Shown: positions 1 to 64,000 of the stretch, piece after piece | How positions within the stretch are numbered: the stretch's first letter is position 1 | How the letters are laid out: the number at the start of each line of letters is the position of its first letter | Sequence record: NC_041917.1 | DNA length: 64,000 nt | Strand: one strand, 5' to 3' | Program-made: the position numbers and the translations under genes | Notes under the pieces: generated by a model | Told to the model about the DNA's origin: nothing | What the model saw: the letters and a program-made list of their open reading frames with translations, nothing else | The model's database searches: none

Positions 1-17
1 GATTCTTTCCTGAATCG

Positions 18-236
18 TTGAAAGGTATGGGTGGTGATCAATCGTTTGGTAATTTTAGTTACCAATACTATGATGCTAAAGCAAACGAAGTTATTTGGAT
101 GAACTTATATCAAGAAGAACTTCAAGAACGTTTGCATGAATTGCAAAAAGCTTCAGCGATTCTTTATCAAGAACGGCGTTCTCGTGAAAAAGAGGAACGT
201 AAAAATGACGAAAGCGGAACTACTGGAAATTCTTAA
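18..236 (+). CDS. hypothetical protein (may begin upstream of window)
   Basis: ORF track; overlaps next gene. Confidence 0.5.
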   Translation: MKGMGGDQSFGNFSYQYYDAKANEVIWMNLYQEELQERLHELQKASAILYQERRSREKEERKNDESGTTGNS

Positions 237-393
237 AGATTATTCAGATGATTCATGTATTGAAGTAGTTCATGGTGGTGCACATTTTGATATTACGTGT
301 GTAGTACCTTATAATGATAATGGAACTATTATCGCTGAATTAGGAATTTTTGATCAAAAAACTATTCCTGAATCTGCAAAAAGGGTAATTTAA
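205..393 (+). CDS. hypothetical protein
   Basis: ATG at 205 after GAGG; ORF frame 136..393. Confidence 0.6.
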   Translation: MTKAELLEILKDYSDDSCIEVVHGGAHFDITCVVPYNDNGTIIAELGIFDQKTIPESAKRVI

Positions 394-604
394 ATGTCAA
401 TAAAAATTGATCCAGAAACTCAAACTGCGGTAGACCCTGAAAGTATTGGTAAGGGTATGTGGAAACGTGCAGTACTAGCAATTTGTGTTATTGCTGCAAT
501 TATTGTCACTGCAAAAATTCTGTAAAAAGTACTTGACAGATATTGATAATTTTGATATTATATCTGTCAAGGGATTTTTAATTAAGAACAAAAAAGGTAC
601 TTAC

Positions 605-820
605 ATGAAAACTCTGTATTGCTGGGTCGCTGGTTTAATTAGTGTGATGGTTGGTATAATGATAACCTCTATCCGAATGGCAACATGGCCTCAAGGTAAT
701 ATGTATTATCTATCATATGATGAACGGCTGTTTGTCGGTTTATGGGGTGGTGGTCTATTTTGTATGTGGGTGCTTATAATTGCACTTATTGTTTGGTTAG
801 TTGTAAAAGGTACTGACTAA
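605..820 (+). CDS. small membrane protein
   Basis: ATG 605 after AAGG; two hydrophobic segments. Confidence 0.65.
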   Translation: MKTLYCWVAGLISVMVGIMITSIRMATWPQGNMYYLSYDERLFVGLWGGGLFCMWVLIIALIVWLVVKGTD

Positions 821-1227
821 TGAATGAAGTAATTGAAACTTGGCTTAATAAGGCAAAAACGTATCCACCTGCGGAAATCTTTTTTGAAAAATACGGAAAA
901 GAAGCAAAAGCAGAAGAACGCCTGAAAGGTGTTTGTGAAGAAGTATATCGTTTCTGTTTCCCTGAAAACCAAAAAAATCCATTAGGTGATTTGGGTGCTT
1001 CCTATCGTGATTTTGAAGTAGCTTATATTATGGGTTTTGAAGGTATGAAGCCAGAATATATTCAAAAAGTAAAAGATAAATTTCTCGAAGATGTGAAATT
1101 TGCAATTACTGCATTGGATAATCTGTTTAAAAAAGATCAAGTACTTCAACAGTATTATGCACCGTGGAAAGTTAAATTCTCTGAAATTAATTCTATTGTG
1201 TTCGATATGACTAAGGATTATCTATGA
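820..1227 (+). CDS. hypothetical protein
   Basis: ORF coupled to neighbours (TAATG, ATGA). Confidence 0.75.
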   Translation: MNEVIETWLNKAKTYPPAEIFFEKYGKEAKAEERLKGVCEEVYRFCFPENQKNPLGDLGASYRDFEVAYIMGFEGMKPEYIQKVKDKFLEDVKFAITALDNLFKKDQVLQQYYAPWKVKFSEINSIVFDMTKDYL

Positions 1228-1523
1228 AAAAGTTTCATCATGAACATCAAATTCATTTAGTATCACCTTGCATTGAACTTATTACCAATAATTCAGATTA
1301 TTGGGAAGTACGTGAACGCTTGGATGATAATATGAATGGTGAAGTATCATTGGTATGGGATCAGTATAATAGAAATCTTTTAAATCTCAGTATTAAAGTA
1401 CGTTCAGCCGATATTAATTATGCTGAAAAGCTTGATAAAGCTATTGACGATTTAGCTGGGTACTGTTATGATTACGAATGTAATATCCGTATCGGCGGTG
1501 AAATTGTTAGGAGTGAAGTATGA
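1224..1523 (+). CDS. hypothetical protein
   Basis: coupled ORF. Confidence 0.7.
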   Translation: MKKFHHEHQIHLVSPCIELITNNSDYWEVRERLDDNMNGEVSLVWDQYNRNLLNLSIKVRSADINYAEKLDKAIDDLAGYCYDYECNIRIGGEIVRSEV

Positions 1524-1756
1524 AACTTGTAGCAATCGAACGAATTGGTGATTTTTCTATGCCGTACTTGAAATTGTTCAAAGGTTCAGAAGATTCACCA
1601 TCACCTGAAGTAGTACTGGCAGAATTGGAAGCAGTTAATTATCAAATTAATGTATTCTCAGATCAGGATGAAAAATTAGATAAACAAATGACTCGTATTC
1701 TTAACCGTAATGGTTATACGGAGTTTGAACCACCAACGGTCACGATTAGTGACTAA
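1520..1756 (+). CDS. hypothetical protein
   Basis: AGGAG RBS, coupled ORF. Confidence 0.7.
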   Translation: MKLVAIERIGDFSMPYLKLFKGSEDSPSPEVVLAELEAVNYQINVFSDQDEKLDKQMTRILNRNGYTEFEPPTVTISD

Positions 1757-1763
1757 TTAATTT

Positions 1764-1879
1764 GCAGTGATCGTCTAGAGGCTTAGGACACGAAAAAGCG
1801 ATTCTTGGTTAAGAATCTTACGGCATCAATAAACTTTCATTTCACGAACGTAACGCAGGTTCGAATCCTGCTCACTGCA
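1764..1879 (+). tRNA. tRNA-Glu(UUC) interrupted by a 43-nt insertion (1793-1835)
   Basis: Acceptor GCAGTGA/TCACTGC; T-arm GCAGG-TTCGAAT-CCTGC; removing the insert gives CG|TTC-ATTTCAC-GAACG. Confidence 0.85.
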
Positions 1880-1897
1880 CTAATATTGGAGTAATAT

Positions 1898-2200
1898 ATG
1901 AAAAGTATTCTTCTCTTTGAGTACTTCGCAACTGGCGAAGGTTGGCGTACTGTAATCCGCTTCTATAATCAGAATCGTGTTTCTGATGAGGCTGCACTGG
2001 AAACATTAAAATCAGAATTCGATCCATATTTTCATGTAGGATTTGAATTGCATGATATTAGTACTGTCAAGGATAATGCATCCTTAATGCGTACTTTGAA
2101 AGAACATGTTCCAATTTTGTACAATTATGTTATGTTACCAGATGATGCATATCATCCAGTAATTAATGTAAAATATGAAGGTTATGTAAACTATTCATAA
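1898..2200 (+). CDS. hypothetical protein
   Basis: GGAG RBS. Confidence 0.75.
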   Translation: MKSILLFEYFATGEGWRTVIRFYNQNRVSDEAALETLKSEFDPYFHVGFELHDISTVKDNASLMRTLKEHVPILYNYVMLPDDAYHPVINVKYEGYVNYS

Positions 2201-2209
2201 AAATAATTT

Positions 2210-2335
2210 GTGGGGTTAGCTCAGTCTGGTAGAGCAGCGAAAGAAAAAACAATGGAATCTTGAAAAGGATTCTAACAGCATTATATCTTCTACTGTAAAT
2301 TCGCAGGTCGGTGAGTTCAAATCCACCATCCCACA
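2210..2335 (+). tRNA. tRNA-Tyr(GUA)-like gene interrupted by a ~51-nt insertion (2242-2292)
   Basis: Acceptor GTGGGGT/ATCCCAC; D-arm GCTC..GAGC; GCGAA|CTGTAAA-TTCGC after removal; short variable loop and bulged T-stem are atypical. Confidence 0.75.
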
Positions 2336-2408
2336 CAAATTTGTCTTGACATGGTGTATCCTGTGTGTTATATTACTATCATCAATTAAACGAGATAGGA
2401 TTTAAATT

Positions 2409-2681
2409 ATGGACGGGATTGCAATGCGTATTCAAGTCTTACCGAATGGTTTGATTATTGGTCATGTTGTTCCAAAAGAACATCCAGCAAATCGCTGTTA
2501 TAATTTGGAACCGAACCATGTATATGAACTTCAAATTGATCTTACTTATGGTAACGATAAATTGAAAAACATTGGCGAAGCCGATTTTAAAACTTCTGAT
2601 GTTGATCCTCGTGGTTGTAGTATCGACCACTTGATTGCAGTAAGCAGTGGGCGTCATTTAACCGTGAATGATGGGAAATAA
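2409..2681 (+). CDS. hypothetical protein
   Basis: AGGA RBS; TTGACA promoter upstream. Confidence 0.65.
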   Translation: MDGIAMRIQVLPNGLIIGHVVPKEHPANRCYNLEPNHVYELQIDLTYGNDKLKNIGEADFKTSDVDPRGCSIDHLIAVSSGRHLTVNDGK

Positions 2682-2683
2682 AA

Positions 2684-3049
2684 ATGAAAGTATTCATTGA
2701 TGATATTCGTGACCCAAAAAATTACTTGACACCAGAACAGGCTGATGGTATTATTTGGATCAAAGAGTGGTGGTCAGCAAAACGCTTTTTGATTGATCAT
2801 GCTGCTGAAATTGAAGTGATTCATTTTGACCATTACATGGATGAACCAACGTTAACTGGTAAAGATTTATTCTTTATGGTTGCTGGGGATTGTATGTGGG
2901 GTGGAAAAGAAACATGGATTAAACTACAGAAAATTTATTTACATTCTTCTGATGTTGATATGGTTGAAGAACTTGTTGAAGAATATAGTACTGAATTGGC
3001 TGAATCTGGTGTTGAGCTTATTGATAACCATCAAGAAAGGAACTACTAA
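2684..3049 (+). CDS. cyclic-phosphate-processing receiver-like domain protein
   Basis: KVFIDDIRDP ... IHFDHYMD ... GKDLF ... IYLHSS pattern recognised by eye. Confidence 0.6.
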   Translation: MKVFIDDIRDPKNYLTPEQADGIIWIKEWWSAKRFLIDHAAEIEVIHFDHYMDEPTLTGKDLFFMVAGDCMWGGKETWIKLQKIYLHSSDVDMVEELVEEYSTELAESGVELIDNHQERNY

Positions 3050-3406
3050 ATGAAAGTTTATGTAGATGATATTCGTAATCCACAAAACCATCTAAGTTCT
3101 GAACAGGCAGCCGATGTAGTGTGGATTAAAGAATGGTGGGATGCACGTAACTTTATCTTTTATAATAATTTAGAAATTGAAGTGATTCATTTAGATAATT
3201 ATCTAGGTGACCGTACCCACACTGGTGCTGATTTACTTCGAATGATTACATATAGGTTTCGCCGTGGGGAATTCCCTAAGTTGAAACAAATTTATCTTCA
3301 CAGTTCTGATAAAGATATTGTGAATAAACTGTATGACACACATATTGAATGTTGTACAGAAGCTGGTGTTGAATTAATTAAAAATTCACGTCCAAACCGT
3401 AGTTAA
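3050..3406 (+). CDS. cyclic-phosphate-processing receiver-like domain protein (paralogue)
   Basis: KVYVDDIRNP ... IHLDNYLG ... GADLL ... IYLHSS; tandem paralogue of 2684..3049. Confidence 0.6.
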   Translation: MKVYVDDIRNPQNHLSSEQAADVVWIKEWWDARNFIFYNNLEIEVIHLDNYLGDRTHTGADLLRMITYRFRRGEFPKLKQIYLHSSDKDIVNKLYDTHIECCTEAGVELIKNSRPNRS

Positions 3407-3412
3407 ACAAAT

Positions 3413-3537
3413 GGCGAGTTAGCTCAGTTGGTAGAGCACGTAGAAACCCAAGATTCAAGTACTTGAATCTTACAGCAACAATAACTCATACACTTTTAAT
3501 GTCGTGGTCGTTGGTTCGAATCCAACACTCGCCGCCA
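3413..3537 (+). tRNA. tRNA-Lys(UUU) interrupted by a 49-nt insertion (3441-3489)
   Basis: Acceptor GGCGAGT/ACTCGCC plus G-CCA; CG|ACA-CTTTTAA-TGTCG after removal; T-arm GTTGG-TTCGAAT-CCAAC. Confidence 0.9.
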
Positions 3538-3554
3538 AATAATAAGGAGTACAT

Positions 3555-3761
3555 ATGTTCCTTGATGAAATTAAATCTGTTCCATTCCCAAGCTATAAAG
3601 CTTTGGAAAAATCACGTAACGAATCGTCTAAGTCTGTTAATCCAACAACTTATGATCGTTATGAAAAGTACCATTATCCTGCTGGTACAGAATTCCGTTT
3701 AGCAAAAGCTATTGATTCTGTAATTGTAAAAATTAAAAAGGTAATTAACTATGTCGGTTAA
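3555..3761 (+). CDS. hypothetical protein
   Basis: AAGGAG RBS. Confidence 0.7.
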   Translation: MFLDEIKSVPFPSYKALEKSRNESSKSVNPTTYDRYEKYHYPAGTEFRLAKAIDSVIVKIKKVINYVG

Positions 3762-4356
3762 ATTCACACCAGTAGTAACTACATTGAAAAACACACTTGT
3801 TGTTGAATTGGAATACGAGCATGGTGATGCAGATGCAACTACCTTTGAATATGTAAATATTCCAGTACTTCCTGAACAAAAAGAAAGTATTGGTGTGTTA
3901 CTTTCAATGATTGAGCACGGTCTTGAATGTCAAAATGCTGAACGTGATGACTACACTATTGACCCGTTCTTTGTTGATGAAACCATTGATTATGATGATA
4001 ATCAAGGTATTCCATTAGTTGGTGTTGAAGTTCGCTTCAGTTTTGATTATAATTCTCCGAAAGAGAAAGGAACTGTCGTTAGCGTTGACCACGAACAGAA
4101 ATATATCATTATTCGTTCATCTACTGGTGAAGAACACCAATTTGACTTTGATGAAATTGAAGATTGTATTGCTTCATCAACAGGTATGATGGTAATGGAT
4201 GGTGGTGAAATTAGCTTTACATATAATGGTATTAATGTTAACATTGGCAATGTTGGTGATTGTACTGTTGATTGTCAATTTAATGCATCGGGTGGTATTA
4301 ATGCGGTTTATTACTACGATGAAAATGCTATTAAATACAGTGTAACTGAATATTAA
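3751..4356 (+). CDS. acidic hypothetical protein
   Basis: GAGG-like RBS, 201 aa. Confidence 0.75.
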   Translation: MSVKFTPVVTTLKNTLVVELEYEHGDADATTFEYVNIPVLPEQKESIGVLLSMIEHGLECQNAERDDYTIDPFFVDETIDYDDNQGIPLVGVEVRFSFDYNSPKEKGTVVSVDHEQKYIIIRSSTGEEHQFDFDEIEDCIASSTGMMVMDGGEISFTYNGINVNIGNVGDCTVDCQFNASGGINAVYYYDENAIKYSVTEY

Positions 4357-4371
4357 AATTTGCGGGAACGC

Positions 4372-4401
4372 TTGACAAACTGCCAAAGACCCCGCTATAA
4401 T
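4372..4401 (+). promoter_or_regulatory. sigma70-type promoter
   Basis: TTGACA-N18-TATAAT. Confidence 0.7.
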
Positions 4402-4563
4402 AGAGGGGTTCTTTATGAAGCATTATTATGATGTATTAGTGACGGTAGTTGTGTTATTCGGTCTTGCAACTTGTTTGTTTAAAAGTATAATTGTGGCATT
4501 TATTGGAATAGCAATATTCTTTTTAGGATGCCTTGTTGAATATCTTATCAATAGGAACAAAAC

Positions 4564-4905
4564 ATGAAACACTTCTTGGAAGTACTGTTCGTAGCAATTG
4601 CAATTTTGGCTGGTTTATTAGGTCACGTTGGTCTTGCGATTTGGGCAGGTATGTTTGGTGTGATTATGTGGTTTATTATCCCAAATCCAACGTACCAACC
4701 ACAAGTTCCTGTAGTACCAAAAATTAATGGTATTGAAGTGGAATTTAAATATCGTTCAGATGAAGAAGGTAAAACGTTCACCATCGTTGTGCCAAATAAT
4801 GGTGATGAAGAAATTGTTAATGTGGTTAAGTACATTAACAATTTAACAGGTACAGAAACCTCGGCTGAACGTTTAGAGATTTTATCTACTAAGTACTTAA
4901 TTTAA
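4564..4905 (+). CDS. membrane protein
   Basis: AGGAA RBS; N-terminal TM segments. Confidence 0.7.
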   Translation: MKHFLEVLFVAIAILAGLLGHVGLAIWAGMFGVIMWFIIPNPTYQPQVPVVPKINGIEVEFKYRSDEEGKTFTIVVPNNGDEEIVNVVKYINNLTGTETSAERLEILSTKYLI

Positions 4906-4921
4906 GAGTACTTTAATAGTG

Positions 4922-4945
4922 AAAGCCCTTATTAAAGGGCTTTTT
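4922..4945 (+). terminator. intrinsic terminator
   Basis: AAAGCCCTT-ATT-AAAGGGCTTTTT hairpin with T tract. Confidence 0.7.
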
Positions 4946-4949
4946 AATT

Positions 4950-5035
4950 GGGGATATGGCGAAATTGGTAAGACGCACCACACTCAAAATGTGGCGGTTT
5001 AATCCGTGTCGGTTCGACTCCGACTATCCCCACCA
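4950..5035 (+). tRNA. tRNA-Leu(CAA)
   Basis: CCACA-CTCAAAA-TGTGG, long variable arm, CCA end. Confidence 0.95.
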
Positions 5036-5119
5036 AAAAAAAGATTGACAGTGCTACAAATTTTAAGTAAGATAGAGTCATTGAGTTCAGCAAGTTTAAA
5101 AAAATCTTTAAAAAACTGC

Positions 5120-5148
5120 TTGACAAGTGATTACAAATTCGATACTAT
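5120..5148 (+). promoter_or_regulatory. sigma70-type promoter
   Basis: TTGACA-N17-TACTAT. Confidence 0.7.
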
Positions 5149-5234
5149 GTATCACATCGACGGATGTAAAACGTATCTCTTGGTACTCAACGTTGAGTAC
5201 TGTTTTAGAAAATAATATATAAGGGCTTTAAAAA

Positions 5235-5456
5235 ATGGCTAAGAACACTATTACTGATATTGGCGAAGTTGAACGTACTGTGAACTACATCAAGTTCCAG
5301 ATCTCTCAAGCTGACGAACAGCTTGCTCCATTCGCTAACAGCGATAAGCCAAAGATCTGCTATGCACATCTGTTGGATTGGAAAAAACAGTTGCAGTCTG
5401 AACTGTATGAAATCCGTCAGGCTCAGCAGAAAGCACGTCACAACACGCACAAGTAA
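5235..5456 (+). CDS. hypothetical protein
   Basis: AAGGG RBS; downstream hairpin. Confidence 0.7.
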   Translation: MAKNTITDIGEVERTVNYIKFQISQADEQLAPFANSDKPKICYAHLLDWKKQLQSELYEIRQAQQKARHNTHK

Positions 5457-5516
5457 TGAGCCATGCCGCTAACATCGTTAGCGGCGTCTTTTAAGTGATA
5501 AAAAGAGTATAAAAAT

Positions 5517-5759
5517 ATGAAAAGTGCAACTACTTTAAAGAACATGCATACTCGCATTGAGTTACTTAAATCACAACGTGATTTAGCATGGATTGAATGG
5601 CATAAGTTAAATGATTTGGAACAGCGTAACAAAGAGCAAGGTAAAGCATTGTCTCAAACTTTCGCCCTTATCACTAAACTGACATATGAAATTCGCGGTC
5701 TGCAAATCACCTTTGGTGAACTGAAAGAACAAGTCATCAAAGAAATCATTTTGTCTTAA
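5517..5759 (+). CDS. coiled-coil hypothetical protein
   Basis: ORF track. Confidence 0.7.
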   Translation: MKSATTLKNMHTRIELLKSQRDLAWIEWHKLNDLEQRNKEQGKALSQTFALITKLTYEIRGLQITFGELKEQVIKEIILS

Positions 5760-5775
5760 CTAAAATGGGGTTGTT

Positions 5776-6237
5776 ATGGGTGCAATTATTCTGTACAGTA
5801 TTTTAGGTTTTCTCGGTGTATTCACTTTGTATATGTTCGTTGTAACATCTGCAATGGGTACTGAACGTTTAAAAACTTCACAGTACTTTATGTCTTCATT
5901 GAGTTATAGTGAAGAAGCTACAGTAAAAATCAATCTTTTGATTGATAAGTATCAAGCTGGCTTACTTAAAGCTAAGCTTAAATCAAATGTTATAGAATTC
6001 ACCGAAATGGAAGGTAATGCACTGGCTGGTGAGATTTATATTGCAAATAAGTACTTCTCGTATGGTCAGTTGTATCGTTATGGTGCAAATGGAAATACTA
6101 AGTGGCAATGCAATAAACCAGATTTAAAAACTTTCAAGCGTATTATTAAACTTGAAAAACAACTTGATATTACTGATGAAGTTCCAGTACAAAAAAGTAC
6201 TAGTAAGTCATCAGAAGAACAGGTTATTCTGGACTAA
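5776..6237 (+). CDS. membrane-anchored hypothetical protein
   Basis: N-terminal TM helix. Confidence 0.7.
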   Translation: MGAIILYSILGFLGVFTLYMFVVTSAMGTERLKTSQYFMSSLSYSEEATVKINLLIDKYQAGLLKAKLKSNVIEFTEMEGNALAGEIYIANKYFSYGQLYRYGANGNTKWQCNKPDLKTFKRIIKLEKQLDITDEVPVQKSTSKSSEEQVILD

Positions 6238-6273
6238 GGGCAGCAATGCCCTATTTTAATTGAGAGATTTAAT

Positions 6274-6957
6274 ATGAATATCATTGAACGAGCAAAACAT
6301 ATTGTTTCCGTTTCTGAATTTGAAAGTAATGTTAATCCAATAGAAATGAAAAAGATTAAAGCAGTTTGCCCATACGATGAACAATATATTTTACGTATGG
6401 TGGTAAGTACCGATGGTTTGACCTATCACTTACCTATTGAATTACGATGGATGTATCCATTGTATATTGCAGCTTTAAAACATCAAACTGAAGTAATTGG
6501 GATAAAACATCCGTTTTGTTATATTACTGTTCGTCATGGTTTAGTTAAATCAATAACTGATGACGAATGGCACGTTGATGGATTCAGTACTAAAATTGTT
6601 CATGTACCTGAACAGAACTACATTTGGTCTAACAGTATTCCTACCGAATACACCAATGTTTCTGTTAAGTTCCCTGATGATTTTGATTCTAATATTCATA
6701 ATGTGAATCATTACTTACAAAAGTTTGTCCATAATGATGAAGTTCAGCAGTGTAAAGAAAATGTGTTGTATTGTTTAGACCCATATATCTTACATCGTCG
6801 TCCATCATCAAGTACTGGTGAAGTACGTACTTTTGTTCGTATCTCATTTGTTCCAATTGAAATCAATGATGTTAATAACACCCAAAATAAGTTATTACCA
6901 CGTACTTATAACAACGATGGGGTTCAAGTACGAAATAAATTGAGAACGTATGGCTAA
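6274..6957 (+). CDS. 2OG-Fe(II) dioxygenase-like protein
   Basis: WHVDG (HxD) ... LHRRP ... RTFVRISF double-stranded beta-helix pattern. Confidence 0.65.
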   Translation: MNIIERAKHIVSVSEFESNVNPIEMKKIKAVCPYDEQYILRMVVSTDGLTYHLPIELRWMYPLYIAALKHQTEVIGIKHPFCYITVRHGLVKSITDDEWHVDGFSTKIVHVPEQNYIWSNSIPTEYTNVSVKFPDDFDSNIHNVNHYLQKFVHNDEVQQCKENVLYCLDPYILHRRPSSSTGEVRTFVRISFVPIEINDVNNTQNKLLPRTYNNDGVQVRNKLRTYG

Positions 6958-7363
6958 AATTATTTGTGGATTTCCTGGTATAGGTAAGAGTAGTATTAAA
7001 AATATCGGCAAAGTACTTGATTTGGATAGTTCTTTGTATACCAAGAATTCTTTATTTCCTGCTAATTATATTGTTGATATTGTATCTGCAATGGATGAAT
7101 ATGATTATATTTTGGTAAGTACGCATGACGTACTTAGAAAAGAATTACAATCATTGGGTATTAGTTATACTAATGTATATCCAGAGATTGATTTAGGTGA
7201 AGAATACCACGAACGTTATGTTCAACGCGGAAGTCCTGAAAGTTTTATTAATTTTATTGATGAAAATTGGGATGACTTCATATACGAATTGCAGTATGAT
7301 GATTCTGAATATGTTGAACTGGAAAGCGGTCAATTTCTTTCAGATATTATAGCAAATATTTGA
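6950..7363 (+). CDS. P-loop kinase/NTPase
   Basis: Walker A GFPGIGKS near N-terminus, small NMP-kinase-like size. Confidence 0.7.
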   Translation: MAKIICGFPGIGKSSIKNIGKVLDLDSSLYTKNSLFPANYIVDIVSAMDEYDYILVSTHDVLRKELQSLGISYTNVYPEIDLGEEYHERYVQRGSPESFINFIDENWDDFIYELQYDDSEYVELESGQFLSDIIANI

Positions 7364-7389
7364 AACGAAAGAAAAAATTGTGGTATAAT
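7361..7389 (+). promoter_or_regulatory. TGAAAC-N17-TATAAT promoter (RNA-gene class)
   Basis: TGAAAC ... TGGTATAAT; five more copies in the window. Confidence 0.7.
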
Positions 7390-7406
7390 ATAGTACATAA
7401 GGCAAC

Positions 7407-7523
7407 GGAATCTTACAGCAAAAATACTAATTTTTGATGAAAACGAAACGACGAGGTTCGAATCCTCACCCACGAATTGCCTTATTATTAGTGGGAGCAC
7501 GGTGCTGGATAAACAAAGATTCC
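7407..7523 (+). ncRNA. ACAGCA element bracketing a degenerate permuted tRNA (Ile GAU-like)
   Basis: GGAATCTT-ACAGCA ... AAGATTCC; GAGG-TTCGAAT-CCTC precedes CCCAC..GTGGG. Confidence 0.7.
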
Positions 7524-7584
7524 AGAATTTAAGTTAGAAAATTATGAAACAAATCAAAAATTTGTGGTATAATATAAGAAGTAA

Positions 7585-7691
7585 AGCGGGATGGTGATTG
7601 ATGAAAGCTATTATTTGATTCTAGAAAATCATAATAAGTGAGTAAGAGAACAGGGTTCTTAATATCACGAGGGTTCGATCCCCTGTCGCTG
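7585..7691 (+). pseudogene. degenerate Leu(UAG)-like tRNA
   Basis: TGATT-CTAGAA-AATCA hairpin, variable-arm hairpin, AGGG-TTCGAT-CCCT; poor acceptor and D arms. Confidence 0.35.
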
Positions 7692-7706
7692 CACAAAGCA
7701 ACAAAC

Positions 7707-7824
7707 GAAATCTCACAGCAAACAAAACAATTTTTTTCCTTGCATAGAAAAACGGTGGGGTTCGATTCCCCAACATCCAAGTTGCTTTTAGGATGTGTCT
7801 GGAAGGCCGTATGACAAAGATTTC
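7707..7824 (+). ncRNA. ACAGCA element bracketing a degenerate permuted tRNA (Ala UGC-like)
   Basis: GAAATCT-C-ACAGCA ... AGATTTC; CTTGCAT loop, GGGG-TTCGATT-CCCC, ACATCC..GGATGT. Confidence 0.7.
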
Positions 7825-8000
7825 AGTTCCTATCAACTAAAAAGGATAGCATATAATGAGTTCTGAAGAAAATTTAGAATTATTAAATAAAATAATGAAT
7901 GCCATTGCAAATGGTAAATTGAGTGAAACAATGACTGAACTTGGTTACGAAGTAACTAAGAGTACTGATAAAAGTACAGAATGGTCATTAAAACAATAAT

Positions 8001-8074
8001 GTTCTGTTAGACAAATTGGTAAAGTCACCACCCTTTCAAGGTGGGGTTTACGGGTTCGACCCCCGTACAGAACG
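8001..8074 (+). tRNA. tRNA-Glu(UUC)
   Basis: CCACC-CTTTCAA-GGTGG; acceptor GTTCTGT/ACAGAAC. Confidence 0.95.
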
Positions 8075-8079
8075 CTAAA

Positions 8080-8192
8080 GGATTCGCACAGCAACAATAA
8101 AATCTTAAAATTCAATTGGTGAAAACAACCTTGCAGTTCGATTCTGCTTCCACAATGTGTGGATCTGGTGATGGATAGAAAAAACCGAATCC
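8080..8192 (+). ncRNA. ACAGCA element bracketing a highly degenerate permuted tRNA
   Basis: GGATTCG-C-ACAGCA ... AGAAA..CGAATCC; GCAG-TTCGATT-CTGC then TCCAC-AATGT-GTGGA. Confidence 0.65.
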
Positions 8193-8231
8193 TGATTTTA
8201 ATTAAGAAGTACTAAAGAATTTGATACACAC

Positions 8232-8384
8232 GGATTTATACAGCAAACATAATCCTAAAATAAAACATACGATAATGTTACTAACTCGGAATTCGTTCCC
8301 TTCGTTAGTACTTGGCAACTTGGGTACTTAAATAAGTTGTATCACCTCACGTGTATCGGATTAGAGGTGATTATAAATAAATCC
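8232..8384 (+). ncRNA. ACAGCA element with multi-hairpin cargo
   Basis: GGATTTAT-ACAGCA ... ATAAATCC; internal GGAA-TTCG-TTCC, CAACTT/AAGTTG, ATCACCTC/GAGGTGAT. Confidence 0.65.
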
Positions 8385-8392
8385 AGTAACAC

Positions 8393-8418
8393 AAAAGTAC
8401 CTTGAACGGTACTTTTTT
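8393..8418 (+). terminator. intrinsic terminator
   Basis: AAAAGTACC-TTGAAC-GGTACTTTTTT. Confidence 0.7.
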
Positions 8419-8420
8419 AT

Positions 8421-8513
8421 GGTAGGTTGGCAGAGTTTGGCTTATTGCACTTGTCTTGAAAACAAGCGGGGGTTAACAGCCCTCCGAGGGTTCAAATCCC
8501 TCACCTACCTCCA
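8421..8513 (+). tRNA. tRNA-Ser(UGA)
   Basis: CTTGT-CTTGAAA-ACAAG, long variable arm, CCA. Confidence 0.95.
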
Positions 8514-8530
8514 ATACAATAAAGGTGAAC

Positions 8531-8842
8531 ATGATGGATTCAGTTGGTTTAATCGTTGTGTTTTTAGAACAACGTGTTCGTGGTTCTCATGAAATACATT
8601 ATGTAGTACAAGTTACTGAAGAAGGAACTTGTGACGTTCATGTTACGGACTCATGGAGTTTTAAGTCATGGGAAGATTTAAAAGAAACGCATCCTACTTT
8701 CAAAAGTTTGTTATATGAATTTTTTAATTCTTGCAATTGGGCACCTTATGTAAACGAAAAAGAAATTTGGGCTGATGAAGTAATCGGCGGCGAAGGTCTT
8801 TATGATGATTATGATTCACATGTATTAAGTACTGATTTGTAA
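8531..8842 (+). CDS. hypothetical protein
   Basis: AAGGTG RBS. Confidence 0.7.
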   Translation: MMDSVGLIVVFLEQRVRGSHEIHYVVQVTEEGTCDVHVTDSWSFKSWEDLKETHPTFKSLLYEFFNSCNWAPYVNEKEIWADEVIGGEGLYDDYDSHVLSTDL

Positions 8843-8850
8843 AGTTCAAT

Positions 8851-8925
8851 GGGGTACGTAGCTCAGTCTGGTAGAGCAGCCATGCGAAAACGGTGTGTCG
8901 GTGGTTCGAATCCACTCGCTCCCCA
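8851..8925 (+). pseudogene. pseudo-tRNA (Phe GAA-like, damaged anticodon arm)
   Basis: Good D and T arms; acceptor has 2 mismatches; anticodon stem poorly paired around GCGAAAA. Confidence 0.5.
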
Positions 8926-8929
8926 CTAA

Positions 8930-8986
8930 GGAATCTAGCAGCAACCATAACCCAATCAAACTTTTAATTTGACAATTATGGATTCC
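8930..8986 (+). ncRNA. ACAGCA element carrying an isolated Lys(UUU) anticodon stem-loop
   Basis: GGAATCT-A-GCAGCA ... TCAAA-CTTTTAA-TTTGA ... GGATTCC. Confidence 0.75.
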
Positions 8987-9164
8987 CGTTATTTTTAAGG
9001 ATGTGATATGTCTAAAGAACAAGATGATTTTGAAAAAGAATATCTTATAAGTAAGCGTATTGATCCAAAAGCAACATTTTATATAAAATCTCGTAGAAAG
9101 AAAAATGGTTATAGAACTCGTGAATTGAATAATAAATTTCAAGAATTTCTTAAACGATTTAAAG

Positions 9165-9256
9165 GGTAAAGTGGCAGAGCGGCTGAATGCAACCGCTTGG
9201 AAAGCGGTCAGGTTAGGTAATCCCTAGCCTCGTAGGTTCAAATCCTATCTTTACCG
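9165..9256 (+). tRNA. tRNA-Ser(GGA)
   Basis: ACCGC-TTGGAAA-GCGGT, long variable arm. Confidence 0.9.
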
Positions 9257-9308
9257 CAAAGTAATAACTCCTTATTAAAGTGAAGTACAAAAACAACAGG
9301 AGAATATT

Positions 9309-9665
9309 ATGTACGAGAAAGATGATGGTCCATTAACTGATGAACAAATTCGTATCATCCGTGAAATGAATAGCCATCTGAATCAAACTGATTTAGAAAT
9401 TGATTTAAATTGGTTGAACAGTGATATACAAGGAAATGCAATGTATTACGACTATTATTACAAAGTTGACGGTGACCTTCGTCGTTATACCAGTAATCAA
9501 GAGTTAACGGATGCGGAAATCAATAATATTTTTGGTGCAAGCAAACAAGTAGTAATGCTTACTCCAATTGTATTTGAACGTGACGTAACTACTGAAGACA
9601 AATCTGGTAAAAAGATTAAAAGTACTGAAAAAGTACATGTTGGCTTCTTAGGATATGTGGAATAA
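9309..9665 (+). CDS. hypothetical protein
   Basis: AGGAG RBS. Confidence 0.7.
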   Translation: MYEKDDGPLTDEQIRIIREMNSHLNQTDLEIDLNWLNSDIQGNAMYYDYYYKVDGDLRRYTSNQELTDAEINNIFGASKQVVMLTPIVFERDVTTEDKSGKKIKSTEKVHVGFLGYVE

Positions 9666-9667
9666 AA

Positions 9668-10354
9668 ATGTCAAAAAAGACTGATAAAGAAGTAAAAGAT
9701 ACAAAAGAAAAGTACACTGTTGTTAAACACGGCTCACTAACACTAGTGAATACACCAACAGTAAAAACTTTCTATATGAATGGTTCTATTGATCATCCTA
9801 CATTAACTAAGTTCCAAAAGTTCTTAGAAGATACATGTACGGAAAATAATAAAATTGATACCGAAGAAACTGAACGCAAAGAAAAGGATGAATTTAAAAA
9901 GATTCATGATCCTGAATCTAAGCCAGAGTTTGTTCCTGCTAAACGTAAAGTTGAGCGTATCAATCTGGTTATCAATAGTGGTGGTGGTTTAGTTGCAGTA
10001 ATGCTAGAAGTTGTAGCACTAATGAAAACTTCACCAATTCCAATTGATACCTACTGTTTTGGTTCTGCAATGAGTGCAGCTTTCTTTATCTTCTTACATG
10101 GCAAACGCCGTTTTGTTGGTGAAGGTGCCTCATTTATGACACATAGCATTGGTGCTATGGCATGGGATAATGTACCAAACATGACAATTCGTATGGAGTA
10201 CTTGGTTAAACAAAACGAGTACGCACAACAGGAAATTGCTAAACGTACTGGAATTCCTCTTGAAAAATTAAAAGAGAAAGAACATCTCGATTGGTACTTG
10301 ACTGCTGAAGAAGCGTTAGATGTTAAAATCGGTGAATATTTGATCCGAGATTAA
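9668..10354 (+). CDS. clpP: ClpP-like serine protease
   Basis: INSGGG, AMSAA (catalytic Ser), MTHS (His), DWYLTAEEA. Confidence 0.85.
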   Translation: MSKKTDKEVKDTKEKYTVVKHGSLTLVNTPTVKTFYMNGSIDHPTLTKFQKFLEDTCTENNKIDTEETERKEKDEFKKIHDPESKPEFVPAKRKVERINLVINSGGGLVAVMLEVVALMKTSPIPIDTYCFGSAMSAAFFIFLHGKRRFVGEGASFMTHSIGAMAWDNVPNMTIRMEYLVKQNEYAQQEIAKRTGIPLEKLKEKEHLDWYLTAEEALDVKIGEYLIRD

Positions 10355-10400
10355 ATATAAATTCTGGATTCGAAAGAATCCTTTTTTAAGTGAGATGATT

Positions 10401-10625
10401 ATGGACAATCAACACAAACATATTAAAGGGTATCGTGACCTTTCACAAAAAGAAGTGGATGCGATGAATGAGATTAAACAACTGGCTGCCACCATTGGAG
10501 AGTTGATAGAAAAACTTGAAAGTACTGAATCAGTAGATAAACGTTGGCTTGCAATTGCAAAGACGGATTTACAAAAAGGATTCATGTCAGCAGTACGAAG
10601 TGTGGCTAAACCAGATTCCTTCTAA
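10401..10625 (+). CDS. acb2: anti-CBASS nucleotide sponge Acb2 (T4 Vs.4-like)
   Basis: MDNQHKHIKGYRDLSQ ... RWLAIAKTDLQKGFMSAVRSVAKPDSF closely follows the Acb2/Vs.4 signature. Confidence 0.9.
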   Translation: MDNQHKHIKGYRDLSQKEVDAMNEIKQLAATIGELIEKLESTESVDKRWLAIAKTDLQKGFMSAVRSVAKPDSF

Positions 10626-10634
10626 GGAACAAAG

Positions 10635-11015
10635 ATGTATACAACGGTTAATCATGCTGATATAATTGATGATATTATAACTGAAATACTTGAAATTTAT
10701 ACATGTCGAGTTGAAATTTATAAAGATGGTCATTTATTCACTCAGTACGGGTATAATACTAAACATAATGTGAATTATCATATAAATGTAAAGTACTATA
10801 ATGATAATCCAAGTAATGGTGATAAAGCGAATAGCTTAATGGTAGAATTTAAATTTACCAATAGAGTTCCGAAGGGACTAAAAAATCATTACAAGTTATC
10901 TATACCTGAAATAACAAGTCTTACAGAAGAACGGCATTTTCAATTAATGTTTATCACTGATGATATGTATTTGGATTATGAAGTTATAAATAAATTACGT
11001 ACACATATTGTGTAA
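10635..11015 (+). CDS. hypothetical protein (EExxFQ family)
   Basis: EERHFQL motif. Confidence 0.7.
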   Translation: MYTTVNHADIIDDIITEILEIYTCRVEIYKDGHLFTQYGYNTKHNVNYHINVKYYNDNPSNGDKANSLMVEFKFTNRVPKGLKNHYKLSIPEITSLTEERHFQLMFITDDMYLDYEVINKLRTHIV

Positions 11016-11023
11016 AAAAGTTT

Positions 11024-11077
11024 TAGAATCTAACAGCAATCAAAACTCATTGGATATATGAAAAAAGATAGATTCTA
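11024..11077 (+). ncRNA. minimal ACAGCA element
   Basis: TAGAATCTA-ACAGCA ... TCAT-TGGATAT-ATGA ... TAGATTCTA. Confidence 0.75.
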
Positions 11078-11083
11078 GTATTT

Positions 11084-11156
11084 GGGAATATAATTCAGTT
11101 GGTAGAATGCTCGACCGATAATCGAGTCGCCGCTGGTTCGAGTCCAGCTATTCCCA
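11084..11156 (+). tRNA. tRNA-Ile(GAU)
   Basis: CTCGA-CCGATAA-TCGAG (C33 rather than U33). Confidence 0.9.
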
Positions 11157-11255
11157 CGAAGTAGTTCAGTACTGAAAAATGTACAGTGAAATTATTCAAC
11201 ACTATAGGTAGCACTTTGAATGAATCAGTAAGCCTATAAGTAACTACAATAAATT

Positions 11256-11384
11256 TGGAATTCAACAGCAATTCACTTACTAAAAACAGCTACCTCACGG
11301 TTTGTAGGTTCAAGTCCTACCTTGTACTTTCGAGTACATGTGGTGAAAATGGTAAACACGGCTGTCCAAAAGAAATGAATTCCA
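11256..11384 (+). tRNA. circularly permuted tRNA-Leu (probably UAA) inside an ACAGCA element
   Basis: 3' half (ACAGC, variable arm, T-arm, CTTGTAC) precedes TTTCGA linker and 5' half (GTACATG, D-arm, GCTGT). Confidence 0.85.
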
Positions 11385-11436
11385 GTATTAATTAAGACAT
11401 AAATATTCTTATACACTTTTTTGTAAGGATATAATT

Positions 11437-12036
11437 ATGGAAATGAAAAAGTTGATGGAAGATATTTCTGCCATCATGGAAGGACAACTACCTGGTTATT
11501 ATTATCATGGAAGTTCTGCCCCAATATCAAATTTTAGTGATGAGTTTGTTGGTAGAGGAAATGATGAATACGGTCCGGGAATATATTTTAGTTCAGTTCC
11601 AAATACTTCTATAGGTTATGCAAAAGATGGCGGTTCTAATGGAATGGTATATCAGTGCGAAATCAATTTAAGAAAAGAACTATCTAAAAAAACTAGAGTT
11701 AATAAAGCAGTACTATTAAAATTAATGCAAAATACACCTGATGAAGATGCATATACTAACTGGAATGAAAATAAAAATGTTGCTTATAGAACAGCATTAC
11801 AGGGTTATGTAGATGAAGGTAATATGTATGATGCGTTAATGGGTGTTTGGTACGATTGGTATAGAGAATATCCTGTTCAATTCGTGCGTTCACTAGTACA
11901 GTTAGGATATGATGGATACATATATACTTTTGCAAGCGGTGAACGTTTTATTATAGTATATAATCCAGCAAGTATAAAAGTTGTAAACACATTCAATCCA
12001 GAAGAAGCTATGCAGAAACTGATTGGAAGTGAATAA
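11437..12036 (+). CDS. ADP-ribosyltransferase-like protein
   Basis: YHGS ... GPGIYFS ... ERFIIVYNP pattern of ART-fold (ART-PolyVal-like) domains. Confidence 0.55.
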   Translation: MEMKKLMEDISAIMEGQLPGYYYHGSSAPISNFSDEFVGRGNDEYGPGIYFSSVPNTSIGYAKDGGSNGMVYQCEINLRKELSKKTRVNKAVLLKLMQNTPDEDAYTNWNENKNVAYRTALQGYVDEGNMYDALMGVWYDWYREYPVQFVRSLVQLGYDGYIYTFASGERFIIVYNPASIKVVNTFNPEEAMQKLIGSE

Positions 12037-12043
12037 TAAGATT

Positions 12044-12163
12044 TGGAATTCAACAGCAAATCATTCTAAACCCGTAGCATGTCGTAGGTTCAAGTCCTAC
12101 CAGTACTATCGAGTACTGTAGCTCAGTTGGTAGAGCAGCCACCTTAAAAAGAAATGAATTCCA
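12044..12163 (+). tRNA. circularly permuted class I tRNA inside an ACAGCA element (anticodon uncertain)
   Basis: GTAGC-ATGTC-T-arm-CAGTACT-ATCG-AGTACTG-TA-GCTCAGTTGGTAGAGC-A-GCCAC. Confidence 0.8.
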
Positions 12164-12194
12164 GTATTAATTAAAACAACATGAGTATAAATCA

Positions 12195-12644
12195 ATGTCT
12201 GATAAGCATCAATTTAAAGTAAACATCGGTGATTGGTCACAAGATGGTCATAATCAATATGATGTTTTAGTTCTTAACAGTACTAAACCAGTAGATGAAG
12301 TACAAAAAGCATTTAAAAAAGCTGCAACAGATTTACATTTACTAGTAAATGGTCGTTTTCTAATTGCAGATGAATTTGAAGATTGTAGTCTATCTGAAGA
12401 CCATGCAGAAGTTCTTAAAAATGCAGGTGTAAAATTTGATGATTTAGTGTATAATGATGGCGATGATGAAGAACCAAATTATATTATTGAAGGTTCAAGT
12501 GATATGACTATCCTAGTGATGCGTATCGCCCAACTTGAATTGGACTTTGAATTTGAAATTACGAATGATGCAATTCCGAACTTTAACGGGTTCTGGACAG
12601 AAGAACAAATGCCATCAATCGGATATGGTTTGTATAACATATAA
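12195..12644 (+). CDS. hypothetical protein
   Basis: ORF track. Confidence 0.75.
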   Translation: MSDKHQFKVNIGDWSQDGHNQYDVLVLNSTKPVDEVQKAFKKAATDLHLLVNGRFLIADEFEDCSLSEDHAEVLKNAGVKFDDLVYNDGDDEEPNYIIEGSSDMTILVMRIAQLELDFEFEITNDAIPNFNGFWTEEQMPSIGYGLYNI

Positions 12645-12653
12645 AACAAGTTT

Positions 12654-12718
12654 TGGAATCTAGCAGCACCCATAAAATGAAATCAACTGTTAATTGAAAA
12701 ATTCAAAAATGGATTCCA
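12654..12718 (+). ncRNA. ACAGCA element carrying an isolated Asn(GUU) anticodon stem-loop
   Basis: TGGAATCT-A-GCAGCA ... TCAA-CTGTTAA-TTGA ... GGATTCCA. Confidence 0.7.
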
Positions 12719-12738
12719 GCCTATTTCGGAGTAAAAAA

Positions 12739-13008
12739 ATGTATTATGCTCGATTAGAATATCCAAACAATGGATATGAGATTGAAAGAATACGTCTTAA
12801 AGCCTTAGATCGCAAAAAGTACTATCCAGTAGTTTCGATTGATATTGGTAGTTCAAGTACTCGCATATATCTTGAAGGTGATAAGAATGCATATAATAGT
12901 GTGAACTTTGAATTCTATACCAAACATGGTGATGAATATATTCTTGAAGATATTTTCGAAGACCCTGATTTAAACCCGTACTTGGATGATGATGACGAAG
13001 AATATTAA
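12739..13008 (+). CDS. hypothetical protein
   Basis: ATG 12739 after GGAG. Confidence 0.7.
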   Translation: MYYARLEYPNNGYEIERIRLKALDRKKYYPVVSIDIGSSSTRIYLEGDKNAYNSVNFEFYTKHGDEYILEDIFEDPDLNPYLDDDDEEY

Positions 13009-13076
13009 ATAAAAATACCACAAATAAATGAAACGCTTCAAAAAATTGTGGTATAATATAAGTAAGTTAAACAAGA

Positions 13077-13148
13077 GGTTATGTCGTATAAAGGTTATTA
13101 CGGAGAGCTGTTAACTCTTTTATCTTGGTTCGATTCCAAGCATGACCG
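13077..13148 (+). tRNA. tRNA-Asn(GUU)
   Basis: GAGAG-CTGTTAA-CTCTT; acceptor GGTTATG/CATGACC; atypical D-arm. Confidence 0.85.
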
Positions 13149-13265
13149 CAAAAAGTTAAATTCACCAGGCGTACTATGGTGGGAAAGGTATCATGATACC
13201 AATTCGAATAGAATACGTATTAAACCCTTGAACGGTTTTCTGTAAACTCAATTTAACAAATAATT

Positions 13266-13320
13266 AAGAATCTAACAGCAATAAAAACTCATTCGATTAT
13301 ATGAAAAAAGATAGATTCTT
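13266..13320 (+). ncRNA. minimal ACAGCA element
   Basis: AAGAATCTA-ACAGCA ... TAGATTCTT; near copy of 11024-11077. Confidence 0.75.
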
Positions 13321-13325
13321 GTTTT

Positions 13326-13398
13326 AGGAGTATGGTGTAATTGGTTAGCACACGTGACTTTGACTCACGTAGTTGAGGTTCGAGTCCTTATATTCCTG
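13326..13398 (+). tRNA. tRNA-Gln(UUG)
   Basis: CGTGA-CTTTGAC-TCACG. Confidence 0.95.
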
Positions 13399-13549
13399 CA
13401 AATTAAAATTTCATTCATTTCCTTGTGTGAAACAAGCTGGTATGATTCCCCTTGCTTGTAAAATTATCGAACGGGAACCGCGTTGCACCTGTACAGGTCA
13501 GATTGTAAAGATCGAGTATGTACAGTACTGAGAGCGGCAGTACAACAAA

Positions 13550-13631
13550 GCGGGATTAGCTCAGTGGTAGAGCACTTGCCTTCCAAGCAAGAGGCGAATA
13601 GGTTCCATCGGTTCGAATCCGATATTCCGCT
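13550..13631 (+). tRNA. tRNA-Gly(UCC) with 15-nt variable region
   Basis: CTTGC-CTTCCAA-GCAAG; U73. Confidence 0.9.
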
Positions 13632-13749
13632 CAAACTAAACAAACAATAAGGTGATTTTTATGCTATAGAATCCTAGTACTGGTCCTCCTAAAGAATTTA
13701 ATTCTGATATAAACAACTCAAAATTAAACTACTATAGGAAGAACATACC

Positions 13750-14076
13750 ATGTTAAACAAAGAACAATATATTACTGTAAAAAATACTTGGAAAGCTGTA
13801 AAAGAACATAACATTTTTGATCATGTGATCTATAATGTACTTCGTGGAGTCCCATCTGATACTGGTTTCGCACCAATTACAGACAGGGGTCGTTTACACG
13901 CTAACAACAATGACCCGTTCAATATGTACAATTTCGCAGTTCGTGAAATTCATTATGAATTAAACGAAAAACGGTACAATTACGAAAAGACAGTAAAGCA
14001 TTATTCTGAACTATTCGGCATTGAATTTACAAAAGAACTCATCGAAGAAATTGTTTCTTTGATTAAAGTTAAATAA
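13750..14076 (+). CDS. hypothetical protein
   Basis: AGGAAG RBS. Confidence 0.7.
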   Translation: MLNKEQYITVKNTWKAVKEHNIFDHVIYNVLRGVPSDTGFAPITDRGRLHANNNDPFNMYNFAVREIHYELNEKRYNYEKTVKHYSELFGIEFTKELIEEIVSLIKVK

Positions 14077-14084
14077 CAGAATTA

Positions 14085-14141
14085 AAGAATCCAGCAGCAA
14101 CTAAAACTCATTCGCTTAATATGAAAAAGAAACGGATTCTT
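14085..14141 (+). ncRNA. minimal ACAGCA element
   Basis: AAGAATCC-A-GCAGCA ... AGAAA-C-GGATTCTT. Confidence 0.75.
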
Positions 14142-14161
14142 GTTTTTATTTGGAAAACGAT

Positions 14162-14389
14162 ATGAAACGTAACTACTTCCATTTTGTTACTTTTACTAAA
14201 CCAAAGGTATCTACAACTAAAAGTGCAGACGATGTTGCACAATTAATTGAAGATACTATCAATAAAATGCAAGAAGATGGTGAAAAATATGGAGAAATTC
14301 ATATTGATATGCCAGAAGACTTAACACCAGAAGAACAACAAATGTTCATAGAAGAAATTATGAAACGGTTTGGTGGAACTGATGAGTAA
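14162..14389 (+). CDS. hypothetical protein
   Basis: ORF track, ATG 14162. Confidence 0.65.
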   Translation: MKRNYFHFVTFTKPKVSTTKSADDVAQLIEDTINKMQEDGEKYGEIHIDMPEDLTPEEQQMFIEEIMKRFGGTDE

Positions 14390-14636
14390 TTCATTTTATG
14401 AAGATTTAAGATTTAGATATATTGAAGTGCTTGATTGTCAAGCATATTGTAATCCTGATGAACCTACTAGCAACAAACATTTAGTATGGATGTTATTAGA
14501 ACTAAGTAATCCTAATATGTCTGAAACAAAGAAACATAGATGGTTAGGATACATACAAGGTTGTATGGTTTCTAAAGGACTAATCAATGTTCAAGAAGAA
14601 CGTGAATTAACCAGAGATGTATTTCAAGGTAAATAA
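14382..14636 (+). CDS. conserved phage hypothetical protein
   Basis: KKHRWLGYIQG motif common in phage small proteins. Confidence 0.7.
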   Translation: MSNSFYEDLRFRYIEVLDCQAYCNPDEPTSNKHLVWMLLELSNPNMSETKKHRWLGYIQGCMVSKGLINVQEERELTRDVFQGK

Positions 14637-14637
14637 T

Positions 14638-14847
14638 ATGAAAAAATATTTTGTACGCTACACTTATCCTAGTACTGAATATAGTCAAGAACTTCATGAC
14701 TTTGAACGAATAGAAACAAGTGATATTATTAGTACTGAACACGAATTTGAAGATATTTCGGATGTTCGTGAAAAATTAAGAAGTGTATTTTCATGGCGTA
14801 ATATTCAAGAACATGAATTTGACGTTATAGCATTGAACGTGCTATAA
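14638..14847 (+). CDS. hypothetical protein
   Basis: AAGG RBS. Confidence 0.65.
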   Translation: MKKYFVRYTYPSTEYSQELHDFERIETSDIISTEHEFEDISDVREKLRSVFSWRNIQEHEFDVIALNVL

Positions 14848-14852
14848 TAAAT

Positions 14853-14924
14853 GGAGCTATCGTATATCGGTTAGTATACTCCCCTGTCACGGGAGAGAGG
14901 CGGGTTCGATTCCCGCTAGTTCCG
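14853..14924 (+). tRNA. tRNA-Asp(GUC)
   Basis: CTCCC-CTGTCAC-GGGAG. Confidence 0.95.
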
Positions 14925-14931
14925 CAAAAAT

Positions 14932-15195
14932 ATGAATAAGAAAGCTAAAAAACGTATTTTTAATACTGTGATAGAAACATCATCAGAACATTGTAAGTAC
15001 AATTACTGGTATCATAATCTTCTTAGAAAAACAATTTTACTTATGTCTAAAGGAAAGTATCGTAAATCTGAAAAAGAGATTATACAAATACTTACTGCAA
15101 GACATGGTAAACCCAAATATAATCCTACGCCAGAACAACATGATGAAATGGTTCGTTTAGAACAAAGTGTTGGTCTAATGTGTGGTGTTAAATAA
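14932..15195 (+). CDS. basic hypothetical protein
   Basis: ORF track. Confidence 0.55.
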   Translation: MNKKAKKRIFNTVIETSSEHCKYNYWYHNLLRKTILLMSKGKYRKSEKEIIQILTARHGKPKYNPTPEQHDEMVRLEQSVGLMCGVK

Positions 15196-15198
15196 ATT

Positions 15199-15304
15199 GG
15201 TAATAAAGAGTGTAAGGGTTAGTACTTAGTATCATATTCCCCCTCTACTTTCATCCCCCATAAATTGGGTTCTAGTCGTAGACACAAAGAAGTACTTTAT
15301 TACC
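15199..15304 (+). ncRNA. candidate structured RNA
   Basis: 10-bp closing stem GGTAATAAAG/CTTTATTACC in ORF-free gap. Confidence 0.35.
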
Positions 15305-15384
15305 CGCGATTTTCCTGAAAGGGTGACGATGTGAATAGTGCATATCCTTGTAGTATGGGACAGTACTACATTTTTATAAATAAA

Positions 15385-15592
15385 TTGGAATAGAGAATGA
15401 GACTGCCCTCACTATTCGACGCTTTAAGTAGCTAGCAGACGTTTACTGCATGTAATAAATATGATAGTAGGTTGCAATTCATATTGTTGTGCGGTATCAT
15501 GCAACCACTTTGGATAAAGGTCAAGAAACTAGATTCTCTTTATCGACGCTTTAAGTAGCTTTCTAGAGAGTACTTTCGGGTACTCATTCCAA
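15385..15592 (+). ncRNA. candidate structured RNA with internal 18-nt direct repeat
   Basis: TTGGAAT/ATTCCAA closing stem; TCGACGCTTTAAGTAGCT twice; UUCG hairpin. Confidence 0.5.
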
Positions 15593-15606
15593 ATATTATA
15601 AACACT

Positions 15607-15680
15607 GTTCTCGTAGCTCATTCGGATAGAGCGTCACGCTACGAACGTGAAGGTAGTAGGTTCGATCCCTTCCGAGAACG
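15607..15680 (+). tRNA. tRNA-Arg(ACG)
   Basis: TCACG-CTACGAA-CGTGA. Confidence 0.9.
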
Positions 15681-15699
15681 CACATTAAAGGTCATTAAG

Positions 15700-15927
15700 A
15701 TGAAATCACTAGTAACTATGGTAAAAGACAAAAAAGTCTATTTTAGCCATTATCAAAACAACGAGTTATGGTACAGTACTGAATGCGGATTTATGTTTCC
15801 GGTTCCGGTATCTGATACTGGTAATGCAGAATTTAAAAACGAAGATAAAGCTACGTTCTTTATACGTTGGATTCGGAAACATCTTGAGATGATTGCTGAT
15901 GAGAGTCAAGCACAATCTGTCAATTGA
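15700..15927 (+). CDS. conserved phage hypothetical protein
   Basis: LWY..ECGFMFPVPVSDTG pattern. Confidence 0.7.
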   Translation: MKSLVTMVKDKKVYFSHYQNNELWYSTECGFMFPVPVSDTGNAEFKNEDKATFFIRWIRKHLEMIADESQAQSVN

Positions 15928-16228
15928 TGATTGGAAAACTATACATAATGTATTAAATGAGTACTACACTTCTGGTGAAGATGCTTTACATTATGGAAAC
16001 GTATATTATGAGTACTGGATGCACTATTGCACCTTTATGGGAACTAGCTTTAACTTTACGGATGAATACATTCAGTTTGGTGAAACACGTTCCTATATAG
16101 ATAAAGTACTTGATGAAGAATCACATTTTCAATTAAGTACTGTGTACAATTTCTACGATCTAACATTCGAAGATATTACAGCACTTAAAGAAATCTATAT
16201 ATTCAAACGCGGGGAACCTACACCATAG
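15893..16228 (+). CDS. hypothetical protein (EExxFQ family)
   Basis: EESHFQLST. Confidence 0.7.
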   Translation: MLMRVKHNLSIDDWKTIHNVLNEYYTSGEDALHYGNVYYEYWMHYCTFMGTSFNFTDEYIQFGETRSYIDKVLDEESHFQLSTVYNFYDLTFEDITALKEIYIFKRGEPTP

Positions 16229-16258
16229 GTTCCCTTTTTTTATATCTGGAGTTTATTA

Positions 16259-16618
16259 ATGGAAGATATTAATTCGACTATAGTAAAAAATACAAAGATA
16301 GTTAGAACATTTGAACAAATATCTTTTGACGATATTAAAACGTACTTACCACATCTTAATATAGTTAGGGGTACTAAAGAGTCAATGACAGGAAGTACAA
16401 GATTGTTTAGTATTTCCTTATCAGATAGTGAATCTGTATTAGTCTCACGTGATGTTATCATGTATATATTTGATAAAACTTTTGTTAAATTTAATACTAA
16501 TATTACTGAAGAACAAATGTTTCAAGATAGTACTAGAGTTAATTATGGTAATCTTGCACCAGAAACTTTACCGTACTTGAGAGAGTTAATACAACTTCTT
16601 GACCATTTGTGGAAATAA
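16259..16618 (+). CDS. hypothetical protein (EExxFQ family)
   Basis: EEQMFQDST. Confidence 0.7.
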   Translation: MEDINSTIVKNTKIVRTFEQISFDDIKTYLPHLNIVRGTKESMTGSTRLFSISLSDSESVLVSRDVIMYIFDKTFVKFNTNITEEQMFQDSTRVNYGNLAPETLPYLRELIQLLDHLWK

Positions 16619-16621
16619 ATT

Positions 16622-17047
16622 ATGAATGTATTTGAAACGTGTTTTTTATATGCAAGTGATGGTAACCAAAATAAAACAATTCGAAGTGTAGATGATGACA
16701 AAGCTCTATTCATGTACAAAGTCATAACCGAATATGATTCTTCAATTGAACAAAATGTGTGTATTTTAATGATTACCATATTTGAGGCCAGTGAAACATT
16801 AATATTTGCCTTTGGTATATCTGAACAATATCCAGATATTGGAATTTCAATTATGAAAGTACAAGGTAATAAAACCTTACATTGCAGTGATGTAAGTACT
16901 GTAGAAGATTTAGAAGCACGTTTGTTTCAATTGGAAACAGTAGTTGATGTATATGATTTAGATACTTCTTTATTGGATAAAATGAATATTATTCGTGAAG
17001 TATTTTTAAATAAAAAAGATGAAACGGTGCTGAATAATCTGGTATAA
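16622..17047 (+). CDS. hypothetical protein (EExxFQ family)
   Basis: EARLFQLET. Confidence 0.7.
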   Translation: MNVFETCFLYASDGNQNKTIRSVDDDKALFMYKVITEYDSSIEQNVCILMITIFEASETLIFAFGISEQYPDIGISIMKVQGNKTLHCSDVSTVEDLEARLFQLETVVDVYDLDTSLLDKMNIIREVFLNKKDETVLNNLV

Positions 17048-17070
17048 TATCAGTACCTTAGAAAGAAATT

Positions 17071-17147
17071 CGGGGTGTAGCTCAGTTGATTAGAGTGCAT
17101 ATTTTGGGGATATGAAGCCGCTGGTTTGAGTCCAGCCATCCCGACCA
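17071..17147 (+). tRNA. tRNA-Pro(UGG)
   Basis: CATAT-TTTGGGG-ATATG, CCA. Confidence 0.9.
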
Positions 17148-17155
17148 ATACAAAA

Positions 17156-17229
17156 TCTCCGATTGGGTCATTGGTTGATCGCATAGTTTGGGACTATGAT
17201 TAAGGGTGTTCGATTCACTCATTGGAGAC
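17156..17229 (+). tRNA. second, divergent tRNA-Pro(UGG)
   Basis: CATAG-TTTGGGA-CTATG; acceptor TCTCCGA/TTGGAGA. Confidence 0.7.
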
Positions 17230-17295
17230 TAACTGTAGGTTTTGAGTTCAAAACCTACAACATTGATAAATATTCCATAACAGGGAGATTTATCA

Positions 17296-17892
17296 ATGAA
17301 AATAAATTTTACAAAAGAGCAGCTTTTGAAAGCATCTATTGGTATAACAAGAAAAGTTCATCTTTATAGGAATTTAGGTATTGCGAATACAAATAGTACA
17401 ACATCTAATAAAATAAAACAACTGTGTTTAGATAATGGTATTGATATAGAACAAATAATACACGACAATTTGTATGAATATAAATCATGTCCAGTGTGTG
17501 GAAATGAGTTTAAAGTTTCTAAACAATATGAAACACATAGTCCAAAAACCACTTGCTCACATTCTTGCTCTAATACCTACTTCAGAAGTGGTATTAATAA
17601 TGGTTCTCATGCCAAAGCCCTATCAACAGATAAAATTAGGAAGGCTAAAGAAAATTCTCAATACAGAACACTGTGTTTTCATTATCATGAAAAGAAATGT
17701 GTAGTATGTGGGGAGAAAAATATAGTTGCTGTTCATCATTATGATGAAAATCATTATAATAATGAACCATCAAATTTAATACCATTATGTCCAACGCATC
17801 ATGTTTATATGCATAGTAGTTTCAAACATTTAATTGAAGAACAAGTACACCAATATGTACTTAACTGGAAAAATAACAATAATGTACTATAG
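17296..17892 (+). CDS. HNH homing endonuclease
   Basis: CPVC, CSHSC, CVVC..VAVHHYDENHYNNEPSNLIPLCPTHH. Confidence 0.85.
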   Translation: MKINFTKEQLLKASIGITRKVHLYRNLGIANTNSTTSNKIKQLCLDNGIDIEQIIHDNLYEYKSCPVCGNEFKVSKQYETHSPKTTCSHSCSNTYFRSGINNGSHAKALSTDKIRKAKENSQYRTLCFHYHEKKCVVCGEKNIVAVHHYDENHYNNEPSNLIPLCPTHHVYMHSSFKHLIEEQVHQYVLNWKNNNNVL

Positions 17893-18235
17893 AATATGCA
17901 CAAAACCTTATTCTGACAGAGTTATTACCATGACGCATTTGAGGGGTTTTTATGGTGACTGGATAGAAGAATTTGGAATGAATTATAATGTTGATACTAA
18001 AGAATGGATGTTATGGTATTTGGAAAACAGAGAAAAAATTTATTTAGATTTTATATTATTAGATAAAAATATAGATCAATTTGAATTAGAAAATTATCCA
18101 GTTCCTTTAAAATCATTACAAATAATACAAGAATATATGTTATTCTTTTTATTACATGACAATAATCCATCATTTGTATTAAATGAAAAATTACAAATTG
18201 TAAGATATAATTATAAAGAAATAATATCGGAATAA
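17882..18235 (+). CDS. hypothetical protein
   Basis: ORF frame 17834..18235. Confidence 0.6.
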   Translation: MYYRICTKPYSDRVITMTHLRGFYGDWIEEFGMNYNVDTKEWMLWYLENREKIYLDFILLDKNIDQFELENYPVPLKSLQIIQEYMLFFLLHDNNPSFVLNEKLQIVRYNYKEIISE

Positions 18236-18241
18236 AGTACT

Positions 18242-18571
18242 ATGAAACGCAATAGACAAATGATATTAAGTACTGATTCAGTAACTGACATTAAAGTTAC
18301 TAAAATCAAAAATAAGTACCATGCACGACTATTCGTTAATGGTATCTTATCTGATGAAATGGCATGTTCCTTACGTTCAGATATTGGTTGGATTTGCCGA
18401 GAAATGATGCGTTGGTGTGATAAGTTAGGTGCAGGTAATGCACATACTACATCAGCTCGACGTAGACACAATGAAGATGCTGCTCCACGTGGTAAGGTAT
18501 ATTACTACAATGAGATTCAAACTAATATTCAAAAACATAAGGCCAAGAATAATGGAAAATTATCTTCCTAA
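18242..18571 (+). CDS. conserved phage hypothetical protein
   Basis: ORF track. Confidence 0.7.
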   Translation: MKRNRQMILSTDSVTDIKVTKIKNKYHARLFVNGILSDEMACSLRSDIGWICREMMRWCDKLGAGNAHTTSARRRHNEDAAPRGKVYYYNEIQTNIQKHKAKNNGKLSS

Positions 18572-18938
18572 ATCCGAATTAATAGTTGGAAGAACTTATA
18601 GTGGTTCATGTCGTAATTCTGATACGGCTGTATGGACTGGTACACAGTTTACTTATGAACGAGAAAAATTTGGTTCAACCTATAATGATAGTGTTAATCA
18701 TCCAGAAGATGATGATAACTATGATTTGTTTTATCCCACAGAACTTTTGAAAGAAACATATCTACCTAAATATAAATTAGTAATAGGTGCATGGTATCAC
18801 GGATATGGTTGCTCATCACAAGCAATGTGGATTGGTAATATGTTTATGTATAATTATGGAAATACTGAAAAAGAAGCAAAACATGTTGATGATAGTACTG
18901 AAAATTGCTTTATTCCGTACAGAAAAATAGATACTTAA
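18552..18938 (+). CDS. hypothetical protein with duplicated domain
   Basis: LIVGRTYSG..A.W.G..F.Y repeated as LVIGAWYHG..AMWIGNMFMY. Confidence 0.7.
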   Translation: MENYLPKSELIVGRTYSGSCRNSDTAVWTGTQFTYEREKFGSTYNDSVNHPEDDDNYDLFYPTELLKETYLPKYKLVIGAWYHGYGCSSQAMWIGNMFMYNYGNTEKEAKHVDDSTENCFIPYRKIDT

Positions 18939-18945
18939 AATCAGT

Positions 18946-19023
18946 GGTGGCTATAAGCATAGTTGGTTAATGTTCCTGCCTGTGACGCAGATGACGTGGG
19001 TTCGACTCCCACTAGCCACACCA
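18946..19023 (+). tRNA. tRNA-His(GUG)
   Basis: CTGC-CTGTGAC-GCAG, G-1, CCA. Confidence 0.9.
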
Positions 19024-19040
19024 ACAATAGGAGTACTATC

Positions 19041-19307
19041 ATGAGCGTAGAAAAAATCCTCAGTAAAATGAGACAAAATAAAAGAGATTGGTCAATGCCG
19101 AAACTACTTACAGTAGCAAGTAAGCTGAACATCCCGTACTCGAATCATAGATCAAGTCATTATATATTCAAGTACGAAGGTATAACAGATAATCTGAGTA
19201 TCCCCGAAAATAAAAAAGATATTCATCCAGATTATATAACAAAATTCCTGAGATTCGTAGATAGAGTACTGGAATTGCAATCAAATAATGGGTCTGTAGC
19301 TCAGTAG
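19041..19307 (+). CDS. HicA-like toxin/RNase
   Basis: AGGAG RBS; KILSKMRQNKRDW ... SSHYIF ... LSIP ... HPDYITKF HicA-like pattern. Confidence 0.6.
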   Translation: MSVEKILSKMRQNKRDWSMPKLLTVASKLNIPYSNHRSSHYIFKYEGITDNLSIPENKKDIHPDYITKFLRFVDRVLELQSNNGSVAQ

Positions 19308-19367
19308 GTTTAGAGCGTTGGTTTGAAACACCAAAGGTCGAGGGTTCGATTCCCTCTGGACCCACCA
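19290..19367 (+). tRNA. tRNA-Phe(GAA)
   Basis: TTGGT-TTGAAAC-ACCAA, CCA. Confidence 0.9.
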
Positions 19368-19375
19368 TAAAAAAC

Positions 19376-19404
19376 TTGACTTCAGATAGTCAGTGTGATA
19401 TAAT
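19376..19404 (+). promoter_or_regulatory. sigma70-type promoter
   Basis: TTGACT-N17-TATAAT. Confidence 0.75.
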
Positions 19405-19437
19405 TTTTGCACTGATTAATGATAAAGGAAATGAATA

Positions 19438-19875
19438 ATGTCATCGCAAGTAAAAGCTACCATTGAGTTCGTTAAATCCAATTCAATTGAAAATACACGT
19501 GAAGTAGAAAGTGTATCTATTGTTGGTAAAAGTAAAGAAGCTTTGCATTCACAAGTTTCTTCCATGATCGACACGTGGGTAAGTACTATCAAAGATGATT
19601 CAGGTGCTGTTGTTTTTCAGTGTTATCTGAAAAATGTAAAATACAATGATATTAATATTGCAAGTAAACCAGTACTGGATGCTTCAGTATTAATGACTAA
19701 GGATGAAATGTTCGATTTCATTTCTAACAATCAAGTATACATCACTCCAGACACTCGTTTTTGGGTAGATGATGAAGGTAATGATGTAAAAATCACTACT
19801 ACTATTCAAATTAATAATAAGTCATACGATGGCATGACACTTGAAGATGCGATTTTAAGCTACATTAATAGCTAA
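19438..19875 (+). CDS. hypothetical protein
   Basis: AAGGA RBS. Confidence 0.75.
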   Translation: MSSQVKATIEFVKSNSIENTREVESVSIVGKSKEALHSQVSSMIDTWVSTIKDDSGAVVFQCYLKNVKYNDINIASKPVLDASVLMTKDEMFDFISNNQVYITPDTRFWVDDEGNDVKITTTIQINNKSYDGMTLEDAILSYINS

Positions 19876-20064
19876 AAATGAACTTCCTCAAGCGACTGTT
19901 CTGTGGTCACTATATTAGTATGGAAGTGTGTAAGATACAGTATCACACTTCTAGTACTGAACTAATTTATACTAAAATCTGTAAAGATTGTGGTAAAAAA
20001 TTAGGAATATCCAGAACAAAAAACATTGATAAAAATGGCAATTCATGTTAGAATTGCTTTAATT

Positions 20065-20151
20065 GGGTCGTTCACTCAGTTGGTTAGAGTACCGGACTTT
20101 TAATCCGGCGGGTATATCCCATCGAAGGTTCGAATCCTTCACGGCCTACCA
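20065..20151 (+). tRNA. tRNA-Lys(UUU) with long variable arm
   Basis: CCGGA-CTTTTAA-TCCGG then GGG-TATAT-CCC arm; CCA. Confidence 0.9.
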
Positions 20152-20171
20152 ATTTAAATAAGGAAACATTT

Positions 20172-20708
20172 ATGTTCAGTACTGAATTCATTCCTACTAG
20201 TATTAGCATGTCTTCACTTGTGGGTATTAGTGGTGAGTTCCCACGTGGTCGAGGAAACTATATTAGTACACGTAATAATCATACAGGCGAAAACTTTTCT
20301 ATTATCAATCTAAGTTATGAAGATTTAGAAGATGCGAAAAGTTTAGGTCTTATCGGTGATACTATGCAAGCTGAAGTATATGGTGAAGGTACTGATAAAG
20401 TCGCTTTCATTATTGATGAACGTTTTCCTCCAATCTGCCTTACTCCTGAATGGTGGTATGGAAGCCGTCATCATTTCAAAATACCAGTACTTCGTCGTAA
20501 GTTTGGTGTTCCTGATGGTGTGTGTTTGTGTGAATTTGTTCCATCACGTGCTTCGGCTATTCATTTCCATAATTATGGGTACTCACAGATACCAGGGTAC
20601 ATTGTTAAGAATGGTACATGTACCGAATGTAAAACTGAAGTTCGTACTGTAGACATTGATAAACGTCAATCTATGGTTGGTAACATAGTAACTATTAAAG
20701 GTGCATAA
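20172..20708 (+). CDS. hypothetical protein (C-terminal CxxC)
   Basis: AGGA RBS. Confidence 0.7.
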   Translation: MFSTEFIPTSISMSSLVGISGEFPRGRGNYISTRNNHTGENFSIINLSYEDLEDAKSLGLIGDTMQAEVYGEGTDKVAFIIDERFPPICLTPEWWYGSRHHFKIPVLRRKFGVPDGVCLCEFVPSRASAIHFHNYGYSQIPGYIVKNGTCTECKTEVRTVDIDKRQSMVGNIVTIKGA

Positions 20709-20835
20709 TGAAACCTGAACAATGGATTATTGATGACATGCGTAGTATGCGTTCTATTAAGGAGCGTACTGAAATTGAACAATCATATCTTGAATTACTT
20801 CAATGGTATTGTTCAGTACTTAACGGGAAGGATAA

Positions 20836-21150
20836 ATGAATTTAACTTTAATTATCGTTGCTGGTATGTTAGTACTGGCAGCAGGATTGATATACTTAGC
20901 TAATAAAAAGATTGCAGCTAATGTATATACAAGAACATATCTTGAAATTCATGGACAAGATCCTGCGAATGCAAAGAAAAGTCCATATAGTATTGTTCGA
21001 ACATATAACCGTTGGGATGAATCTCGTTATACAGTAGTTGAGAAGGGGAAACCCGTTTCACCAGTACTGACTTCATTGAATGAAGCTAAAAAATCAATGT
21101 GGGAACTTGAATCATTAAACAATTATGATAAATCCAAGTTTAAGGATTAA
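20836..21150 (+). CDS. membrane-anchored protein, tandem paralogue 1
   Basis: N-terminal TM, KSPY. Confidence 0.7.
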   Translation: MNLTLIIVAGMLVLAAGLIYLANKKIAANVYTRTYLEIHGQDPANAKKSPYSIVRTYNRWDESRYTVVEKGKPVSPVLTSLNEAKKSMWELESLNNYDKSKFKD

Positions 21151-21152
21151 TT

Positions 21153-21476
21153 ATGTCACTAACAACCTTAGTATTTTTGATGTTTGGTGCAGCGTGTATT
21201 ACATTGATTACAAACAAAATGATTGCAGCGACTATCTATAATCGTAGTACTGGTAACTTTGGTAAGAAAAGTCCATATGGACTTTCTCGTGAACAAGGTG
21301 TAGATAAAAAGTGGGGATATTGCATCACTAAACATGGAAAAATCCTCCGTGGCAATGATGGTTATGGATCAGCACCAGTATATCTATCTATAGCAAAAGC
21401 AGTCAAAGACATGAATGTTATGGAAGCAATTGAGGGTTATAAACTGACCACAATTAATTTAGAGGAAAATACATGA
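21153..21476 (+). CDS. membrane-anchored protein, tandem paralogue 2
   Basis: TM, KSPYGLSRE..WGYCITK. Confidence 0.7.
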   Translation: MSLTTLVFLMFGAACITLITNKMIAATIYNRSTGNFGKKSPYGLSREQGVDKKWGYCITKHGKILRGNDGYGSAPVYLSIAKAVKDMNVMEAIEGYKLTTINLEENT

Positions 21477-21784
21477 ATATTTTAATTATTTGTACTACTA
21501 TCATGTTTATTTCTGCATTAATTGCATTAATGGTTAATCGTTCAATTGCCGCACGTATATATGAGCGTACTATATTAGATTTAGCACAATCTGATCTACC
21601 AGATAGCCCATATGGTGTTAGTCGTGAGCCACGTGGTGACGGTTCTTGGGGATATTGTATTACCAAAAATGGTAAAATAGTATTCAGTAGTGATACTGCA
21701 CAAATATTTCCAAGTATTGGTACAATTATCAATGAAATTAATAAACTTGAAAAAATTGAAGGATATAAACTAACTCGTGTTTAA
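21473..21784 (+). CDS. membrane-anchored protein, tandem paralogue 3
   Basis: TM, SPYGVSRE..WGYCITK. Confidence 0.7.
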   Translation: MNILIICTTIMFISALIALMVNRSIAARIYERTILDLAQSDLPDSPYGVSREPRGDGSWGYCITKNGKIVFSSDTAQIFPSIGTIINEINKLEKIEGYKLTRV

Positions 21785-21959
21785 ATCTAAATGCCCTCGC
21801 TGTGGCTGTACTGGTATTCATGCCTGTATGGGCGACACAGCGAAATTAAAAAAGGTTGACATGGCCTCAATAAGCATGTATAGTACCTTGGAAGAAGCGA
21901 TTGAACACATTCGACGTGAGGAAGCCAAAAAATGCAAGACCAAAAAGAAAAAACGGTAG
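21777..21959 (+). CDS. small Zn-ribbon protein
   Basis: CPRCGCTGIHAC. Confidence 0.55.
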   Translation: MFKSKCPRCGCTGIHACMGDTAKLKKVDMASISMYSTLEEAIEHIRREEAKKCKTKKKKR

Positions 21960-22150
21960 CCGTTATCGAGTATTTTGAACTGGCATATGGTGCTGAAGAA
22001 CGACGATTGTTTCAAGTGTTTGAAAGTACCGCTTCATTTGAGAAGTATTGCATTGATAACAATATAGAGATCCGTAAAACTGGTTATGGAACTTATTACT
22101 CTGATGCAACTTATGCATACAATGTTAAAGTTATGGTGGTTAACCAATGA
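21932..22150 (+). CDS. hypothetical protein
   Basis: ORF track. Confidence 0.55.
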   Translation: MQDQKEKTVAVIEYFELAYGAEERRLFQVFESTASFEKYCIDNNIEIRKTGYGTYYSDATYAYNVKVMVVNQ

Positions 22151-22401
22151 TTTTAAGTACTGGTGAAGCTGCATTAGCACTGTTAGTATGGCAATCGTTT
22201 CTTACCTTACTAGCTTATATGCAATATTTGGTTGATAGTTCTAAAAAAGATTATCGTGAATATCTGGCACTCATCGAGCGTACTAAAGGTAAATTCAGAA
22301 AACAATTATATACAATTTATGATTGCATTGATAATATTTTAGGATTTTGGATAGTTGGTTGTTTACCAAGCATAGGATTTTTGATTTATATTTTCAAATA
22401 A
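22147..22401 (+). CDS. membrane protein
   Basis: two hydrophobic segments. Confidence 0.6.
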   Translation: MILSTGEAALALLVWQSFLTLLAYMQYLVDSSKKDYREYLALIERTKGKFRKQLYTIYDCIDNILGFWIVGCLPSIGFLIYIFK

Positions 22402-22448
22402 TCCTTTACAGTACTGACAGTTCGTAGTACTATTTTAATTAAGAAATT

Positions 22449-22533
22449 GGCATCGTCGCATAGCGGCAATTGCAGGAGACTGTAAATCTCTCGCCTTCGG
22501 GCTTCGTTGGTTCGAGTCCAACCGGTGCCACCA
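22449..22533 (+). tRNA. tRNA-Tyr(GUA)
   Basis: GGAGA-CTGTAAA-TCTCT, UUCG variable arm, CCA. Confidence 0.95.
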
Positions 22534-22559
22534 ATTCAACTCTTTATAAAGGAAATTAT

Positions 22560-22835
22560 ATGTTCAATCCATATATTTCATATGTACCAATGAGTGAAGA
22601 AGAAGCAAAAAATGTTAAACCACGAGAAATACTGAATGACCATTATACGTGGGTACAAGGTACTTCTATGGTAGGAAGTAAAGTAGTGAAACGTTCAGGT
22701 AGGCCGTTCAAAAGTCAACTTAAATGTAATACATGTACGGGTATAGTCCGTAATCCACACACCCATCTATGGGCATTAACATTTGCTGATGATGATAGTA
22801 TTGTGGATGTTAAGCAACTAAAACTGGAGTCTTAA
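22560..22835 (+). CDS. hypothetical protein
   Basis: AAGGA RBS, ATG 22560. Confidence 0.7.
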   Translation: MFNPYISYVPMSEEEAKNVKPREILNDHYTWVQGTSMVGSKVVKRSGRPFKSQLKCNTCTGIVRNPHTHLWALTFADDDSIVDVKQLKLES

Positions 22836-23035
22836 TGGTTCATGTGATAAAATACACCGAATCCGAACGTGGATGGGGTGGTGAAGTATGGTATCGTGAA
22901 TTCAGTACTGAAAAAGATGCACGTGCAGAAGTTATGGATACCAATAAAGATTTACCTGAAGCTGTTCCAGACTGGTATATTCAAGCTGAATATATTGGTG
23001 AAATGGAAAAAGCACCAGAAGGTTATAAGTTTTAA
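22835..23035 (+). CDS. hypothetical protein
   Basis: GGAG RBS. Confidence 0.7.
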   Translation: MVHVIKYTESERGWGGEVWYREFSTEKDARAEVMDTNKDLPEAVPDWYIQAEYIGEMEKAPEGYKF

Positions 23036-23131
23036 CAATATTCTCAGGTTAAGCAGGAAACATTCGTAAAGTACTGCGTTCATACACCAATGAGCCTGAA
23101 TTTTTAATTAATCCAGTGTAGGATATATCTA

Positions 23132-23443
23132 ATGAAATATATTTTAGTACTTATCTCTGCTTTACTCATAACTGGTTGTGAACCAGTAAGTGCTGATAAT
23201 ACCAGTACTAACGCTCCTAAACAAAATAATTCCAAATATGATTCTAATGAATCAAACTTCGATCCAGTTCGTCTATCTGAAAATACAGTTGTTTTATATG
23301 GTACTAGTAACAATCAAGTACTTCTAAAACGAGTGGAAGATGTTGATGGTACATGCTGGGTAACTTTGAATACCAAAAATTGGGATTCATCGGTTAGTTG
23401 TGTACGAAAAGAACATACACAAACAGAAACAACTGCACACTAA
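23132..23443 (+). CDS. putative lipoprotein
   Basis: signal peptide with lipobox LITGC. Confidence 0.7.
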   Translation: MKYILVLISALLITGCEPVSADNTSTNAPKQNNSKYDSNESNFDPVRLSENTVVLYGTSNNQVLLKRVEDVDGTCWVTLNTKNWDSSVSCVRKEHTQTETTAH

Positions 23444-23519
23444 AATTTACATCATTCATAAGTACTTCAATTCTAAATAATTAGCAGACAACAAGTTCTG
23501 TTTTTATTATGGAGTACTT

Positions 23520-23708
23520 ATGAGCATTTTAATTAAGATTTGGTCAGTGATTGTATTGGTAGTAGGTAAGATTTGGGCAGAATTGACCAAAGAGCCAGCT
23601 AATAATGTGCTAGATACTGATGCACCAGCAGATGAACCTGCTAGTGAAGAACCAGTTCAACCAGCACCGGAAGCCACCGTTGACAATACAGAGGAACCTA
23701 AGCAATAA
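23520..23708 (+). CDS. small membrane-anchored acidic protein
   Basis: GGAG RBS. Confidence 0.65.
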   Translation: MSILIKIWSVIVLVVGKIWAELTKEPANNVLDTDAPADEPASEEPVQPAPEATVDNTEEPKQ

Positions 23709-23753
23709 AAAGGGAAAAGATTTCCCTTGACAGCCAAAAGGATTTAATATAGA

Positions 23754-24365
23754 ATGAGTGGATTGACAAACAGAAACAACCTTGTTGATTATTTTCATAG
23801 ACATTTAAGTTCATTTGTGGTAGAATCATCATCACCATCACAAACAGTACTCGTAAAGGGTACTGATTTGAAAATTATCAATAATATTGATGGTACGATT
23901 GAATTCTACAAAAAACTCTCAGGTGAATATGCATATCAATATATGGATGATTCACCTTGGAATCCAAGTAGAAGTACTTACACAAATGTTGCCAACATCG
24001 AAAGATTAGCATTAGTCATGGTTAATACTGATACACATTTCTCAATGGTATCTGCTAGTAATGATGAATGGGCTACTGTTAATAAAAAGGTTCGAGAAGT
24101 TAGAATTAAAGATAGTTTTCAAAGTCATTATGAAGAATATTATGACATTGATACAGTACTCAATATGAAGTACAAAAAATTACCCATCTCTGAAGAAGAA
24201 CACTTTCAACGAACAGCATCTGATGATTTGATATTAGATTTGAAACAATGCTTGAAAGTTAAAGAAATGTGTGATAAGATTAAAGCTGTTGGTGAAGTTG
24301 TTGAAGTTTCACCAGTACTGAAAATTAATTTATTGTTCGAAGAAAATTTACGCAACGGTGCCTGA
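23754..24365 (+). CDS. hypothetical protein (EExxFQ family)
   Basis: EEEHFQRTA. Confidence 0.7.
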   Translation: MSGLTNRNNLVDYFHRHLSSFVVESSSPSQTVLVKGTDLKIINNIDGTIEFYKKLSGEYAYQYMDDSPWNPSRSTYTNVANIERLALVMVNTDTHFSMVSASNDEWATVNKKVREVRIKDSFQSHYEEYYDIDTVLNMKYKKLPISEEEHFQRTASDDLILDLKQCLKVKEMCDKIKAVGEVVEVSPVLKINLLFEENLRNGA

Positions 24366-24429
24366 GATGGCTTAAAGGAGCGGATTGCAAATCCGATGTT
24401 CGGGGGTTCGAATCCCTCCCGTTGCTCCA
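24352..24429 (+). tRNA. tRNA-Cys(GCA)
   Basis: CGGA-TTGCAAA-TCCG, U73, CCA. Confidence 0.9.
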
Positions 24430-24444
24430 TTTAAAGGAAAGATT

Positions 24445-24810
24445 ATGCACCACTTTGCATCGCTTGATGAAATAGCTAGTTTCTTTTATAATAATTACTA
24501 TCAATTCTTTAGATATGATGATAAAACCATTGATTATGGTGGCGTAACATATATGATGGAATTTGCGGAGAGTTCACCAGTACCAGTACTGAAGCTTTCT
24601 TATATTAATCCAGATGATGATACTGAACAAGTACTACTATGTGTAGTAGATTTCGGTTTAGTTATTCATTCGGAAAGAAGTGTTGATAATCGTCCAGATA
24701 TTTTTGAGTACGTTGACATTATCAAAGAAGAATTGTTCGGCTTGAATTTGTTTGACTTAGCTAAGTTTAACACTATATTTGAGCGATATAAAAATGATAT
24801 GGGCTGTTAA
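24445..24810 (+). CDS. hypothetical protein
   Basis: AAGGA RBS. Confidence 0.7.
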   Translation: MHHFASLDEIASFFYNNYYQFFRYDDKTIDYGGVTYMMEFAESSPVPVLKLSYINPDDDTEQVLLCVVDFGLVIHSERSVDNRPDIFEYVDIIKEELFGLNLFDLAKFNTIFERYKNDMGC

Positions 24811-24877
24811 CTCAGTAGGTTAGAGTAGCCGACTCTTAATCGGTTTGTCCAGGGTTCGAATCCCTGACAGCCCACCA
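24801..24877 (+). tRNA. tRNA-Lys(CUU)
   Basis: GCCGA-CTCTTAA-TCGGT, CCA. Confidence 0.95.
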
Positions 24878-24945
24878 GATTTCACTTGACAGTCGTGAAA
24901 TTTCGTGCGATAATAATCGCACATTTTAAGTAAGAGGATTAAAAC

Positions 24946-25149
24946 ATGAATATTTCACGTTTGAATGAAATTCAAGTTGAATTGATGAAAATTCAACATG
25001 AGCTTCAAACCGTTATTCGAGTTGATGATTCAATACAAAAATCAGTAAATTATGCACAGCGTTTTATCGTTGGTGGTATTGCAGACGCACGTAATGAATT
25101 GCAGTACTTAATAAAATCGATAGAAGCAACGGGTAATCATTGTGATTAA
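24946..25149 (+). CDS. hypothetical protein
   Basis: GAGGA RBS; promoter 24886-24914. Confidence 0.7.
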   Translation: MNISRLNEIQVELMKIQHELQTVIRVDDSIQKSVNYAQRFIVGGIADARNELQYLIKSIEATGNHCD

Positions 25150-25161
25150 TTAGTACTCAAA

Positions 25162-25234
25162 GGTCAGTTAGTTCAGTTGGTAGAACGCTTCACTCATAAT
25201 GAAGAAGTCACTGGATCGTAGCCAGTACTGACCA
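25162..25234 (+). tRNA. tRNA-Met/Ile2(CAU), atypical T-loop
   Basis: CTTCA-CTCATAA-TGAAG; T-loop ATCGTAG. Confidence 0.85.
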
Positions 25235-25975
25235 CTAATTATATTTTTCATCCCAAATGCGAATTCTCTCTAAAAGTTCTTCATATGTAATACTAGAAGT
25301 ACTATGCTTTATAGTATTATTAGTTTGAAGCATTATTGAGCAATTAGCAGGATGTTTAAGTATGGATGGATCTACTTTATTGTGGTATCCATCATGAACT
25401 GAATACATATGATCACGAGAAACGCCTTTTGGATTTTTCTTTGGATGAAACATACCATGTTCTTCTAATAAAATTAAATCATATTCATTTGGATAATTTC
25501 TTAAATCATGTGTAAAATTACAAAGACCACGATATTCAGTTATTGTTCTACAGGACGGACATAATTCATGTCTAAAACATCCTAATGAAATTTCCTTAAT
25601 GTTGCATTTAGGACAATTTCTTATATTAACAAATTTACGTGAACGATGTGGAGATATTTTAGTACTACAATCTTCACATAATTTTCGTTTTCTATCGGTT
25701 GTAGTTTTTTCATTTTCACATAGTTGACAAACATAGTTATATGTAGTTGATAAAGATTTTGATATTGATGCAGCTTTTGCTTGTAATTGTTCCTTTGTGC
25801 GATTAGAATTATTATACTTTGCAGCACAAGAACTATTACAAAATTTTTTTGTCGAATGGATTAATTTACTACAAAACAAACATGAGTTTGTTTGACATTT
25901 CTCATAGTGAGATTTAATATTACATGTAGAAATTTCTTCATGGCATTTTAGACAAGAACATTTTTTGTGAATCAT
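25235..25975 (-). CDS. Zn-finger HNH-like homing endonuclease
   Basis: several CxxC pairs; GVSRDHMYS ... HPANC ... NTIKH. Confidence 0.7.
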   Translation of the reverse strand: MIHKKCSCLKCHEEISTCNIKSHYEKCQTNSCLFCSKLIHSTKKFCNSSCAAKYNNSNRTKEQLQAKAASISKSLSTTYNYVCQLCENEKTTTDRKRKLCEDCSTKISPHRSRKFVNIRNCPKCNIKEISLGCFRHELCPSCRTITEYRGLCNFTHDLRNYPNEYDLILLEEHGMFHPKKNPKGVSRDHMYSVHDGYHNKVDPSILKHPANCSIMLQTNNTIKHSTSSITYEELLERIRIWDEKYN

Positions 25976-26098
25976 ATTTTTCTCCTTTTTATATTTATAA
26001 AAAGATTCAAGATTTAGGTTCGAAATCGGTATCTATAAAAAATGAAAAAAATTTGAAACGGTAGGAAAAAATGTGGTATAATATACACATAAAGAAAT

Positions 26099-26173
26099 TG
26101 CGGAGTAGAGCAGTGGTAGCTTGCAAGGCTCATAACCTTGAGGTCGTGTTTGGTTCGAATCCCACCTCCGCAT
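26099..26173 (+). tRNA. initiator-like tRNA-Met(CAU) with a 3-nt T-stem bulge
   Basis: CAAGG-CTCATAA-CCTTG; GTG-TTT-GG-TTCGAAT-CCCAC. Confidence 0.7.
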
Positions 26174-26191
26174 CTAAGTAGTAATATGTTT

Positions 26192-26264
26192 GGGGATATA
26201 GCTCAGTTGGGAGAGCATCTGCCTTGCACGTAGAAGGTCATCGGTTCGACCCCGATTATCTCCA
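26192..26264 (+). tRNA. tRNA-Ala(UGC)
   Basis: TCTGC-CTTGCAC-GTAGA; G3:U70. Confidence 0.95.
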
Positions 26265-26462
26265 CAGACAATATACTTATCGTCTAATATTCAGTTTGCG
26301 TATTGTCCAAATAAGGGATACAATAGCTGGACAGGATACTGATTCGCTCGCAGGAGGTTTCGGGGATACAAGTGAAATTCTTGTTGAGTATACCAATTTT
26401 AAGTAACACCATAGTAAAAAAGTAACTAAGAGTCCTAAACAAATAACTAATGAGGTATTATC

Positions 26463-27167
26463 ATGCAAGTACAATTCCAAACCGTTCTATTTGATTCTGA
26501 AGATTATCGTTTCGCAGTAGTAGTTGAAGAAACCCTAGTGATTGTAACCTCAAAAGGTGAAATCGAGCTAGAGTTCGATTCTGAAGCGGAAGCACTAGCA
26601 GGTCAGCTAGAACTCGGTGAAGTACTAGATGCTGCTAAAGGTTCTAACATCGCTTCTGTAATTCAGGACGCTGCTGAAACTGTTTCTGGTCTAGTTTCTG
26701 GTCTATTCGGCAAAACTGGTTTCGGTTCAGTTAAATCTAAAGTAGCTGGTAAAGCTGCTAAAGCAACCGCTGGTATTGATGAGCGTGTAAATGAGTTCCT
26801 ACGTCAACTTGACGAAGCGATCAAAGGTGCAGAACAAGCTGTTCCAGCTCGTGCAGATACCCGCCGTGCTTCCACCGCTGAAGCAGAAGATGTATTCGGT
26901 ACTTCTCGCACACGTCGTGTAGTAGATGCTGATGCAGTAGTAAGTACTCTATCTGATGCTGATCTACAAGCAGTTATCAGTACTAAAGCAGACCAACTAA
27001 TTGCTACTAACCGTCAGGTTCAGGGTCTAGTTGCAAATCTACGCCGCTTCCATAGCGAAGAAGAAGTACAAGAAGCTATCGATGCACACAAAGAAATGGT
27101 ATTCAACGTTGCTCGTGCGAACGATGAACTAACCGTTAACGAAGTGTTCAATCACCTTCTACGTTAA
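26463..27167 (+). CDS. probable abundant protein, unknown function
   Basis: GAGG RBS, strongly biased codons, own terminator. Confidence 0.85.
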   Translation: MQVQFQTVLFDSEDYRFAVVVEETLVIVTSKGEIELEFDSEAEALAGQLELGEVLDAAKGSNIASVIQDAAETVSGLVSGLFGKTGFGSVKSKVAGKAAKATAGIDERVNEFLRQLDEAIKGAEQAVPARADTRRASTAEAEDVFGTSRTRRVVDADAVVSTLSDADLQAVISTKADQLIATNRQVQGLVANLRRFHSEEEVQEAIDAHKEMVFNVARANDELTVNEVFNHLLR

Positions 27168-27216
27168 TATCCAAAATTAAGGCAGCCATTGGCTGCCTTT
27201 TGTCATTTGAGGTTAT

Positions 27217-27756
27217 ATGAAAATAACAGAGCAGTACCGAACACTAGGTGTTCAAAATTTCTATTCATGTCCTTCTATCCAGAAAACATATCAAAACCCA
27301 CACGGTCAATTCATCATCGAATGCCTGAATAACTCATTCTATCAATACTTCACAGAAAACGCCTCAGTACTCGATCTAGGCTCAGGAAATGGCCTTATCA
27401 GTCATGCTCTCAAAACATGTGGAGTCCACAACATTGAAGGTTCAGACAAATACATGTATGAACGTTATACAGAAGAAACGGGTTTTAAATGCTATCCATA
27501 TTCATTCGAAGACATTTCCGATTTTAATTGTACGTTTGAAAAAGAATATGATGTTATCATATGTAGCTATGCATTTGATCTTGTTCCTGAATCATATCGG
27601 CAAAAACTGTTATATGCATTAAGTACTTATACCGAAACACTAATACTAATAAGACCTAACTCACATGAGTTGATTTCTGATATATGGAAATTAGAGTATA
27701 AAAACAGAACGGGAAAATCTAGAGTTACGATGTATCAAAAAGAAAGGCACTCATAA
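27217..27756 (+). CDS. class I SAM-dependent methyltransferase
   Basis: VLDLGSGNG motif I; YDVIICSY. Confidence 0.8.
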   Translation: MKITEQYRTLGVQNFYSCPSIQKTYQNPHGQFIIECLNNSFYQYFTENASVLDLGSGNGLISHALKTCGVHNIEGSDKYMYERYTEETGFKCYPYSFEDISDFNCTFEKEYDVIICSYAFDLVPESYRQKLLYALSTYTETLILIRPNSHELISDIWKLEYKNRTGKSRVTMYQKERHS

Positions 27757-27770
27757 GAGTGCCTTTTTTT
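27743..27770. terminator. bidirectional terminator
   Basis: AAAGGCACTC-ATAA-GAGTGCCTTTTTTT between convergent genes. Confidence 0.75.
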
Positions 27771-28902
27771 ATGCCTTACCAGCGATAACAACTTTACCAG
27801 CAAAATCTTCATTGCTATATAATGTAATATTATCTGAACTATCTACTTCTATTGTTATTGAAACCATTTCAGAACCATCATATACTGAAACGGATGGATT
27901 TGATTTATCATGTATGCTAAATGGTATTTCCATTTTATATGAAAAACCATCCTCAGACCACACTAAACTAGTACTGAATACTGATAATTGATCCGTTGGG
28001 CCAATTATAACAATATCCATATCCTCTGCAACTAATTGAGTTACTGAAATGTCACCAGTACTGTTTACATGTACTTCAGGATTATATACTACCCCATTTG
28101 GATTTTGAATTTGAACTACCAAATCAGCACCACGATTATGTACACTTTCAGGTAATGTATATGTAAATGTTCCATCACCATTATCTACAAATTGTGCAGA
28201 TGCTACAGGTATATTAGTTACAAAATCAGTATCAGTTCCAGATGGTAAAACATCAAAAGGTACTGTTGCAGTATTATAATGTGGTGATGTTATTACAATA
28301 GTACCTACACCAGTATTTTCAAATACGACATTATCGAATGTGAATACTCTGTTAACTACATTAGTAGTATATATTAAACCTTCTGGTGTAGTTAATGTAA
28401 CGATCATTCCATCTTCATTTAATGCACCACTAATTGCACTTACCGATCCAGTTACTGTAGTACTATCAACAGTAACAGTATTAACGATAATAGTTCCTAA
28501 GTCTGGAATTGGTATGTCACATTCAGGGGTATACATATCATAAAGATATGTTCCATCACTCAAAACAACTTTATTAGATAAAAACCGGATTACAAATCCT
28601 TGTTCAGATAAAGAATCGTTGTAGCCACGAACAAAAAAAGAATTTTTTGGAATCATATCCAATAAATTATCATCCGATAAACTATAATCGAGTACTCTAT
28701 TACTTGTGTTATAACCAGTTAATTGTACTTTTTGATACACCATATTAGATACGGGATCAATCAAGTCGAACATATGAATAGATCTTTGCTTATATATTCG
28801 CATATTTTTTAGCTTAGTCCCATCCTTTAATAATGCTCCACTCACAATAAATCCACATACTCCGTATGGATAATCATTTATGCCAGCAATAGGTTTAGCC
28901 AT
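27769..28902 (-). CDS. beta-rich protein, possibly structural (Ig-like/repeat C-terminus)
   Basis: GGAGG RBS; Thr/Val/Asp-rich with repeated segments. Confidence 0.6.
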   Translation of the reverse strand: MAKPIAGINDYPYGVCGFIVSGALLKDGTKLKNMRIYKQRSIHMFDLIDPVSNMVYQKVQLTGYNTSNRVLDYSLSDDNLLDMIPKNSFFVRGYNDSLSEQGFVIRFLSNKVVLSDGTYLYDMYTPECDIPIPDLGTIIVNTVTVDSTTVTGSVSAISGALNEDGMIVTLTTPEGLIYTTNVVNRVFTFDNVVFENTGVGTIVITSPHYNTATVPFDVLPSGTDTDFVTNIPVASAQFVDNGDGTFTYTLPESVHNRGADLVVQIQNPNGVVYNPEVHVNSTGDISVTQLVAEDMDIVIIGPTDQLSVFSTSLVWSEDGFSYKMEIPFSIHDKSNPSVSVYDGSEMVSITIEVDSSDNITLYSNEDFAGKVVIAGKA

Positions 28903-29077
28903 ATGTACCCTCCTAGTTATTATCCTGTATTTATTTGATACGGTATGATTTTCCTTGACTTTTCCAACTCATTGTAGTATAATGTTTTTGTAATGAGAAA
29001 CCCTATTGACAGTGATTAATGGGGTTGACATACCATTCATTTAATGTATAATGAATGAAAATTAATTGAGGTGATGT

Positions 29078-29656
29078 ATGACACGTTTAATTATCCGTGA
29101 AGAAAAAATGAAAATCCGATTGCATCAAGATGAAGCTGAGTCATTTATGGCTAAAGCTGCTGCGAAAGCAGAGAAGTACACCAAGCTTGCACCGGATGGA
29201 AAATCACCATATGGTTTCAATCATGCACACTCGCATCTTGTAGGAATGGCTGCTGAACATGCATCATGGGTGCTTTTTACTGAAATTGAAGAAATGTTAG
29301 GAATTGATTTAAAGATTGATCCTGCCTTTCAAGATGAACGCCGTGAAGGAGAATGTGACCTTTATGTAGGTGGCAAACGTATTGAAGTAAAAGGTATTAA
29401 GTACGGTTCATGGTTGCGATTTGGTCCATGTGTAAGTGCTCGTCAACTTCCAAAAATAAAAAAGAAAGCTGACATTGTACTGTGGGCGTTGTATAATGAA
29501 CGTTGTCAGGAATTTACATTTGAAGGATACAACTTAGTATCTGAAATTGAAACTATTCCTACTATCATGACTGGTGCTGAAGGTCGTGAAAAGATTGAAA
29601 ACTATCCAGTACTAAGCATTATTAAACCACTACAGGAGCTTACATTTGATGGTTAG
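29078..29656 (+). CDS. PD-(D/E)XK nuclease-like protein
   Basis: ECDLYVGGKRIEVKG. Confidence 0.5.
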   Translation: MTRLIIREEKMKIRLHQDEAESFMAKAAAKAEKYTKLAPDGKSPYGFNHAHSHLVGMAAEHASWVLFTEIEEMLGIDLKIDPAFQDERREGECDLYVGGKRIEVKGIKYGSWLRFGPCVSARQLPKIKKKADIVLWALYNERCQEFTFEGYNLVSEIETIPTIMTGAEGREKIENYPVLSIIKPLQELTFDG

Positions 29657-29843
29657 GGTAACAGTTATTAATAAAAATGACCTATCACGAAAGGATTACA
29701 CGTTTCTAGTATTACCCCGTAAAGACGAATGGGTAGTACTAGATAGTGGAGACTTATTTTCCGTGCATAGTATTGTACATCTATGTTCAGGGGATTCAGA
29801 ATATAATCCTCCACGAACTGAAATTTATGTAATTCCAGAATAA
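29646..29843 (+). CDS. hypothetical protein
   Basis: AGGAG RBS. Confidence 0.65.
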   Translation: MMVRVTVINKNDLSRKDYTFLVLPRKDEWVVLDSGDLFSVHSIVHLCSGDSEYNPPRTEIYVIPE

Positions 29844-29849
29844 GGTAAA

Positions 29850-30167
29850 TTGAAAATGAAAAGTATTGGTATTTTGTTTCTTGTATTAGTGTGTACATTT
29901 CTTTACAAAACCGCACATGCAAGTACTGTACCAGTTTATCATAGTGCGTATTGTTCAGGATACGCATCTAAGATGGCAGCGACATATCGTATGCAGTACT
30001 ATTACAAAATGCAAAAGTTTTATGATAGTCAAGTTAGTTCTACAATTGAACATGATGGTCTACTCAATGAGTACTATCAAAGTGGTTCAGAAGCAGTGAA
30101 AGATAATGTATCTATTTCTCATAACTTAAATGATAAGTGTGAGGAACAATTTAAAAGGAATAAATGA
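29850..30167 (+). CDS. putative secreted protein
   Basis: signal peptide ending AHA. Confidence 0.65.
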   Translation: MKMKSIGILFLVLVCTFLYKTAHASTVPVYHSAYCSGYASKMAATYRMQYYYKMQKFYDSQVSSTIEHDGLLNEYYQSGSEAVKDNVSISHNLNDKCEEQFKRNK

Positions 30168-30649
30168 TGTGGCAAGTAATAGTATTTTTTATTTTGTTCC
30201 AAATCTTCTATTCTATAGCTAATAATGCATTTGTGTTTCGTTCAATATATGCATTCAAATTGGCTCAGAAATTAGGTTGGAAGTCGTTTTTTAAATTCTA
30301 TTTCGAATCGTACCTAGTTTATGGTGATGCAATAAATGCATTCGAACACTTCTTACCAGAAGTAAATGATAGGTTGGAAAAGTTGTTAGCACTAGCATTA
30401 AATGGTGAAGCACAGGCAACAATCTCATGGGATCGTTGGGGTGAACAGAATTACTTGAACATCCAAGCACCACGGAATTTTGATACTAATAGTAGTTCAA
30501 TTTCATTCTATTATTTGGTTGGAAAAATTAATAGTAATGAAAAATACCTACTATCACCAAGCGTATTTTTCATTGCTAATAAATTGATCAAGAAGTTGGA
30601 AGACAAAAAGGCTCAAGAAAAGTTAGATAGTCAAAAACGTACCATTTAA
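30164..30649 (+). CDS. membrane-anchored protein
   Basis: N-terminal TM. Confidence 0.7.
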   Translation: MMWQVIVFFILFQIFYSIANNAFVFRSIYAFKLAQKLGWKSFFKFYFESYLVYGDAINAFEHFLPEVNDRLEKLLALALNGEAQATISWDRWGEQNYLNIQAPRNFDTNSSSISFYYLVGKINSNEKYLLSPSVFFIANKLIKKLEDKKAQEKLDSQKRTI

Positions 30650-30710
30650 CTTGACTTGTAAAAATGATAGTGTATAATACTTGTATATTAACAAATGTGA
30701 GGGTTCCATT

Positions 30711-31211
30711 ATGTCAGCAGTACTAGCAACCAATATGACCAACAATATGTCAAACCGTGCAGGTTACCTCACCTTCAATGAAATTATGGATGAAAATTTG
30801 ATGTACTATACATTCAAAGATTGTATTAAGTACAATAAAGAAGGATTCCACAGTTGGATCTGTTATTGGGAAGGTTCACCAATTGCAGTACAATGTACAG
30901 TTAAAGCATCAGTACTTGCAAATGGTTTTACAAAGGTCGCAATTCTATCGAAAGAATTGAAAACTATTGATGAAATTGGTATGTATCCAGCTAAGCAGCA
31001 TCATTGCTTAGGCCACGTAATTAATGGTCGCTTCTTAAATGAAAAAGGTGTACAAAGCTTTGTAACTAAATCAATGGTGGATGGTCTACCAGTTGAAGTT
31101 GCACAGTCAAATACAGTGCTAAAATCCTCTGACAAGAAAGTTCTATCAGCATCTGAGGTAGATCATTTCAAAAAAGTTATGGCAGAAAATTGGGGCTGTA
31201 CATTCAAATAA
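30711..31211 (+). CDS. hypothetical protein
   Basis: GAGG RBS; promoter at 30651. Confidence 0.75.
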   Translation: MSAVLATNMTNNMSNRAGYLTFNEIMDENLMYYTFKDCIKYNKEGFHSWICYWEGSPIAVQCTVKASVLANGFTKVAILSKELKTIDEIGMYPAKQHHCLGHVINGRFLNEKGVQSFVTKSMVDGLPVEVAQSNTVLKSSDKKVLSASEVDHFKKVMAENWGCTFK

Positions 31212-31250
31212 TTTGGTTGGGGCGAAAGCCCCATATTTAAATGGTGACAT

Positions 31251-31697
31251 ATGAAAAAGTCTACAATCTTTACTATAGTGTTCTTACTATTCACAATTGA
31301 AGTAGCAATGAGTTTCGCTCAACTAAACAAAACATATCATTTTTATGCATATACAATTCAATCCAAGTATGTAGTACTATCTGTTATTTCATACTTGTTG
31401 TTCACAGCATTCTCAGGATTATACTTCATGAATATGCCTGATGGACAGAATGCTGAACGAACACATTATCTTGAAGTTTATGGTCCAAAGAAGTTTAACC
31501 TCCTTTATACCTATCACTTCATTATATTCACCGTAATAATGTTCCATGTTGGGAATTGGCCTTGGACTATTATGGGTATCCTACTCTTTATGATATGGAA
31601 CTGGATACGAGTTAAGCAGAATAACTATGTTACGGCAGCTAACTTAGAACAACTCAAAGAAGCTGCAAAGCAAAAACCAACAGTTACATTAGAATGA
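31251..31697 (+). CDS. multi-pass membrane protein
   Basis: 4 hydrophobic segments. Confidence 0.75.
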   Translation: MKKSTIFTIVFLLFTIEVAMSFAQLNKTYHFYAYTIQSKYVVLSVISYLLFTAFSGLYFMNMPDGQNAERTHYLEVYGPKKFNLLYTYHFIIFTVIMFHVGNWPWTIMGILLFMIWNWIRVKQNNYVTAANLEQLKEAAKQKPTVTLE

Positions 31698-31707
31698 GGA
31701 TATAATT

Positions 31708-32136
31708 ATGTTTTCGAATATTGTATCTAAATCATTAGCAGTGATATATCTTTTTTTAGGAGTATCATTGTATGGAGAATTTGTTGAAATGTTTCAATGG
31801 AATACTTATCTAGCAAGCCAATGGTTTATTGTAACTAATGTATTCATGGCTCTAGTAGTGTTCTGTTCATTTTGTTCAATAATCGCATTGGGTATGGTAT
31901 ATTGTGAAATTGATGCAGAGGCTAAACGTTTTAAAGTACAAATGTACACACTACTATCAGACAACCTATACAGTTCATTTTGGTATATATTACCATTTAT
32001 CATAACTGTAGTATGTTTCCAATTAGCTATGTATCTATTCGCTGGTGGATTTTTGATCATTGGTCTGTGTGTACTAGCATTCTATTTGTTACATAAAAAC
32101 ATTATCAAAAAAGCCACAATTACCGCATTAAAATAA
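31708..32136 (+). CDS. multi-pass membrane protein
   Basis: 4 hydrophobic segments. Confidence 0.75.
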   Translation: MFSNIVSKSLAVIYLFLGVSLYGEFVEMFQWNTYLASQWFIVTNVFMALVVFCSFCSIIALGMVYCEIDAEAKRFKVQMYTLLSDNLYSSFWYILPFIITVVCFQLAMYLFAGGFLIIGLCVLAFYLLHKNIIKKATITALK

Positions 32137-32209
32137 TGAAATACCAGTTGACATGACCGCTGTCAACTGGTATAGTACTTGTATATTAAATGAGATGAGA
32201 GGCCACAAA

Positions 32210-32458
32210 ATGGAAATCCAACACCTTGTTAACACAGTAAAAGAGAATGAAATTAAAATCGAAGAACTTCGTCAGTCTATTAAAGATCTGTACGAGGATA
32301 ACAGTATTCGTTTTTCTGAATATAAAAATACTGTCACTCCTGAAATTCAGGAAAACTATAAAAAAATTGATAGTACTTTTACTGCTAAAGCTAAACTTGA
32401 AGCAGAAGTTCGTAGTTTGCAGAAACAAATTCTATCTGTCGTGTTGGGAGAACAATAA
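32210..32458 (+). CDS. coiled-coil protein
   Basis: GAGG RBS. Confidence 0.7.
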   Translation: MEIQHLVNTVKENEIKIEELRQSIKDLYEDNSIRFSEYKNTVTPEIQENYKKIDSTFTAKAKLEAEVRSLQKQILSVVLGEQ

Positions 32459-33081
32459 TGGCTAAGTATAGTGCTGCTAAAATTGAAGTTGCTCGTAAGT
32501 TAAGTACTAGTAAGTATCGTTATTATAGTATCTTTCCAACAGCATTATCACAATTAGATCATATCTTTTTTGTGATCGGCAATGGTATTGGTTTCGACCC
32601 CAAAGATGGAGTGTACTTCGAAAATCTTAGTATCGAGGATGCCAAAAAAGAAAGGGCAAATCGTATTATTCGTTGCCATGAACGCATGAAAGAAATGCGT
32701 GATATTTTCGGTGAAGGTGGTTCCCGTTTTGATGAAATTTATCAAGAAGAAATCCAAGAACTGGAAAAAGATTTTGAACCAATGCCAGCCAGTTATTATT
32801 TTGATGCTGATGCAATGGCAGCAGAACAAATTGTACATAATGAAACAGCAAAACATAAAGGACAACCATATCCTGTTTGTGGTTACTCCATCATTATGCA
32901 TGTTCAACCAGATACAAACAAAACAACGTTAGCATTGGCATTAGCCTGTACTAAAGGTTGGTTGAAAGTAGTTCAACATGAACTTACTTCTGAACAGAAT
33001 GACGAACAGAAAGCAGTACTTGAAAAATGGATTGCTTTCTTTAATGAAACAATTGAACGTTTGGAGAATAAAAATGCTTAA
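32458..33081 (+). CDS. hypothetical protein
   Basis: coupled ORF. Confidence 0.75.
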   Translation: MAKYSAAKIEVARKLSTSKYRYYSIFPTALSQLDHIFFVIGNGIGFDPKDGVYFENLSIEDAKKERANRIIRCHERMKEMRDIFGEGGSRFDEIYQEEIQELEKDFEPMPASYYFDADAMAAEQIVHNETAKHKGQPYPVCGYSIIMHVQPDTNKTTLALALACTKGWLKVVQHELTSEQNDEQKAVLEKWIAFFNETIERLENKNA

Positions 33082-33195
33082 ACCATTAATCCTGTTAATT
33101 GTAGTACTGGCAGTCGGTATTGGTATCGGCTATAAAATTGGTCAAAAATCACCATCAGTTGGTGACTGTGTAAATTCTATTATTGGGAGCAACTA

Positions 33196-33675
33196 ATGAA
33201 CATTAGTACTAATTCGTGGCATTACAAAATGAATGAGTTTGTGTATGAGTTCTTGAACAAGAACGTAGCAACCTCACTCTGTGGTTATTTCTGGCAGACT
33301 GTGTTTGCTCCGATCATTACTCTAACGTTAGCTATTGTTGGATTGATTGTCATTTCCATTCTAAGTTGGGGTGCGTTATATCTAGTAGGTGCACTATTCT
33401 CTAACTTCTTAGTATGGATCAATGTTCTACCTGAATCGTTCCAACTTGTGAAAAACGTATTCAACTGGCGGTTCATTCCAATGTCAATCCTTTTTGACGT
33501 GTTAGTGATTGCAGTGTTCTATGGTAAGTACAAATACTCATCTTACAAAGAACGTAAAATTGAAGAAGCTAAAGAAAAAGGTGCTCCGATTGATTCAAAA
33601 CCACTATTGGTTATTGAGTATATCAAAGCTAAAAAACGTAAAATCTGCCCATTGATCAATTTCACTGACGATTAA
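33196..33675 (+). CDS. membrane protein
   Basis: TM segments. Confidence 0.75.
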   Translation: MNISTNSWHYKMNEFVYEFLNKNVATSLCGYFWQTVFAPIITLTLAIVGLIVISILSWGALYLVGALFSNFLVWINVLPESFQLVKNVFNWRFIPMSILFDVLVIAVFYGKYKYSSYKERKIEEAKEKGAPIDSKPLLVIEYIKAKKRKICPLINFTDD

Positions 33676-33739
33676 TTGTAGTATAGTGCCAGTTAAATCT
33701 GGCACATTTTAAGTTAGTTCAATACAACAGGGGGTCATT

Positions 33740-34081
33740 ATGGCTCTATTCAAAAAAGGAGATGAGGTTTGTTTTGTATATGAAAAACAGATACTTGCCG
33801 GAATCGTAAAAACTATTGGTTTATTGATTGGTATTAAAGTACAATCAGGTGAAATACTGTACGCATCAGAACAGTACGTTGCACCAATAGATGCAAAATT
33901 TTGTGTAGTTGAAACAGATCCAGAATATTCTAATTATTCTAAGATTCGTTTAGATTACACTACTTATACCACAAGAAACAAAACATGGAATAATTGGCGT
34001 AATCAATCCTCTTGGATAAAAGAATCATTTGATCCAGTTGAACTATGTTTAAAAACAACTGTCTATGGACTGGAGATATAA
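33740..34081 (+). CDS. hypothetical protein
   Basis: GGGG RBS. Confidence 0.7.
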   Translation: MALFKKGDEVCFVYEKQILAGIVKTIGLLIGIKVQSGEILYASEQYVAPIDAKFCVVETDPEYSNYSKIRLDYTTYTTRNKTWNNWRNQSSWIKESFDPVELCLKTTVYGLEI

Positions 34082-34353
34082 TGGTTTACATTTTTAGCAT
34101 TAACTTAACACCAGATGATGACTACTATGATTTTCTTGTAAGTATTGTCCAAGAAGATTATTTCAAAGAACATGGCTGTCTAAATGATAATCATCTTGAG
34201 GATGAACTGTTTGATAGTATCCCTGATTTTTATGAAATCATGGAAAGTGTTTTTGAAACTGAATTATCATTATCTTCCGCACGTTCTGCATTAATTAGTG
34301 CAGGGTTAATTGAAAGTACTGAACTTCATTCATTTATTGAATCATGTAAGTAA
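34081..34353 (+). CDS. acidic hypothetical protein
   Basis: GGAG RBS. Confidence 0.7.
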   Translation: MVYIFSINLTPDDDYYDFLVSIVQEDYFKEHGCLNDNHLEDELFDSIPDFYEIMESVFETELSLSSARSALISAGLIESTELHSFIESCK

Positions 34354-34363
34354 GGGGTTATAT

Positions 34364-34909
34364 ATGTCTTTTAAAACTGGTCAGTGGATTGTATTAAAAG
34401 ATCCTGATAATTTCAGCAAAGCTCACGGACAGAATGAAGAAATTGCTCGTGCTATTAATGGAGAAGCTATCAAAATTACGGTTATGGATCGTGATGGAGA
34501 TGTACGCCGTTTTGTTAATGCTGATGGTAATCAGTTTGATATGGGACTATATCGTGCTGAACTTGAACGTTTTTTTGAACCGTTCGACAAGACTGAAGTA
34601 TTTGGTAAGTTTAAATTGATTATTACTTATATTGAGAATGGTAAAACACTGGAAGAAGAAGGTGTTACGAACATTGAACTTACACATGATACAGTATCTT
34701 ACAAATACAACCGTAAGAAAATGGGATTTTTAACCTATAAAGGTGAAGTTTCATTGAAGATCGATGAACTGAAGCAAATCACAGTCAGTACTCCAGCATC
34801 TGAACGTGTGTTTCACATCGAAAATGGTGTTGTAATTCGTGAGCATATCATGTATGATAATAATCGTAAGTTTAAGAAATTCTCATTAAGGAGTAAAGGT
34901 GACAACTAA
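34364..34909 (+). CDS. hypothetical protein
   Basis: AAGGGG RBS. Confidence 0.75.
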   Translation: MSFKTGQWIVLKDPDNFSKAHGQNEEIARAINGEAIKITVMDRDGDVRRFVNADGNQFDMGLYRAELERFFEPFDKTEVFGKFKLIITYIENGKTLEEEGVTNIELTHDTVSYKYNRKKMGFLTYKGEVSLKIDELKQITVSTPASERVFHIENGVVIREHIMYDNNRKFKKFSLRSKGDN

Positions 34910-35043
34910 TTCATGGTGGGTTCGTTTTAAGAAAAAAATGAATGAACCTGTAACAATGTATCATTTTCATATAGCTATGGCATTCCTTATAGGGTACTTC
35001 GCAGCTACTATGGTCATGATAATTTTAATGGTTGGACGTTAAT

Positions 35044-35361
35044 ATGAGCAAATTCTTTGTTGTTCGGGTACAAACTAATTCTGATTATAACCATATCCGC
35101 ATGGATAAATGGAATACGCCAGTACGAACCAATATATTTTCGGAATGTACTAATTTTGAAAGCAAAGAATCTGCTCTAGAAATGATAGAGAAGTTCATGC
35201 TGGTTAGTACTTTCTATCCTCATGAAGTACTATGTTGTGATTTAGAAAATAATCCACCAGTATCTGTGGTGGCGACTTGTACATTTGTTAAGAAAAAAAA
35301 TGGTAAATTCGGATTACACGTACAGGATTTAACTGTTGGGGCAAGCCATCGATCAAGCTAA
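35044..35361 (+). CDS. hypothetical protein
   Basis: ORF track. Confidence 0.6.
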   Translation: MSKFFVVRVQTNSDYNHIRMDKWNTPVRTNIFSECTNFESKESALEMIEKFMLVSTFYPHEVLCCDLENNPPVSVVATCTFVKKKNGKFGLHVQDLTVGASHRSS

Positions 35362-35440
35362 AAAATGTTTAAAATGGATTGACAACAATGGAATTCAATG
35401 ATATAGTACTTGTCATAATTTGCTTATTAAGAGGTTTAAT

Positions 35441-35851
35441 ATGGCATCAGCTTTAATCAATAAACTTTCTGAAAAAAATAAGTACGATGAACTCGATCCA
35501 CGATTAAATCGTATCATGTTTTTAATCGATATTTTCAAAGAACGTGAAGAAAAGTATCGTGAAGTTATTAAAGTTCGTAAAAATCAAGAACGTGCGTTTG
35601 AATTAAGTAATTCTAAACGGCAAAATTATTCAGTAGTTTATACTGAACATACCGTTTTCGGTCGTACTATGAAGTTATGTGATAGTACTGAGGGTGATTT
35701 GGAATATAAACTGATTGAATTTGGTCGTAAGATTTCAAAGATCATCAGTGCTACACCGGAAATGGTTCAAAATGAAAAGGTTGCAAGCTTCCTTTATAAT
35801 ATGGAATTCAAGTCAAACGAATATAAAAACAAGCATCAATATGATCATTAA
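35441..35851 (+). CDS. hypothetical protein
   Basis: GAGG RBS; promoter upstream. Confidence 0.7.
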   Translation: MASALINKLSEKNKYDELDPRLNRIMFLIDIFKEREEKYREVIKVRKNQERAFELSNSKRQNYSVVYTEHTVFGRTMKLCDSTEGDLEYKLIEFGRKISKIISATPEMVQNEKVASFLYNMEFKSNEYKNKHQYDH

Positions 35852-35958
35852 ATAAAAAAAAGACTTGACACCACCGTTCATTATGATATACTGAACAGGC
35901 TAAGAAGGAAGTTCACCACGAAGCCATACCGAGGCTTCAAAATAAAATAAAATAGTAC

Positions 35959-35987
35959 TTGACAGACGAAACGCTAGATGGTACTAT
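35959..35987 (+). promoter_or_regulatory. sigma70-type promoter upstream of large RNA candidate
   Basis: TTGACA-N17-TACTAT with TGG extended -10. Confidence 0.7.
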
Positions 35988-36089
35988 GTAGTCTCTAAAG
36001 AAGACATACGATTAACTAGAAAGAGGATTGAACGCAAATGTAACAGTTTAACTATAATCTTTTATAATATAACCTAGTCGAATCTAAAA

Positions 36090-36945
36090 AATTTATTCAG
36101 CAGTAACAGTTGCAGGGTGGAATGTCTCTACTCTGACAAACAATGAGGGATACGATCATGAAGTAATTTAAACACTTTAAACATCGATCTTAAATATTGC
36201 CTGAGTTAAAGTGCAGTACGGGACGGCGATAAGCAAAGTTGCCTTCTACTATGATCTGCATGACTACATTGCAAATGAACGTGTATCCATTGAAATGGTA
36301 CAAGTGGAGAGGAAACCGATTCACGTGGTACAACCAGTAATCGGCAGAGAATCGTTGAAGCTGTTCATGTTGACTTCGCCATTCAAAGTAATGGCAAGCT
36401 ACTTAGTACTGGAAGTGTATATTTTGTCGTATCATCACATTATAGGGGACATGAAGCCCGTATAATGGGGGTTACGCGGGGATTGCCAGCAGGATTAAGT
36501 AGACAATATGAGGGAAACACGACTAACTGAACACGGTTAGATGAAGTCAATGAAGTGACTTTCCCCTGATACGTAAGTTGATACGTCAGTGGGTTCCGGT
36601 AGACGCAGGCCGGAGAGTGTTTCAAACAAGTGCAAGTTGTACAGCGTAGGTACAACACCCTTTCGAGGGAAGCTGTGAGAAGCGGCACTTGTCGAACATC
36701 CCGAACGATGTTCACACAAAGACTTGCAGTACTACGAAGTTTAATGCTATAATCAGTTCGGTGAGGACTAGCATTAAGCGATTTCAACGCCCCTACGGTA
36801 CGTACCATAATGTCGTACCTGTTCTGTGGCAGAGCATAGCCGACTAGCTTAGAACTAGATGCTCAATTACCCACAAGGGTCAACCCAAGTGAGGTAAAGA
36901 TGTTTCGGATGCAGTACAAATCGGTGGTGGAAACACCACCAACTT
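36090..36945 (+). ncRNA. candidate large structured ncRNA (~850 nt)
   Basis: No credible gene; visibly G+C-richer; nested hairpins with UUCG/GAAA-type loops; boundaries approximate. Confidence 0.6.
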
Positions 36946-36965
36946 TTAAATTAGAGGATATTATC

Positions 36966-37115
36966 ATGAAAGAATATATTGTAGAGTACTTTTTACCAAA
37001 AAGTTCAATTCCTTTAGCAACTCGTCAATTCGCACATTCCGAAGCAAATGCACGAAGTGCAGCTAAAGCAGAAAAGGGACAGGATATAATTATTCGTAGT
37101 ACCCGCCTTGCATAA
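36966..37115 (+). CDS. small hypothetical protein
   Basis: GAGGA RBS; terminator 37141-37167. Confidence 0.6.
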   Translation: MKEYIVEYFLPKSSIPLATRQFAHSEANARSAAKAEKGQDIIIRSTRLA

Positions 37116-37210
37116 TAACTATTAAGTAAGTAAAATTGAGAAAAAGCCAGTTAACGCTGGCTTTTTCTGTTGGATAAAATCAATTGTTGTAATTTTGTAC
37201 GGAGAAAAAT

Positions 37211-38203
37211 GTGAGCATCAAAAAGCTAAACTTAGATGAAATTCAGGATGAGATTCTAGATGAGTGTTTTAACAGTGAAGATAAAACACTTGACTCGTTA
37301 GTTGTCGATGAAGATGATTTCGAAGTAGAAAGTACTGAAGAAGTTATCGATACTGGTCTAACTATGGATAAGATTAAATCCAAAGTAAAAACAGAGCAGT
37401 ACATCAGTAATGAAGTTTTAGTTCGTAATGTACAGAATAATATTGATGTTGAACGTTCAAAAGAACTTCTAATCATGTTCAACAGTGGTTTAGTGTATAA
37501 CGAAGCAAAGAACTGTACTTGTAACATTCCGTTCCAAGATAAAGTACAATACGGTTTTGAAGGATTAATGAAAGCTATCTATGGTTTCAATACAAACTTC
37601 AAAACAATGTTCAGTACTTATGCAACTACCGCGATCCGTCAACATATGTACCGAAACGGAAACAACGATGTGCGTATGGTAGCGTTACCAGAGCATCTAT
37701 CAATGCACAATATTCGCATCCAGAGCTTCATTGAGAAGACCATGCAGGACAGTACTGGCTACCCTACGCACGAACAGATCTCAGAGGGTACGGGCATTGA
37801 CATTCGTTCAGTGAAGCGTATAATGAACTACAACAGCAACACATTCAGCATCGACACCCCAATGAATCGCGGTGGGGATGAAGGGTCACAACAGACTCTA
37901 AAAGATATGATTCCTGGTGAAAGTGGGGATTACATCGTAGATGAACGTTGTGTAAGTAAAGACTTCCTAAGCACAATGGAAGATATTATGAATGAACTAG
38001 AAGAACATGAACGTGTATTGTTAGGTTTAGTTCATGGTTTAGATGGTTATCGTATTCATACATTTGATGAAATTATTAGTACTGGATATATCGACAGTAC
38101 TGGTAAGTATGTTTCATCTAAAGCAACATTATCTCGCCGTTATAGTGCTGTGATGGATAAAGTACGCCGCATTGTTGAACGTAAACAAATCAGTTTTGAC
38201 TAA
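37211..38203 (+). CDS. sigma-70 family RNA polymerase sigma factor
   Basis: Region 2 GLMKAIYGFN..FSTYATTAIRQ, ..VALPEH, region 3 PTHEQISEGTG, SIDTP. Confidence 0.85.
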   Translation: MSIKKLNLDEIQDEILDECFNSEDKTLDSLVVDEDDFEVESTEEVIDTGLTMDKIKSKVKTEQYISNEVLVRNVQNNIDVERSKELLIMFNSGLVYNEAKNCTCNIPFQDKVQYGFEGLMKAIYGFNTNFKTMFSTYATTAIRQHMYRNGNNDVRMVALPEHLSMHNIRIQSFIEKTMQDSTGYPTHEQISEGTGIDIRSVKRIMNYNSNTFSIDTPMNRGGDEGSQQTLKDMIPGESGDYIVDERCVSKDFLSTMEDIMNELEEHERVLLGLVHGLDGYRIHTFDEIISTGYIDSTGKYVSSKATLSRRYSAVMDKVRRIVERKQISFD

Positions 38204-38215
38204 GAGAGGTTATGC

Positions 38216-38653
38216 ATGTTTTTAGATTGTCCTGATATTCTTTCAGATAAAATGATTGACAATAATGAATTAGTTCATATTGTAATTAAACAAAAACGAA
38301 ATCGTAAGTTGCCACAAGAACAACGAAGTGTTTTGACTAAAGCATATAGCCGTTATGTTAAAAAATTACATAAACGTCAGGCTGAAGTACTGAAGAAAAA
38401 AGAACAAAGTAAGGCACAAAAGTATAATTCTGCACGTCCACACGGTTTTCGTTATCGTTCTGCAAAAGAAATTTCAGAATTGATGATTAAAAATCCGGTA
38501 GTACTGGCTAAAGCAAAAACTTATCTAAGTAAGAAAGTTCGTTCTCGTGCTACAAACACATTTTTGCAAAAAATGGATTCAGCCTTAGCATTATATTGTG
38601 CAAAAACTGGTGATGTAAAAATCAAATATAAGTTGGATATTCTAAATCCATAA
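38216..38653 (+). CDS. basic hypothetical protein
   Basis: GAGG RBS. Confidence 0.7.
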   Translation: MFLDCPDILSDKMIDNNELVHIVIKQKRNRKLPQEQRSVLTKAYSRYVKKLHKRQAEVLKKKEQSKAQKYNSARPHGFRYRSAKEISELMIKNPVVLAKAKTYLSKKVRSRATNTFLQKMDSALALYCAKTGDVKIKYKLDILNP

Positions 38654-38664
38654 GGGTTATAATA

Positions 38665-39351
38665 ATGTCACATAAAGATAAACGTTCTGTAAGTACTGAT
38701 GCGTTAGATACGCTTGGTACTATTCATACACGCGATGAACATCGTGATGCAATCCATCTTGGAGTAGAACCAGTTATTGCTGGTGAAGATATTGCAGTTG
38801 GTGCTAATATTGGTATTGGGACTGATGGTAAAGCATATGCTACTGATTTCCGTTCAGATATTAAAGCTGTAGGTATTTCCGATCCATTCCTACGCAATCG
38901 TATCAATGAAGGAGAAAGTTTCTGGTTAGTTGTATATCCACGTAAGATTACATCACTTCGTCATGTGTGGTCACATCCAGACTTTGATTCAGATGAACCA
39001 GTACTAGATATTTCTTCACTAAGTTCAGAAGAAATTATGGCTGAAGTACAAAAACGTTTAGTACAATCATCTGCTGCACCAGAACTCGATGAAAGTCTTC
39101 GTATTGCGGAAGCATTTACATGGATTGACAATTATGCCGACAACTTAGGCTTAAATGTTGAGGAACTAATTGATTATGCTGATTCATGGGTGAACTCTCA
39201 AAAACGTGGAAGTTTTGGTGAGTACTTATGTAAAGGTGGATTACTAGAAGGTGAATGGGTATCTGATGAGTTTTGGGATAACTATGATATATATCGTAGT
39301 ACTAAAACTTTAGATGAACATCGTGGTTCCTTCTTTACATGTTCATGTTAA
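38665..39351 (+). CDS. conserved phage hypothetical protein
   Basis: GISDPFL..FWLVVYPRKITSLRHVWSHP. Confidence 0.75.
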   Translation: MSHKDKRSVSTDALDTLGTIHTRDEHRDAIHLGVEPVIAGEDIAVGANIGIGTDGKAYATDFRSDIKAVGISDPFLRNRINEGESFWLVVYPRKITSLRHVWSHPDFDSDEPVLDISSLSSEEIMAEVQKRLVQSSAAPELDESLRIAEAFTWIDNYADNLGLNVEELIDYADSWVNSQKRGSFGEYLCKGGLLEGEWVSDEFWDNYDIYRSTKTLDEHRGSFFTCSC

Positions 39352-39549
39352 AGGTATAATATGAATAAAACATTATCTCCAGTATCAAAGATAATTGATT
39401 TACACTTGATGCCAGTTAAGAACTTGAATCAAGGAACCGGTAAGTTAGGTTTAGAGAATCACAAAACTGAAACTATCATTGATACTACCAAAATGACTTC
39501 TGATGAAAAGAATGAATATCTGAAGAAGTTTAATAAGTGAGGCAATAAT

Positions 39550-39768
39550 ATGAAAATCTTTATTGCATTCATTGTATGTGTAATTTTAATATTCAGCATT
39601 TTGATTACAGTAATAGATCATAAACCAAAAATTACAGCATACGAATCTCAAGAAAGTACTGAACAAAAGAAAGAAGATGAAGATGATTGTACCTATACGA
39701 TGTGTAATTCATTCGGTGGTGGTATTGCTGGTGATACACTAGCAATCGGATTTATGTTTGGAGAGTGA
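39550..39768 (+). CDS. membrane-anchored protein
   Basis: N-terminal TM. Confidence 0.65.
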   Translation: MKIFIAFIVCVILIFSILITVIDHKPKITAYESQESTEQKKEDEDDCTYTMCNSFGGGIAGDTLAIGFMFGE

Positions 39769-39771
39769 TAA

Positions 39772-40062
39772 ATGAATATTCAAGAATTGGCTAATAGTTA
39801 TACAAATCATTTAAAGTTACTAAATGACAATAATTTTCATATTGATGCCGAAGTTCTAGATAATATGAATATAGTAATTATTGGTGATTATGAATTTCAT
39901 GATATAGGTTTTATTGGTGCATCTACAAACCGTAGGAACTTATTTGAAACAGTTAAATTAGCAATTAAGTTTTATGAAGATATTGTTAGTTATAAAAGTC
40001 CAGTTGGTCCATTTTTCGGTGAAAGTGGCTATTCAATAATTGCTTATTATCGTCCACGATAA
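39772..40062 (+). CDS. hypothetical protein
   Basis: GGAG RBS. Confidence 0.65.
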   Translation: MNIQELANSYTNHLKLLNDNNFHIDAEVLDNMNIVIIGDYEFHDIGFIGASTNRRNLFETVKLAIKFYEDIVSYKSPVGPFFGESGYSIIAYYRPR

Positions 40063-40136
40063 TATTAAAAAAGGGTTGACTTCGGTCAGCCCTTTTTGCT
40101 ATACTCTATGCATCGACAATACAAAGAGATAATATT

Positions 40137-40526
40137 ATGAAAACTATTTATCACTCAGATTCTGTATTAAAAGTCAGTGCAGTACTAAATGGTTTTACAA
40201 AAATGATCCCACAAGAAACGATCACAGAAATGTCTTCGGCTGTGGGTGTTTTAATTGAGGCTAATGCAAAACGGAATGATTCCGATAAAGATTATAACTA
40301 TTTTACATCTATGGTTGAAACATACTTACGGGATTATCACAAAATAACACCGGAAGCATTTATTTGGTTCATTAGGAATGTTACAGATAATGAAATTTTG
40401 ATACGTTATGCTGATGTTCCTTACTTCCGTGATATTGTTTTTATGTATGGTCCACTTCTTCGGGCTGCACGTTGTGTTAATAAAGAAGAAGTTGATAGCT
40501 ATATTATGGGAGTACTTGAAGCATGA
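40137..40526 (+). CDS. hypothetical protein
   Basis: promoter at 40076. Confidence 0.7.
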   Translation: MKTIYHSDSVLKVSAVLNGFTKMIPQETITEMSSAVGVLIEANAKRNDSDKDYNYFTSMVETYLRDYHKITPEAFIWFIRNVTDNEILIRYADVPYFRDIVFMYGPLLRAARCVNKEEVDSYIMGVLEA

Positions 40527-40783
40527 CTATCATTTATCAATATGCAATTGTAGACACAATAACTGAAGAAGTTATTGGTAAGTATACTCGTCCATTTGCA
40601 CCACCAAAAATGCAGAATATTCCTTATGTGTTAATGGTAACAAATTCACATAATACATCATATGTTGAAGGTACTGCATTTCTTTCTAAGGCTGTTAAAT
40701 TTTGGAATGTTGTATCTGATCCGTTGTACAGTACAACTCCAGAACAAAATCGCACATCATTAAAGTTGGAAGGGTTCATCTAA
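40523..40783 (+). CDS. hypothetical protein
   Basis: coupled ORF. Confidence 0.65.
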   Translation: MTIIYQYAIVDTITEEVIGKYTRPFAPPKMQNIPYVLMVTNSHNTSYVEGTAFLSKAVKFWNVVSDPLYSTTPEQNRTSLKLEGFI

Positions 40784-41043
40784 TGGCAATTGGATTTGGT
40801 TCTTGTGATAATTTTCAGGAAACAATTCAGGCTACAGTAGATAATGGTATTGACTTTGCTCGTGCACAATTACCTACTGGTGAATCTGAAGAATTCTGCT
40901 TAGAATGTGGAAATGAAATACCTGAAAAGCGTCGATTGATTCTTAAAGGTGTAAAGTACTGTGTGAACTGTCAAAGTACTAAAGATACTAAGATTAGTTC
41001 TATGTATAATCGTCGTGGATCTAAGGATTCACAGTTGAGGTAA
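40783..41043 (+). CDS. DksA/TraR family C4 zinc-finger protein
   Basis: CLECGNEIPEKRRLILKGVKYCVNCQ. Confidence 0.85.
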   Translation: MAIGFGSCDNFQETIQATVDNGIDFARAQLPTGESEEFCLECGNEIPEKRRLILKGVKYCVNCQSTKDTKISSMYNRRGSKDSQLR

Positions 41044-41045
41044 CT

Positions 41046-41318
41046 ATGGCACATTTAGATAAAAGCAAACTTATCACAAGTCCAATGGATGTATGGGAGT
41101 TCGAATACAATGGTAGGACTTTCTATCGTAGTTCAAAACTTCGTCAGTTTCTTAATGAAATGTTCGGTTCAACATTAGTAGCTGTATTCTGTACAGATAA
41201 AAATCCGAGTACCATTCAGGGATTAGATTGGAGTGGTGAGGATATTGTAACGGTAACAGCTAATGGTATTGTAACCCATCTTATTAATTCAGAGTGGGCA
41301 CATTTTACTAAACTATAA
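41046..41318 (+). CDS. hypothetical protein
   Basis: GAGG RBS. Confidence 0.7.
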   Translation: MAHLDKSKLITSPMDVWEFEYNGRTFYRSSKLRQFLNEMFGSTLVAVFCTDKNPSTIQGLDWSGEDIVTVTANGIVTHLINSEWAHFTKL

Positions 41319-41329
41319 TCGGAGTAAGT

Positions 41330-41650
41330 ATGTTAGAAGGTTTCACTAAAGTTGGCTTTTGTCCTACGGTACTACCAAATGAAAGTGGTGCATATAATGT
41401 AGTCATTATATCACGTGACGGGCTTCCTGTTATTCGTGTAATGTACTTTGATAAAGATGCAGCAGATCGTTTTGAACGTGAACGTCAATGGATTTATGTT
41501 GAAATTTCAGAGTATGGCTACTTCGATTATCATCGTCAAAATGGCGAATTCATTCATGCGTGGAAGAAAATTGAAGGTGTTAATCTTCAAATTATTCCTG
41601 AAGAAATTAAAATTTCAATAGACGGTTTAAAAACTGACGAAGACGAATGA
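41330..41650 (+). CDS. hypothetical protein
   Basis: GGAG RBS. Confidence 0.7.
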   Translation: MLEGFTKVGFCPTVLPNESGAYNVVIISRDGLPVIRVMYFDKDAADRFERERQWIYVEISEYGYFDYHRQNGEFIHAWKKIEGVNLQIIPEEIKISIDGLKTDEDE

Positions 41651-41659
41651 GGTATTATA

Positions 41660-42142
41660 ATGAAAGAAGGTCAATCTAATTCTATTCAACAATCAAAAGA
41701 ATTGTTTGAAAGTGCTCGTTCTGGAAATGTTATGCATCTAGAGCTAGGAAAGTACTTGTTCAACAATATGAACTCAGTTTCTTTTGGTAAGGATAGTGGT
41801 TGGTTCAATGGTGCTGGAACTGATGATCTAGAATATATAGATGCATTTATTGCGTTACGTGATGAATATTCAGATTTATATTCAGATTATAAAGTACATC
41901 CAGATTCTGTAAAATTTTTCAAATGTACAATCCGACCGTCTTATTCACATGATTTAACGTTGGACATTATGGATCATTGTGATTTCAGTACTGAAATGGG
42001 TGACACCATTTTAGGTATGATAAAGAACTATTATAATATTTTGAATAAGACTTCGCGTGAAGAACTTACTAAAGATGAAGTTCAAAACATAGATGCTATT
42101 CTTAATAAAATAGATGAAACCGAGAAGAAAATTCTGGTATAA
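41660..42142 (+). CDS. hypothetical protein
   Basis: GAGG RBS. Confidence 0.7.
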   Translation: MKEGQSNSIQQSKELFESARSGNVMHLELGKYLFNNMNSVSFGKDSGWFNGAGTDDLEYIDAFIALRDEYSDLYSDYKVHPDSVKFFKCTIRPSYSHDLTLDIMDHCDFSTEMGDTILGMIKNYYNILNKTSREELTKDEVQNIDAILNKIDETEKKILV

Positions 42143-42149
42143 TCTATAT

Positions 42150-42620
42150 GTAAAATTCTGTTTGATAGGGGCTTAGATGCCCCTAAAGTTGTTTTTATCC
42201 TGATGTTATCGAAAAGTAGATACCAGTTGAGAAGTTCAAGCAGTTCGAAGTGCAGAAGAAACCCGATAGGTGAAGGCATAGTTTGTACCTCCCTCGGCAA
42301 TGCGGCACTATAAAGAAGTACATCTAATCGTTATTAGTACTTCCTAGATAGACATATAAGATGCACCTTACCAAATACGATAAGGGAGATTATGCATCGA
42401 ATTTGTACAATATAGATCCGTCCAGAATTTGATGTTATAATCAAGTACTAGGATTGATTGTATAGTCCAAGTATTAAGTGAGCTAAAACCTCGACCGTTG
42501 TTAGAACTGAAATAGGAAGAAACAGAATAACCCGCTTCCGTACTGTAAAAGTAATTTTCAATACAATATTGCCGACGACTATCATCGTCAGATTTCATTC
42601 CCCTGCGGGGGGATGAAATT
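42150..42620 (+). ncRNA. candidate structured ncRNA (~470 nt)
   Basis: Follows a TGAAAC-type RNA-gene promoter; CTGTTTGA/TCAAGCAG and AGGGGC/GCCCCT stems; 12-bp terminal hairpin. Confidence 0.45.
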
Positions 42621-42786
42621 GCCTCAACAAATCTCGTCAGTACAATAGTATTGAACGTACATTTAGAAATTGATTTTCTGTGAACGAAGTGAAAGAAAAT
42701 CCTTGACTTGCTTCAGCAAGGCGAGTAAAATATCTCGTATTGAAGCAGTGAACCGTTTTATAATATTAACCAATGAGGTAATTCAG

Positions 42787-43581
42787 ATGGGCGACATTTA
42801 TTTCAAATTAGCAAAAGAAGATGTAACTGGTGACAAATTACGTAAAATGGATTTGACTGATATGGATCGTCGTGATCGTGAAGACCTGTGTGAAATTCCT
42901 GGTGTACGTGAAGAACTTATTGCTATTAATATTCCAAGCCGTCTGCAAGAAACATTGCATCGCCAGAAACACCTTTCAGTAGATGAATGTATTTCTATCC
43001 TGCGTAATAGTGATCGTGTATGGGATAGTATTAGTACTATGCACCTTGATTATCCAGCAGAGGCATTGATGGAATTGGGTAACAAACTTGATTTGTACTG
43101 CATTGAGAATCAGAAAAACATCACACCAGAATTCGTGAATAAGTTCGGTTCAAAAATGGATATTTCTACATTCATTCGTATCCGTGAGGAACGTGGTGAT
43201 ATTGCAGATTTTCTTCAATGTGCACCAGTTATGAAAGTTGGGATTCAAGGTCGTATCCGCTGGACATATTCAAAAGAAATGGCACGTAACGTTATGTTGC
43301 AGTACGCACCTAATCGTGTAGAACAAATTGATGCTGCACTTGATGAAGTCTACAGTACTATCATCAACAAAGAAACGTTGACTCGCAATTATGATATTGG
43401 TGGTTCACATAGTACTACTGATATTATGCGTTTCTTCAATCGTCACTACAACGAAGATAGTACTTTTACATGGGATGCTTTTGTAGAAAAATCCAAAGAC
43501 ATTGATGTTTCAGCATTGGCTGATGTATTCTGGTCAGATTTCTTACTGCCAAAATTGACTCAAGCACTCACTGCTGAATAA
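42787..43581 (+). CDS. helical repeat protein
   Basis: IENQKNITPEFVNKF repeat shared with the next genes. Confidence 0.75.
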   Translation: MGDIYFKLAKEDVTGDKLRKMDLTDMDRRDREDLCEIPGVREELIAINIPSRLQETLHRQKHLSVDECISILRNSDRVWDSISTMHLDYPAEALMELGNKLDLYCIENQKNITPEFVNKFGSKMDISTFIRIREERGDIADFLQCAPVMKVGIQGRIRWTYSKEMARNVMLQYAPNRVEQIDAALDEVYSTIINKETLTRNYDIGGSHSTTDIMRFFNRHYNEDSTFTWDAFVEKSKDIDVSALADVFWSDFLLPKLTQALTAE

Positions 43582-43650
43582 AAACCCCTTGACATGGCAC
43601 GGTCACCGTGCCATAATGTATGTACTTTAAATGAACAGGACATAAAAATT

Positions 43651-44691
43651 ATGTTAGCTTTCAAATCAGATAAAACCAGCCTCCTTGACCTGAGTGTAGA
43701 AGAAATTCGTCGTTTAGCATGGCGTCATATGGATTTCAGCGACTTCGAAGATGAAATCAATGATAAGAAATTTCTTATCCGTATGCGTCTTGCGGATAAA
43801 AATATGTTCTCTTATATTCTGACACGTGATGAAGTATGTTTCTTAAACAAAGAAACTATTGGATTCATGTTAGAATCATTGGGTTCTGATTTCACTGAAG
43901 AAGTGAATGCAAACATGTTCAGGGATAATGCTCAATACCCAATCGAGTTTCTTGAGCGTTATAACCGTAATATCCCCATGTACCATGTTGAGAATCAGAA
44001 GTGCATCACTCCTGAATTCTTGTCTAAGTACAAGAATCGCATGGATCTCAGTAACTTCTGGAGCCGTTTCAGCCGTAACCAAGATGTTAGTACTTATGCA
44101 GTTTGGGCTAACTATAACGATGGTGAATTCCGTTCTGATATGGAAGAATACTGTGTAACTCGTTACTATACAGCGGCTCAACTTGCTTCTTGCGGTATGA
44201 CAGCACCTGAATACTACAATAACATCATGAATGAACAGCGTGTTATGTCAGGTGATCCATGTTCTGATGGTCAACGTTCTTATGCTATCTGGTTGCGTAA
44301 ATATCGTCGCACTTTCAAAGATGAAACGGGTTATCCAACATGGGATCAACTGCTTCAATTATTTGAACAGCATCCCCGCATGAACAACAATGGTTATATT
44401 GATTGGTTGTTTGATCGTGCAGTTCGTCACGATGATGAATATATTTCTGAATATCGTGAAACTCTGGAAATTGGTGAAGTGTCTGAACGTGCTTACGCAA
44501 ATGAAACTGGTGAGACACCAGACGGCGAAGCAGTAGATGTTGAAGAAGGTTGTCAGTGTGATTCATGTGTAGCGGATCGTGAACGTGCTCGCCAACGTCA
44601 ATCACAAGAAGCACCTATCGATCTTTCAGAAGCAGTGACTGTAGCAATGTCACCAATGACTTCAGAAGTTCGTCAACCAACCGAAAGCTAA
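43651..44691 (+). CDS. helical repeat protein
   Basis: VENQKCITPEFLSKY. Confidence 0.75.
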   Translation: MLAFKSDKTSLLDLSVEEIRRLAWRHMDFSDFEDEINDKKFLIRMRLADKNMFSYILTRDEVCFLNKETIGFMLESLGSDFTEEVNANMFRDNAQYPIEFLERYNRNIPMYHVENQKCITPEFLSKYKNRMDLSNFWSRFSRNQDVSTYAVWANYNDGEFRSDMEEYCVTRYYTAAQLASCGMTAPEYYNNIMNEQRVMSGDPCSDGQRSYAIWLRKYRRTFKDETGYPTWDQLLQLFEQHPRMNNNGYIDWLFDRAVRHDDEYISEYRETLEIGEVSERAYANETGETPDGEAVDVEEGCQCDSCVADRERARQRQSQEAPIDLSEAVTVAMSPMTSEVRQPTES

Positions 44692-44761
44692 TATAATTTT
44701 AGTACTTAATAATGCCGAACAAGTTGTTCGGCATTTTCTTTTTTATCAAAGGTAAACTTTA

Positions 44762-45286
44762 ATGACAACAATTATTGTTACACGTAATACTAATATTGGT
44801 TCTATCAATGAACTTATTGAACTTATTAATAAACATGGTTCAGAAAATGTAACTATCAAAAGTATGTATAACCTTCTAAGTTCATCCAATTGCTCAGTAC
44901 AGGAACTTTATAATCTACTACAAGTACTTAATAGTGAATCAGCAGGGGTTCTGATTAACAACATCCTTGATGACAATCGACTATACAATAAAGTACTAGA
45001 AAATTCAGAGTTCACTGAAACACAAATCAATGAACACTTATATGACATTGCTGTTGCAAAGAAAGCACACATTCAGAATGTCCGTACCTCAACTACTATT
45101 GAACAATTGAACAAATTGGCTGAAGCGAATATTGCACCATTGTATTACGTGGAAGTACTACCTGTTATTGATCTTCCATTCATTCAAAAATATGGTGAAC
45201 AAATGGATTTATTGGGCGTAGTTCGTAATTCACGTAACCCTGCTGTAGTTGCTTTTGCACAAAACCTATTGAATAATAAGGAATAA
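44762..45286 (+). CDS. helical repeat protein
   Basis: IDLPFIQKYGEQMD. Confidence 0.7.
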   Translation: MTTIIVTRNTNIGSINELIELINKHGSENVTIKSMYNLLSSSNCSVQELYNLLQVLNSESAGVLINNILDDNRLYNKVLENSEFTETQINEHLYDIAVAKKAHIQNVRTSTTIEQLNKLAEANIAPLYYVEVLPVIDLPFIQKYGEQMDLLGVVRNSRNPAVVAFAQNLLNNKE

Positions 45287-45289
45287 TAA

Positions 45290-46090
45290 ATGTTTAATAT
45301 TTCAGTTAAATCTAATGTTGAATTAGATGAAGTTATCAAAGATATTGGATCATACACGTTTGATCGTGAAGTAATTACCAAAGAAGTTTTCGTATCAATG
45401 GTAGAAAAGTTGAATCCTACAGACTATCGTCGGTTATATTATAATAATGTACTTGAACATTTTACGGCGAACTGTGGTCAGATTGATGATGAAATTGCAC
45501 AAGTACTACTATCTGGAAACATTGATCTAGATTCAGTAGTTGGTTGTACTAAACTATCACCAGAAATGATTGTAGATATTTTGACTAATCATTTGGACGA
45601 ACTATCCCCATCAGTTATGATTGAAGCACAACACATCAGTACTGAACAATTGGATTTATTACTTAATAGTGAAGACCATGAATTAGATGTGTATTCTTTA
45701 GGTGAAGCAATTGGTACATCTGGTAATGTTGAACTGGCTAAGCATGTTGTTATGAATTGGGATAAGTTTGACAACCTAGATGATATTGATAGTTTCCGTA
45801 CTGAACTATTCAATGGTTTCGGTTCAGTTATGATTGATCATGATGATGAGCTTATTATCTTTGGTCTTAATCGCCCAAGTATGTGTGCTGAAGAACTACG
45901 TGAACATGAACCATGTTCGGAAGGTTGGAAACGTGTTCTAAAATGGACACCACGAAATGGTCAATCATATACTTGGAATTCATTTATTGCATTCCACCTT
46001 CTTGCAAACCAAGACGATCTTGATAATGCTAAATCAGATTTAACATGGTTAGCAGAAGTAGTTGCAGATGATAATTCATACTTTTATTAA
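45290..46090 (+). CDS. acidic repeat protein
   Basis: C-terminal ELREHEPCSEGW..TW shared with 50361..51161. Confidence 0.7.
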   Translation: MFNISVKSNVELDEVIKDIGSYTFDREVITKEVFVSMVEKLNPTDYRRLYYNNVLEHFTANCGQIDDEIAQVLLSGNIDLDSVVGCTKLSPEMIVDILTNHLDELSPSVMIEAQHISTEQLDLLLNSEDHELDVYSLGEAIGTSGNVELAKHVVMNWDKFDNLDDIDSFRTELFNGFGSVMIDHDDELIIFGLNRPSMCAEELREHEPCSEGWKRVLKWTPRNGQSYTWNSFIAFHLLANQDDLDNAKSDLTWLAEVVADDNSYFY

Positions 46091-46155
46091 AATCTGCTTG
46101 ACTTATGAACAATTGATGTAGTACTATGGACTCTCACATTAGAAGGGAGTCCATA

Positions 46156-46668
46156 ATGATTAAGTTAGAGTTCAATTCAGAACCAGTGGTAGCGTATCGC
46201 AACACTTGCTGCATGTGCTGTGGAATACCACAAGTGTCGAACCAGCACTTTTTAAAACCCAATGGGAAGCCTGTACAGGTCACTAGTGACCATGTGCTGC
46301 TGAAGTCGTTGGGTGGCTCAGCTAAGGCCGAAAACCTCGTGGTGATGTGCTACGATTGCAATCAGTTGAGGGCAAATCTCTTTGCTGAACTGGAACAGTT
46401 TATTGATTGGTATTGGAGTGGAAAAGAACTACCAACTGAAAAAAACTTCAGTTATATAAAAGATAATCCTAAGTACAAACGTAATTACCGATTCACATTT
46501 GAAACTCCAGAGAAGCATGTAACACACAAGACACCATCTAGTACTGGTGTTGTGCTGCCAAGCAAAAATACATCAGTACCCCTAAATGTTATTGTAATGA
46601 ATGGTGTTAAGTATCAAGAATACAAACATCCTTTATTTGGTAACAGCCTAATTAAGATAGAGGATTAA
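46156..46668 (+). CDS. HNH endonuclease family protein
   Basis: CMCC ... TSDHVLLKSLGG..ENLVVMCYDCNQLR. Confidence 0.8.
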   Translation: MIKLEFNSEPVVAYRNTCCMCCGIPQVSNQHFLKPNGKPVQVTSDHVLLKSLGGSAKAENLVVMCYDCNQLRANLFAELEQFIDWYWSGKELPTEKNFSYIKDNPKYKRNYRFTFETPEKHVTHKTPSSTGVVLPSKNTSVPLNVIVMNGVKYQEYKHPLFGNSLIKIED

Positions 46669-46671
46669 AAT

Positions 46672-46908
46672 ATGACTTTTGATATATTCATGGTTATGGT
46701 TATTATCTTTGTTCCATCCATATTTTGTTTAGTACGTTATCCAAATGAAATTGTAAAGATTTTCGTACTGAACTTTGTATTGGGTTATTTGTGGGTAATG
46801 CATCCACCTGTGTACGGTTGGTTAAATGGTGCATTTCATTTCTTAGCATGGATCGGTTGGTTCATGTTACTTGATACAGATAATAATCTGAAAAAGGAAT
46901 CCAAATGA
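46672..46908 (+). CDS. Imm-like superinfection immunity membrane protein
   Basis: FVPSIF..IFVLNFVLG..WIGW resembles the T4 Imm family. Confidence 0.45.
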   Translation: MTFDIFMVMVIIFVPSIFCLVRYPNEIVKIFVLNFVLGYLWVMHPPVYGWLNGAFHFLAWIGWFMLLDTDNNLKKESK

Positions 46909-47234
46909 CATTATTCGGATTTGTAGTAGGTACTACATTGATAAACACATTGTTTTTATTTGATGTGTATGTAACTAAGTACAGCCAACGTATGTCTCTT
47001 TGGGGAAGTACTATGGCAGTAGTACTACAACAAAGTGGATTGTTCAAATTAGTTCCAATCATTACTCTTTTAAATTTATGGGTGATTGGTATGTTATTCA
47101 GTGGTGGTGTTACATTTGTACAATTCATTGTAAGTATTGCATTCTGGTGCTGGTTCATGCTATTATATGTTTCCAGTACTTTCATGTATTATAAATGGGG
47201 TATTGATAAGATTCCTAATCCAAATAAGAAATAA
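46905..47234 (+). CDS. membrane protein
   Basis: hydrophobic throughout. Confidence 0.7.
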   Translation: MTLFGFVVGTTLINTLFLFDVYVTKYSQRMSLWGSTMAVVLQQSGLFKLVPIITLLNLWVIGMLFSGGVTFVQFIVSIAFWCWFMLLYVSSTFMYYKWGIDKIPNPNKK

Positions 47235-47285
47235 CAAAACGGGATGCTTAGGCGTCCCTTTTTTATTTGACAGAAAGAGGCAATT

Positions 47286-47540
47286 ATGTTAAAGTACAAA
47301 ATAATTCTTAAAGGTTTACAACCTAAGCAGGATGATTATATTGTAGAAGAATTGTTCATTTGTGCAGAAACTGAAATTCAAATTGAAGCATTAATTGCTG
47401 ATGCAATATATGAACTTCGAAATCAGAAGAAGTACTATAAGATGAAATATGTATCTAAGGAATTGTGCAATGACGATGAAAAGTGTGTATGCGGAGTTGA
47501 ACAGGTACAAAGCGAATTGGAAAACCCGTCAGGACGTTAA
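47286..47540 (+). CDS. hypothetical protein
   Basis: GAGG RBS. Confidence 0.6.
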   Translation: MLKYKIILKGLQPKQDDYIVEELFICAETEIQIEALIADAIYELRNQKKYYKMKYVSKELCNDDEKCVCGVEQVQSELENPSGR

Positions 47541-47730
47541 TAGTTCTTGTACAAGGATTTTAAATAAACTTACTCAAATGCGTAGTTTACGTAGAAAAGA
47601 ATTAGCAAAAGCAAGTACTGAAGCTGAAAAGACAGTAGTACATAAAAAATATGACAATCAAATTAAGTTTTATGATTTTCTGTTATATACTATTAAATTA
47701 GAATATTATGAAATTGTGGGTAAGCTATGA
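47449..47730 (+). CDS. hypothetical protein (start uncertain)
   Basis: ORF track. Confidence 0.5.
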   Translation: MYLRNCAMTMKSVYAELNRYKANWKTRQDVNSSCTRILNKLTQMRSLRRKELAKASTEAEKTVVHKKYDNQIKFYDFLLYTIKLEYYEIVGKL

Positions 47731-47928
47731 TATACCAAATGATTATACGAGAATTAAATCGTATACGTAACGAAGGTACTGATATTGGTAAAGCAATAAA
47801 GTACTGTACTGAAAATGCATTTGATTTAGTACAAATGCACGATGATGGTAAAACGGTTAATGAATTGGTGAAGATATGTTTAGCACATAAATAAAATTAC
47901 AGGAAATCATTATTATAAGGATATAAAC

Positions 47929-48201
47929 ATGATTCGACCAGATATGAACGTTATTCAACGTTGGAATACCGTTAAGGTTTCTGATCTTCCAGAACTTCTA
48001 AAATCACAGGGATTTAATTTTGTAAAATCTTTTAGTACTGATGAACATAGGATTTTTGTTAGTCAAGATAATTCATTGATGATAATTTTTGAACGTAATG
48101 TAGGGAAAGTGTATAGTACTCGAAATCGTAAACAGTCTTTACATTCATTCACTGTAGTACCAGAAGGTCCAAAGTTAAATCAAATAAAACGTGCTGAATA
48201 A
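47929..48201 (+). CDS. hypothetical protein
   Basis: AAGGA RBS. Confidence 0.7.
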   Translation: MIRPDMNVIQRWNTVKVSDLPELLKSQGFNFVKSFSTDEHRIFVSQDNSLMIIFERNVGKVYSTRNRKQSLHSFTVVPEGPKLNQIKRAE

Positions 48202-48283
48202 AAACAAAAAAGGGGTTGACTTAGGTCAGCCCCTTTGCTATTATACTAGCATTGAAACAGATAACCTTTTAAGTGAGATACTA

Positions 48284-49153
48284 ATGTCTACTCCAACAGT
48301 TAAAAACATTAAATTTAAACCTTCATATGTAATGAATTTCAACACTAATGTTAACGGTATTCGTTTTACCAAAAACGTTGAAAAGGTTATTGAAGTTATG
48401 AAGCGGGATGGTTTAAAGTGTCATTGTTGTGAAGAAAGTTCAGTATTTTTTAAAGTTATTGATAACGATTATATGGCTGCGTTTGTTGATCGTGATGGAC
48501 AACACGTTCGCCTTACGTTAGACCATGATCATTTAGATTCAATGGGTGGTTCCGATACCATTGATAACTTTCACGTTCTTTGTGAGCAATGTAATCTTCT
48601 TCGTGATGATCGTTTTGCCGAGTACAGTACTTTTAAATCATGGTATGATGAAAAGAAATCGTCTGGTAAAAAGATTTGCAAACCAAACATGCGTAACTAT
48701 TCTCGTATAGATTTTGAATACATGATCAAACATCGTTTATCTGAAATCAATTTCAGTGCTGGTGTTCCAGCACCAATGAAAATACAATTGCGTAAGTATG
48801 TATTATCTCACAACAAATTGAGTGGACGCTACACCGCTAGTGCATTAAAGCGTATTAGTTCAAAGCATATGAATAATTTCTTATCTAAACTCGTACATGA
48901 AATTGCAGCTAAGCGAACTAATTCAGATATTCTTACAAATATCAGTACTCTTAATTTCTATCCTAAAGTTACAAAAGGAACAACTTCCAAAGAATTTTTA
49001 GATAAGTTGGATAATAATTTTAAAATGCATTTGAAAAATACCGTTAAAATGTATTCATCTTCAGAAGTACAACAGAAAGTACTTAATGTACATACATCAC
49101 GAACCGGAATCTGGACACGAATTACTGAAGCATTCAAAATACTGTTTTGTTAA
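48284..49153 (+). CDS. HNH domain protein
   Basis: CHCC ... LTLDHDHLDSMGG..DNFHVLCEQCNLLR. Confidence 0.75.
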   Translation: MSTPTVKNIKFKPSYVMNFNTNVNGIRFTKNVEKVIEVMKRDGLKCHCCEESSVFFKVIDNDYMAAFVDRDGQHVRLTLDHDHLDSMGGSDTIDNFHVLCEQCNLLRDDRFAEYSTFKSWYDEKKSSGKKICKPNMRNYSRIDFEYMIKHRLSEINFSAGVPAPMKIQLRKYVLSHNKLSGRYTASALKRISSKHMNNFLSKLVHEIAAKRTNSDILTNISTLNFYPKVTKGTTSKEFLDKLDNNFKMHLKNTVKMYSSSEVQQKVLNVHTSRTGIWTRITEAFKILFC

Positions 49154-49216
49154 AAACAGCTTGACTCCCTTCGGGGAGTCTGGTATACTGTCTTCATCAA
49201 GTGAGGGGAGTAGAAA

Positions 49217-49999
49217 ATGATTGATCGTCGTGAAGTGCTAAAACTGCGTATCGCTGAAAACTTTAATGCTATGATGGATACGCTTGAATGTGTCCTGAAT
49301 CCGTTGAATCCTATTAAGTCAATGACTGTAACAGGTGCGAGTGGTATTGGTAAATCATACAATCTGATTCTGCGTCTTAAAGAAGCTGATGAAACTGGAT
49401 ATTGTAATTTCCATTACCTGAACAGTAAATGTACGACTCTAGGTTTATATGAGGCGTTGTGGAATGCACGTGAAGTTGGGTCAGTACTGTTACTGGATGA
49501 CGTTGACGTTTTCGATACAGAAGATAAGTTGAACTTATTGAAAGCGGCATTGGAAACTGATGAAGAACGTATTATTACTTATATGAGTACTTCACGTCAT
49601 TTGGTTGATAATGATATTCCAACACAATTTGATTTTCGTGGTAAGATTATCTTTATCACGAACAAAGATCTTGTTAAGATCTCTGAATCAAATTCATCTT
49701 TGTCTCCACATGTGGATGCATTGATGACTCGTGGTGTGTTTGTTGATTTGGAAATTCACGACAATGAAAGTATCATGGTTCACATTGAGAACATCATGAA
49801 CAGTACTAACATTGTTGCTAAGTTCGGTATTGATCAAAATGGTGCAACAAGTATTTTAAACTTCATGCTAAAGAATGCTGCGAATCTTCGTAAACCGTCT
49901 TTACGTATGCCTGTTCAGTTAGCAGGGTTGTATATTCAGTATCCTGATAAGTGGGAGATACATGCAACTAAAATGTATGTAAAAACTAAGAAGGTGTAA
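49217..49999 (+). CDS. AAA+/P-loop ATPase
   Basis: Walker A GASGIGKS, Walker B LLLDD. Confidence 0.8.
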   Translation: MIDRREVLKLRIAENFNAMMDTLECVLNPLNPIKSMTVTGASGIGKSYNLILRLKEADETGYCNFHYLNSKCTTLGLYEALWNAREVGSVLLLDDVDVFDTEDKLNLLKAALETDEERIITYMSTSRHLVDNDIPTQFDFRGKIIFITNKDLVKISESNSSLSPHVDALMTRGVFVDLEIHDNESIMVHIENIMNSTNIVAKFGIDQNGATSILNFMLKNAANLRKPSLRMPVQLAGLYIQYPDKWEIHATKMYVKTKKV

Positions 50000-50000
50000 T

Positions 50001-50348
50001 ATGGGTGAAATGTTTTTAAATTATGCATATGTTAATGTGTCATTATGGACAATAGTAGCACTCATTATGTTCGTAGGGTACTGGACTTATGCAGATTATT
50101 ATACTAATCTTTCAAAACAGATACGTGAAGTATTTGCTGCAATTAGTATAGGACAATTCGGGTGTGGTATGTTTTTCTTACTCATCGGTCTTGGTATTGA
50201 AGACGACAAAATGAATGCAGTGAATGTTGGTGTATGTGTGTTCACAGCAATTAGCACTGTTGTTTATTCAGTACTTCTATTTGTATTCTTATCGAAGTAC
50301 TTCGAACAATCACGTAAGTACTTCGGTCGTAAACGAAACAAAATTTAA
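50001..50348 (+). CDS. three-TM membrane protein (paralogue family)
   Basis: ADYY ... RKYF..KR. Confidence 0.7.
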   Translation: MGEMFLNYAYVNVSLWTIVALIMFVGYWTYADYYTNLSKQIREVFAAISIGQFGCGMFFLLIGLGIEDDKMNAVNVGVCVFTAISTVVYSVLLFVFLSKYFEQSRKYFGRKRNKI

Positions 50349-50360
50349 GGGTAATGCAAA

Positions 50361-51161
50361 ATGATTAAACTTATTCTGAACAGTACTAAACTTTCTGATC
50401 TGACTACTGACCAGTTGAAATTTCTTGACTGGAAAGCATTGTCACGCGATGATGTAACTGAATCTGATAATGAATTCGTCGCGGCGAATCTCAATAAATT
50501 CAGTACGAACCTGAAAAAGCATCTGATTACATCAGGACGCATCAATTCGTCAGCACTGGATCATGATCAGTGGATTGCATTCATTCAAGAACACTCGTAC
50601 TACTCAAGTGATATTGACGTATTCAAACACGTTCAACTTCCGTACAGTGTAGTCAACCAACTTCTTACTGATACCAGCCATCGTTACCGTAGCCGTATCG
50701 TAAGTACACAATCATGTGTTCCTATTGAAGTGGCGATTGAACAAGTATCCGCAACTGAAATGAATGATATTCTATTCAGCAATTCAAATCCAGCGATTGT
50801 TGATTTCATTCAAACGCCTGAAGGTGCAGAAGCAGTTAAGAAACGTGGTAAATCATTCTTGAATTCATTACGTTACTTGACCAGTGCTGAAGGTGAACGC
50901 CTTGGTGTGCGAGTTCGCAACCACACAATTAGTGTAGAAGTACTTCGCCGTGCTAATGCATGTGATGATGGTTGTAACTATGCTCGTCGTATTTTGAAAG
51001 AACTTGATCTTCCATCCATTAAATGGGATGATGCAGTACTGCGTATTCGCAATAGTTCTAAACTTCAAGGCCGTCAAGCATTACGTAGTTACATTCAGTG
51101 GATTGTAGAAAGTCGTGATCGTGTTGAATCCGCTGCTGCTCGTGTTGAAGCTCAGGGTTAA
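50361..51161 (+). CDS. helical repeat protein
   Basis: C-terminal VLRRANACDDG..KW. Confidence 0.75.
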   Translation: MIKLILNSTKLSDLTTDQLKFLDWKALSRDDVTESDNEFVAANLNKFSTNLKKHLITSGRINSSALDHDQWIAFIQEHSYYSSDIDVFKHVQLPYSVVNQLLTDTSHRYRSRIVSTQSCVPIEVAIEQVSATEMNDILFSNSNPAIVDFIQTPEGAEAVKKRGKSFLNSLRYLTSAEGERLGVRVRNHTISVEVLRRANACDDGCNYARRILKELDLPSIKWDDAVLRIRNSSKLQGRQALRSYIQWIVESRDRVESAAARVEAQG

Positions 51162-51209
51162 CATCTAATATAAAAAACTCCCTGCGGGGAGTTTTTCTTT
51201 GAGGTTATT

Positions 51210-51554
51210 ATGTCAGAATTTTTCATATACTTATGTAATGGAATATTAATTTCAGAATTCGTTTTCGGTGCATTGATTGCAGTTGGTTGGTTATGTTGTG
51301 CCAATTATTATTTCTACATTGAAGATATTATAACGAATGTAGGAATTGGAATAATCTATCTCTATTTGGGAATATTTGCATTCTTATCAATAGTTCTGTC
51401 TCTCATGGATGGATGGAAAGGATTTACCTTTATATCAATAATTGGAACTATATTGACTGGTATAGTACTAATTGTATGCTTTATTGTTAATGTAGTACCT
51501 ACTGTACTTAAACTCCGTCAGTACTTTGCTAATAAAAGAGGTCGCCGTATATGA
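51210..51554 (+). CDS. three-TM membrane protein (paralogue family)
   Basis: ANYY ... LRQYFANKR. Confidence 0.7.
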   Translation: MSEFFIYLCNGILISEFVFGALIAVGWLCCANYYFYIEDIITNVGIGIIYLYLGIFAFLSIVLSLMDGWKGFTFISIIGTILTGIVLIVCFIVNVVPTVLKLRQYFANKRGRRI

Positions 51555-51913
51555 TAGATTTTATCGCATCTATATTCCAACAGATTGGAATGTATCCACA
51601 TATTTTAAGCATCCCACTATATGCATTCACTATATGCATTGGAATGTTTATAATCGGATGGTTCTTTAGTACTGATTATTATGATAAGATTGCTGAAGAC
51701 TATGACGATGATGATATGCCAGGTATAGTATGTGTGTTATTGATATGTTTACTGACTGTAGCATGGCATGTAGTTAATTACGTATATGGACTAGATAACA
51801 CTTTTAATATAATTAGTAATCTAGTAGCATGGGTAGTGTTCGTTATACCGATTGTATATGGTTCGTTAGATTCATTTCGTCTTAAAATTCGTAAAAAACG
51901 AGGTAAGTCATGA
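51551..51913 (+). CDS. membrane protein (paralogue family)
   Basis: TDYYD ... RLKIRKKR. Confidence 0.7.
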   Translation: MIDFIASIFQQIGMYPHILSIPLYAFTICIGMFIIGWFFSTDYYDKIAEDYDDDDMPGIVCVLLICLLTVAWHVVNYVYGLDNTFNIISNLVAWVVFVIPIVYGSLDSFRLKIRKKRGKS

Positions 51914-52251
51914 GTATTTGGGAATGGGTTGTACAAAATTCTATTGTACTAACTGCACCATTGTTTTTGTATATTACATTGTATGCATTCACAACAATAA
52001 CTTGGTTGTTTGCAACTGATTTTTATGATAGTTTTAAATACAATTACTCAAATAACTTTGGGATGTTTCATACCTTATTGTGGGGAGGATTAGCAACAAT
52101 CCCAATTGGCTACTATTGGACATGGGTTAATCCCTTTACCTTTATAATCAATGGGTATATTTCACTAATACTTATAGTGATTTTTATTGCTAAGATACAT
52201 TCAACAGCCAATTCTATTCACCAGTACTTTCGTTCTAAACGAGGAAAATAA
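51910..52251 (+). CDS. membrane protein (paralogue family)
   Basis: TDFYD ... HQYFRSKR. Confidence 0.7.
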   Translation: MSIWEWVVQNSIVLTAPLFLYITLYAFTTITWLFATDFYDSFKYNYSNNFGMFHTLLWGGLATIPIGYYWTWVNPFTFIINGYISLILIVIFIAKIHSTANSIHQYFRSKRGK

Positions 52252-52583
52252 TGTTAATACCAATTCTTTATACATACAATGTTTTATTCACTGCACTAAT
52301 AGTAGTACTTATTTTAGATTGGTTGTATGCACTGGATAAAATAAATCCAGTACTAGATAAGTGGGTACATGATGAATCTTATCTATTACCAGTGATGGGA
52401 GTTGAAGTTATTGCGTTATTATCATTAATATTTGCACTAATCACTGATTTAAATTTGTTCATGTACTTTAGCCTAGCTTGTTCATTAATGTCCATTGGTA
52501 TTTTACTAATTGGTACATGTGGATATAGTTGTTACATCGTACTTGCTAAGGTACGTCAGTACTTTATTGAACGAAAAGCGTAA
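52251..52583 (+). CDS. membrane protein (paralogue family)
   Basis: VRQYFIERK. Confidence 0.7.
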   Translation: MLIPILYTYNVLFTALIVVLILDWLYALDKINPVLDKWVHDESYLLPVMGVEVIALLSLIFALITDLNLFMYFSLACSLMSIGILLIGTCGYSCYIVLAKVRQYFIERKA

Positions 52584-52649
52584 AATGCCTTGACAGGGGA
52601 GACTTTATCCCCTATAATGTACCCATCAACTGACAGAGAGGAACACAAA

Positions 52650-52943
52650 ATGCAAGAAGATATTATTGTTGAAGTAGCGAAACGTACCATTGTTGAAATC
52701 AAAGAGCAAGTGCTGTCTACCCCGTTTGTAGCTGCACCATTCGCTGTGTATGGTCTAATCGCAAGTTCATTTTTCGCCACGTTTATTTGTATTCTGGCGA
52801 TCATCGGCTTCGTAGCGTACCAAGAGTACAAACAATACGAAGAAGAATTACTTGCTGGTAATCTGGAAGTACCTAACAAGGTAGATCCTATCGAAACTGA
52901 AGTTCAGAAACAGGCCGATACTGAAAGTACGGATCAGAAGTAA
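52650..52943 (+). CDS. membrane protein
   Basis: GAGGA RBS; promoter 52590-52618. Confidence 0.7.
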   Translation: MQEDIIVEVAKRTIVEIKEQVLSTPFVAAPFAVYGLIASSFFATFICILAIIGFVAYQEYKQYEEELLAGNLEVPNKVDPIETEVQKQADTESTDQK

Positions 52944-52998
52944 TTTTCAAAATCCCCTACCGATGTAGGGGATTATTAATTAAGATGAAGGTGCAACA

Positions 52999-53634
52999 AT
53001 GAAGCGTACTAAAAATATTAATCATAAGCGTTTTCGTAAAGTACATAAATTCTGGAAATATAGTGCGTTGTTTGTAGCGATTGGAAGTACTTTCTTCCTA
53101 ACTGCTTGTGATGATTTTCAGGAAGAAAATGTTTCTGTTTATAAAACAATTCAGGATTGTGAAAAAGGTGCAAGTACTCAAGCTGATAAAGATCGTTGTG
53201 CATTAGATTATCAAAATGCATTAGGTCAAGCTGAGAAGGTTGCACCTAAGTATGATTCAAAAGGTTCATGTGAAGAAGAATTTGGTTATGATCAATGTAA
53301 GCCAAGTTCACAAACAGCTTCACATAGTTCAGGTTTTATGTGGTTCCCAATAATGAGTGGTTATAGTTCCTCACATGCGAACTATCCAAGTCAACCATTG
53401 TATTCAAGTTCACGTTATTCATCTCCGATGTATAATAAGTTCGTTGACGCAAAAGGTAATTCGTTTGGGAACTTTACTCATGCAGGTAAAGCAAGTGTAT
53501 CTCGTTCAGCATTAGCACCTAAACCTGCCATGACAACAACTACAACACGTGGTGGATTTGGAAGTACTGTACACGCACAGTCCTCTGCTAAATCTGTTTC
53601 TCATTCATCTGGTGGTCGTAGCTTTGGGGGTTAA
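52999..53634 (+). CDS. ygiB: DUF1190/YgiB-like lipoprotein
   Basis: LTAC lipobox; Cys pattern YKTIQDC..CEEEFG..QC; FPIMSGY; QPLYSS; TTTRGGFG. Confidence 0.75.
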   Translation: MKRTKNINHKRFRKVHKFWKYSALFVAIGSTFFLTACDDFQEENVSVYKTIQDCEKGASTQADKDRCALDYQNALGQAEKVAPKYDSKGSCEEEFGYDQCKPSSQTASHSSGFMWFPIMSGYSSSHANYPSQPLYSSSRYSSPMYNKFVDAKGNSFGNFTHAGKASVSRSALAPKPAMTTTTTRGGFGSTVHAQSSAKSVSHSSGGRSFGG

Positions 53635-53635
53635 T

Positions 53636-54118
53636 ATGGAACACAAAATTGTTGGTCATAGTACTGATGAATCAATACAAACAACTTTCTATATCATCAA
53701 TAGTACTAATACTGATAAAGTACTGTTCGATTCTATGGGTGGATTGCAGTTTGAACCAATCACCTATAAAAATGAATGGGCTAATGTAATGAACTTTACA
53801 ACTGCTAAAGCTGCTTATTCATATATTAAGCATTTGCATAGCAAAGATAGTATCATTACTAAGCATTATAACTTAGCAGTTATGGGTCGTACTATCATTG
53901 AAACTGTAAACTCCGTGGTTTACAGTACGTACTTGACACATAAAGAACATACTGATGCACAGAATTATGGTCACATGGATACATTTGAACATTTCTATTC
54001 ATCTATACATCCTGAATGGTCCGAAAGTAAAATGCGTGAAGAACGCAGTACTGAAGCACCTGAGTATATTTCTTCAGTACTTCAAAATGCCTTCGAGTTG
54101 TACAAGCAACTGTTGTAA
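53636..54118 (+). CDS. hypothetical protein
   Basis: ATG 53636. Confidence 0.7.
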   Translation: MEHKIVGHSTDESIQTTFYIINSTNTDKVLFDSMGGLQFEPITYKNEWANVMNFTTAKAAYSYIKHLHSKDSIITKHYNLAVMGRTIIETVNSVVYSTYLTHKEHTDAQNYGHMDTFEHFYSSIHPEWSESKMREERSTEAPEYISSVLQNAFELYKQLL

Positions 54119-54120
54119 TG

Positions 54121-54148
54121 AAAAAAGCCCCAATAAGGGGCTTTTTTT
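54121..54148. terminator. bidirectional terminator
   Basis: AAAAAAGCCCC-AATAA-GGGGCTTTTTTT at the strand switch. Confidence 0.8.
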
Positions 54149-55283
54149 ATGATAATGAAGGGGTAACTAATGGTTGGAAACCAATAACTACCTTACTACT
54201 TCCATAATTTGGAAGTAATGAATAATTGCCACTATTACCACAACCATATATTTTAAAATCAGTTATAAAATATGTAGTACTTGTCCCAAAATGTATAATA
54301 TCTTTAATTTGAGATATTATAGAAGGGTCAGTACCAGGAACTTGTGTAAATGAAGTCATATAATTATTCCAAGGTGCAGAAATAGTATTTGCTCCACCAA
54401 TTGGATATGTCGAAGTTTGATAACCACTATAATATAGGTTATTATCAGTTCCAATTATATGTGTACAACTATTAATACTAAAAATTGATTTAATAGTAGA
54501 ATATGAAAATGGTAATAATATCCAATCTGTAATTCCAGTAGTTAACCCATTTCCTAATTGCCCATTAGAATTTTGTCCCTGTACATACCAAGTACCATCA
54601 TTTTTTTTCACAAACAAAGCACTATACATTACATATACATCATTAATGTCCGTATTTAAAGTTACGAAAGATGTATTAGTTTGTGGATAAGTTGAACCTA
54701 ATAAATTTGTTCCGTTGTATCCTGAACCAACCAAAGTCCCGTCATTTTTCAATACAAATAAATTATCAATAACATCATCTTTTGTAAATATGTCTTTTAC
54801 ATCCGTTAGTTGAAGTTTTGTAAATGATTGACTTGTTGTGGTAGTTCCATTTCCATATGAACCATATTGATTACCACCAACTGCCCAAACTTCTCCAATT
54901 GTATTTAAAACATATATAGCTCCTGAACTTACACACATTTTTTTAATAATACCAAATGCGTTAAATCTTGAGCTAACATTACTCCAAGTTACGGATGTAC
55001 TTATTCCAAATGGATTTGATGAACCACTCCACCAGTAAGTACCATCATTCTTGAGTACAAAAGACCAATTTGTATTACTCCAAACATCTTTGACATTAGT
55101 AATAGTATTAATAAAATATGTAAATGGTACACCTAATCCAAATCTTGAAGAATCACCCATTGCATATAACGAATTTGTTGAATCCTGAGAAAGTAGCCCT
55201 AAACTAATTCTACTAGTAACAAACTTTTTATAGAATCTTTTTTCGCGTATTGTAGTATTACTTATTATTGGAAATGGTAGCAT
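54147..55283 (-). CDS. MLPFP-family RCC1-like beta-propeller protein
   Basis: VWAVGGNQYGSYG, GQNSNGQLGNG repeats. Confidence 0.75.
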   Translation of the reverse strand: MLPFPIISNTTIREKRFYKKFVTSRISLGLLSQDSTNSLYAMGDSSRFGLGVPFTYFINTITNVKDVWSNTNWSFVLKNDGTYWWSGSSNPFGISTSVTWSNVSSRFNAFGIIKKMCVSSGAIYVLNTIGEVWAVGGNQYGSYGNGTTTTSQSFTKLQLTDVKDIFTKDDVIDNLFVLKNDGTLVGSGYNGTNLLGSTYPQTNTSFVTLNTDINDVYVMYSALFVKKNDGTWYVQGQNSNGQLGNGLTTGITDWILLPFSYSTIKSIFSINSCTHIIGTDNNLYYSGYQTSTYPIGGANTISAPWNNYMTSFTQVPGTDPSIISQIKDIIHFGTSTTYFITDFKIYGCGNSGNYSLLPNYGSSKVVIGFQPLVTPSLS

Positions 55284-55295
55284 ATTATATTCCTC

Positions 55296-56138
55296 TTATT
55301 GATTATTTGTTAATTGGTTAGGGAATGATCTACCTGCACCCCATATAACTCGTACTCCACCTTGGCATGTAGTAGAATTTGAACCACCAGCACCACGATA
55401 GTTAGTACTTCCCATATTTGAAGAACCAGCAGCACCTTCATTTCCTCGACCTCCACCAGTACCATTGTTACCTTGACCATACATAGCAGTTCCACCACCT
55501 GATCCACCATATGACTGTGAACCTAGACCAGAACCACCACCGCCTCCAGCACCTCCAGCACCAGTTCCTCCTGATCCTCCTGAATATACACCACCATTTC
55601 CTCCAGCACCAGAATATCCTCCAGCACCACCGGAACCACCTCTGCCGTTTCCATATAATCCAGCACCACCGGAACCACCATTAGCACCCCCATCATTTAT
55701 AGTACTTGCAGATTTACCACCTGTACCACCTGTACCTGCATATGGTGTTGTGCCACCCGTACCACCATTCGCTATAACTAATGTATCAGTATTTCTTCTA
55801 ATTGCACTTAATGTTCCACCACCACCAGTACTTCCTATTGAACTAACTGGTGCACCTCTAGAACCAACAATTATTGTTAAGGTTTCGCCTGGAGTTACAG
55901 GAATATTATTTCTAAAACTTAGTCCACCGCCTCCAGCACCTCCACCAGCAGGGTATGAACCTGAACCACTAGGTGGTCCATAATAGGTATTCGCACCACC
56001 ACCACCAGCTATAACAACTGCACTGATAGAATAAACATCATCAGGTACTGTAAAATTAAATGTTCCACTATTAATCCATTCTTGTTGACCTTTAGGTGGA
56101 AGTTTGTTAGTATTGCTTATTATTGGGAAAGGTAACAT
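55296..56138 (-). CDS. MLPFP-family glycine-rich protein
   Basis: FTVPDDV..GGGG..RNNIPVTPGE..GVRVIWG. Confidence 0.75.
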   Translation of the reverse strand: MLPFPIISNTNKLPPKGQQEWINSGTFNFTVPDDVYSISAVVIAGGGGANTYYGPPSGSGSYPAGGGAGGGGLSFRNNIPVTPGETLTIIVGSRGAPVSSIGSTGGGGTLSAIRRNTDTLVIANGGTGGTTPYAGTGGTGGKSASTINDGGANGGSGGAGLYGNGRGGSGGAGGYSGAGGNGGVYSGGSGGTGAGGAGGGGGSGLGSQSYGGSGGGTAMYGQGNNGTGGGRGNEGAAGSSNMGSTNYRGAGGSNSTTCQGGVRVIWGAGRSFPNQLTNNQ

Positions 56139-56141
56139 AAT

Positions 56142-57266
56142 TTATCCTTTTATATTAACTGGTACTAATGAAGTACTACTAGTACCATCAAATGCTAGAC
56201 CAGTTATGAAAACTTTATTATTGTATAGCAAATATGTACAATATTGATTAGACTCCAATGATTGTATTAATGTTGCATCAAATGTGGAAGGACCAATAAC
56301 ATTTGATAATGATATTTGCCTATATGTTCCAAATGCAGATCCTGCACCAGGAAAACCAACATTACCATTTGTATTTCTTCCAGAATAATATATTCCATCA
56401 GCAGTAGCAATCATAGTCATATATGCTGCTCCACGAGAACTACCAAAAAATAAAGGCTTTCCTACCAAATAAAATGTTATAGGATATACTCTATTTCCTT
56501 GCATGTCAGCAATATTATTATTCCCTAATTGACCAAAAGATGATAAACCAACAGCATATGTTCTGTCTGAACCAGGAATTAAACATGATCTGTAATGAGT
56601 TTTAAGTTCAGGGTTAAACATATCTCCATATACACCACCGTATTGTGAAGCCCATGTTGCTTGATTATTTGCAGTTAAAGGTAAGTTCAATGCCCAATAC
56701 TCACCAACTCCATATATATTTTGATTATTATCTCTGTAATACATACTTTCAGTACTAACAGATATATCATATGCGTTGTTTGCAACGTTTTGTAATGATG
56801 ATTGTAAACCAGATGTGTAAACTCCATTACCTAGATACCCACTACCTACCGTATATAACGTGTTGTCATTGCATAGTATTGCACAGATTTTTTCCGATGC
56901 ACAGATTTTTTTAACCCCCTTAGCAGCTACAACATTTAAATTTGTACGAGCTTGCCATGTAGATATATTTCCACTAAAACCGGTACTATTAACTGCACCA
57001 GTTGCCATTATTGCTGAATCCGAATCTCGAATAACAAATGATATTCTTTCTCCACAAAATATATCTCTAGCACCAGAAAAAACTTTAACATAATCTGTTT
57101 GTGTTATTGTATTTCCAGTACCAAGTTGACCATATGTATTTTTTCCTATACCATATACATCACCAGTAGATGTTAAGAACAAGAAGTGTTCTTGTCCAGC
57201 AGCAATTTTAGTAATTACTAATTTTTCTAAAATAGGTGTTGAACTTATTATTGGAAATGGTAACAT
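56142..57266 (-). CDS. MLPFP-family RCC1-like beta-propeller protein
   Basis: GKNTYGQLGTG. Confidence 0.75.
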   Translation of the reverse strand: MLPFPIISSTPILEKLVITKIAAGQEHFLFLTSTGDVYGIGKNTYGQLGTGNTITQTDYVKVFSGARDIFCGERISFVIRDSDSAIMATGAVNSTGFSGNISTWQARTNLNVVAAKGVKKICASEKICAILCNDNTLYTVGSGYLGNGVYTSGLQSSLQNVANNAYDISVSTESMYYRDNNQNIYGVGEYWALNLPLTANNQATWASQYGGVYGDMFNPELKTHYRSCLIPGSDRTYAVGLSSFGQLGNNNIADMQGNRVYPITFYLVGKPLFFGSSRGAAYMTMIATADGIYYSGRNTNGNVGFPGAGSAFGTYRQISLSNVIGPSTFDATLIQSLESNQYCTYLLYNNKVFITGLAFDGTSSTSLVPVNIKG

Positions 57267-57351
57267 TTATCTCCCCCGTTGAATAAGTTTTTATATAGGG
57301 TATTTACCTGTGTAATAAAAAAAGCCCATCCGTAGATGAGCTTAAAATTGT

Positions 57352-58149
57352 TTATAAATCTGTTGTTTTTGAACTAGGAAATGCCCTTCCATTTCCCCAT
57401 ATAATACGAACAGCCCCTGCTCCACCAGGACATAATGCAGTACCGCCACCACCTCCACCATATAAGCCGCCCCTTGATACTGTTGTACTTGTTGCAACAC
57501 CATCGGTTCCACCAGAACCACCTCTACCTACTGAACTAGATGCATTAGATGGAGAACCAGTTCTTGCCGCTCCACTTGCACCTTCACCAAGTAAACCAAC
57601 TCCACCACCAGAACCACCATAGAATGTTGAACTAGATGTAAAAGCTACACCTGCTCCCCCTGCTCCACCAGTACCTGCACTAGATATAGTACCATTACCA
57701 ATACCACCATTACCAGAATATCCTCCAGCACCGCCACCACCGCGTGATGAAGTATCGAATCCGCCATTACCACCACCAGTACTGTTAACTCCAATAGTAC
57801 TACTAGTGTCATTGTTATTACCACCTTTAGCAATTAATAATACTTCTGAAGTACTAGCTCTTACTATTTTAGATGATACTGATACTGTCCCAGCATTTGT
57901 TTGATTCGCTGCGGTTATATTAAGTACTTCTCCTGGTGTTACTGGTATATTGTTTCTCCAGCGGAGATCACCACCAGCACCACCTATTACTGTATTTGAA
58001 ATATATCTACCTGAACCAGCACCTACGCATACGGCACATATACTATGAACGCCAGCAGGAACGGTAAAGGTTGTTGTTTGTGCAGTCCATTGTTGTTGAC
58101 CAGTCGGTACTGATACTGTTGTGTGACTGATGATTGGAAATGGTAACAT
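57352..58149 (-). CDS. MLPFP-family glycine-rich protein
   Basis: FTVPAGV..RNNIPVTPGE..GAVRIIWG; paralogue of 55296. Confidence 0.75.
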   Translation of the reverse strand: MLPFPIISHTTVSVPTGQQQWTAQTTTFTVPAGVHSICAVCVGAGSGRYISNTVIGGAGGDLRWRNNIPVTPGEVLNITAANQTNAGTVSVSSKIVRASTSEVLLIAKGGNNNDTSSTIGVNSTGGGNGGFDTSSRGGGGAGGYSGNGGIGNGTISSAGTGGAGGAGVAFTSSSTFYGGSGGGVGLLGEGASGAARTGSPSNASSSVGRGGSGGTDGVATSTTVSRGGLYGGGGGGTALCPGGAGAVRIIWGNGRAFPSSKTTDL

Positions 58150-58206
58150 ATTGAATTCCTTATTTTAAAATATTTACCCAAAATAATATTAATTTGAGTT
58201 AAGTTT

Positions 58207-59340
58207 TTATACACTTGGAAATGATGTTTGTCTTGAACCAAGTACAACATTCGTGGTAGTACTTCCTAATCTCCCATCAGCACTATAACCAGATGCATAT
58301 TTCGTGTTATCAATCAAGTTTATAATTAACATACCAGCACGTATATTATCTGAATAATCACTAATTGTTGTAGGGAATGTATATGAAGTAAACACTGGAA
58401 CAATAGCAGTACTTCCAGTAGTACTTAAACTAGAATATGAATTTATTCCAGCGAACCATAAAGTACTAGGATCTGATTTAAGTACATAATATGTATTGTA
58501 TTCTGAATCAACTGCGGATAATACATTTGATGCCATTAGATGAGGTTCACTGTAATATACATTACCTGTATTATTATTCCCTGCTTGTGCTTGTGACGAA
58601 TTTCCAATAAAATATAAATCATCATTAGAATCTATATAGTTCAAATGCTTTCCACCAACTGAAAAAGATTTAACACCATTCAAAAATGGAGCACTTGTCC
58701 ATATTCTTTTAGTACTGTCAGTTGCATTCATTGGTATACCTGTAGCACTTACTGCACCACATGCTTGATAACTTCCATCCATCATCTTTGCATATGTACA
58801 CATACCAGATGAACCAGTACCATAAGCATATCCAACTTCTTGAACTGAACTTAATGTCTTGGTTAAAGTACTGTACGAAGATACAGTAGTACCAAATTGA
58901 TAACTTGCATTATTTCCTATAAAATATAAATCACCATTCTTTAGAAGTACACATGCACTTTGAAAAGCAGCACTTTTAATAGTTACTATATCACTTATGT
59001 TTGTTATACCAGCAGAACTAAATTGAGAAGTCAAATCTAATTTTTGATATGATGAACCAGTCATTCCCCAAAAGGAGTTATCACTACCGTATCCGTAAAT
59101 TTTATTACTTGCATAACATAACATGTAAGTGATATACTGACCAGTAAACACAGCATCTACCGATTCACCTGGTGGGGTTTGTTCGAACCATGCAGTACTG
59201 ACTGGTGCATTTGACCAGTATCTACCACGAACAAATACTCTTTTGTTTATAAAATATAATGTGTCAATTAACCCATTAAGTAATGGTTCTATTGGCTTAT
59301 ATCTACTATTCGTATTACTTATTATTGGAAATGGTAACAT
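58207..59340 (-). CDS. MLPFP-family RCC1-like beta-propeller protein
   Basis: GDLYFIGNNASYQFG repeats. Confidence 0.7.
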   Translation of the reverse strand: MLPFPIISNTNSRYKPIEPLLNGLIDTLYFINKRVFVRGRYWSNAPVSTAWFEQTPPGESVDAVFTGQYITYMLCYASNKIYGYGSDNSFWGMTGSSYQKLDLTSQFSSAGITNISDIVTIKSAAFQSACVLLKNGDLYFIGNNASYQFGTTVSSYSTLTKTLSSVQEVGYAYGTGSSGMCTYAKMMDGSYQACGAVSATGIPMNATDSTKRIWTSAPFLNGVKSFSVGGKHLNYIDSNDDLYFIGNSSQAQAGNNNTGNVYYSEPHLMASNVLSAVDSEYNTYYVLKSDPSTLWFAGINSYSSLSTTGSTAIVPVFTSYTFPTTISDYSDNIRAGMLIINLIDNTKYASGYSADGRLGSTTTNVVLGSRQTSFPSV

Positions 59341-59349
59341 TTCTACTCC

Positions 59350-60504
59350 TTAATTAAAATCTGGTATTACTAATGGCCTATAAACACTATCATTTTGTGG
59401 GAACATTAATCCTAAACCCCATATCTCTTGATAATCTGCACCTAAGTACAATAAGAATGCATTATTGTTATTTCCCATTGCCATTCCTGAATATGTCGCA
59501 GTACTGACTGGTAATGTATGTTGTTGTAACCAATTAGCTCGGTTAGATACATTGTTCATTAATGGTGTTACCGAACCCCCGCCACCAAATAATATCTTAG
59601 CAAAGAATTGACCAGTACTCTTTCTTCCATAAACAACTCCTCCACTTGATGCTAATTGAAAATCAGTTAGACCTGAACTTTGATTTCCAGTAGCACTATA
59701 TAAGTTTAATATACCACTATTTGATCCCTGTAAATCTACAGCATTACCACAAAATAATCCAACATTATTAGAACTGTCTAAGTACCAAGATGTTCTCCCA
59801 GCAATCGCCACTGCACTACATACTATAGTTGTACTCATTTGTTGAAAAGTACTAAATGATGATGTATTAGAAAAACTAACCTGCTTATAACCATTATATC
59901 CACATGCCCATATATGTGAAGAACTATCTAAGTAAGAAATAACATTCTGAACAGATCCAACTGGATGTTGAACATATAGTTTCTGAACATCAGTGGCTAA
60001 TGAGACAGTATAAACAGATAAGTTCGTTGTGTTATTTCTACCGAACTGACCATATGAATTTGTACCACAAAAATATACTAATCCATCAGACCGTAAAATC
60101 GCACTCATCTGATACCCAACAATAATATCCTTGATTAATGATACGCTAAATGGTATGCTAGATGTGATTTCTACCCATGAATTTGCACCAACTGTACTAC
60201 TGAACCCAAATTGTACGGCTGACGTAAATCTACCACATACCCATACTGTACCATCATTTTTAATTGCTATCGTATTTTCAGAACGATCCCCATATATCGA
60301 TGATACGTTTGACATACTAAGTACCCAATTGTTATAATCTGTACTGTACGTAGTATCACCAAGTTGTCCGTACTGGTTATTGCCTCTAGTATATAATTGA
60401 CCATTTGTTCCAAGTACTGCAATGTGGGATGACCCAGCTATAAACTTTTGAATTCTGTAATTACTTTTTTGACGTAAATTACTTATGATTGGAAATGGTA
60501 ACAT
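59350..60504 (-). CDS. MLPFP-family RCC1-like beta-propeller protein
   Basis: RGNNQYGQLG, CGTNSYGQFG. Confidence 0.75.
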   Translation of the reverse strand: MLPFPIISNLRQKSNYRIQKFIAGSSHIAVLGTNGQLYTRGNNQYGQLGDTTYSTDYNNWVLSMSNVSSIYGDRSENTIAIKNDGTVWVCGRFTSAVQFGFSSTVGANSWVEITSSIPFSVSLIKDIIVGYQMSAILRSDGLVYFCGTNSYGQFGRNNTTNLSVYTVSLATDVQKLYVQHPVGSVQNVISYLDSSSHIWACGYNGYKQVSFSNTSSFSTFQQMSTTIVCSAVAIAGRTSWYLDSSNNVGLFCGNAVDLQGSNSGILNLYSATGNQSSGLTDFQLASSGGVVYGRKSTGQFFAKILFGGGGSVTPLMNNVSNRANWLQQHTLPVSTATYSGMAMGNNNNAFLLYLGADYQEIWGLGLMFPQNDSVYRPLVIPDFN

Positions 60505-60518
60505 TTGTTGTTCTCCTA

Positions 60519-61676
60519 TTATTCTGGAACCTCTTGTGGTAAAAAATTATATGTAGTCGCATCTAACCACGTTACATCACCACAGGCATATAATATATTA
60601 TTCTGTACAACAAATGTAACACCTGTAGTATCAGTATTACCCGCTGAACAAAATGATGTAATTCCAGTACTAGGCAATGGCATAATAGTAAATCCAGTAC
60701 TCTTGTTAGTACTTGAACCTAAACTTGGCCCAGCACTTCCCGCTGAATATAAATTTGTACTACCTGCATCAGTATAAAATGATTGGTGACCAATTTCTAA
60801 ATATCCAGTACCAAATGAACTAAATGAATTTCCAGTTCCTCCAGCACCAACCCTAAATGTAGGTGTGTAGTTAGAACCATAAGGAGGTATAGCACCACCA
60901 GGATTCGTAGATGTGTATCCACAATATAATATTGCAGTATTATTCAATGTACTATCAGATGCAGCATATATTAATGTATGAATGTATCCCTCAAAGGCCA
61001 TGACAGGATATGTGTATCCAGCAGGTAATGTTATAGTAGTCCATGAAGCCATGTCAGTATTACTATTATTTCCCATCTTATAATTCTGTGCTAAACCCCT
61101 TGCGTACAATACATTATTTGTACCTATACAAAACGTTCCAGCTAGATTACTGTGAACGTACTTCACCCCTGAACGTGATAACGTAAATGCAGTACTAGTA
61201 CTATTCAATGCACCTACCCCTAAACAATTATAAGCGTTAAATCCTAAAGCATATAAGTTGTTATTCGTATTCAATAATACAAATGTTCCATATATGTTTA
61301 AACATATCTGCTTGACTGTCGTTGCAGGTGTTGAGGTTAGTGTGTATAATCTATCATATACCGTCCACAAATAACTCGTCCCACCATATCCTAATGCTCT
61401 ACCATATCCAGCACATAAGAATTGATCATCATATGTTTGTATTATAGTGTGATAATTGTTTAACCAAACCTCTTTAACATTCGTCCGTACTAGTACCCAA
61501 TTCTTATAATCACTAGGTGAAGCTATTCCAAAATTAGTATATTGATTTGAACCCCGCATGTATAAATTACCATTATCGTATAATAATGCAACAACTCTAC
61601 TTGATCCAAGTACTTTCTTTATTTTATTTTTTACTACTGTATTCCCATACTTATTCATTATTGGAAAGGGTAACAT
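60519..61676 (-). CDS. MLPFP-family RCC1-like beta-propeller protein
   Basis: RGSNQY, LGFNAYNCLG. Confidence 0.75.
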   Translation of the reverse strand: MLPFPIMNKYGNTVVKNKIKKVLGSSRVVALLYDNGNLYMRGSNQYTNFGIASPSDYKNWVLVRTNVKEVWLNNYHTIIQTYDDQFLCAGYGRALGYGGTSYLWTVYDRLYTLTSTPATTVKQICLNIYGTFVLLNTNNNLYALGFNAYNCLGVGALNSTSTAFTLSRSGVKYVHSNLAGTFCIGTNNVLYARGLAQNYKMGNNSNTDMASWTTITLPAGYTYPVMAFEGYIHTLIYAASDSTLNNTAILYCGYTSTNPGGAIPPYGSNYTPTFRVGAGGTGNSFSSFGTGYLEIGHQSFYTDAGSTNLYSAGSAGPSLGSSTNKSTGFTIMPLPSTGITSFCSAGNTDTTGVTFVVQNNILYACGDVTWLDATTYNFLPQEVPE

Positions 61677-61781
61677 GTAAAATTCTCCTTATTTTTCACT
61701 ACTGTGTAGTAGTCACCTATAATCATCAGTATTTACCTCATTAAACAAAAATAGCTCAACCTAATATTGAGCTATATGTCG

Positions 61782-61880
61782 TTACACTAATTGTCTTATA
61801 CCTAGTTTCTGAATGTATACATAAAATGTAGATACAGATGCACCACGTACATTATTACTTATTATTGGTAGTGGTAACAT
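61782..61880 (-). pseudogene. 32-aa truncated MLPLP paralogue
   Basis: AAGGGG RBS; MLPLPIISNNVRGASVSTFYVYIQKLGIRQLV*. Confidence 0.55.
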
Positions 61881-61889
61881 ATATCCCCC

Positions 61890-62555
61890 TTAACTTAATT
61901 TTGTTATCTTTATATATGCTAATGATCCTGAACTATAATAGTACTGACCACTCGCCGCATCTACATAACCACCACCTATACTAAAGTAATCACCTCGACC
62001 AAATGCATATGCAGGATAATTCTGTGTTACTCCAGTACGTGCATTGTATATGCTCCAACCAATCCCACGTATGAATGTTATCTTTAATGTCTCCCAACCT
62101 AATGTATTCGCCCCATTCATCAGTACTCTATTAAAACTAGAACCTGTATCACAAAATATTTGAAAGTACGTGCTCGGATACTGATTCGCACTACACGATA
62201 TTCCCGCGACCCTGCGTGTACCATAATTTCCAGTCTGCCATAGTACCTGTAATGTTCCCGTATTACACTTGAACATGTAATCTATCTCGAAATCGATATT
62301 CCTTAAATCTAATTGTGAACCATCAGTAATTGCAGGTGATAAGTAATATCCATTGTTGAATACCATTACATTTCTATCTACTTCAGAATCATATTGTACT
62401 ATTCCCGCTGAACCACTCGATAACGGAAACTGTACCCCAGTACTGTCTATCATAGATGTACTTCCTATATCTTGTCTATCGAAATCTATATCCAATAGTA
62501 TATTAGCCGCAGGTGCAACATTTCCGTACTCGACTATTCTCGCAAATGGTAACAT
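61890..62555 (-). CDS. MLPF-family LamG/concanavalin-like protein
   Basis: LDIDFD..VMVFNNGY..FEIDYMFK..FSIGGGY..LAYIKIT. Confidence 0.6.
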   Translation of the reverse strand: MLPFARIVEYGNVAPAANILLDIDFDRQDIGSTSMIDSTGVQFPLSSGSAGIVQYDSEVDRNVMVFNNGYYLSPAITDGSQLDLRNIDFEIDYMFKCNTGTLQVLWQTGNYGTRRVAGISCSANQYPSTYFQIFCDTGSSFNRVLMNGANTLGWETLKITFIRGIGWSIYNARTGVTQNYPAYAFGRGDYFSIGGGYVDAASGQYYYSSGSLAYIKITKLS

Positions 62556-62599
62556 CTCTATTCCTCTCCTTGAACCTAGTGTTAGGTCACTCCATTATT

Positions 62600-63682
62600 T
62601 TATTTCGGCTGCTCTAACTTATAGTACGATATAGAAGTACCCTGATTAACTAATAAATCAGAACCCGCTCCATATATTCCAGTACTCGTGTGCAATACCG
62701 TACTCGTGTTTGTACCAGTTAAATCAATTAATGATCCACTAAAAGATGTAATAGGATAATACTTCGTCCAAACCGTCTGATTCGATGAAGAACTTCCAGA
62801 ATATAAAGTCTGCCCACATCCCCATATACCATCACTTCCAATCACCGCTGCTCCATATCCCCAACAATGTATCTTAGCAGGTAACAGTATTAAAGTATTC
62901 ATTAACTTCGTTAAACCCCTATTACCTGTACTTCCACTTAAACCTAAAGATATTAATGCATTCTGACCCCTGCCCCATATCTCTCCATTAAGAAGTACTA
63001 TATATACATTGTTAATTCCTCCTAATGCAAATGATACAGAAGTCGTTATACTAGTGTAAGTACTAAATGATGTACCACTGTTAGAAATCTGTAACTGTGC
63101 ATTTGAACCAGTACCAAATAATTCTGAACCCCGTACTATATAAGTGTTGGTACTGTTAATACTAAATGAATCTACATTACTAGAACTCAACGTTAGTACT
63201 GGACTTATCGATGTACTTCCTGTACCTAAATTTGTACCAGTTAAATATAAATTTTTATTACTTAATAATACTCCTATACTACCAGTACTACTCTGTATAT
63301 CTGTAACAGTACTTCCATCTGAGGTTAAGGTGCTTAAATCATAAAACTCTGTCCATGTCAGTACTTGAGTAGATACAGAACTATCACCTATTATTGCACC
63401 CCTCTTACCACTGTATAGGAGCTTCTTCCCCTTACGTATTATAGATGTGTATGTGTTGGAGTTCCTATTCAAATATATATCATCCACTCCAGTTGCACTC
63501 AATGTCCATGTAGTCCTCTGTGTGGTATCACCTAATCCTAATTGACCATTGGCATTTGTACCATAAGAGTATACATTTCCTGTGTTACTTAAAGCAAGAT
63601 AATATCCATTAGCACCAACGTATTTTACAATAGATACCTTCACTATTATATGTGTATTACTTATTATTGGAAATGGTAACAT
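62600..63682 (-). CDS. MLPFP-family RCC1-like beta-propeller protein
   Basis: YGTNANGQLGLG. Confidence 0.75.
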   Translation of the reverse strand: MLPFPIISNTHIIVKVSIVKYVGANGYYLALSNTGNVYSYGTNANGQLGLGDTTQRTTWTLSATGVDDIYLNRNSNTYTSIIRKGKKLLYSGKRGAIIGDSSVSTQVLTWTEFYDLSTLTSDGSTVTDIQSSTGSIGVLLSNKNLYLTGTNLGTGSTSISPVLTLSSSNVDSFSINSTNTYIVRGSELFGTGSNAQLQISNSGTSFSTYTSITTSVSFALGGINNVYIVLLNGEIWGRGQNALISLGLSGSTGNRGLTKLMNTLILLPAKIHCWGYGAAVIGSDGIWGCGQTLYSGSSSSNQTVWTKYYPITSFSGSLIDLTGTNTSTVLHTSTGIYGAGSDLLVNQGTSISYYKLEQPK

Positions 63683-64000
63683 TAATTATTCCTCCTTACC
63701 ATTGTATTCCGCGTGTAGCAGTCACTAGTCAATTATAATTATGTACTATAATATCTAATATTTACCCCATAGAACTGCGTAGGAAGCTCTTAGAGAGCAT
63801 TAGTTTGATTCCTGTAGTATCGCACTGCGATATCGAAAGGATTCAAACACGCCAAAATAGTGCTTTCTAAAAGTACTGGTTATTATTATAGTACTATATA
63901 TTTGTACAACATGTGGATGTTTACAGGTGTAAGTAGGTACAGTATATTCTAGTACTGTCAATTATATTCTAGTACTTGACAGTACTACCCCCTGCCGCTA

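What the first reader, a model, noticed from the sequence alone, without database searches (positions are those of the whole stretch)
1793..14141. Family of 14 stem+ACAGCA RNA elements, found both as tRNA insertions and inside-out: candidate minimal tRNA splicing/circularisation system
Seen: one motif, a 7-9 bp stem followed within 0-2 nt by ACAGCA (variants GCAGCA, ACGGCA), often with AGAAA/AGATA before the other strand. It occurs at 1800, 2254, 3450, 7407, 7707, 8080, 8232, 8930, 11024, 11256, 12044, 12654, 13266 and 14085. The stem sequence changes between copies but pairing is kept: GGAATCTT/AAGATTCC, GAAATCT/AGATTTC, GGATTCG/CGAATCC, GGATTTAT/ATAAATCC, TGGAATTCA/TGAATTCCA, AAGAATCC/GGATTCTT. 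In 3 copies the stem is a closed hairpin inserted in a tRNA anticodon arm. In 11 copies the two strands are swapped and bracket a cargo (permuted tRNA, lone anticodon stem-loop or hairpin). Established: this swap is the permuted intron-exon geometry that yields circles. Known permuted tRNAs (Cyanidioschyzon merolae, Thermofilum pendens) use BHB motifs and splicing endonuclease. Bacterial tRNA introns are group I ribozymes of about 200 nt or more. Inference: this is a distinct ~45-nt intron-like module, self-cleaving or protein-processed, reused to make mature tRNAs, circles or anticodon decoys.
Basis: partly seen in the sequence, partly recalled or inferred. Interest (0 to 1): 0.97.

Follow-up and report, generated by a model that had tools for sequence, protein, structure and literature searches.

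The report
Shared RNA handle on phage tRNA mimics
A jumbo phage carries 14 copies of one small RNA module (a short helix next to the letters ACAGCA) that either interrupts the anticodon stem or loop of real tRNA genes or clamps the two ends of tRNA-like and anticodon-arm-like small RNAs; the family is real, conserved and undescribed, but whether it is spliced out or serves as a protein-binding handle is still open.

Summary
The window is the tRNA region of Serratia jumbo phage BF. All 14 sites exist, on the + strand. They fit one 14-nt frame: 8 nt of helix strand B followed by RCRGCA. That frame gives 16 matches against about 1 expected. Across 80 distinct copies from related phages, the 8-10 bp helix shows strong compensatory change.

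- **Interrupted tRNAs (3 copies).** The module is a closed hairpin inside real tRNA genes: Glu and Lys between nt 28 and 29, and a Tyr-like gene between 31 and 32. Deleting it in silico restores canonical cloverleaves.
- **End-clamping copies (11).** The two strands clamp a cargo. Six cargoes are large: three fold as tRNA-like cloverleaves, and all lack a canonical anticodon loop. Five are small hairpins, two of which carry exact Lys and Asn anticodon loops.

No group I, BHB or known ribozyme signature was found, and there is no evidence for splicing or circles. The cargo topology matches YrlA Y RNAs. The handle resembles the core of Dictyostelium Class I RNAs.

My best reading (confidence 0.4) is a sequence-specific handle that tags tRNA mimics and anticodon arms used in the conflict with tRNA-cutting defences. 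A true intron / permuted pre-tRNA system stays a live rival at 0.25. Interest is high.

The parts
1764..1879 (+). E1: tRNA-Glu(UUC) gene interrupted between nt 28 and 29 by a 43-nt module (1793-1835). Strand A is 1800-1806, the loop 1807-1810, strand B 1811-1817, and the box ACGGCA 1820-1825.
   Evidence: Deleting 1793-1835 gives a canonical tRNA-Glu(ttc) in ARAGORN; the undeleted sequence gives nothing. Orthologs with the same insertion site are found in all 5 relatives.
2211..2336 (+). E2: Tyr(GUA)-like tRNA gene interrupted between nt 31 and 32 by a 51-nt module (2242-2292). The box ACAGCA is at 2275-2280.
   Evidence: Deleting the module gives tRNA-Tyr(gta). The fold keeps the hairpin.
3413..3537 (+). 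E3: tRNA-Lys(UUU) gene with encoded CCA, interrupted between nt 28 and 29 by a 49-nt module (3441-3489). The box ACAGCA is at 3472-3477.
   Evidence: Rfam tRNA hit of 48.6 bits with an insertion. Deleting the module gives tRNA-Lys(ttt). Stem 29-31/39-41 covaries, ACA/TGT in BF against AGC/GCT in GAP32 and CBB.
7399..7525 (+). E4: strand-swapped unit with its own extended -10 promoter (7360-7389). Strand B is 7407-7414, the box 7415-7420 and strand A 7516-7523. The cargo holds a T-arm and a 5-bp acceptor-like stem. A leader/trailer helix pairs 7399-7405 with 7477-7483.
   Evidence: The leader/trailer helix covaries: AAGGCAA/TTGCCTT in BF against AAGGCAG/CTGCCTT in Kaldavass. ARAGORN never calls it a tRNA.
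7695..7826 (+). E5: strand-swapped unit. Strand B is 7707-7714, the box 7715-7720 and strand A 7817-7824. The cargo is tRNA-like: an AC-like hairpin, a T arm and a 6-bp acceptor. A leader/trailer helix pairs 7695-7702 with 7781-7788.
   Evidence: The acceptor covaries: GGATGT/ACATCC, GGTTGT/ACAACC and GGCTGT/GCAGCC. Weak RF01414 hit of 24.3 bits.
8078..8194 (+). E6: strand-swapped unit that begins within a few nt of the 3' end of tRNA-Glu (8001-8075). Strand B is 8080-8087, the box 8088-8093 and strand A 8186-8192. The cargo holds a T-arm and an acceptor-like hairpin closed by a 3-nt loop.
   Evidence: The helix covaries between phages: AGGATTCG/CGAATCCT against AAGAATCG/CGATTCTT.
8223..8386 (+). 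E7: strand-swapped unit with a 131-nt conserved cargo. Strand B is 8232-8239, the box 8240-8245 and strand A 8377-8384. A leader/trailer helix pairs 8223-8229 with 8351-8357.
   Evidence: The leader/trailer helix covaries: GATACAC/GTGTATC in BF against TAGCAC/GTGCTA in CBB.
8928..8988 (+). E8: mini unit 4 nt after the degenerate tRNA 8852-8924. Strand B is 8930-8937, the box GCAGCA 8938-8943 and strand A 8979-8986. The cargo is TCAAA-CTTTTAA-TTTGA, a Lys(UUU) anticodon stem-loop.
11023..11078 (+). E9: mini unit ending 5 nt before tRNA-Ile (11084). Strand B is 11025-11032, the box 11033-11038 and strand A 11069-11076. The cargo hairpin is TCAT-TGGATAT-ATGA.
   Evidence: z = -2.1. The cargo stem covaries in relatives: TTCT/AGAA and TTTT/AAAA.
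11255..11385 (+). E10: strand-swapped unit. Strand B is 11257-11264, the box 11265-11270 and strand A 11376-11383. The cargo is a class-II-like tRNA mimic with a long variable arm and an acceptor closed by a 6-nt loop.
   Evidence: z = -2.4. The AC stem covaries: GCTGT/ACAGC against GCTAT/ATAGC.
12043..12164 (+). E11: strand-swapped unit. Strand B is 12045-12052, the box 12053-12058 and strand A 12155-12162. The cargo is a tRNA mimic with a canonical D and T arm and a 7-bp acceptor closed by ATCG.
   Evidence: YrlA (RF02553) hit of 40.3 bits on 12077-12139 covering the tRNA-like module only. The AC stem covaries at two pairs. Fold z = -3.8.
12653..12719 (+). E12: mini unit between a stop codon and the next RBS. 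Strand B is 12655-12662, the box GCAGCA 12663-12668 and strand A 12710-12717. The cargo contains TCAA-CTGTTAA-TTGA, an Asn(GUU) anticodon loop.
   Evidence: The same cargo is present in all relatives.
13265..13321 (+). E13: mini unit ending 5 nt before tRNA-Gln (13326). Strand B is 13267-13274, the box 13275-13280 and strand A 13312-13319. The cargo hairpin is TCAT-TCGATTAT-ATGA.
14084..14142 (+). E14: mini unit between a stop codon (14074-14076) and the next ORF (14162). Strand B is 14086-14093, the box GCAGCA 14094-14099 and strand A 14133-14140.

Best explanation
The 14 sites are copies of one RNA 'handle'.

**Anatomy of the handle.** It is an 8-10 bp helix. Strand B of the helix runs straight into single-stranded RCAGCA-A. 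Strand A is preceded by an A-run. The helix and the two purine-rich strands form an asymmetric internal loop that leads into a second, inner helix: the cargo's first stem.

**What the conservation suggests.** The box is invariant, two helix base pairs are invariant, and everything else is free. This points to sequence-specific recognition by a dedicated partner, most simply a phage or host protein, as the Ro-binding stem works on Y RNAs.

**What the handle does in each setting.**
- In 11 units it closes the 5' and 3' ends of small RNAs. These are transcribed from the tRNA operons, and I infer that the tRNA-processing enzymes acting on the abutting tRNAs release them. Their cargo is a tRNA-shaped body (E5, E10, E11), a T-arm-bearing body that no tool calls a tRNA (E4, E6), a larger conserved RNA (E7), or an anticodon-arm-like hairpin (five units, including exact Lys and Asn loops).
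- In three redundant tRNA genes (Glu, Lys, Tyr-like) the same handle sits as a side arm at the 5' side of the anticodon arm.

**Proposed function.** The family presents tRNA bodies and anticodon arms, tagged by the handle, as decoys, baits or repair scaffolds in the conflict with host nucleases that cut tRNA anticodon arms.

**Shown:** existence, structure, conservation, tRNA-likeness, positions.
**Inferred:** protein binding, processing of the ends, the decoy or scaffold role.
For: - **Same handle, unrelated cargoes, both topologies.**
- **Conservation pattern.** C12, G14, C15, A16 of the box and two stem pairs are invariant, while 6 of 8 stem pairs covary.
- **tRNA-shaped cargo without a decoding loop.** E5, E10 and E11 fold as cloverleaves, with compensatory changes in the AC and acceptor stems, but have no canonical anticodon loop.
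- **Y RNA precedent.** E11 matches only the tRNA-like module of YrlA (40.3 bits). YrlA RNAs are tRNA mimics whose ends form a protein-binding stem (PMC4201824).
- **Anticodon-arm cargo.** Mini units carry 4-5 bp hairpins with 7-nt loops, including CUUUUAA (Lys) and CUGUUAA (Asn).
- **Redundancy and fast change.** The interrupted tRNAs are Glu(UUC), Lys(UUU) and Tyr(GUA), all also present as intact genes. Their anticodon loops switch between 95%-identical phages.
- **Position of the insertion.** 28/29 is the phosphodiester that P2 OLD cuts. PARIS AriB cuts tRNA-Lys at 40/41 (PMC12445682; PMC11464382).
- **Setting.** Units abut tRNAs or lie between a stop codon and the next RBS, and some have strong promoters of their own.
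- **Spread.** The family is conserved in all relatives and in many 355-371 kb IMG/VR contigs. The cellular-genome scan gave no more hits than chance predicts.
- **Class I RNA precedent.** Dictyostelium Class I RNAs have the same design and are protein-bound (Rnp1A).
Against: - No partner protein was identified. Pfam on 10 neighbouring ORFs gave only an ART-PolyVal ADP-ribosyltransferase, a ClpP and a methyltransferase. I could not screen the whole proteome for TROVE or RRM proteins.
- A tRNA that keeps a 43-51-nt side arm in its anticodon stem should not work on the ribosome. Yet the exons of E1-E3 are kept as perfect tRNAs, and E3 even has an encoded CCA. That fits an excised intron better than a permanent handle.
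- RNA ends, abundance and stability are unknown.
- The decoy role rests on which anticodons are carried and on the 28/29 coincidence, not on a test.
Confidence: 0.4

Rival explanations
1. This is a true intron / permuted pre-tRNA system. The module is excised from E1-E3 and from the swapped units, either by an unknown endonuclease or by self-cleavage. The exon ends are held together by the anticodon stem and are sealed by the phage heal-and-seal enzymes (Pnkp with RNA ligase 1, or a second ligase). Swapped units pass through a circular or two-piece intermediate, which RNase P and 3' trimming then open. Mini units would yield tiny circles or free anticodon arms.
For: - Removing the module rebuilds canonical tRNA-Glu, tRNA-Lys (with encoded CCA) and a Tyr-like tRNA, with compensatory changes in the split anticodon stem.
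- After excision at 28/29 the ends would form a nicked duplex.
- BF encodes Pnkp. CBB and GAP32 encode RnlA, Pnkp and a second RNA ligase (PMC5259590).
- The strand swap is the geometry of permuted tRNA genes.
- M. smegmatis YrlA shows that a closed-acceptor tRNA-like RNA is cut by RNase P and receives CCA in vivo.
Against: - There is no BHB motif. No group I or small-ribozyme family matches even at E <= 5-10.
- Junction nucleotides are not conserved, and the distance from box to exon varies between 8 and 13 nt.
- The swapped 'tRNAs' have no unique canonical anticodon loop.
- The Kaldavass and XbC2 E11 orthologs have no discriminator base, and E4 and E6 are not tRNA-shaped.
- Five units contain no tRNA body.
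- The interrupted genes duplicate intact isoacceptors.
- No RNA data exist.
Confidence: 0.25
2. The module is a small self-cleaving ribozyme, or the recognition site of an endoribonuclease, that punctuates the polycistronic tRNA/mRNA transcripts. It would cut next to the box and define the ends of tRNAs and small RNAs, as the HDV-like and hammerhead ribozymes found beside phage tRNAs do.
For: - The module is compact, with about 11 invariant or near-invariant nucleotides and two helices around an internal loop.
- Units sit directly after or before tRNAs (E6, E8, E9, E13) or between cistrons (E12, E14).
Against: - Cutting inside the anticodon stem of E1-E3 would destroy otherwise perfect tRNAs.
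- No known ribozyme family matches.
- E4 has a dedicated promoter and needs no 5' processing.
- The cargo is itself conserved and structured, which argues that the product matters, not only the cut.
Confidence: 0.15
3. It is a DNA-level element: inverted repeats of a MITE-like mobile unit, a recombination site, or ordinary terminators.
For: - 8-10 bp inverted repeats flank cargoes of variable size.
- A terminator-like hairpin at 10366-10387 uses the same stem sequence.
- Unit content differs between relatives.
Against: - All copies lie on one strand.
- G-T pairs occur only in the + strand sense, and the repeats covary rather than keep one sequence.
- The box lies on one side only.
- The inner cargo helices also covary.
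- Most units lack a T-run.
Confidence: 0.04

Closest known systems
YrlA-type bacterial Y RNAs (Rfam RF02553; Chen et al. 2014, PMC4201824)
   Same: The 5' and 3' ends pair in a stem, and the interior is a circularly permuted tRNA-like module in the order T arm, closed acceptor stem, D arm. E11 aligns to that module (model positions 24-84) at 40.3 bits. Members with 7-bp acceptor stems can be cut by RNase P and receive CCA. Both occur in multiple copies and in phages.
   Different: The Rsr/Ro-binding part of the model is not matched. The GNCGAAN0-1G motif is absent and is replaced by helix + RCAGCAA. The score is below the gathering score of 69. No TROVE gene lies next to the units. YrlA is not known as an insertion in real tRNAs or with bare anticodon-arm cargo.
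Dictyostelium Class I RNAs (Rfam RF01414; Kjellin et al. 2021, PMC7919456)
   Same: Both are 42-65 nt RNAs with a short terminal stem that covaries. A conserved box, CCUUACAGCAA, lies directly 3' of the 5' stem strand; the phage has (C)U(U/A)ACAGCAA. The interior is variable and often holds a small hairpin. An A-run (AAGAAAAC) precedes the 3' stem strand, and there is a 2-nt 3' overhang ending in G. Both are multi-copy. GAP32 unit 24616 reads ACAGCAAUUAAAAC, identical to the Rfam consensus ACAGCAAUuaAAac. Two GAP32 mini units hit the whole 56-position model with the correct boundaries.
   Different: Scores are 18-24 bits, below the gathering score of 41.5. In one BF hit the 3' stem was placed wrongly. 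The Dictyostelium stem is 6 bp and leaves CUU unpaired, with a C-rich tract before the 3' strand. The phage stem is 8-10 bp and includes CUU/CUA. The promoter elements (DUSE) are eukaryotic. The Dictyostelium function is unknown, and the family was reported as unique to dictyostelids. Homology or convergence cannot be told apart here.
Permuted and split tRNA genes of Cyanidioschyzon merolae and archaea (BHB-dependent)
   Same: The 3' half lies upstream of the 5' half, the two termini pair, and the acceptor ends are joined by a linker.
   Different: No bulge-helix-bulge can be drawn at the junctions. No splicing endonuclease is known in these phages or their hosts. The cargo lacks canonical anticodon loops.
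Phage tRNAs that evade tRNA-cutting defences (T5 tRNA-Lys against PARIS, phage tRNA-Thr against P2 OLD, T5 tRNA-Tyr against Retron-Eco7)
   Same: They share the genomic setting (large tRNA arrays of virulent phages) and the anticodon identities Lys(UUU) and Tyr(GUA). The handle insertion site 28/29 is the P2 OLD cut site, and AriB cuts tRNA-Lys at 40/41.
   Different: The known cases are ordinary tRNAs with point changes in the anticodon stem. None has an inserted module, a permuted form or a bare anticodon arm.

Membership tests
Group I intron in a bacterial or phage tRNA | A ribozyme core of about 200 nt or more (P3-P8), inserted in the anticodon loop | tested here: not met
   The insertions are 43-51 nt. 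There is no Intron_gpI hit even at E <= 5. Two of the three insertions lie in the stem at 28/29.
BHB (archaeal/eukaryal-type) tRNA intron or permuted tRNA | Two 3-nt bulges separated by a 4-bp helix, made of exon and intron sequence at both junctions | tested here: not met
   By inspection of the E1-E3 junctions and their orthologs, no such pairing can be drawn.
BHB (archaeal/eukaryal-type) tRNA intron or permuted tRNA | The spliced product is a canonical tRNA | tested here: inconclusive
   Met for E1-E3. Not met for the swapped units, where the anticodon call depends on the junction, U33 is absent, and some lack a discriminator base.
YrlA / Y RNA (RF02553) | A tRNA-like module (T arm, closed acceptor, D arm) enclosed by a terminal stem | tested here: met
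   E11 scores 40.3 bits on model positions 24-84. E5, E10 and E11 fold as cloverleaves after un-permuting.
YrlA / Y RNA (RF02553) | A Ro/Rsr-binding helix with the GNCGAAN0-1G motif, and a score at or above the gathering score of 69 | tested here: not met
   Model positions 1-23 and 85-114 are unmatched and the motif is absent.
YrlA / Y RNA (RF02553) | Encoded next to a Ro60/TROVE gene | tested here: inconclusive
   None is annotated in the 64-kb window. The rest of the 357-kb genome was not screened.
Dictyostelium Class I RNA (RF01414) | A short 5'/3' stem plus the conserved 11-nt box next to the 5' stem strand, with a total length of about 42-65 nt | tested here: met
   The five BF mini units are 56-67 nt and have a stem followed by CU(U/A)-ACAGCAA. 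The Dictyostelium sequences were read.
Dictyostelium Class I RNA (RF01414) | A covariance-model score at or above the gathering score of 41.5 (the authors' working cut-off was 25) | tested here: not met
   The scores are 24.3, 20.2 and 18.2 bits. The BF mini units E12-E14 gave no hit at E <= 10.
Dictyostelium Class I RNA (RF01414) | A DUSE promoter and binding by Rnp1A | not testable with these tools
   These are eukaryotic features. The phage units have sigma-70-type promoters or lie inside operons.
Known small self-cleaving ribozymes (hammerhead, hairpin, twister, twister-sister, pistol, hatchet, HDV-like, hovlinc) | A match to the family covariance model | tested here: not met
   No such family appears among all hits up to E = 5-10 in 1700-14300 or in the sub-regions searched.

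The most novel reading that the evidence does not exclude
The handle is the same RNA motif as the core of Dictyostelium Class I RNAs, by descent, transfer or convergence on a shared partner. In the phage it drives RNA-level cut-and-join at the 5' side of the anticodon arm.

Under this reading:
- The interrupted tRNAs are spliced.
- The strand-swapped units and the mini units supply tRNA bodies and ready-made Lys, Asn and other anticodon arms. These can be ligated by Pnkp and the RNA ligases into tRNAs whose anticodon arm has been amputated at 28/29 and 40/41 by Toprim nucleases such as OLD and PARIS.

That would be an anticodon-arm replacement system, repairing damage that ordinary phage tRNA repair cannot fix.
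Probability: 0.07. Interest if true: 0.97.

Novelty: new variant of a known kind. Interest (0 to 1): 0.85.

Why it matters
- **An overlooked RNA family.** Phage tRNA arrays are now seen as counter-defence tools. This adds a conserved, multi-copy RNA family hidden among them, unannotated in every record examined, that carries tRNA bodies and bare anticodon arms on a common handle.
- **A new kind of interrupted tRNA gene.** It includes the first bacterial-virus tRNA genes I am aware of that are interrupted in the anticodon stem by a 43-51-nt non-group-I module. The interruption sits exactly at the bond cut by an anticodon-arm-amputating nuclease.
- **Either outcome is informative.** If the handle binds a protein, it defines a new Y-RNA-like ribonucleoprotein of phages. 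If it is excised, it is a new minimal tRNA intron and permuted-tRNA pathway in bacteria.
- **A lead on Class I RNAs.** The unexpected likeness to Dictyostelium Class I RNAs, whose function is a 20-year-old open question, offers a tractable phage/E. coli-type system for finding out what the ACAGCAA motif does.
- **Annotation.** Several 'pseudo', 'undetermined' or over-long tRNAs in these genomes are explained, and the 11 strand-swapped units (tRNA-like and mini) are missing from the BF record and from the relatives' records checked.

Tried and rejected
- **Chance.** Rejected by shuffles and covariation.
- **Known RNA families.** At gathering thresholds only tRNA hits appear. At permissive thresholds there is no ribozyme, riboswitch or intron family, only the YrlA and Class I partial hits.
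- **BHB motif, kink-turn (GA/GA next to the helix), Hfq (ARN)n tract, RNase P-type stem+RCCA mimic, H/ACA-like stem+ACA.** Each was considered by inspection, and none fits all copies.
- **Pairing of the box with the cargo.** CAGCA/TGCTG in E4, ACAGC/GCTGT in E10 and ACAG/CUGU in E2 are not general. In the E10 orthologs the covariation supports the anticodon stem instead.
- **Real decoding tRNAs from the swapped units.** I tried every rotation and junction with ARAGORN. The cloverleaf is found but no unique anticodon emerges, and E4 and E6 are never called.
- **A precise intron-less allele in relatives, to fix the exon junctions.** None was found. The syntenic tRNAs are not orthologous, and BF 8852-8924 lost the module by an imprecise deletion.
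- **Cellular copies.** The genome-contig scan gave 58 single hits in unrelated taxa, at or below my own estimate of the chance level for uniform base composition (about 270). None was in Enterobacteria.
- **A partner protein among neighbours.** Pfam on 10 ORFs was uninformative apart from ART-PolyVal.
- **Literature.** Searches for permuted tRNA in phages, YrlA in phages, tRNA-like RNAs in jumbo phages, and decoys or insertions found no description of this module.
- **Wasted effort.** I re-fetched several loci because I first misread how locus files are stored.

Full report
**Source.** The window is identical to the last 64 kb of Serratia phage BF (NC_041917, 357 kb, Eneladusvirus, a Rak2-like jumbo phage). 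Window position 1 is record position 293155. It is the tRNA region: ARAGORN finds 21 tRNAs and Rfam finds 22. Only E3 carries any annotation (RefSeq calls it a tRNA pseudogene); E1, E2 and all 11 strand-swapped units are unannotated in BF, and no annotation lay under the strand-swapped units checked in the relatives.

**Observation.** All 14 sites exist on the + strand.
- They align without gaps in a 14-nt frame: 8 nt of helix strand B followed by R-C-R-G-C-A.
- RAWTYNNRCRGCA matches 16 times in the window against 1.02 +/- 0.97 in shuffles. Fourteen of the matches are the units, all between 1.8 and 14.1 kb.
- In three copies the partner strand A lies 4-8 nt upstream, giving a hairpin. In eleven it lies 30-131 nt downstream, so the strands are swapped around a cargo.
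- All 13 units tested keep the helix in their minimum-free-energy fold, and in most the box is left unpaired.

**Conservation and covariation.** Five complete relatives carry roughly 12-17 copies each, almost all on the + strand of the syntenic region. These are Yersinia fHe-Yen9-04, Erwinia Kaldavass, Cronobacter GAP32, Pectobacterium CBB and Xanthomonas XbC2. An IMG/VR scan found more copies in many 355-371 kb contigs and in a few shorter ones.

On 80 distinct copies the 10-bp helix is 87% paired, against 72% in shuffles (0/500). It has 116 double-sided changes against 35, and it collapses when the partner is slid. Six of the eight core pairs covary, for example GGATTCG/CGAATCC, GGAATTCA/TGAATTCC, GGATTTAT/ATAAATCC and GTAATTT/AAATTAC. 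G-U pairs occur only in the + sense, so the structure is RNA.

Four box positions (C, G, C, A) and two stem pairs never vary. The base after the box is A in 84% of copies, and the 8 nt before strand A are 57-93% A.

**The hairpin copies interrupt real tRNA genes.**
- Reading the anticodon stems fixes the junctions: E1 and E3 lie between nt 28 and 29, and E2 between 31 and 32.
- Deleting 1793-1835, 2242-2292 and 3441-3489 yields canonical tRNA-Glu(UUC), a Tyr(GUA)-like tRNA, and tRNA-Lys(UUU) with encoded CCA. The undeleted genes are not recognised.
- The split stem covaries: ACA/TGT against AGC/GCT against CCA/TGG.
- The same phage has intact Glu(UUC), Lys(UUU) and Tyr(GUA) genes.
- In the 95%-identical Yersinia phage the loops have changed: Lys CTTTTAA to ATGATAA, and Glu ATTTCAC to ATTCAAC, which is a UCA anticodon.

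**The swapped copies.** E5, E10 and E11 hold, in order, an anticodon-stem 3' strand, a variable region, a T arm, the acceptor 3' strand, a short linker, the acceptor 5' strand, a D arm and the anticodon-stem 5' strand. There are compensatory changes in the anticodon and acceptor stems. After un-permuting, ARAGORN calls cloverleaves, but the anticodon depends on the junction chosen and no canonical loop with U33 exists.

Further departures from a real tRNA:
- In Kaldavass and XbC2 the E11 acceptor strands abut with no discriminator base.
- In CBB the E11 acceptor loop holds about 140 nt.
- The E4 acceptor has only 5 bp.
- E4 and E6 are never called tRNA.

E4, E5 and E7 have an extra, covarying helix between the 5' leader and the loop that closes the acceptor-like stem. 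This forms a pseudoknot with the handle.

Rfam aligns E11 to the tRNA-like module of YrlA at 40.3 bits, but not to its Ro-binding stem. YrlA RNAs are Y RNAs that mimic tRNA, and M. smegmatis YrlA is cut by RNase P and receives CCA in vivo.

**The mini units.** Five BF units, and 46 distinct ones across the family, carry only a 4-5 bp hairpin, usually with a 7-nt loop. The classes are:
- UCAU-(U/C)GGAUAU-AUGA, whose stem covaries.
- UCAA-CUGUUAA-UUGA, an Asn loop, present in every phage.
- UCAAA-CUUUUAA-UUUGA, a Lys loop, with variants.
- UUCA-AUUGG-UGAA.

So the common architecture is: handle helix, an asymmetric internal loop (RCAGCAA plus 1-18 nt on one side, an A-run on the other), then an inner helix. 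The units begin a few nt after tRNAs (E6, E8), end 5 nt before tRNAs (E9, E13), or lie between a stop codon and the next RBS (E12, E14). E4 has its own extended -10 promoter.

**What it is not.** No group I, BHB, hammerhead, hairpin, twister, pistol, hatchet or HDV-like signature appears at permissive thresholds. A scan of 596 Gb of cellular genomes gave only scattered single hits, at or below my estimate of chance.

**Context for function.** BF encodes Pnkp. CBB and GAP32 encode RNA ligase 1, Pnkp, a second small RNA ligase and a PIN-PhoH protein (PMC5259590). So cut-and-ligate chemistry is available.

P2 OLD cuts tRNA between nt 28 and 29 and after nt 40, releasing the anticodon arm, and phage ligases cannot repair this (PMC12445682). 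PARIS AriB cuts tRNA-Lys(UUU) between 40 and 41 (PMC11464382). Retron-Eco7 depletes tRNA-Tyr (PMC11555353). The handle sits at 28/29 in the Glu and Lys copies, and the cargo anticodons include Lys, Tyr, Asn and Glu. This is a coincidence worth testing, not proof.

**Resemblance to Dictyostelium Class I RNAs.** Rfam RF01414 hits E5 at 24.3 bits, and hits two GAP32 mini units end to end at 18-20 bits with the correct boundaries. All are below the gathering score. The published sequences read GTTGAC-CTTACAGCAA-variable-AAGAAAACC(YYC)-GTCAAC-TG. The phage mini units read TTAGAATCTA-ACAGCAA-variable-GAAAAAAGA-TAGATTCTAG.

Both have:
- a covarying terminal stem;
- the same box directly after its 5' strand;
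- often a small inner hairpin;
- an A-run before the 3' strand;
- a 2-nt overhang ending in G;
- a length of 45-65 nt, and many copies per genome.

The phage Lys-type flank TAGAAACCC also echoes AAGAAACCC. By my own rough estimate, a shared 7-10-mer somewhere across all of Rfam is not very unlikely on its own; the shared context is what makes this notable. Homology cannot be decided here.

**Verdict.**
- The finding is real, conserved and, as far as Rfam 15 and the searched literature show, undescribed.
The splicing/circularisation mechanism is possible but unsupported, and it is weakened for the swapped units.
- I favour a sequence-specific handle that tags tRNA mimics and anticodon arms (confidence 0.4) over a true intron system (0.25), a processing ribozyme or nuclease site (0.15), and a DNA-level element (0.04).
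- One RNA-sequencing experiment on infected cells would separate these readings.

Noticed in passing
window 7585-7695: An unannotated stretch of about 105 nt directly after an extended -10 promoter (7544-7573) and just before E5. It contains a T-arm-like GAGGGTTCGATCCCCT and gives only weak tmRNA and permuted-tmRNA hits. It may be another tRNA-like small RNA.
   Followed up: no
window 8852-8924: This gene is annotated tRNA-Ser in RefSeq (Rfam tRNA, 36 bits), but its anticodon arm is replaced by a 3-bp stem and a 10-nt loop (GCC-ATGCGAAAAC-GGT). Its orthologs in GAP32, CBB, XbC2 and Kaldavass are 119-127-nt genes; in GAP32 and XbC2 (and, by annotation, Kaldavass) they carry the handle hairpin at 28/29 plus a Lys arm, while the CBB copy has a degenerate loop. 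In BF the Lys arm sits in the next unit, E8.
   Followed up: partly
window 13550-13632 and 20065-20151: tRNA-Gly(UCC) and tRNA-Lys(UUU) carry an extra 9-13-nt arm in the variable region. This is a different kind of insertion from the handle.
   Followed up: no
window 11437-12036: The ORF between E10 and E11 (gp467) is an ART-PolyVal-type ADP-ribosyltransferase (Pfam, 45 bits). Homologs sit at the same place in GAP32 and CBB.
   Followed up: partly
window 10366-10387: A terminator-like hairpin, GGATTCGAAAGAATCC followed by six T, uses the handle stem sequence without the ACAGCA box.
   Followed up: no
window 11384-11397, 12163-12176, 8193-8207: A conserved motif, (A/T)G(T/A)(A/T)TTAATTAA(G/A), follows strand A of the tRNA-like units in BF and its relatives. 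Its role is unknown; it could be an end signal or a promoter element.
   Followed up: no
L002 12335-12448 and 14168-14288 (Yersinia phage fHe-Yen9-04): Orthologs of E1 and E3 in a 95%-identical phage have different anticodon loops. Glu UUC becomes UCA (opal-suppressor-like), and Lys UUU becomes a GAU-containing loop. Anticodon turnover in the interrupted tRNAs is therefore fast.
   Followed up: partly
L005 24230-24500 (Pectobacterium phage CBB): The E11 ortholog has an insert of about 140 nt in the loop that closes the acceptor stem. In Kaldavass and XbC2 the same loop has length zero (CAGTACTAGTACTG).
   Followed up: partly
window 2275-2296 and 12663-12695: ACAG of the box is complementary to CUGU of the Tyr and Asn anticodon loops carried by E2 and E12. 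RNAfold pairs them in E2. This is not general to the other units.
   Followed up: partly
window 7378-7389, 7563-7573, 13047-13057: Three near-identical extended -10 promoters (TTGTGGTATAAT) drive E4, the unannotated RNA plus E5, and tRNA-Asn.
   Followed up: no
L003 4818-4926 and L005 8653-8762: Relatives carry 109-110-nt 'tRNAs', annotated Arg and Val, with a different long insertion or arm that lacks the handle.
   Followed up: no

What the first reader, a model, noticed from the sequence alone, without database searches (positions are those of the whole stretch)
1764..1879. tRNA-Glu(UUC) with a 43-nt insertion between positions 28 and 29
Seen: removing 1793-1835 joins CG to TTC and gives a perfect anticodon arm, CGTTC-ATTTCAC-GAACG, in a gene with intact acceptor and T arms. 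The insert contains GATTCTT-GGTT-AAGAATC then TT-ACGGCA. The 28/29 position is the same as in the Lys gene at 3413, and is not the canonical 37/38 site. An intronless Glu(UUC) gene exists at 8001.
Basis: partly seen in the sequence, partly recalled or inferred. Interest (0 to 1): 0.8.

Follow-up and report, generated by a model that had tools for sequence, protein, structure and literature searches.

The report
Phage tRNA mimic carrying Y-RNA-like module
A giant phage carries tRNA genes split by a conserved 40-50-base RNA module; the same module also closes a dozen tRNA-like small RNAs, so it looks more like a protein-binding handle of the Y-RNA kind than an ordinary intron.

Summary
Window 1764-1879 (Serratia phage BF) is a complete Glu(UUC) cloverleaf with 43 extra bases (1793-1835) between positions 28 and 29. 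Sister genes lie at 2210-2335 (Tyr) and 3413-3537 (Lys). About 45 such genes occur in related and unrelated jumbo phages. All arms and the insert's hairpin covary strongly.

The intron reading is only partly supported. The insert is a reusable module: a stem (GAWUC/GAWUC), a conserved single strand (NNRCRGCAW) and an A-rich opposite strand. In this window it also closes 11 other RNAs on the same strand. Five carry only an anticodon stem-loop. Five are permuted tRNA-like RNAs with a closed acceptor stem, which match Rfam YrlA below threshold. Removing the module from these cannot make a tRNA.

The phage encodes a Ro60-fold protein (BF_0180) two genes from an Rnl5-type RNA ligase. In other phage contigs, module RNAs lie beside Ro-like genes.

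Best reading (about 0.45): a tRNA-shaped Y-like RNA whose module is a protein handle. Main rival (about 0.3): a new protein-spliced intron that leaves a duplex nick for the ligase; two cREC genes lie upstream of the Lys gene. No RNA data were available. I found no paper describing the module.

The parts
1764..1879 (+). Type-C gene: Glu(UUC)-type cloverleaf interrupted by the module. Not annotated in phage BF; called tRNA-Phe(aaa) in Erwinia phage pEa_SNUABM_12.
   Evidence: model R1 gives 105.2 bits; covariation.
1793..1835 (+). Inserted module (43 nt): A-rich strand J3 1793-1799, hairpin S 1800-1817, single strand J5 1818-1835.
   Evidence: The S stem and J5 core are as conserved as the tRNA exons.
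1800..1817 (+). S hairpin: 7-bp stem with core GAUUC/GAAUC and loop GGUU.
   Evidence: MFE fold. RNAalifold predicts it independently. Five of 7 pairs covary.
1818..1827 (+). J5 core TTACGGCATC, an instance of NNRCRGCAW. The C, G, C and A are invariant in 30 of 30 genes.
   Evidence: columns 68-77. No conserved pairing partner found.
1836..1850 (+). Distal anticodon stem-loop (TTC / ATTTCAC / GAA) plus C42-G43.
2210..2335 (+). Second type-C gene, Tyr(GUA). Module at 2242-2292 (or 2241-2291). Stem GCGAA/TTCGC. S hairpin 2255-2272 has a flipped core, GAAUC/GAUUC.
   Evidence: (78.3 bits).
3413..3537 (+). Third type-C gene, Lys(UUU), with CCA encoded. Module 3441-3489; S hairpin 3452-3469.
   Evidence: Rfam tRNA 48.6 bits; 105.8 bits.
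2684..3406 (+). Two tandem cREC genes (2684-3049 and 3050-3406; cyclic-phosphate processing receiver domain), ending 7 nt before the Lys type-C gene.
   Evidence: Pfam PF20274, E 6e-8 and 6e-11. The same order is kept in at least 15 related loci.
7407..7523 (+). Type-B RNA: the S stem (GGAAUC/GAUUCC) closes a cargo with a T arm and a closed acceptor-like hairpin. A sigma-70-like promoter lies at 7360-7389.
7707..7824 (+). Type-B RNA: S stem GAAAUC/GAUUUC, T arm, closed acceptor-like hairpin.
8079..8193 (+). Type-B RNA, starting 4 nt after the intact tRNA-Glu.
8930..8986 (+). Type-A RNA: the S stem closes only an anticodon stem-loop (5-bp stem, loop CUUUUAA, as in tRNA-Lys).
11023..11078 (+). 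Type-A RNA, 5 nt upstream of tRNA-Ile.
11255..11385 (+). Type-B RNA: T arm, acceptor closed by UUCG, D arm. The CBB orthologue covaries.
12043..12164 (+). Type-B RNA: permuted tRNA-like, with T arm, acceptor closed by AUCG and a canonical D arm.
   Evidence: Rfam YrlA 40.3 bits, below the gathering score of 69; fold z-score -3.4.
12653..12719 (+). Type-A RNA: cargo with loop CUGUUAA, as in tRNA-Asn. Nearly identical in CBB.
13265..13321 (+). Type-A RNA, 4 nt upstream of tRNA-Gln.
14085..14141 (+). Type-A RNA.
8230..8296 (+). Degenerate or uncertain copy of the module (GAUUU AU ACAGCAA).
8001..8075 (+). Uninterrupted tRNA-Glu(UUC), the redundant intact copy.

Best explanation
The 43-nt insert is one copy of a reusable RNA module, which I call the S-module. 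It consists of a short stem with core GAWUC/GAWUC, a conserved single strand NNRCRGCAW directly 3' of the stem, and an A-rich strand on the other side.

In phage BF and its relatives the module is attached to pieces of tRNA in three topologies:
- Type A: an anticodon stem-loop only.
- Type B: a tRNA 'elbow' with T arm, D arm and a closed acceptor stem. This is the YrlA / bacterial Y-RNA architecture.
- Type C: a whole cloverleaf with a free acceptor end. Here the module's stem is closed by a loop, so in the gene it looks like an intron in the 5' strand of the anticodon stem.

Type C is a circular permutation of the same architecture. I therefore read 1764-1879 as a tRNA-Glu-shaped member of a phage Y-RNA-like family.

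Proposed mechanism:
- The module stays in the RNA and serves as the handle for a protein.
- The most likely protein is the phage's Ro60-fold protein BF_0180, encoded two genes from an Rnl5-type RNA ligase.
- The tRNA or anticodon part serves as bait or tether for tRNA-binding proteins. These could be host anticodon nucleases (decoy role) or the phage's own tRNA-repair enzymes (platform role).

Shown here: the module, its three topologies, its conservation and covariation, the Ro60 fold of BF_0180, the ligase family, and co-location of module RNAs with Ro-like genes in other phages.

Inferred: binding of the module to the Ro-like protein, retention of the module in the mature RNA, and the decoy or platform role.
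For: Module reuse:
- The pattern GAWTCNNRCRGCAW (up to 1 mismatch) occurs 15 times in the window against 2.5 expected. Fourteen hits are on the + strand, all within 1.8-14.1 kb.
- In every case a partner strand closes a stem, either around a hairpin loop (3 type C) or around a tRNA-derived cargo. MFE folds of all ten type A/B elements use that stem.

Conservation:
- Across 30 type-C genes the S stem (0.73-0.76 identity) and the J5 core (0.70) are at least as conserved as the exons (0.63-0.66).
- Five of 7 S-stem pairs covary. One Lys gene has a fully swapped stem (AAUUAC/GUAAUU) but keeps J5.
- Type A/B elements are kept in phage CBB, a different genus, with compensatory changes.

Y-RNA likeness:
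- Rfam YrlA matches type-B RNAs below threshold: 40.3 bits in the window, and 45.6, 35.4, 34.3 and 31.8 bits over the full model in other phages.

Ro-like partner:
- BF_0180 (DUF2828 + DUF7788) was modelled at pLDDT 88.9. Its ten best PDB matches are all Ro60/Rsr/TROVE structures (E 3e-10 to 3e-7, full length).
- BF_0178, two genes upstream, is an RNA ligase of the DRB0094/Rnl5 family (233 bits against a cut-off of 151).

Linkage elsewhere:
- Loci fetched only by the RNA pattern hold Ro-like genes on the same strand within 0.2-5 kb: L146, L204, L176, L242.
- Among loci fetched by the protein, L362 has a promoter followed by two type-C genes and one type-B RNA within 900 nt downstream of the Ro-like gene. 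L341 has a type-B RNA 4.8 kb upstream.
- L146 is a full tRNA, including the anticodon arm, with the acceptor closed and the S stem open. That is the exact permutation of type C.

Redundancy and relaxed decoding:
- BF has intact Glu-UUC, Lys-UUU and Tyr-GUA genes.
- Orthologues switch anticodon (UUC to UCA or UUG; UUU to GAU or UUC) or carry 8-10-nt loops or A33.
Against: - No RNA-level data exist, so retention of the module is not shown.
- In most type-C genes, removal restores an exact 5-bp stem and a canonical 7-nt loop with U33 and a fitting purine at 37, for example G37 in the Pro type. Several genes encode CCA. That is what a decoding tRNA precursor would look like.
- In BF itself the Ro-like gene is about 190 kb from these RNAs.
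- Among 72 Ro-like loci outside the Rak2-like group, only one has type-C genes and a few have type-B RNAs. tRNA arrays and RNA-repair genes tend to cluster in large phages anyway, so the linkage is suggestive and not specific.
- The module lacks the GNCGAAN0-1G motif of YrlA, and no match reaches Rfam's gathering score.
- The tandem cREC genes and the nick-sealing ligase fit a cut-and-rejoin pathway at least as well.
Confidence: 0.45

Rival explanations
1. The insert is a new kind of protein-spliced tRNA intron. An endonuclease recognises the S-module and cuts at the two helix junctions (28|J3 and J5|29). The two exons stay paired in the cloverleaf, leaving a nick in the duplex anticodon stem. 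The ends are healed (cREC, kinase/phosphatase) and the nick is sealed by the Rnl5-type ligase. The result is a working tRNA-Glu. Type A/B elements would then be other substrates of the same cutting enzyme, used as release cassettes.
For: - Exact restoration of a 5-bp stem and 7-nt loop in most of the 30 genes, with the insertion point always inside the 5' strand of the stem (28/29, 29/30, 30/31).
- Canonical U33 and R37, and CCA encoded in the Lys genes and in the L362 genes.
- The distal anticodon stem covaries among orthologues: ACA/UGU, AGC/GCU, ACU/AGU, CCA/UGG.
- Two cREC genes lie directly upstream of a type-C gene in at least 15 loci.
- BF encodes an Rnl5-family ligase; by published biochemistry of DraRnl and NgrRnl this family seals nicks in duplex RNA. 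BF also encodes RlaP, a CCA-adding enzyme, a Macro domain, a 2H/Acb1-like protein, Nudix-cREC and PIN-PhoH.
- 'Enigmatic' introns have been reported in Lak megaphage tRNAs (bioRxiv 10.1101/356790).
Against: - No endonuclease has been identified.
- There is no BHB geometry, and J3 and J5 have no conserved pairing.
- Eleven of the 14 module copies in the window cannot yield a tRNA.
- Acceptor-closed permutations such as L146 would need a circular intermediate.
- The interrupted genes are redundant with intact genes of the same anticodon in BF and CBB.
- Some orthologues have abnormal loops.
- The module's sequence is as conserved as the exons, which is unusual for a spacer that is discarded.
Confidence: 0.3
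2. The module is a small self-cleaving (and perhaps self-ligating) ribozyme that excises itself or releases its cargo.
For: - There is a conserved single-stranded core next to a helix.
- J3 in the Lys and Tyr genes reads AGAAAC before a hairpin that is followed by UUAC, which loosely recalls loop B of the hairpin ribozyme (my own reading).
- The neighbouring cREC genes would fit 2',3'-cyclic phosphate ends.
Against: - No Rfam ribozyme family matches, even at E up to 1-10.
- J3 is poorly conserved overall (0.34 identity), and the Glu-type J3 lacks AGAAAC.
- The order of elements differs from the hairpin ribozyme.
- The module is very small and has no conserved tertiary pairing.
Confidence: 0.05
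3. The module is a punctuation or processing signal in polycistronic tRNA transcripts. It would be a site for a host RNase such as RNase E, or a stabilising end structure, with no partner of its own. The interrupted tRNAs would be by-products.
For: Type A/B elements abut tRNA genes by 4-8 nt. The elements lie on the transcribed strand only.
Against: A punctuation signal inside an anticodon stem would destroy the tRNA, yet these genes are kept with covariation across genera. Some type-B RNAs have their own promoters. The cargo is always tRNA-derived.
Confidence: 0.07
4. It is a dead tRNA gene disrupted by a selfish DNA insertion, i.e. a pseudogene, as annotated in BF and in fHe-Yen9-04.
For: Annotated as tRNA-Pseudo, tRNA-OTHER or tRNA-Undet in several records.
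Against: All four tRNA helices and the S stem covary. There are about 45 homologues in several phage lineages. The insert is as conserved as the exons.
Confidence: 0.03

Closest known systems
YrlA / bacterial Y RNAs bound by Ro60 (Rsr) (Chen et al. 2014, PMC4201824; Rfam RF02553)
   Same: A tRNA-like domain (T arm, D arm, acceptor closed by a loop) hangs on a terminal stem that takes the place of the anticodon arm. A conserved motif sits on the 5' strand of that stem. There are several RNAs per genome. A Ro60-fold protein and an RNA ligase are in the same genome. In some phages the RNAs lie next to the Ro-like gene on the same strand.
   Different: The stem module has a different sequence (GAWUC + NNRCRGCAW, not GNCGAAN0-1G). 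Rfam scores stay below threshold. The Ro-like protein belongs to the DUF2828/DUF7788 family, not Pfam TROVE. The cargo can be an anticodon stem-loop alone or a complete cloverleaf with a free, sometimes CCA-ending, acceptor arm and a real anticodon loop; I did not find either described for Y RNAs. In BF the protein gene is about 190 kb away.
Archaeal and eukaryal protein-spliced tRNA introns, including non-canonical positions (BHB motif, EndA/TSEN, RtcB or Trl1)
   Same: A short insert without a ribozyme core. It can sit in the anticodon stem. Removal restores the cloverleaf. Healing and sealing enzymes are encoded by the phage.
   Different: There is no bulge-helix-bulge. Both junctions lie at the same step of the helix. 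The host is a bacterium and the carrier is a phage. The insert has a conserved sequence shared with RNAs that are not tRNAs.
Bacterial and phage group I introns in tRNA anticodon loops
   Same: They interrupt tRNA genes in bacteria and phages.
   Different: Those introns are at least about 200 nt, have a catalytic core and sit in the loop. This insert is 38-51 nt, sits in the stem, and gives no Rfam group I match.
'Enigmatic' tRNA introns of Lak megaphages (Devoto et al., bioRxiv 10.1101/356790)
   Same: Oversized tRNA genes of huge phages, called pseudo or undetermined by tRNAscan, with highly conserved inserts of unknown mechanism.
   Different: Different phages and hosts. I could not compare their insert sequences and positions with the S-module. 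That work reports no link to Y-like RNAs.
Permuted and split tRNA genes (Cyanidioschyzon merolae, Nanoarchaeum equitans)
   Same: The 3' half comes before the 5' half, with a stem formed by leader and trailer, as in type B and in L146.
   Different: Those use BHB processing and give decoding tRNAs. Most type-B RNAs here lack an anticodon loop altogether.
Phage T4 tRNA repair (PrrC against Pnkp/Rnl1) and phage tRNAs that counter tRNA-cutting defences
   Same: The anticodons displayed (Lys UUU, Glu UUC, Tyr GUA, Asn GUU, Asp GUC, Gln UUG) are classic targets of anticodon nucleases. The region also holds anti-defence genes (Acb2/Tad1, ART).
   Different: Those systems use ordinary tRNAs and enzymes. 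A dedicated family of handle-bearing tRNA mimics has not been described, as far as I could find.

Membership tests
Canonical tRNA (Glu) | 7-bp acceptor stem, D arm, T arm with GTTCGAATC loop region, discriminator | tested here: met
   acceptor 99.5% paired and T stem 99.3% paired across 30 homologues.
Canonical tRNA (Glu) | Contiguous 5-bp anticodon stem; detected by standard tRNA finders | tested here: not met
   The stem is interrupted after position 28. ARAGORN finds nothing there. The Rfam tRNA model gives no hit at E<=1 for 1764-1879.
BHB-type (archaeal/eukaryal) tRNA intron | Two 3-nt bulges separated by a 4-bp helix that carry the two splice sites | tested here: not met
   Both junctions flank adjacent base pairs (28:42 and 29:41). 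The exon ends have no complement in the intron ends (reading). RNAalifold finds no J3/J5 pairing.
BHB-type (archaeal/eukaryal) tRNA intron | A splicing endonuclease (EndA/TSEN) in the genome | not tested
   Only about 50 BF proteins were scanned with Pfam. None was EndA. The whole proteome was not scanned.
Group I intron in tRNA | Catalytic core (P3-P9) of about 200 nt or more, located in the anticodon loop | tested here: not met
   The insert is 43 nt and sits in the stem. No Intron_gpI match was found.
YrlA / bacterial Y RNA | tRNA-like domain: T arm, acceptor-like stem closed by a loop, D arm | tested here: inconclusive
   Met by the type-B relatives. In the RNA of the finding the acceptor is open and the module stem is closed, i.e. 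the circular permutation.
YrlA / bacterial Y RNA | Reaches Rfam RF02553 gathering score (69 bits) | tested here: not met
   Best scores are 40.3 bits (window 12077-12139) and 45.6 bits (L146). There is no YrlA hit at 1764-1879.
YrlA / bacterial Y RNA | [quoted passage not shown] | tested here: not met
   The module reads GAWUC NN RCRGCAW instead.
YrlA / bacterial Y RNA | Encoded within about 4 kb of a Ro60 orthologue on the same strand | tested here: inconclusive
   Not met in BF, where the Ro-fold gene BF_0180 is about 190 kb away. Met for module RNAs in L146, L204, L176 and L362. Only a minority of 72 Ro-like loci show it.
YrlA / bacterial Y RNA | Bound by Ro60/Rsr | not testable with these tools
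   Needs gel shift or RIP with BF_0180.
Ro60/TROVE protein (for BF_0180) | Helical-repeat ring plus vWA domain with a MIDAS motif | tested here: met
   AF2 pLDDT 88.9. The Foldseek top 10 are all Ro60/Rsr/TROVE, E down to 2.9e-10 and TM up to 0.58. There is a VWA_2 signal and an invariant D-x-S-x-S. Pfam TROVE itself is not matched by sequence.
Rnl5 (DRB0094) RNA ligase (for BF_0178) | N-terminal OB domain plus nucleotidyltransferase domain; TIGR02306 equivalog | tested here: met
   PF21189 and PF09414. TIGR02306 scores 233.5 bits against a cut-off of 151. Nick-sealing activity is taken from published work on DraRnl and NgrRnl and was not tested here.

The most novel reading that the evidence does not exclude
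The S-module is a new class of protein-dependent intron of bacterial viruses. It sits in the duplex anticodon stem and is cut out at the helix junctions. The resulting nick is sealed by an Rnl5-type nick-sealing RNA ligase, with cREC proteins healing the ends and a Ro60-like protein holding the precursor. This would give phages a gated supply of Glu, Lys and Tyr tRNAs that host anticodon nucleases cannot recognise until they are spliced. It would also make the acceptor-closed versions (for example L146) the first permuted tRNA genes of a virus, matured through circular intermediates.
Probability: 0.25. Interest if true: 0.92.

Novelty: new variant of a known kind. Interest (0 to 1): 0.8.

Why it matters
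If the handle reading is right, jumbo phages carry a whole toolkit of Y-RNA-like molecules that display chosen pieces of tRNA on a common protein-binding module. The pieces include full, possibly chargeable tRNAs. That would:
- extend Ro60/Y-RNA biology to a very large, unrecognised phage protein family (DUF2828/DUF7788, thousands of members);
- explain many 'pseudo' or 'undetermined' tRNA calls in phage genomes;
- point to a new layer in the conflict over tRNAs between phages and bacterial anticodon nucleases.

If the intron reading is right, it would be the first protein-spliced tRNA intron system in the bacterial world, and it would give nick-sealing RNA ligases a natural substrate.

Either way the question is directly testable with a Northern blot and a gel shift.

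Tried and rejected
- Known RNA families. Rfam at permissive thresholds gave no family for the module, no ribozyme and no group I intron.
- BHB geometry. Rejected by reading the junctions and by RNAalifold.
- Pairing of the conserved ACAGCAA with a complementary sequence elsewhere. There is no enrichment of UUGCUGU on the + strand.
- The MFE pairing UUACG/CGUAA in the Glu RNA. It is not kept in orthologues such as Kaldavass.
- Hfq-type ARN repeats, K-turn, MotA-box promoter and MITE-like DNA element. I considered these by eye and dropped them because they are not conserved across copies or lie on the wrong strand.
- Neighbouring small ORFs. Pfam, PHROGs and NCBIfam gave no function except cREC.
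- The tandem 120-aa ORFs in L065. They are not cREC-like.
- Bacterial and archaeal genomes. The type-C pattern gave only 3 chance hits in 185,579 species genomes.
- The first two viral-contig patterns were too loose. Most hits were chance and had to be filtered.
- Literature. Searches found no description of this module and no transcriptome for these phages. One search was wasted on a badly chosen term. The Burroughs & Aravind 2016 paper is not held.
Full report
**Source and observation.** The window is the last 64 kb of Serratia phage BF (KY630187, Eneladusvirus, a 357-kb Rak2-like jumbo phage). Window position 1400 equals record position 294554.

The layout of 1764-1879 is:
- acceptor 1764-1770 paired with 1872-1878;
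- a Glu-type D arm;
- C27-G28 at 1791-1792;
- 43 extra bases at 1793-1835;
- TTC, then loop ATTTCAC (anticodon TTC at 1841-1843), then GAA-CG;
- a 4-nt variable region, a canonical T arm, and discriminator A.

The boundaries cannot slide. ARAGORN finds 21 tRNAs in the window but not this gene. Rfam's tRNA model also misses it, although it finds the sister Lys gene at 3413-3534 (48.6 bits). BF does not annotate the gene. Other records call its orthologues tRNA-Phe(aaa), tRNA-OTHER or tRNA-Pseudo.

**More copies.** A fourth lies upstream of the window in BF (L245 22107-22225).

Orthologues exist in:
- Eneladusvirus (BF, the pEa_SNUABM phages, fHe-Yen9-04);
- Mimasvirus (CBB, GAP32, XbC2) and Kaldavass;
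- uncultured phage contigs of 174-371 kb.

A covariance model of the whole architecture (R1) gives 78-106 bits for 30 such genes, against at most 49 bits for ordinary tRNAs. It found about 28 further full-length matches in metagenome loci, some of them duplicates.

**Selection.**
- On the 30-gene alignment, 93.9% of cells are paired. Shuffles give 72.7% and slid partners give 40-52%.
- 23 of 28 pairs change on both sides. Acceptor, D, T and insert-hairpin helices all covary.
- RNAalifold recovers the same helices without being told.
- Removing the insert restores a perfect 5-bp anticodon stem and 7-nt loop in most genes.
- The insertion point is 28/29 in most genes, 29/30 in the XbC2_b class, and 30/31 or 31/32 in the Tyr class.
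- The anticodon loops are those of Glu, Lys, Tyr, Asp, Pro, Gln, Ile, Met, Gly and Thr tRNAs, and of UCA.

So this is not a decaying pseudogene.

**What the insert is.** It has three parts:
- an A-rich 5' strand (J3), poorly conserved (0.34 identity);
- a hairpin (S) with stem core GAWUC/GAWUC;
- a 3' single strand (J5) whose first ten bases read NNRCRGCAW, with C, G, C and A invariant in 30 of 30 genes.

The S stem (0.73-0.76) and the J5 core (0.70) are as conserved as the tRNA exons (0.63-0.66). Nothing pairs with J5.

**Reuse outside cloverleaves.** This was the key finding. The pattern GAWTCNNRCRGCAW (up to 1 mismatch) occurs 15 times in the window against 2.5 expected. Fourteen hits are on the + strand and all lie between 1.8 and 14.1 kb. 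In the 11 copies outside the three cloverleaf genes, the strand before J5 pairs with a strand 40-115 nt downstream rather than upstream. The S stem therefore closes a cargo, and all ten folds tested use that stem.

- Five cargoes are just an anticodon stem-loop ('type A'). Examples are loop CUUUUAA at 8930-8986 and loop CUGUUAA at 12653-12719. These are identical to the Lys and Asn anticodon loops of E. coli tRNAs (from my knowledge of those sequences).
- Five are permuted tRNA-like RNAs with a T arm, an acceptor stem closed by a small loop, and a D arm ('type B'): 7407-7523, 7707-7824, 8079-8193, 11255-11385 and 12043-12164.
- One further copy, at 8230-8296, is degenerate.

The cloverleaf genes ('type C') are the circular permutation of this architecture, with the acceptor open and the S stem closed.

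Phage CBB keeps orthologous type A and B elements with compensatory changes. Some type-B RNAs have their own extended -10 promoters.

**Y-RNA likeness.** Type B has the architecture of YrlA, the tRNA-like bacterial Y RNA that binds Ro60/Rsr (PMC4201824). Rfam's YrlA model matches below its threshold: 40.3 bits in the window, and 45.6, 35.4, 34.3 and 31.8 bits over the full model in other phages. The terminal stem module differs from YrlA's and lacks the GNCGAA motif.

**A Ro60-like protein in the phage.** BF_0180 is 508 aa with DUF2828 + DUF7788. Its GAP32 homologue is named 'RNA-binding protein'. It was modelled with pLDDT 88.9 and pTM 0.87. Its ten best PDB matches are all Ro60, Rsr or TROVE structures (E 2.9e-10 to 3.1e-7, full-length alignments, TM up to 0.58). 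They include a Thermus phage Ro60. Only vWA domains follow.

Two genes upstream lies BF_0178, an RNA ligase of the DRB0094/Rnl5 family. By published biochemistry this family seals nicks in duplex RNA.

BF also encodes:
- RlaP, a CCA-adding enzyme and a Macro domain protein;
- a 2H/Acb1-like protein and a Nudix-cREC fusion;
- PIN-PhoH, Sir2, TyrRS and a Thg1-like enzyme (PMC9503650, PMC7824862).

**Linkage in other phages.**
- Four loci that I had fetched only by the RNA pattern turned out to hold a homologue of BF_0180 on the same strand: L146 (RNA about 200 nt upstream), L204 (about 0.7 kb downstream), L176 (2.5 kb) and L242 (5 kb).
- L146 is a complete tRNA, including an anticodon arm, with a closed acceptor and an open S stem.
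- Going the other way, in 80 loci fetched by the protein, the layout stem + J5 motif + T-loop cargo + stem occurs 14 times on the protein's strand and once on the other strand. That asymmetry partly reflects tRNA gene orientation.
- Clear cases are L341 and L362. In L362 a promoter, two type-C genes (Thr-like and Gly-like, both ending in CCA) and a type-B RNA follow the Ro-like gene within 900 nt.
- Only one of the 72 loci outside the Rak2-like group has type-C genes. In BF the protein gene is about 190 kb from the RNAs. I therefore rate the linkage as suggestive.

**Evidence for splicing.**
- The two ORFs directly upstream of the Lys gene (2684-3049, 3050-3406) are cREC domains (PF20274), predicted to process cyclic phosphate RNA ends (PMC9503650). 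This order is kept in every related locus I hold.
- Excision from inside a stem would leave a nick in duplex RNA, the preferred substrate of Rnl5-type ligases.
- The anticodon loops are mostly canonical, and several genes encode CCA.

**Evidence against splicing.**
- Most module copies cannot yield a tRNA.
- The interrupted genes duplicate intact Glu-UUC (8001), Lys-UUU (20065) and Tyr-GUA (22449) genes. The same holds in CBB.
- Orthologues change anticodon or carry 8-10-nt loops or A33.
- No endonuclease or BHB motif was found.

**Distribution and literature.** The type-C pattern is absent from 185,579 bacterial and archaeal species genomes; the 3 hits are chance. It is present in phage-like metagenome contigs. 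Genome papers on these phages treat the genes as pseudo-tRNAs or ordinary tRNAs (PMC5259590, PMC7760394). The Lak megaphage preprint reports 'enigmatic' tRNA introns without a mechanism. I found no description of this module.

**Verdict.** The insert is a conserved functional module shared by a family of tRNA-derived small RNAs.
- Most likely (about 0.45): it is a protein handle, and 1764-1879 encodes a tRNA-Glu-shaped Y-like RNA that works with the phage's Ro60-like protein and RNA-repair enzymes. The plausible setting is the conflict with host tRNA-cutting defences.
- Main rival (about 0.3): a protein-spliced intron.
- No RNA-level data were available, so the choice between the two rests on inference.

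Noticed in passing
It is unannotated in BF. The insert lies at 30/31 or 31/32, and the module stem has a flipped core (GAAUC/GAUUC).
   Followed up: yes
L245 22107-22225 (BF record about 277.1 kb, outside the window): A fourth interrupted tRNA-like gene in BF: stem ACG+GC/GCCGU, loop AUAGGGA, S stem AAAUUC/GAAUUU. Unannotated.
   Followed up: partly
window 13550-13632 and 20065-20151: tRNA-Gly(UCC) of 83 nt and tRNA-Lys(UUU) of 87 nt carry unusually long variable regions. In the Lys gene this is a GGGUAUAUCCC hairpin. Both are odd for class I tRNAs.
   Followed up: no
window 8852-8924: Rfam calls a tRNA here (36.4 bits) that ARAGORN misses. Its anticodon region looks abnormal. BF annotates it as tRNA-Ser.
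   Followed up: no
window 10401-10625, 11437-12036, 9668-10354: Acb2/Tad1-hairpin protein (anti-CBASS/Thoeris sponge family), an ART-PolyVal ADP-ribosyltransferase sitting between two type-B RNAs, and a ClpP-like protease. The tRNA region doubles as an anti-defence island.
   Followed up: partly
L006 2401-2478 (XbC2 'tRNA-Glu') and L007 2670-2746 (Kaldavass 'tRNA-Lys'): tRNA-like genes whose anticodon arm is replaced by a long hairpin, capped by a UUCG loop in the XbC2 gene (the Kaldavass loop was not worked out). They are not decoding tRNAs despite their annotation.
   Followed up: no
L004 1612-1725; L007 2018-2130; L006 1747-1859; L150 10365-10476: Orthologues of the Glu gene read UCA (opal-suppressor type) or have 8-nt anticodon loops. 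L277 reads UUG. The anticodon is evolving fast in this lineage.
   Followed up: partly
L161 3390-3528 and 4686-4862; L176 8003-8153; L205 5906-6046: The two L161 genes are oversized tRNA genes (139 and 177 nt) with inserts of a different kind and no S-module. The L176 and L205 stretches (151 and 141 nt) were later read as an ordinary tRNA followed by a type-B S-module RNA.
   Followed up: no
L065 667-1085 and 3067-3353; L161 8977-9405: Sub-threshold GOLLD RNA matches (85 and 78 bits against a gathering score of 150) and a permuted tmRNA (68 bits, above threshold) lie in the same phage tRNA arrays that carry interrupted tRNAs.
   Followed up: no
L168 about 3450-3580, L176 about 7950-8070, L205 about 5980-6090: T4-sized (about 174 kb) phage contigs carry a type-B S-module RNA with a very short (3-bp) closed acceptor mimic. 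The module therefore reaches beyond jumbo phages.
   Followed up: partly
L253 7277-8803 (BF_0180) and its family: The DUF2828/DUF7788 family has over 7,500 clusters at E<=1e-5, mostly phage-like metagenome proteins. It has a Ro60 fold but is not recognised as TROVE by sequence. Most of its members may have unrecognised RNA partners.
   Followed up: partly

What the first reader, a model, noticed from the sequence alone, without database searches (positions are those of the whole stretch)
2210..2335. tRNA-Tyr(GUA)-like gene with a ~51-nt insertion near positions 30-32 and a GNRA-capped stem
Seen: GCGAA (2237-2241) and CTGTAAA-TTCGC (2293-2304) form a perfect arm once 2242-2292 is removed. The insert starts with AGAAA and has GGAATCTT-GAAA-AGGATTCT then A-ACAGCA. 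The insertion point differs from the Glu and Lys genes, so the element tolerates different sites. The body has a short variable loop, unlike bacterial class II tRNA-Tyr. Inference: it may act as a decoy rather than a translating tRNA. Established: tRNA-Tyr is a target of colicin E5 and of the retron Ec78 PtuAB effector.
Basis: partly seen in the sequence, partly recalled or inferred. Interest (0 to 1): 0.72.

Follow-up and report, generated by a model that had tools for sequence, protein, structure and literature searches.

The report
Conserved RNA module interrupting phage tRNA-like genes
The interrupted tRNA-Tyr-like gene is real, and its 51-base insert is one copy of an undescribed RNA module that large phages carry many times in their tRNA clusters, probably marking small RNAs that imitate host tRNA anticodon arms.

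Summary
Window 2210-2335 (Serratia phage BF) is a tRNA-Tyr(GUA)-like gene with a 51-nt insert (2242-2292) between anticodon-stem position 31 and the loop CTGTAAA. The insert is not private to this gene. It is one of 14 same-strand copies in the window of a module made of a ~10-bp helix (P1), a 3' strand NN-RCAGCAA, and an A-rich 5' strand. The module comes in three layouts:
- A: a hairpin inside the anticodon arm of a tRNA (1764-1879, 2210-2335, 3413-3537).
- B: P1 closing ~50 nt that carries a small hairpin, in some copies with a host-like anticodon loop.
- C: P1 closing a circularly permuted tRNA-like body, YrlA-like in at least one copy.

At least 131 distinct copies turned up in tRNA clusters of Rak2-like and other large phages. 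Rfam and the held literature have nothing on it. In this gene the P1-to-loop stretch is 51/51 identical between BF and Yersinia phage fHe-Yen9-04, against 84% in the flanking ORF. Orthologous A-type genes swap anticodons (Lys/Ile/Glu/Asp; Glu/opal/Gln).

Best reading (0.4): an unspliced tRNA mimic, perhaps a decoy for anticodon nucleases. Splicing is the main rival (0.25). Only RNA mapping can settle it.

The parts
2210..2335 (+). A2: tRNA-Tyr(GUA)-like gene interrupted by the module (the finding)
   Evidence: Sequence; ARAGORN calls tRNA-Tyr(gta) once 2242-2292 is removed; model R1 96.6 bits, but this gene was in the training set; orthologs only in Eneladusvirus, 94% identical against 84% for the flanking ORF.
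2242..2292 (+). 51-nt module copy: A-rich 5' strand 2242-2253, P1 hairpin 2254-2273 (GAAA loop), ACAGCA box 2275-2280, linker to 2292
   Evidence: From 2254 to 2304 (P1, 3' strand, loop, 3' stem) it is 51/51 identical between BF and Yen9-03/04.
2293..2299 (+). CTGTAAA, a 7-nt anticodon-loop-like segment (U33, GUA, A37); by my recollection identical to the E. coli tRNA-Tyr loop
   Evidence: Its homolog on contig L048 is a 10-nt CTAAGTAAAA.
1764..1879 (+). A1: tRNA-Glu(UUC)-like gene with a 43-nt module copy (1793-1835) between positions 28 and 29
3413..3537 (+). A3: tRNA-Lys(UUU)-like gene with encoded CCA and a 49-nt module copy (3441-3489) between positions 28 and 29
   Evidence: Rfam tRNA 48.6 bits with a 62-nt insertion.
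7405..7525 (+). C-type copy: P1 (7408-7412 with 7518-7522) closes a T arm and a closed acceptor-like stem
7705..7826 (+). C-type copy; its P1 is AAATC/GATTT
8078..8194 (+). C-type copy directly after tRNA-Glu; its P1 is GATTC/GAATC
8230..8386 (+). C-type copy, 151-nt span; its P1 is GATTT/AAATC
8928..8988 (+). B-type copy with hairpin TCAAA-CTTTTAA-TTTGA (Lys-like loop)
11023..11078 (+). B-type copy ending 8 nt before tRNA-Ile
11255..11385 (+). C-type copy: permuted tRNA-like body with a long variable arm
12043..12164 (+). C-type copy: permuted tRNA-like body (T arm, acceptor closed by a 4-nt loop, D arm, anticodon stem formed between the two ends)
   Evidence: Rfam YrlA partial match 40.3 bits, E 4.6e-8; compensatory changes in the six-phage alignment A1.
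12653..12719 (+). B-type copy with hairpin TCAA-CTGTTAA-TTGA (Asn-like loop)
13265..13321 (+). B-type copy ending 7 nt before tRNA-Gln
14084..14142 (+). B-type copy
2684..3406 (+). Two tandem cREC_REC (cyclic-phosphate processing receiver domain) genes, 2684-3049 and 3050-3406, between A2 and A3. Any link to the module is weak.
   Evidence: Pfam PF20274, E 5.8e-8 and 6.4e-11. The pair occurs in the same Eneladus/Mimas clade, but fENko-Kae01 has the module and gives no cREC hit.

Best explanation
Window 2210-2335 is a gene descended from a phage tRNA-Tyr. It keeps a Tyr-type acceptor stem, A73 and the loop CUGUAAA. Its anticodon arm carries a 51-nt copy of a conserved phage RNA module: a ~10-bp helix P1, a 3' strand NN-RCAGCAA followed by G-poor sequence, and an A-rich 5' strand.

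Shown: the module is an RNA-level structure on the + strand. It is under purifying selection, is repeated 14 times in this phage's tRNA cluster, and recurs in other large phages in three layouts:
- inside a tRNA anticodon arm;
- closing a small hairpin, in some copies with an anticodon-like loop;
- closing a permuted tRNA-like body with a closed acceptor stem.

Inferred: the module is not removed. The transcript, cut out of its operon by ordinary tRNA processing, persists as a ~126-nt tRNA-like small RNA. It shows an authentic host-type anticodon-loop sequence but cannot work on the ribosome, because of the large insertion at the loop and the bulged T stem. The module would be the family's shared handle, clamping ends or stabilising the RNA and probably binding one common protein.

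The family as a whole would mimic host tRNAs that anticodon-arm nucleases attack (Lys, Glu, Gln, Asp, Asn, Tyr), soaking up or inhibiting those nucleases or related loop-recognising enzymes.
For: - **The module is real and repeated.** 13 motif hits against 1.8 expected, all on the + strand, each with a complementary 5-mer.
- **P1 is an RNA helix.** The pairs flanking the 5-mer I required to pair covary (UA/AU, AU/GC, UA/UG/CG), with 88.7% paired against 26-51% when the partner is slid. The A-type alignment is 87.4% paired, with 22 of 29 pairs changed on both sides. U.G wobbles and the strand bias point to RNA on the + strand.
- **The insert is selected.** 51/51 identity from P1 to the 3' stem against 84% in the flanking ORF (P about 1.5e-4). 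The acceptor pair 5-68 reads G.U, A-U and G-C in three lineages.
- **The same module sits in RNAs that cannot be tRNAs.** B copies are P1 plus a weak 4-5-bp hairpin. C copies have closed acceptor stems and no CCA.
- **Host-type loops recur on different stems.** CTTTTAA appears on a TCAAA stem in BF and on an ACAAAA stem on contig L051. CTGTTAA is kept across six phages.
- **A-type orthologs swap anticodons but mostly keep a 7-nt U33/R37 loop**:
  - the A3 locus reads Lys, Ile, Glu or Asp;
  - the A1 locus reads Glu, opal or Gln.
- **This gene looks poorly suited to translation.**
  - It has a bulged T stem in both BF and Yen9-04.
  - Its L048 homolog has a 10-nt loop.
  - The phage already has a normal class II tRNA-Tyr at 22449-22533.
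- **No insert-free copies.** None was found for A1 or A2 in viral or metagenome contigs.
- **Phage tRNAs are known counters to tRNA-cutting defences.** See PMC11555353 and PMC12445682.
Against: - No experiment or RNA data bear on whether the insert stays in the mature RNA.
- The tRNA bodies of A-type genes are fully maintained: acceptor and T stems are 100% paired with compensatory changes, and A3 encodes CCA. A mimic of the anticodon arm alone would not need this.
- Most A-type loops keep the U33/R37 decoding signature, which also fits working tRNAs that change identity.
- In this gene the CUGUAAA segment is not closed into a 7-nt loop unless the insert is removed, so its mimicry of an anticodon loop is imperfect.
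- No partner protein has been identified.
- The B-type hairpins are thermodynamically weak, about -1 kcal/mol.
- A decoy does not obviously need a sequence-conserved module.
Confidence: 0.4

Rival explanations
1. The module is a true intervening sequence. An endonuclease, host or phage, cuts on both sides of it where the exons are held in a continuous helix. Phage RNA-repair enzymes (cREC phosphoesterase, kinase, RNA ligase) then join the exons. The products are working tRNA-Tyr, -Glu and -Lys 'rescue' tRNAs, and the permuted copies would circularise.
For: - Removing the inserts gives clean cloverleaves with canonical 7-nt loops.
- The lower anticodon stem across the insertion covaries: ACA/TGT, ACT/AGT, AGC/GCT.
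- The tRNA bodies are conserved and A3 encodes CCA.
- In A1 and A3 the insert emerges from an otherwise continuous helix at 28/29, a nick-like geometry that would suit a ligase.
- Two cREC genes lie between A2 and A3.
- The clade encodes two RNA ligases (CBB paper, PMC5259590).
- The type A / type C relationship is the one seen between intron-bearing and permuted tRNA genes.
Against: - There is no bulge-helix-bulge motif.
- There is no constant distance from P1 to the junctions: 7-13 nt on the 5' side, 18-21 nt on the 3' side.
- The junctions share no consensus nucleotides.
- B and C copies would give nothing useful if spliced: closed acceptors, no CCA, non-conserved loop regions.
- Some A-type orthologs have 8- or 10-nt loops.
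- This gene has a T-stem bulge and lacks the class II variable arm.
- fENko-Kae01 has the module and gave no cREC match.
- No such splicing pathway is known in bacteria or phages.
Confidence: 0.25
2. The module is a generic processing and stability cassette of the tRNA operons. It would act as an end-clamping helix plus a recognition strand for an RNase or RNA-binding protein, punctuating polycistronic tRNA/mRNA transcripts. The copies inside tRNAs are secondary, and the interrupted tRNAs themselves have little function.
For: - B copies abut tRNA ends within 3-10 nt.
- The family is confined to tRNA clusters and to the tRNA strand.
- Nucleotides just outside P1 are conserved: G at +3 in 96% of copies, and an A-rich upstream strand.
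- A2 sits at the end of a transcription unit just before a strong promoter-like site at 2346-2374.
Against: - The interrupted tRNA bodies and their anticodon stems are kept by compensatory change.
- The inner hairpins of B copies are selectively conserved while their flanks drift.
- A processing signal inside an anticodon arm has no evident use.
Confidence: 0.15
3. The module is a small self-cleaving and/or self-ligating ribozyme of a new class. It would excise itself from type A transcripts or circularise type B and C transcripts.
For: - Its size (45-60 nt), conserved junction strands around a helix, and natural circular permutation are all typical of small ribozymes.
- Its products, a cyclic phosphate and a 5'-OH, would suit cREC and RNA-repair enzymes.
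Against: - No match to any Rfam ribozyme at E up to 10.
- Only about 7 nt are strongly conserved and the opposite strand has no fixed register.
- Junction distances vary.
Confidence: 0.07
4. The tRNA works in translation with the module still in place, as an 'armoured' tRNA whose altered anticodon arm escapes nucleases that cut anticodon stems or loops.
For: - The tRNA body and loop signature are maintained.
- Phage tRNAs do escape P2-OLD through changes in the anticodon stem (PMC12445682).
Against: - A 43-51-nt branch at 28/29 or 31/32 should clash in the decoding site. This is my inference from general ribosome structure.
- In this gene the loop is opened by the insert.
- B and C copies are left unexplained.
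Confidence: 0.05
5. It is a selfish repeat (MITE-like DNA element) or a decaying pseudogene with no RNA function.
For: - The element has inverted-repeat ends, many copies, and presence/absence differences between phages.
- Kaldavass has a decayed A2 homolog.
Against: - All copies are on one strand.
- U.G wobbles pair only as RNA on that strand.
- Copies sit at orthologous positions.
- Conservation in the insert is above the ORF level.
- No target-site duplications were seen.
Confidence: 0.05

Closest known systems
YrlA / bacterial Y RNA-like RNAs (Rfam RF02553; Chen et al. 2014, PMC4201824)
   Same: The type C copy at 12043-12164 has the same permuted tRNA-like module: anticodon-like stem, T arm, acceptor stem closed by a loop, D arm. 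The RNA ends lie in a terminal helix at the anticodon side. Rfam gives a partial match of 40.3 bits, E 4.6e-8. YrlA RNAs are also phage-encoded in some cases.
   Different: The match is below Rfam's gathering score of 69. The terminal part is P1 plus RCAGCAA, not the Rsr-binding GNCGAAN0-1G motif. No TROVE/Ro60 gene turned up among the 34 of the window's more than 100 ORFs that I scanned. There are 14 copies per genome. Types A and B have no YrlA counterpart.
Permuted and intron-bearing tRNA genes of archaea and Cyanidioschyzon merolae (reviewed in PMC4090602)
   Same: Short insertions occur at non-canonical positions of the anticodon arm. The 3' half lies before the 5' half in type C. The A/C relationship is a circular permutation through the insert.
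   Different: There is no bulge-helix-bulge motif. The acceptor stems of type C are closed, of varying length, and lack CCA. No splicing endonuclease is known in phages or their hosts. Splicing is untested.
Phage 'rescue' tRNAs that counter tRNA-cutting defences (T5 tRNA-Tyr against retron-Eco7 PtuAB, PMC11555353; phage tRNA-Thr against P2-OLD, PMC12445682; T5 tRNA-Lys against PARIS, bioRxiv 10.1101/2024.01.02.573894)
   Same: Both are phage-encoded copies of exactly the tRNA species that defence nucleases target. Both show changes in the anticodon arm.
   Different: Rescue tRNAs are ordinary, uninterrupted, translating tRNAs. Here the arm carries a ~50-nt module, and the sibling copies are not tRNAs at all.
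T4 stable RNAs C and D (species 1 and 2) in the T4 tRNA cluster (from my own knowledge; not checked with the tools)
   Same: They are small stable RNAs of unknown function, co-transcribed and processed with phage tRNAs.
   Different: I tested no sequence or structural relationship. This is a lead only.

Membership tests
tRNA (Rfam RF00005; canonical cloverleaf) | 7-bp acceptor stem, D arm with GG, T arm with TTCRANY loop | tested here: met
   Sequence; acceptor and T helices 100% paired in the 15-sequence alignment. The T stem has one bulged base (A2314; T in Yen9-04).
tRNA (Rfam RF00005; canonical cloverleaf) | 5-bp anticodon stem closing a 7-nt loop in the gene as encoded; detection by standard tools | tested here: not met
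   ARAGORN finds nothing at 2210-2335. Rfam tRNA gives no match there even at E up to 10. Both are met only after 2242-2292 is deleted.
Bacterial tRNA-Tyr (class II) | Anticodon GUA, discriminator A73, long variable arm | tested here: not met
   GUA and A73 are present, and the acceptor stem of the Yen9-04 ortholog is identical to that of fENko-Kae01 tRNA-Tyr. The variable loop is only 5 nt (AGGTC). The phage's own class II tRNA-Tyr is at 22449-22533.
Group I intron in a tRNA gene | An intron of roughly 200 nt or more with the P1-P9 core, inserted in the anticodon loop | tested here: not met
   The inserts are 43-51 nt. No Rfam intron match appears in 1700-3600 at E up to 10.
Archaeal/eukaryal protein-spliced tRNA intron | Bulge-helix-bulge (or relaxed hBH) at the two junctions; canonical site 37/38 | tested here: not met
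   By inspection of A1, A2, A3 and their orthologs, no 3-nt bulges are separated by a 4-bp helix. The sites are 28/29 and 31/32.
Permuted tRNA gene (C. merolae type) | 3' half upstream of 5' half | tested here: met
   Met for the type C siblings, for example 12043-12164. It does not apply to the finding's own gene, which is collinear.
Permuted tRNA gene (C. merolae type) | Processable acceptor end (7 bp, discriminator, linker or CCA) and a conserved anticodon loop after joining | tested here: not met
   The acceptor is closed by a loop of 0-4 nt, or by a ~30-nt insert in CBB. There is no CCA. The loop region differs in every ortholog.
YrlA / Y RNA-like (RF02553) | tRNA-like module with T arm, closed acceptor and D arm | tested here: met
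   40.3 bits, E 4.6e-8 over model positions 24-84, for 12077-12139 only. The finding's own gene gives 16 bits, E 6.1, which is not significant.
YrlA / Y RNA-like (RF02553) | Full-model score at or above gathering (69 bits) and the Rsr-binding motif GNCGAAN0-1G near the 5' end | tested here: not met
   Model positions 1-23 and 85-114 are unmatched. The motif as defined in PMC4201824 is absent from the conserved strands.
YrlA / Y RNA-like (RF02553) | Encoded next to a Ro60/TROVE (rsr) gene | tested here: inconclusive
   None of the 34 window ORFs I scanned against Pfam or NCBIfam is TROVE. Most small ORFs and the rest of the 357-kb genome were not scanned.
Known small self-cleaving ribozymes (hammerhead, hairpin, twister, pistol, hatchet, HDV-like) | Match to the family covariance model | tested here: not met
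   No such match in 1700-3600 or 7300-14300 at E up to 5-10, nor at gathering score in the whole window.

The most novel reading that the evidence does not exclude
Large phages run a tRNA splicing and circularisation pathway of their own. The P1/RCAGCAA module would be a new kind of intron-like cassette, cut and religated by phage RNA-repair enzymes (or by itself). It would yield on-demand tRNAs from interrupted genes and circular tRNA-like RNAs from permuted genes. That would be the first non-group-I tRNA introns and the first permuted tRNA genes in the bacterial/phage world.
Probability: 0.2. Interest if true: 0.95.

Novelty: new variant of a known kind. Interest (0 to 1): 0.8.

Why it matters
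Phage tRNA clusters are now read as counter-defence arsenals against tRNA-cutting immune systems such as PrrC, PARIS, retron-Eco7 and OLD. This window shows a second, unannotated layer in those clusters: a conserved RNA module, found in at least 131 distinct copies across large phages, that marks interrupted tRNAs, permuted tRNA-like RNAs and mini anticodon hairpins. Public records annotate them as 'tRNA-Pseudo', 'tRNA-OTHER', wrongly typed tRNAs, or not at all.

If they are mimics, they would be RNA-based inhibitors of anticodon nucleases with fast-switching specificity. If they are spliced, bacteria-infecting viruses would have a tRNA splicing route not seen before. Either way the family gives a defined, testable handle: one motif and one likely protein partner. 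It also explains why tRNA finders mis-call these genes.

Tried and rejected
- **Known RNA families.** Rfam at gathering score and at permissive E-values found only tRNA and a partial YrlA match, with no ribozyme, riboswitch or intron.
- **Bulge-helix-bulge and group I readings.** Both rejected on anatomy.
- **DNA-level readings (inverted-repeat mobile element, protein-binding palindrome).** Disfavoured by the one-strand bias, the U.G wobbles, the 45-150-nt variable spacing, and compensatory changes within copies.
- **Antisense partner for RCAGCAA.** Its complement is not enriched in the window.
- **Promoter or terminator reading of the P1 flanks.** Nothing convincing. The AT-rich TTAATTAA box downstream remains unexplained.
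- **Functional link to the cREC genes.**
  - The pair occurs in the same clade.
  - fENko-Kae01 has the module and gives no cREC hit.
  - Eowyn has cREC but no module copy in the ~8 kb around that gene.
  - So the link stays weak.
- **Insert-free copies of A1 and A2.** None in viral or metagenome contigs.
- **Brute-force deletion scan with ARAGORN to locate junctions.** Too permissive to be informative.
- **Extra helices in A2.** AGAA/TTCT and ACAG/CUGU are possible, but there is no variation to test them.
- **ToxI-type antitoxin RNA and CRISPR-repeat mimics.** Considered from memory only. The dispersed, non-tandem layout does not fit, and I ran no test.
- **Literature.** Nine searches found no description of the module.
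Full report
**Source and observation.** The window is Serratia phage BF (Eneladusvirus, a Rak2-like jumbo phage). Window 1700-3600 is 100% identical to KY630187.

Every coordinate in the finding checks out in the sequence:
- acceptor 2210-2216 pairing with 2328-2334, discriminator A2335;
- D arm 2219-2235;
- anticodon stem GCGAA 2237-2241 pairing with TTCGC 2300-2304;
- insert 2242-2292 (51 nt), then CTGTAAA 2293-2299;
- 5-nt variable loop 2305-2309;
- T arm 2310-2327 with a bulged A2314.

ARAGORN and Rfam do not see the gene as it stands. With the 51 nt removed, ARAGORN calls tRNA-Tyr(gta). The neighbours at 1764-1879 and 3413-3537 become Glu(ttc) and Lys(ttt) when 43 and 49 nt are removed from between positions 28 and 29.

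Public records label these genes inconsistently. They appear as tRNA-Pseudo, tRNA-OTHER, 'tRNA-Phe(aaa)', 'tRNA-Lys' of 125-127 nt, or nothing at all.

**The insert is a family.** The three inserts share a hairpin (GATTC...GAATC or the reverse) followed by NN-RCRGCA. That motif occurs 13 times in the window, all on the + strand, between 1813 and 14099. Chance would give 1.8, and 0 of 100 shuffles reach 13. A 14th copy is at 8233.

Every copy has the exact reverse complement of its 5-mer, in one of three positions:
- **Type A (3 copies):** 8 nt upstream, forming a hairpin inside a tRNA.
- **Type B (5 copies):** 45-55 nt downstream.
- **Type C (6 copies):** 106-146 nt downstream.

Types B and C are circular permutations of type A. 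The helix P1 is then formed by the two ends of the element instead of being capped by a loop. The conserved strands keep their positions relative to P1.

The 5-mer itself varies with its partner: GAATC/GATTC, GATTC/GAATC, AAATC/GATTT, GATTT/AAATC, GAATT/AATTC, and TAATT/AATTA in GAP32. My scan required only this 5-mer core to pair. In a 39-sequence type B alignment the pairs flanking that core covary. The four flanking pairs read UA 19/AU 13, AU 24/GC 13, UA 19/UG 9/CG 6, and AU 23/UA 5. Overall 88.7% of cells are paired, against 26-51% when the partner is slid.

The U.G wobbles and the absolute strand bias mean this is an RNA helix on the + strand, not a DNA palindrome.

Across 131 distinct copies (18 A, 70 B, 43 C) the consensus is as follows:
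- R-A-W-T-Y, then NN, then R(88% A)-C-A-G-C-A-A, then G-poor sequence;
- on the other side, an A-rich strand (60-80% A), then P1, then Y-W-G, with the G at 96%.

The counts come from my own pattern scan and may include a few false long-range pairs.

**What the layouts contain.** Type A keeps a complete tRNA. In a 15-sequence alignment from five phages the acceptor and T stems are 100% paired. Of 29 pairs, 22 show changes on both sides, and 87.4% of cells are paired against 36-46% when slid.

Type C at 12043-12164 runs as follows:
- the T arm;
- the acceptor stem, closed by a 4-nt loop;
- the D arm;
- the anticodon stem, formed between the two ends of the element.

Compensatory changes across BF, Yen9-04, GAP32, Kaldavass, XbC2 and CBB support that stem. 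Rfam's YrlA model matches the tRNA-like core at 40.3 bits, E 4.6e-8, which is below its gathering score of 69. The outer YrlA part, including the Rsr-binding motif described in PMC4201824, is absent.

The acceptor loop varies from none to ~30 nt, there is no CCA, and the would-be anticodon-loop region differs in every ortholog. These are therefore tRNA-like RNAs and not permuted tRNA genes in the C. merolae sense.

Type B holds only a weak 4-5-bp hairpin (about -1 kcal/mol). Some of these hairpins carry loops that, by my recollection, match host anticodon loops:
- CTTTTAA (Lys) at 8928-8988. The same loop sits on a different stem (ACAAAA/TTTTGT) in an unrelated 185-kb contig.
- CTGTTAA (Asn) at 12653-12719, kept in six phages.

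Type B is what remains if the tRNA body is deleted from a permuted type A: the lower anticodon stem, the loop and the module. That derivation is my inference.

**Spread.** Pattern scans of IMG/VR and GenBank phages find the module in several groups:
- Eneladusvirus and Mimasvirus (BF, the pEa_SNUABM phages, fHe-Yen9-03/04, GAP32, CBB, Kaldavass, XbC2);
- Klebsiella phage fENko-Kae01;
- several uncultured contigs of 130-390 kb.

It always lies in tRNA clusters and on the tRNA strand.

A covariance model built from the type A alignment recovers nine more interrupted tRNAs that were not in its training set, at 64-119 bits. Two of the lineages are distant, and in them the insert is again at 28/29. 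E-values from that model are rough, and the finding's own gene was in the training set.

**Selection on the finding's gene.** Orthologs of 2210-2335 in GenBank phages exist only in Eneladusvirus. One further homolog sits on the uncultured contig behind L048. Identity between BF and Yen9-04 is as follows.

| Region | Identity |
|---|---|
| Upstream ORF (differences mostly at third codon positions) | 84% |
| Whole tRNA-like gene | 94% |
| P1 through the 3' anticodon-stem strand | 51/51 (P about 1.5e-4 at the ORF rate) |
| Downstream spacer | not alignable |

The three changes inside the insert all fall in the A-rich 5' strand. Acceptor pair 5-68 reads G.U, A-U and G-C in three lineages. The T-stem bulge is kept in position but not in identity (A or T). 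The same extra base appears in GAP32's A3.

The acceptor stem of the Yen9-04 ortholog is identical to that of fENko-Kae01's ordinary class II tRNA-Tyr; BF's differs at one pair. The T arm is close to it in both, which supports a tRNA-Tyr origin. So the gene is not a decayed pseudogene in BF and Yen9-04.

Two relatives tell against a conserved decoding role for this lineage. The homolog on contig L048 has a 10-nt CTAAGTAAAA in place of the loop. Kaldavass has a version that has lost P1.

**Anticodon switching.** Orthologous type A genes change anticodon between related phages.

| Lineage | Loop or anticodon | Where |
|---|---|---|
| Locus after the two cREC genes (A3) | CTTTTAA (Lys) | BF, GAP32, CBB |
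| | ATGATAA (Ile GAU) | Yen9-04 |
| | CTTTCAC (Glu) | Kaldavass |
| | CTGTCAC (Asp) | contig L048 |
| A1 | UUC (Glu) | BF, GAP32, CBB |
| | UCA (opal; the Kaldavass loop is 8 nt) | Yen9-04, Kaldavass, L048 |
| | UUG (Gln) | a distant lineage |
| A type A tRNA-Lys lineage in relatives (none in this window) | Lys loop | four phages |
| | 10-nt loop | CBB |

Most loops keep 7 nt with U33 and a purine at 37. Several appear to match whole host loops (Lys, Glu, Asp, Asn, Tyr; from memory). The species involved are those attacked by anticodon nucleases. That is established for tRNA-Tyr with retron-Eco7 PtuAB (PMC11555353) and for tRNA-Lys with PARIS (bioRxiv 10.1101/2024.01.02.573894). The colicin E5 and PrrC targets are from my own knowledge.

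**Weighing the mechanisms.** Nothing in the sequence says directly whether the module is removed.

Against splicing:
- there is no bulge-helix-bulge motif;
- the junctions share no consensus;
- the distance from P1 to the junctions varies (7-13 nt and 18-21 nt);
- no known ribozyme matches;
- the same module sits in B and C copies, where joining would produce nothing like a tRNA.

For splicing:
- deleting the insert gives perfect cloverleaves;
- the tRNA bodies are maintained, and A3 encodes CCA;
- at 28/29 the exons form a continuous helix;
- two cREC_REC phosphoesterase-type genes lie at 2684-3406;
- the clade is reported to encode RNA ligases, a TyrRS and a Thg1-like enzyme (PMC5259590).

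The cREC link is weak. fENko-Kae01 has the module and gives no cREC hit, while Eowyn has cREC but no module copy in the ~8 kb around it.

The simplest single role that fits all three layouts is a retained handle on small RNAs that present anticodon-arm or tRNA-like shapes. For the finding's gene, that means a tRNA-Tyr mimic that cannot translate. I put 0.4 on this reading and spread the remainder as follows:
- 0.25 on protein-dependent splicing;
- 0.15 on a processing and stability cassette;
- the rest on a new ribozyme, an armoured translating tRNA, or a selfish repeat.

**Context.** The gene sits 10 nt after the stop codon of ORF 1898-2200, at the end of a transcription unit that probably starts at the promoter-like site 533-561. 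It lies just before another strong promoter-like site at 2346-2374. Its neighbours are small ORFs of unknown function. No insert-free copy of A1 or A2 exists in the viral or metagenome collections. Nine literature searches found no description of the module.

**Limits.**
- All function statements are inference.
- The family census rests on a hand-made pattern that requires a perfect 5-bp core.
- Statements that loops equal E. coli anticodon loops, and the colicin and PrrC target lists, come from my own knowledge and not from a tool.
- The rest of the 357-kb genome was not searched for Ro60, RtcB or ligase genes.

Noticed in passing
window 2684-3049 and 3050-3406: Two tandem paralogous genes with the cyclic-phosphate processing receiver domain (cREC_REC, PF20274), an RNA-repair-associated fold, lie between the interrupted Tyr-like and Lys-like genes. 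The pair is kept in the whole Eneladus/Mimas clade.
   Followed up: partly
window 8852-8924: A tRNA-like gene (Rfam 36.4 bits, missed by ARAGORN) has two mismatches in its acceptor stem and no proper anticodon arm. A type B module copy follows it directly. In GAP32 and CBB the gene directly before the orthologous type B copy is a module-interrupted tRNA.
   Followed up: partly
window 13550-13632 and 20065-20151: Otherwise normal tRNA-Gly(UCC) and tRNA-Lys(UUU) carry long extra arms in the variable region (83 and 87 nt), which is unusual for class I tRNAs.
   Followed up: no
window 7393-7407 with 7474-7482; 7694-7701 with 7772-7779: In two type C groups the 5' leader just before P1 is complementary to the loop that closes the acceptor stem (ATAAGGCAA/TTGCCTTAT and AAAGCAAC/GTTGCTTT). 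Kaldavass and GAP32 show compensatory changes. This would be a pseudoknot or an alternative fold.
   Followed up: partly
window, about 7-12 nt downstream of P1 in many B/C copies (e.g. 12166-12176, 11387-11397, 8199-8209): An AT-rich box resembling TTAATTAA recurs after the element in several phages. Its role (RNase site, promoter part, start region of the next gene) is unknown.
   Followed up: no
L005 7923-8036 (Yen9-04), L033 17248-17360 minus strand (Kaldavass), L048 10363-10476 minus strand: The Glu-type interrupted tRNA carries anticodon UCA (reads UGA) in these phages, instead of UUC. These phages are also annotated with amber suppressor tRNAs.
   Followed up: partly
window 11437-12036: An ORF with an ART-PolyVal ADP-ribosyltransferase domain (E 1.8e-11) sits between two type C copies.
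   Followed up: no
window 7590-7703: A tRNA-like 3' end (T arm plus acceptor-like strand) is preceded by a P1-like hairpin (TGATT...AATCA) without the RCAGCA box. It may be a divergent interrupted tRNA. It has its own extended -10 promoter-like site near 7565.
   Followed up: no
window 37211-38203, 48191-49153, 9668-10354, 52999-53634: A sigma-70-like factor, an HNH endonuclease, a ClpP-like protease and a DUF1190 protein. This is ordinary jumbo-phage content.
   Followed up: no
L023 about 390-480 (giant-virus MAG contig): Tandem units of a GATTCTTG...AAGAATC hairpin followed by ATACAGCAATTAAAAC resemble the module. This could be chance in an AT-rich genome.
   Followed up: no
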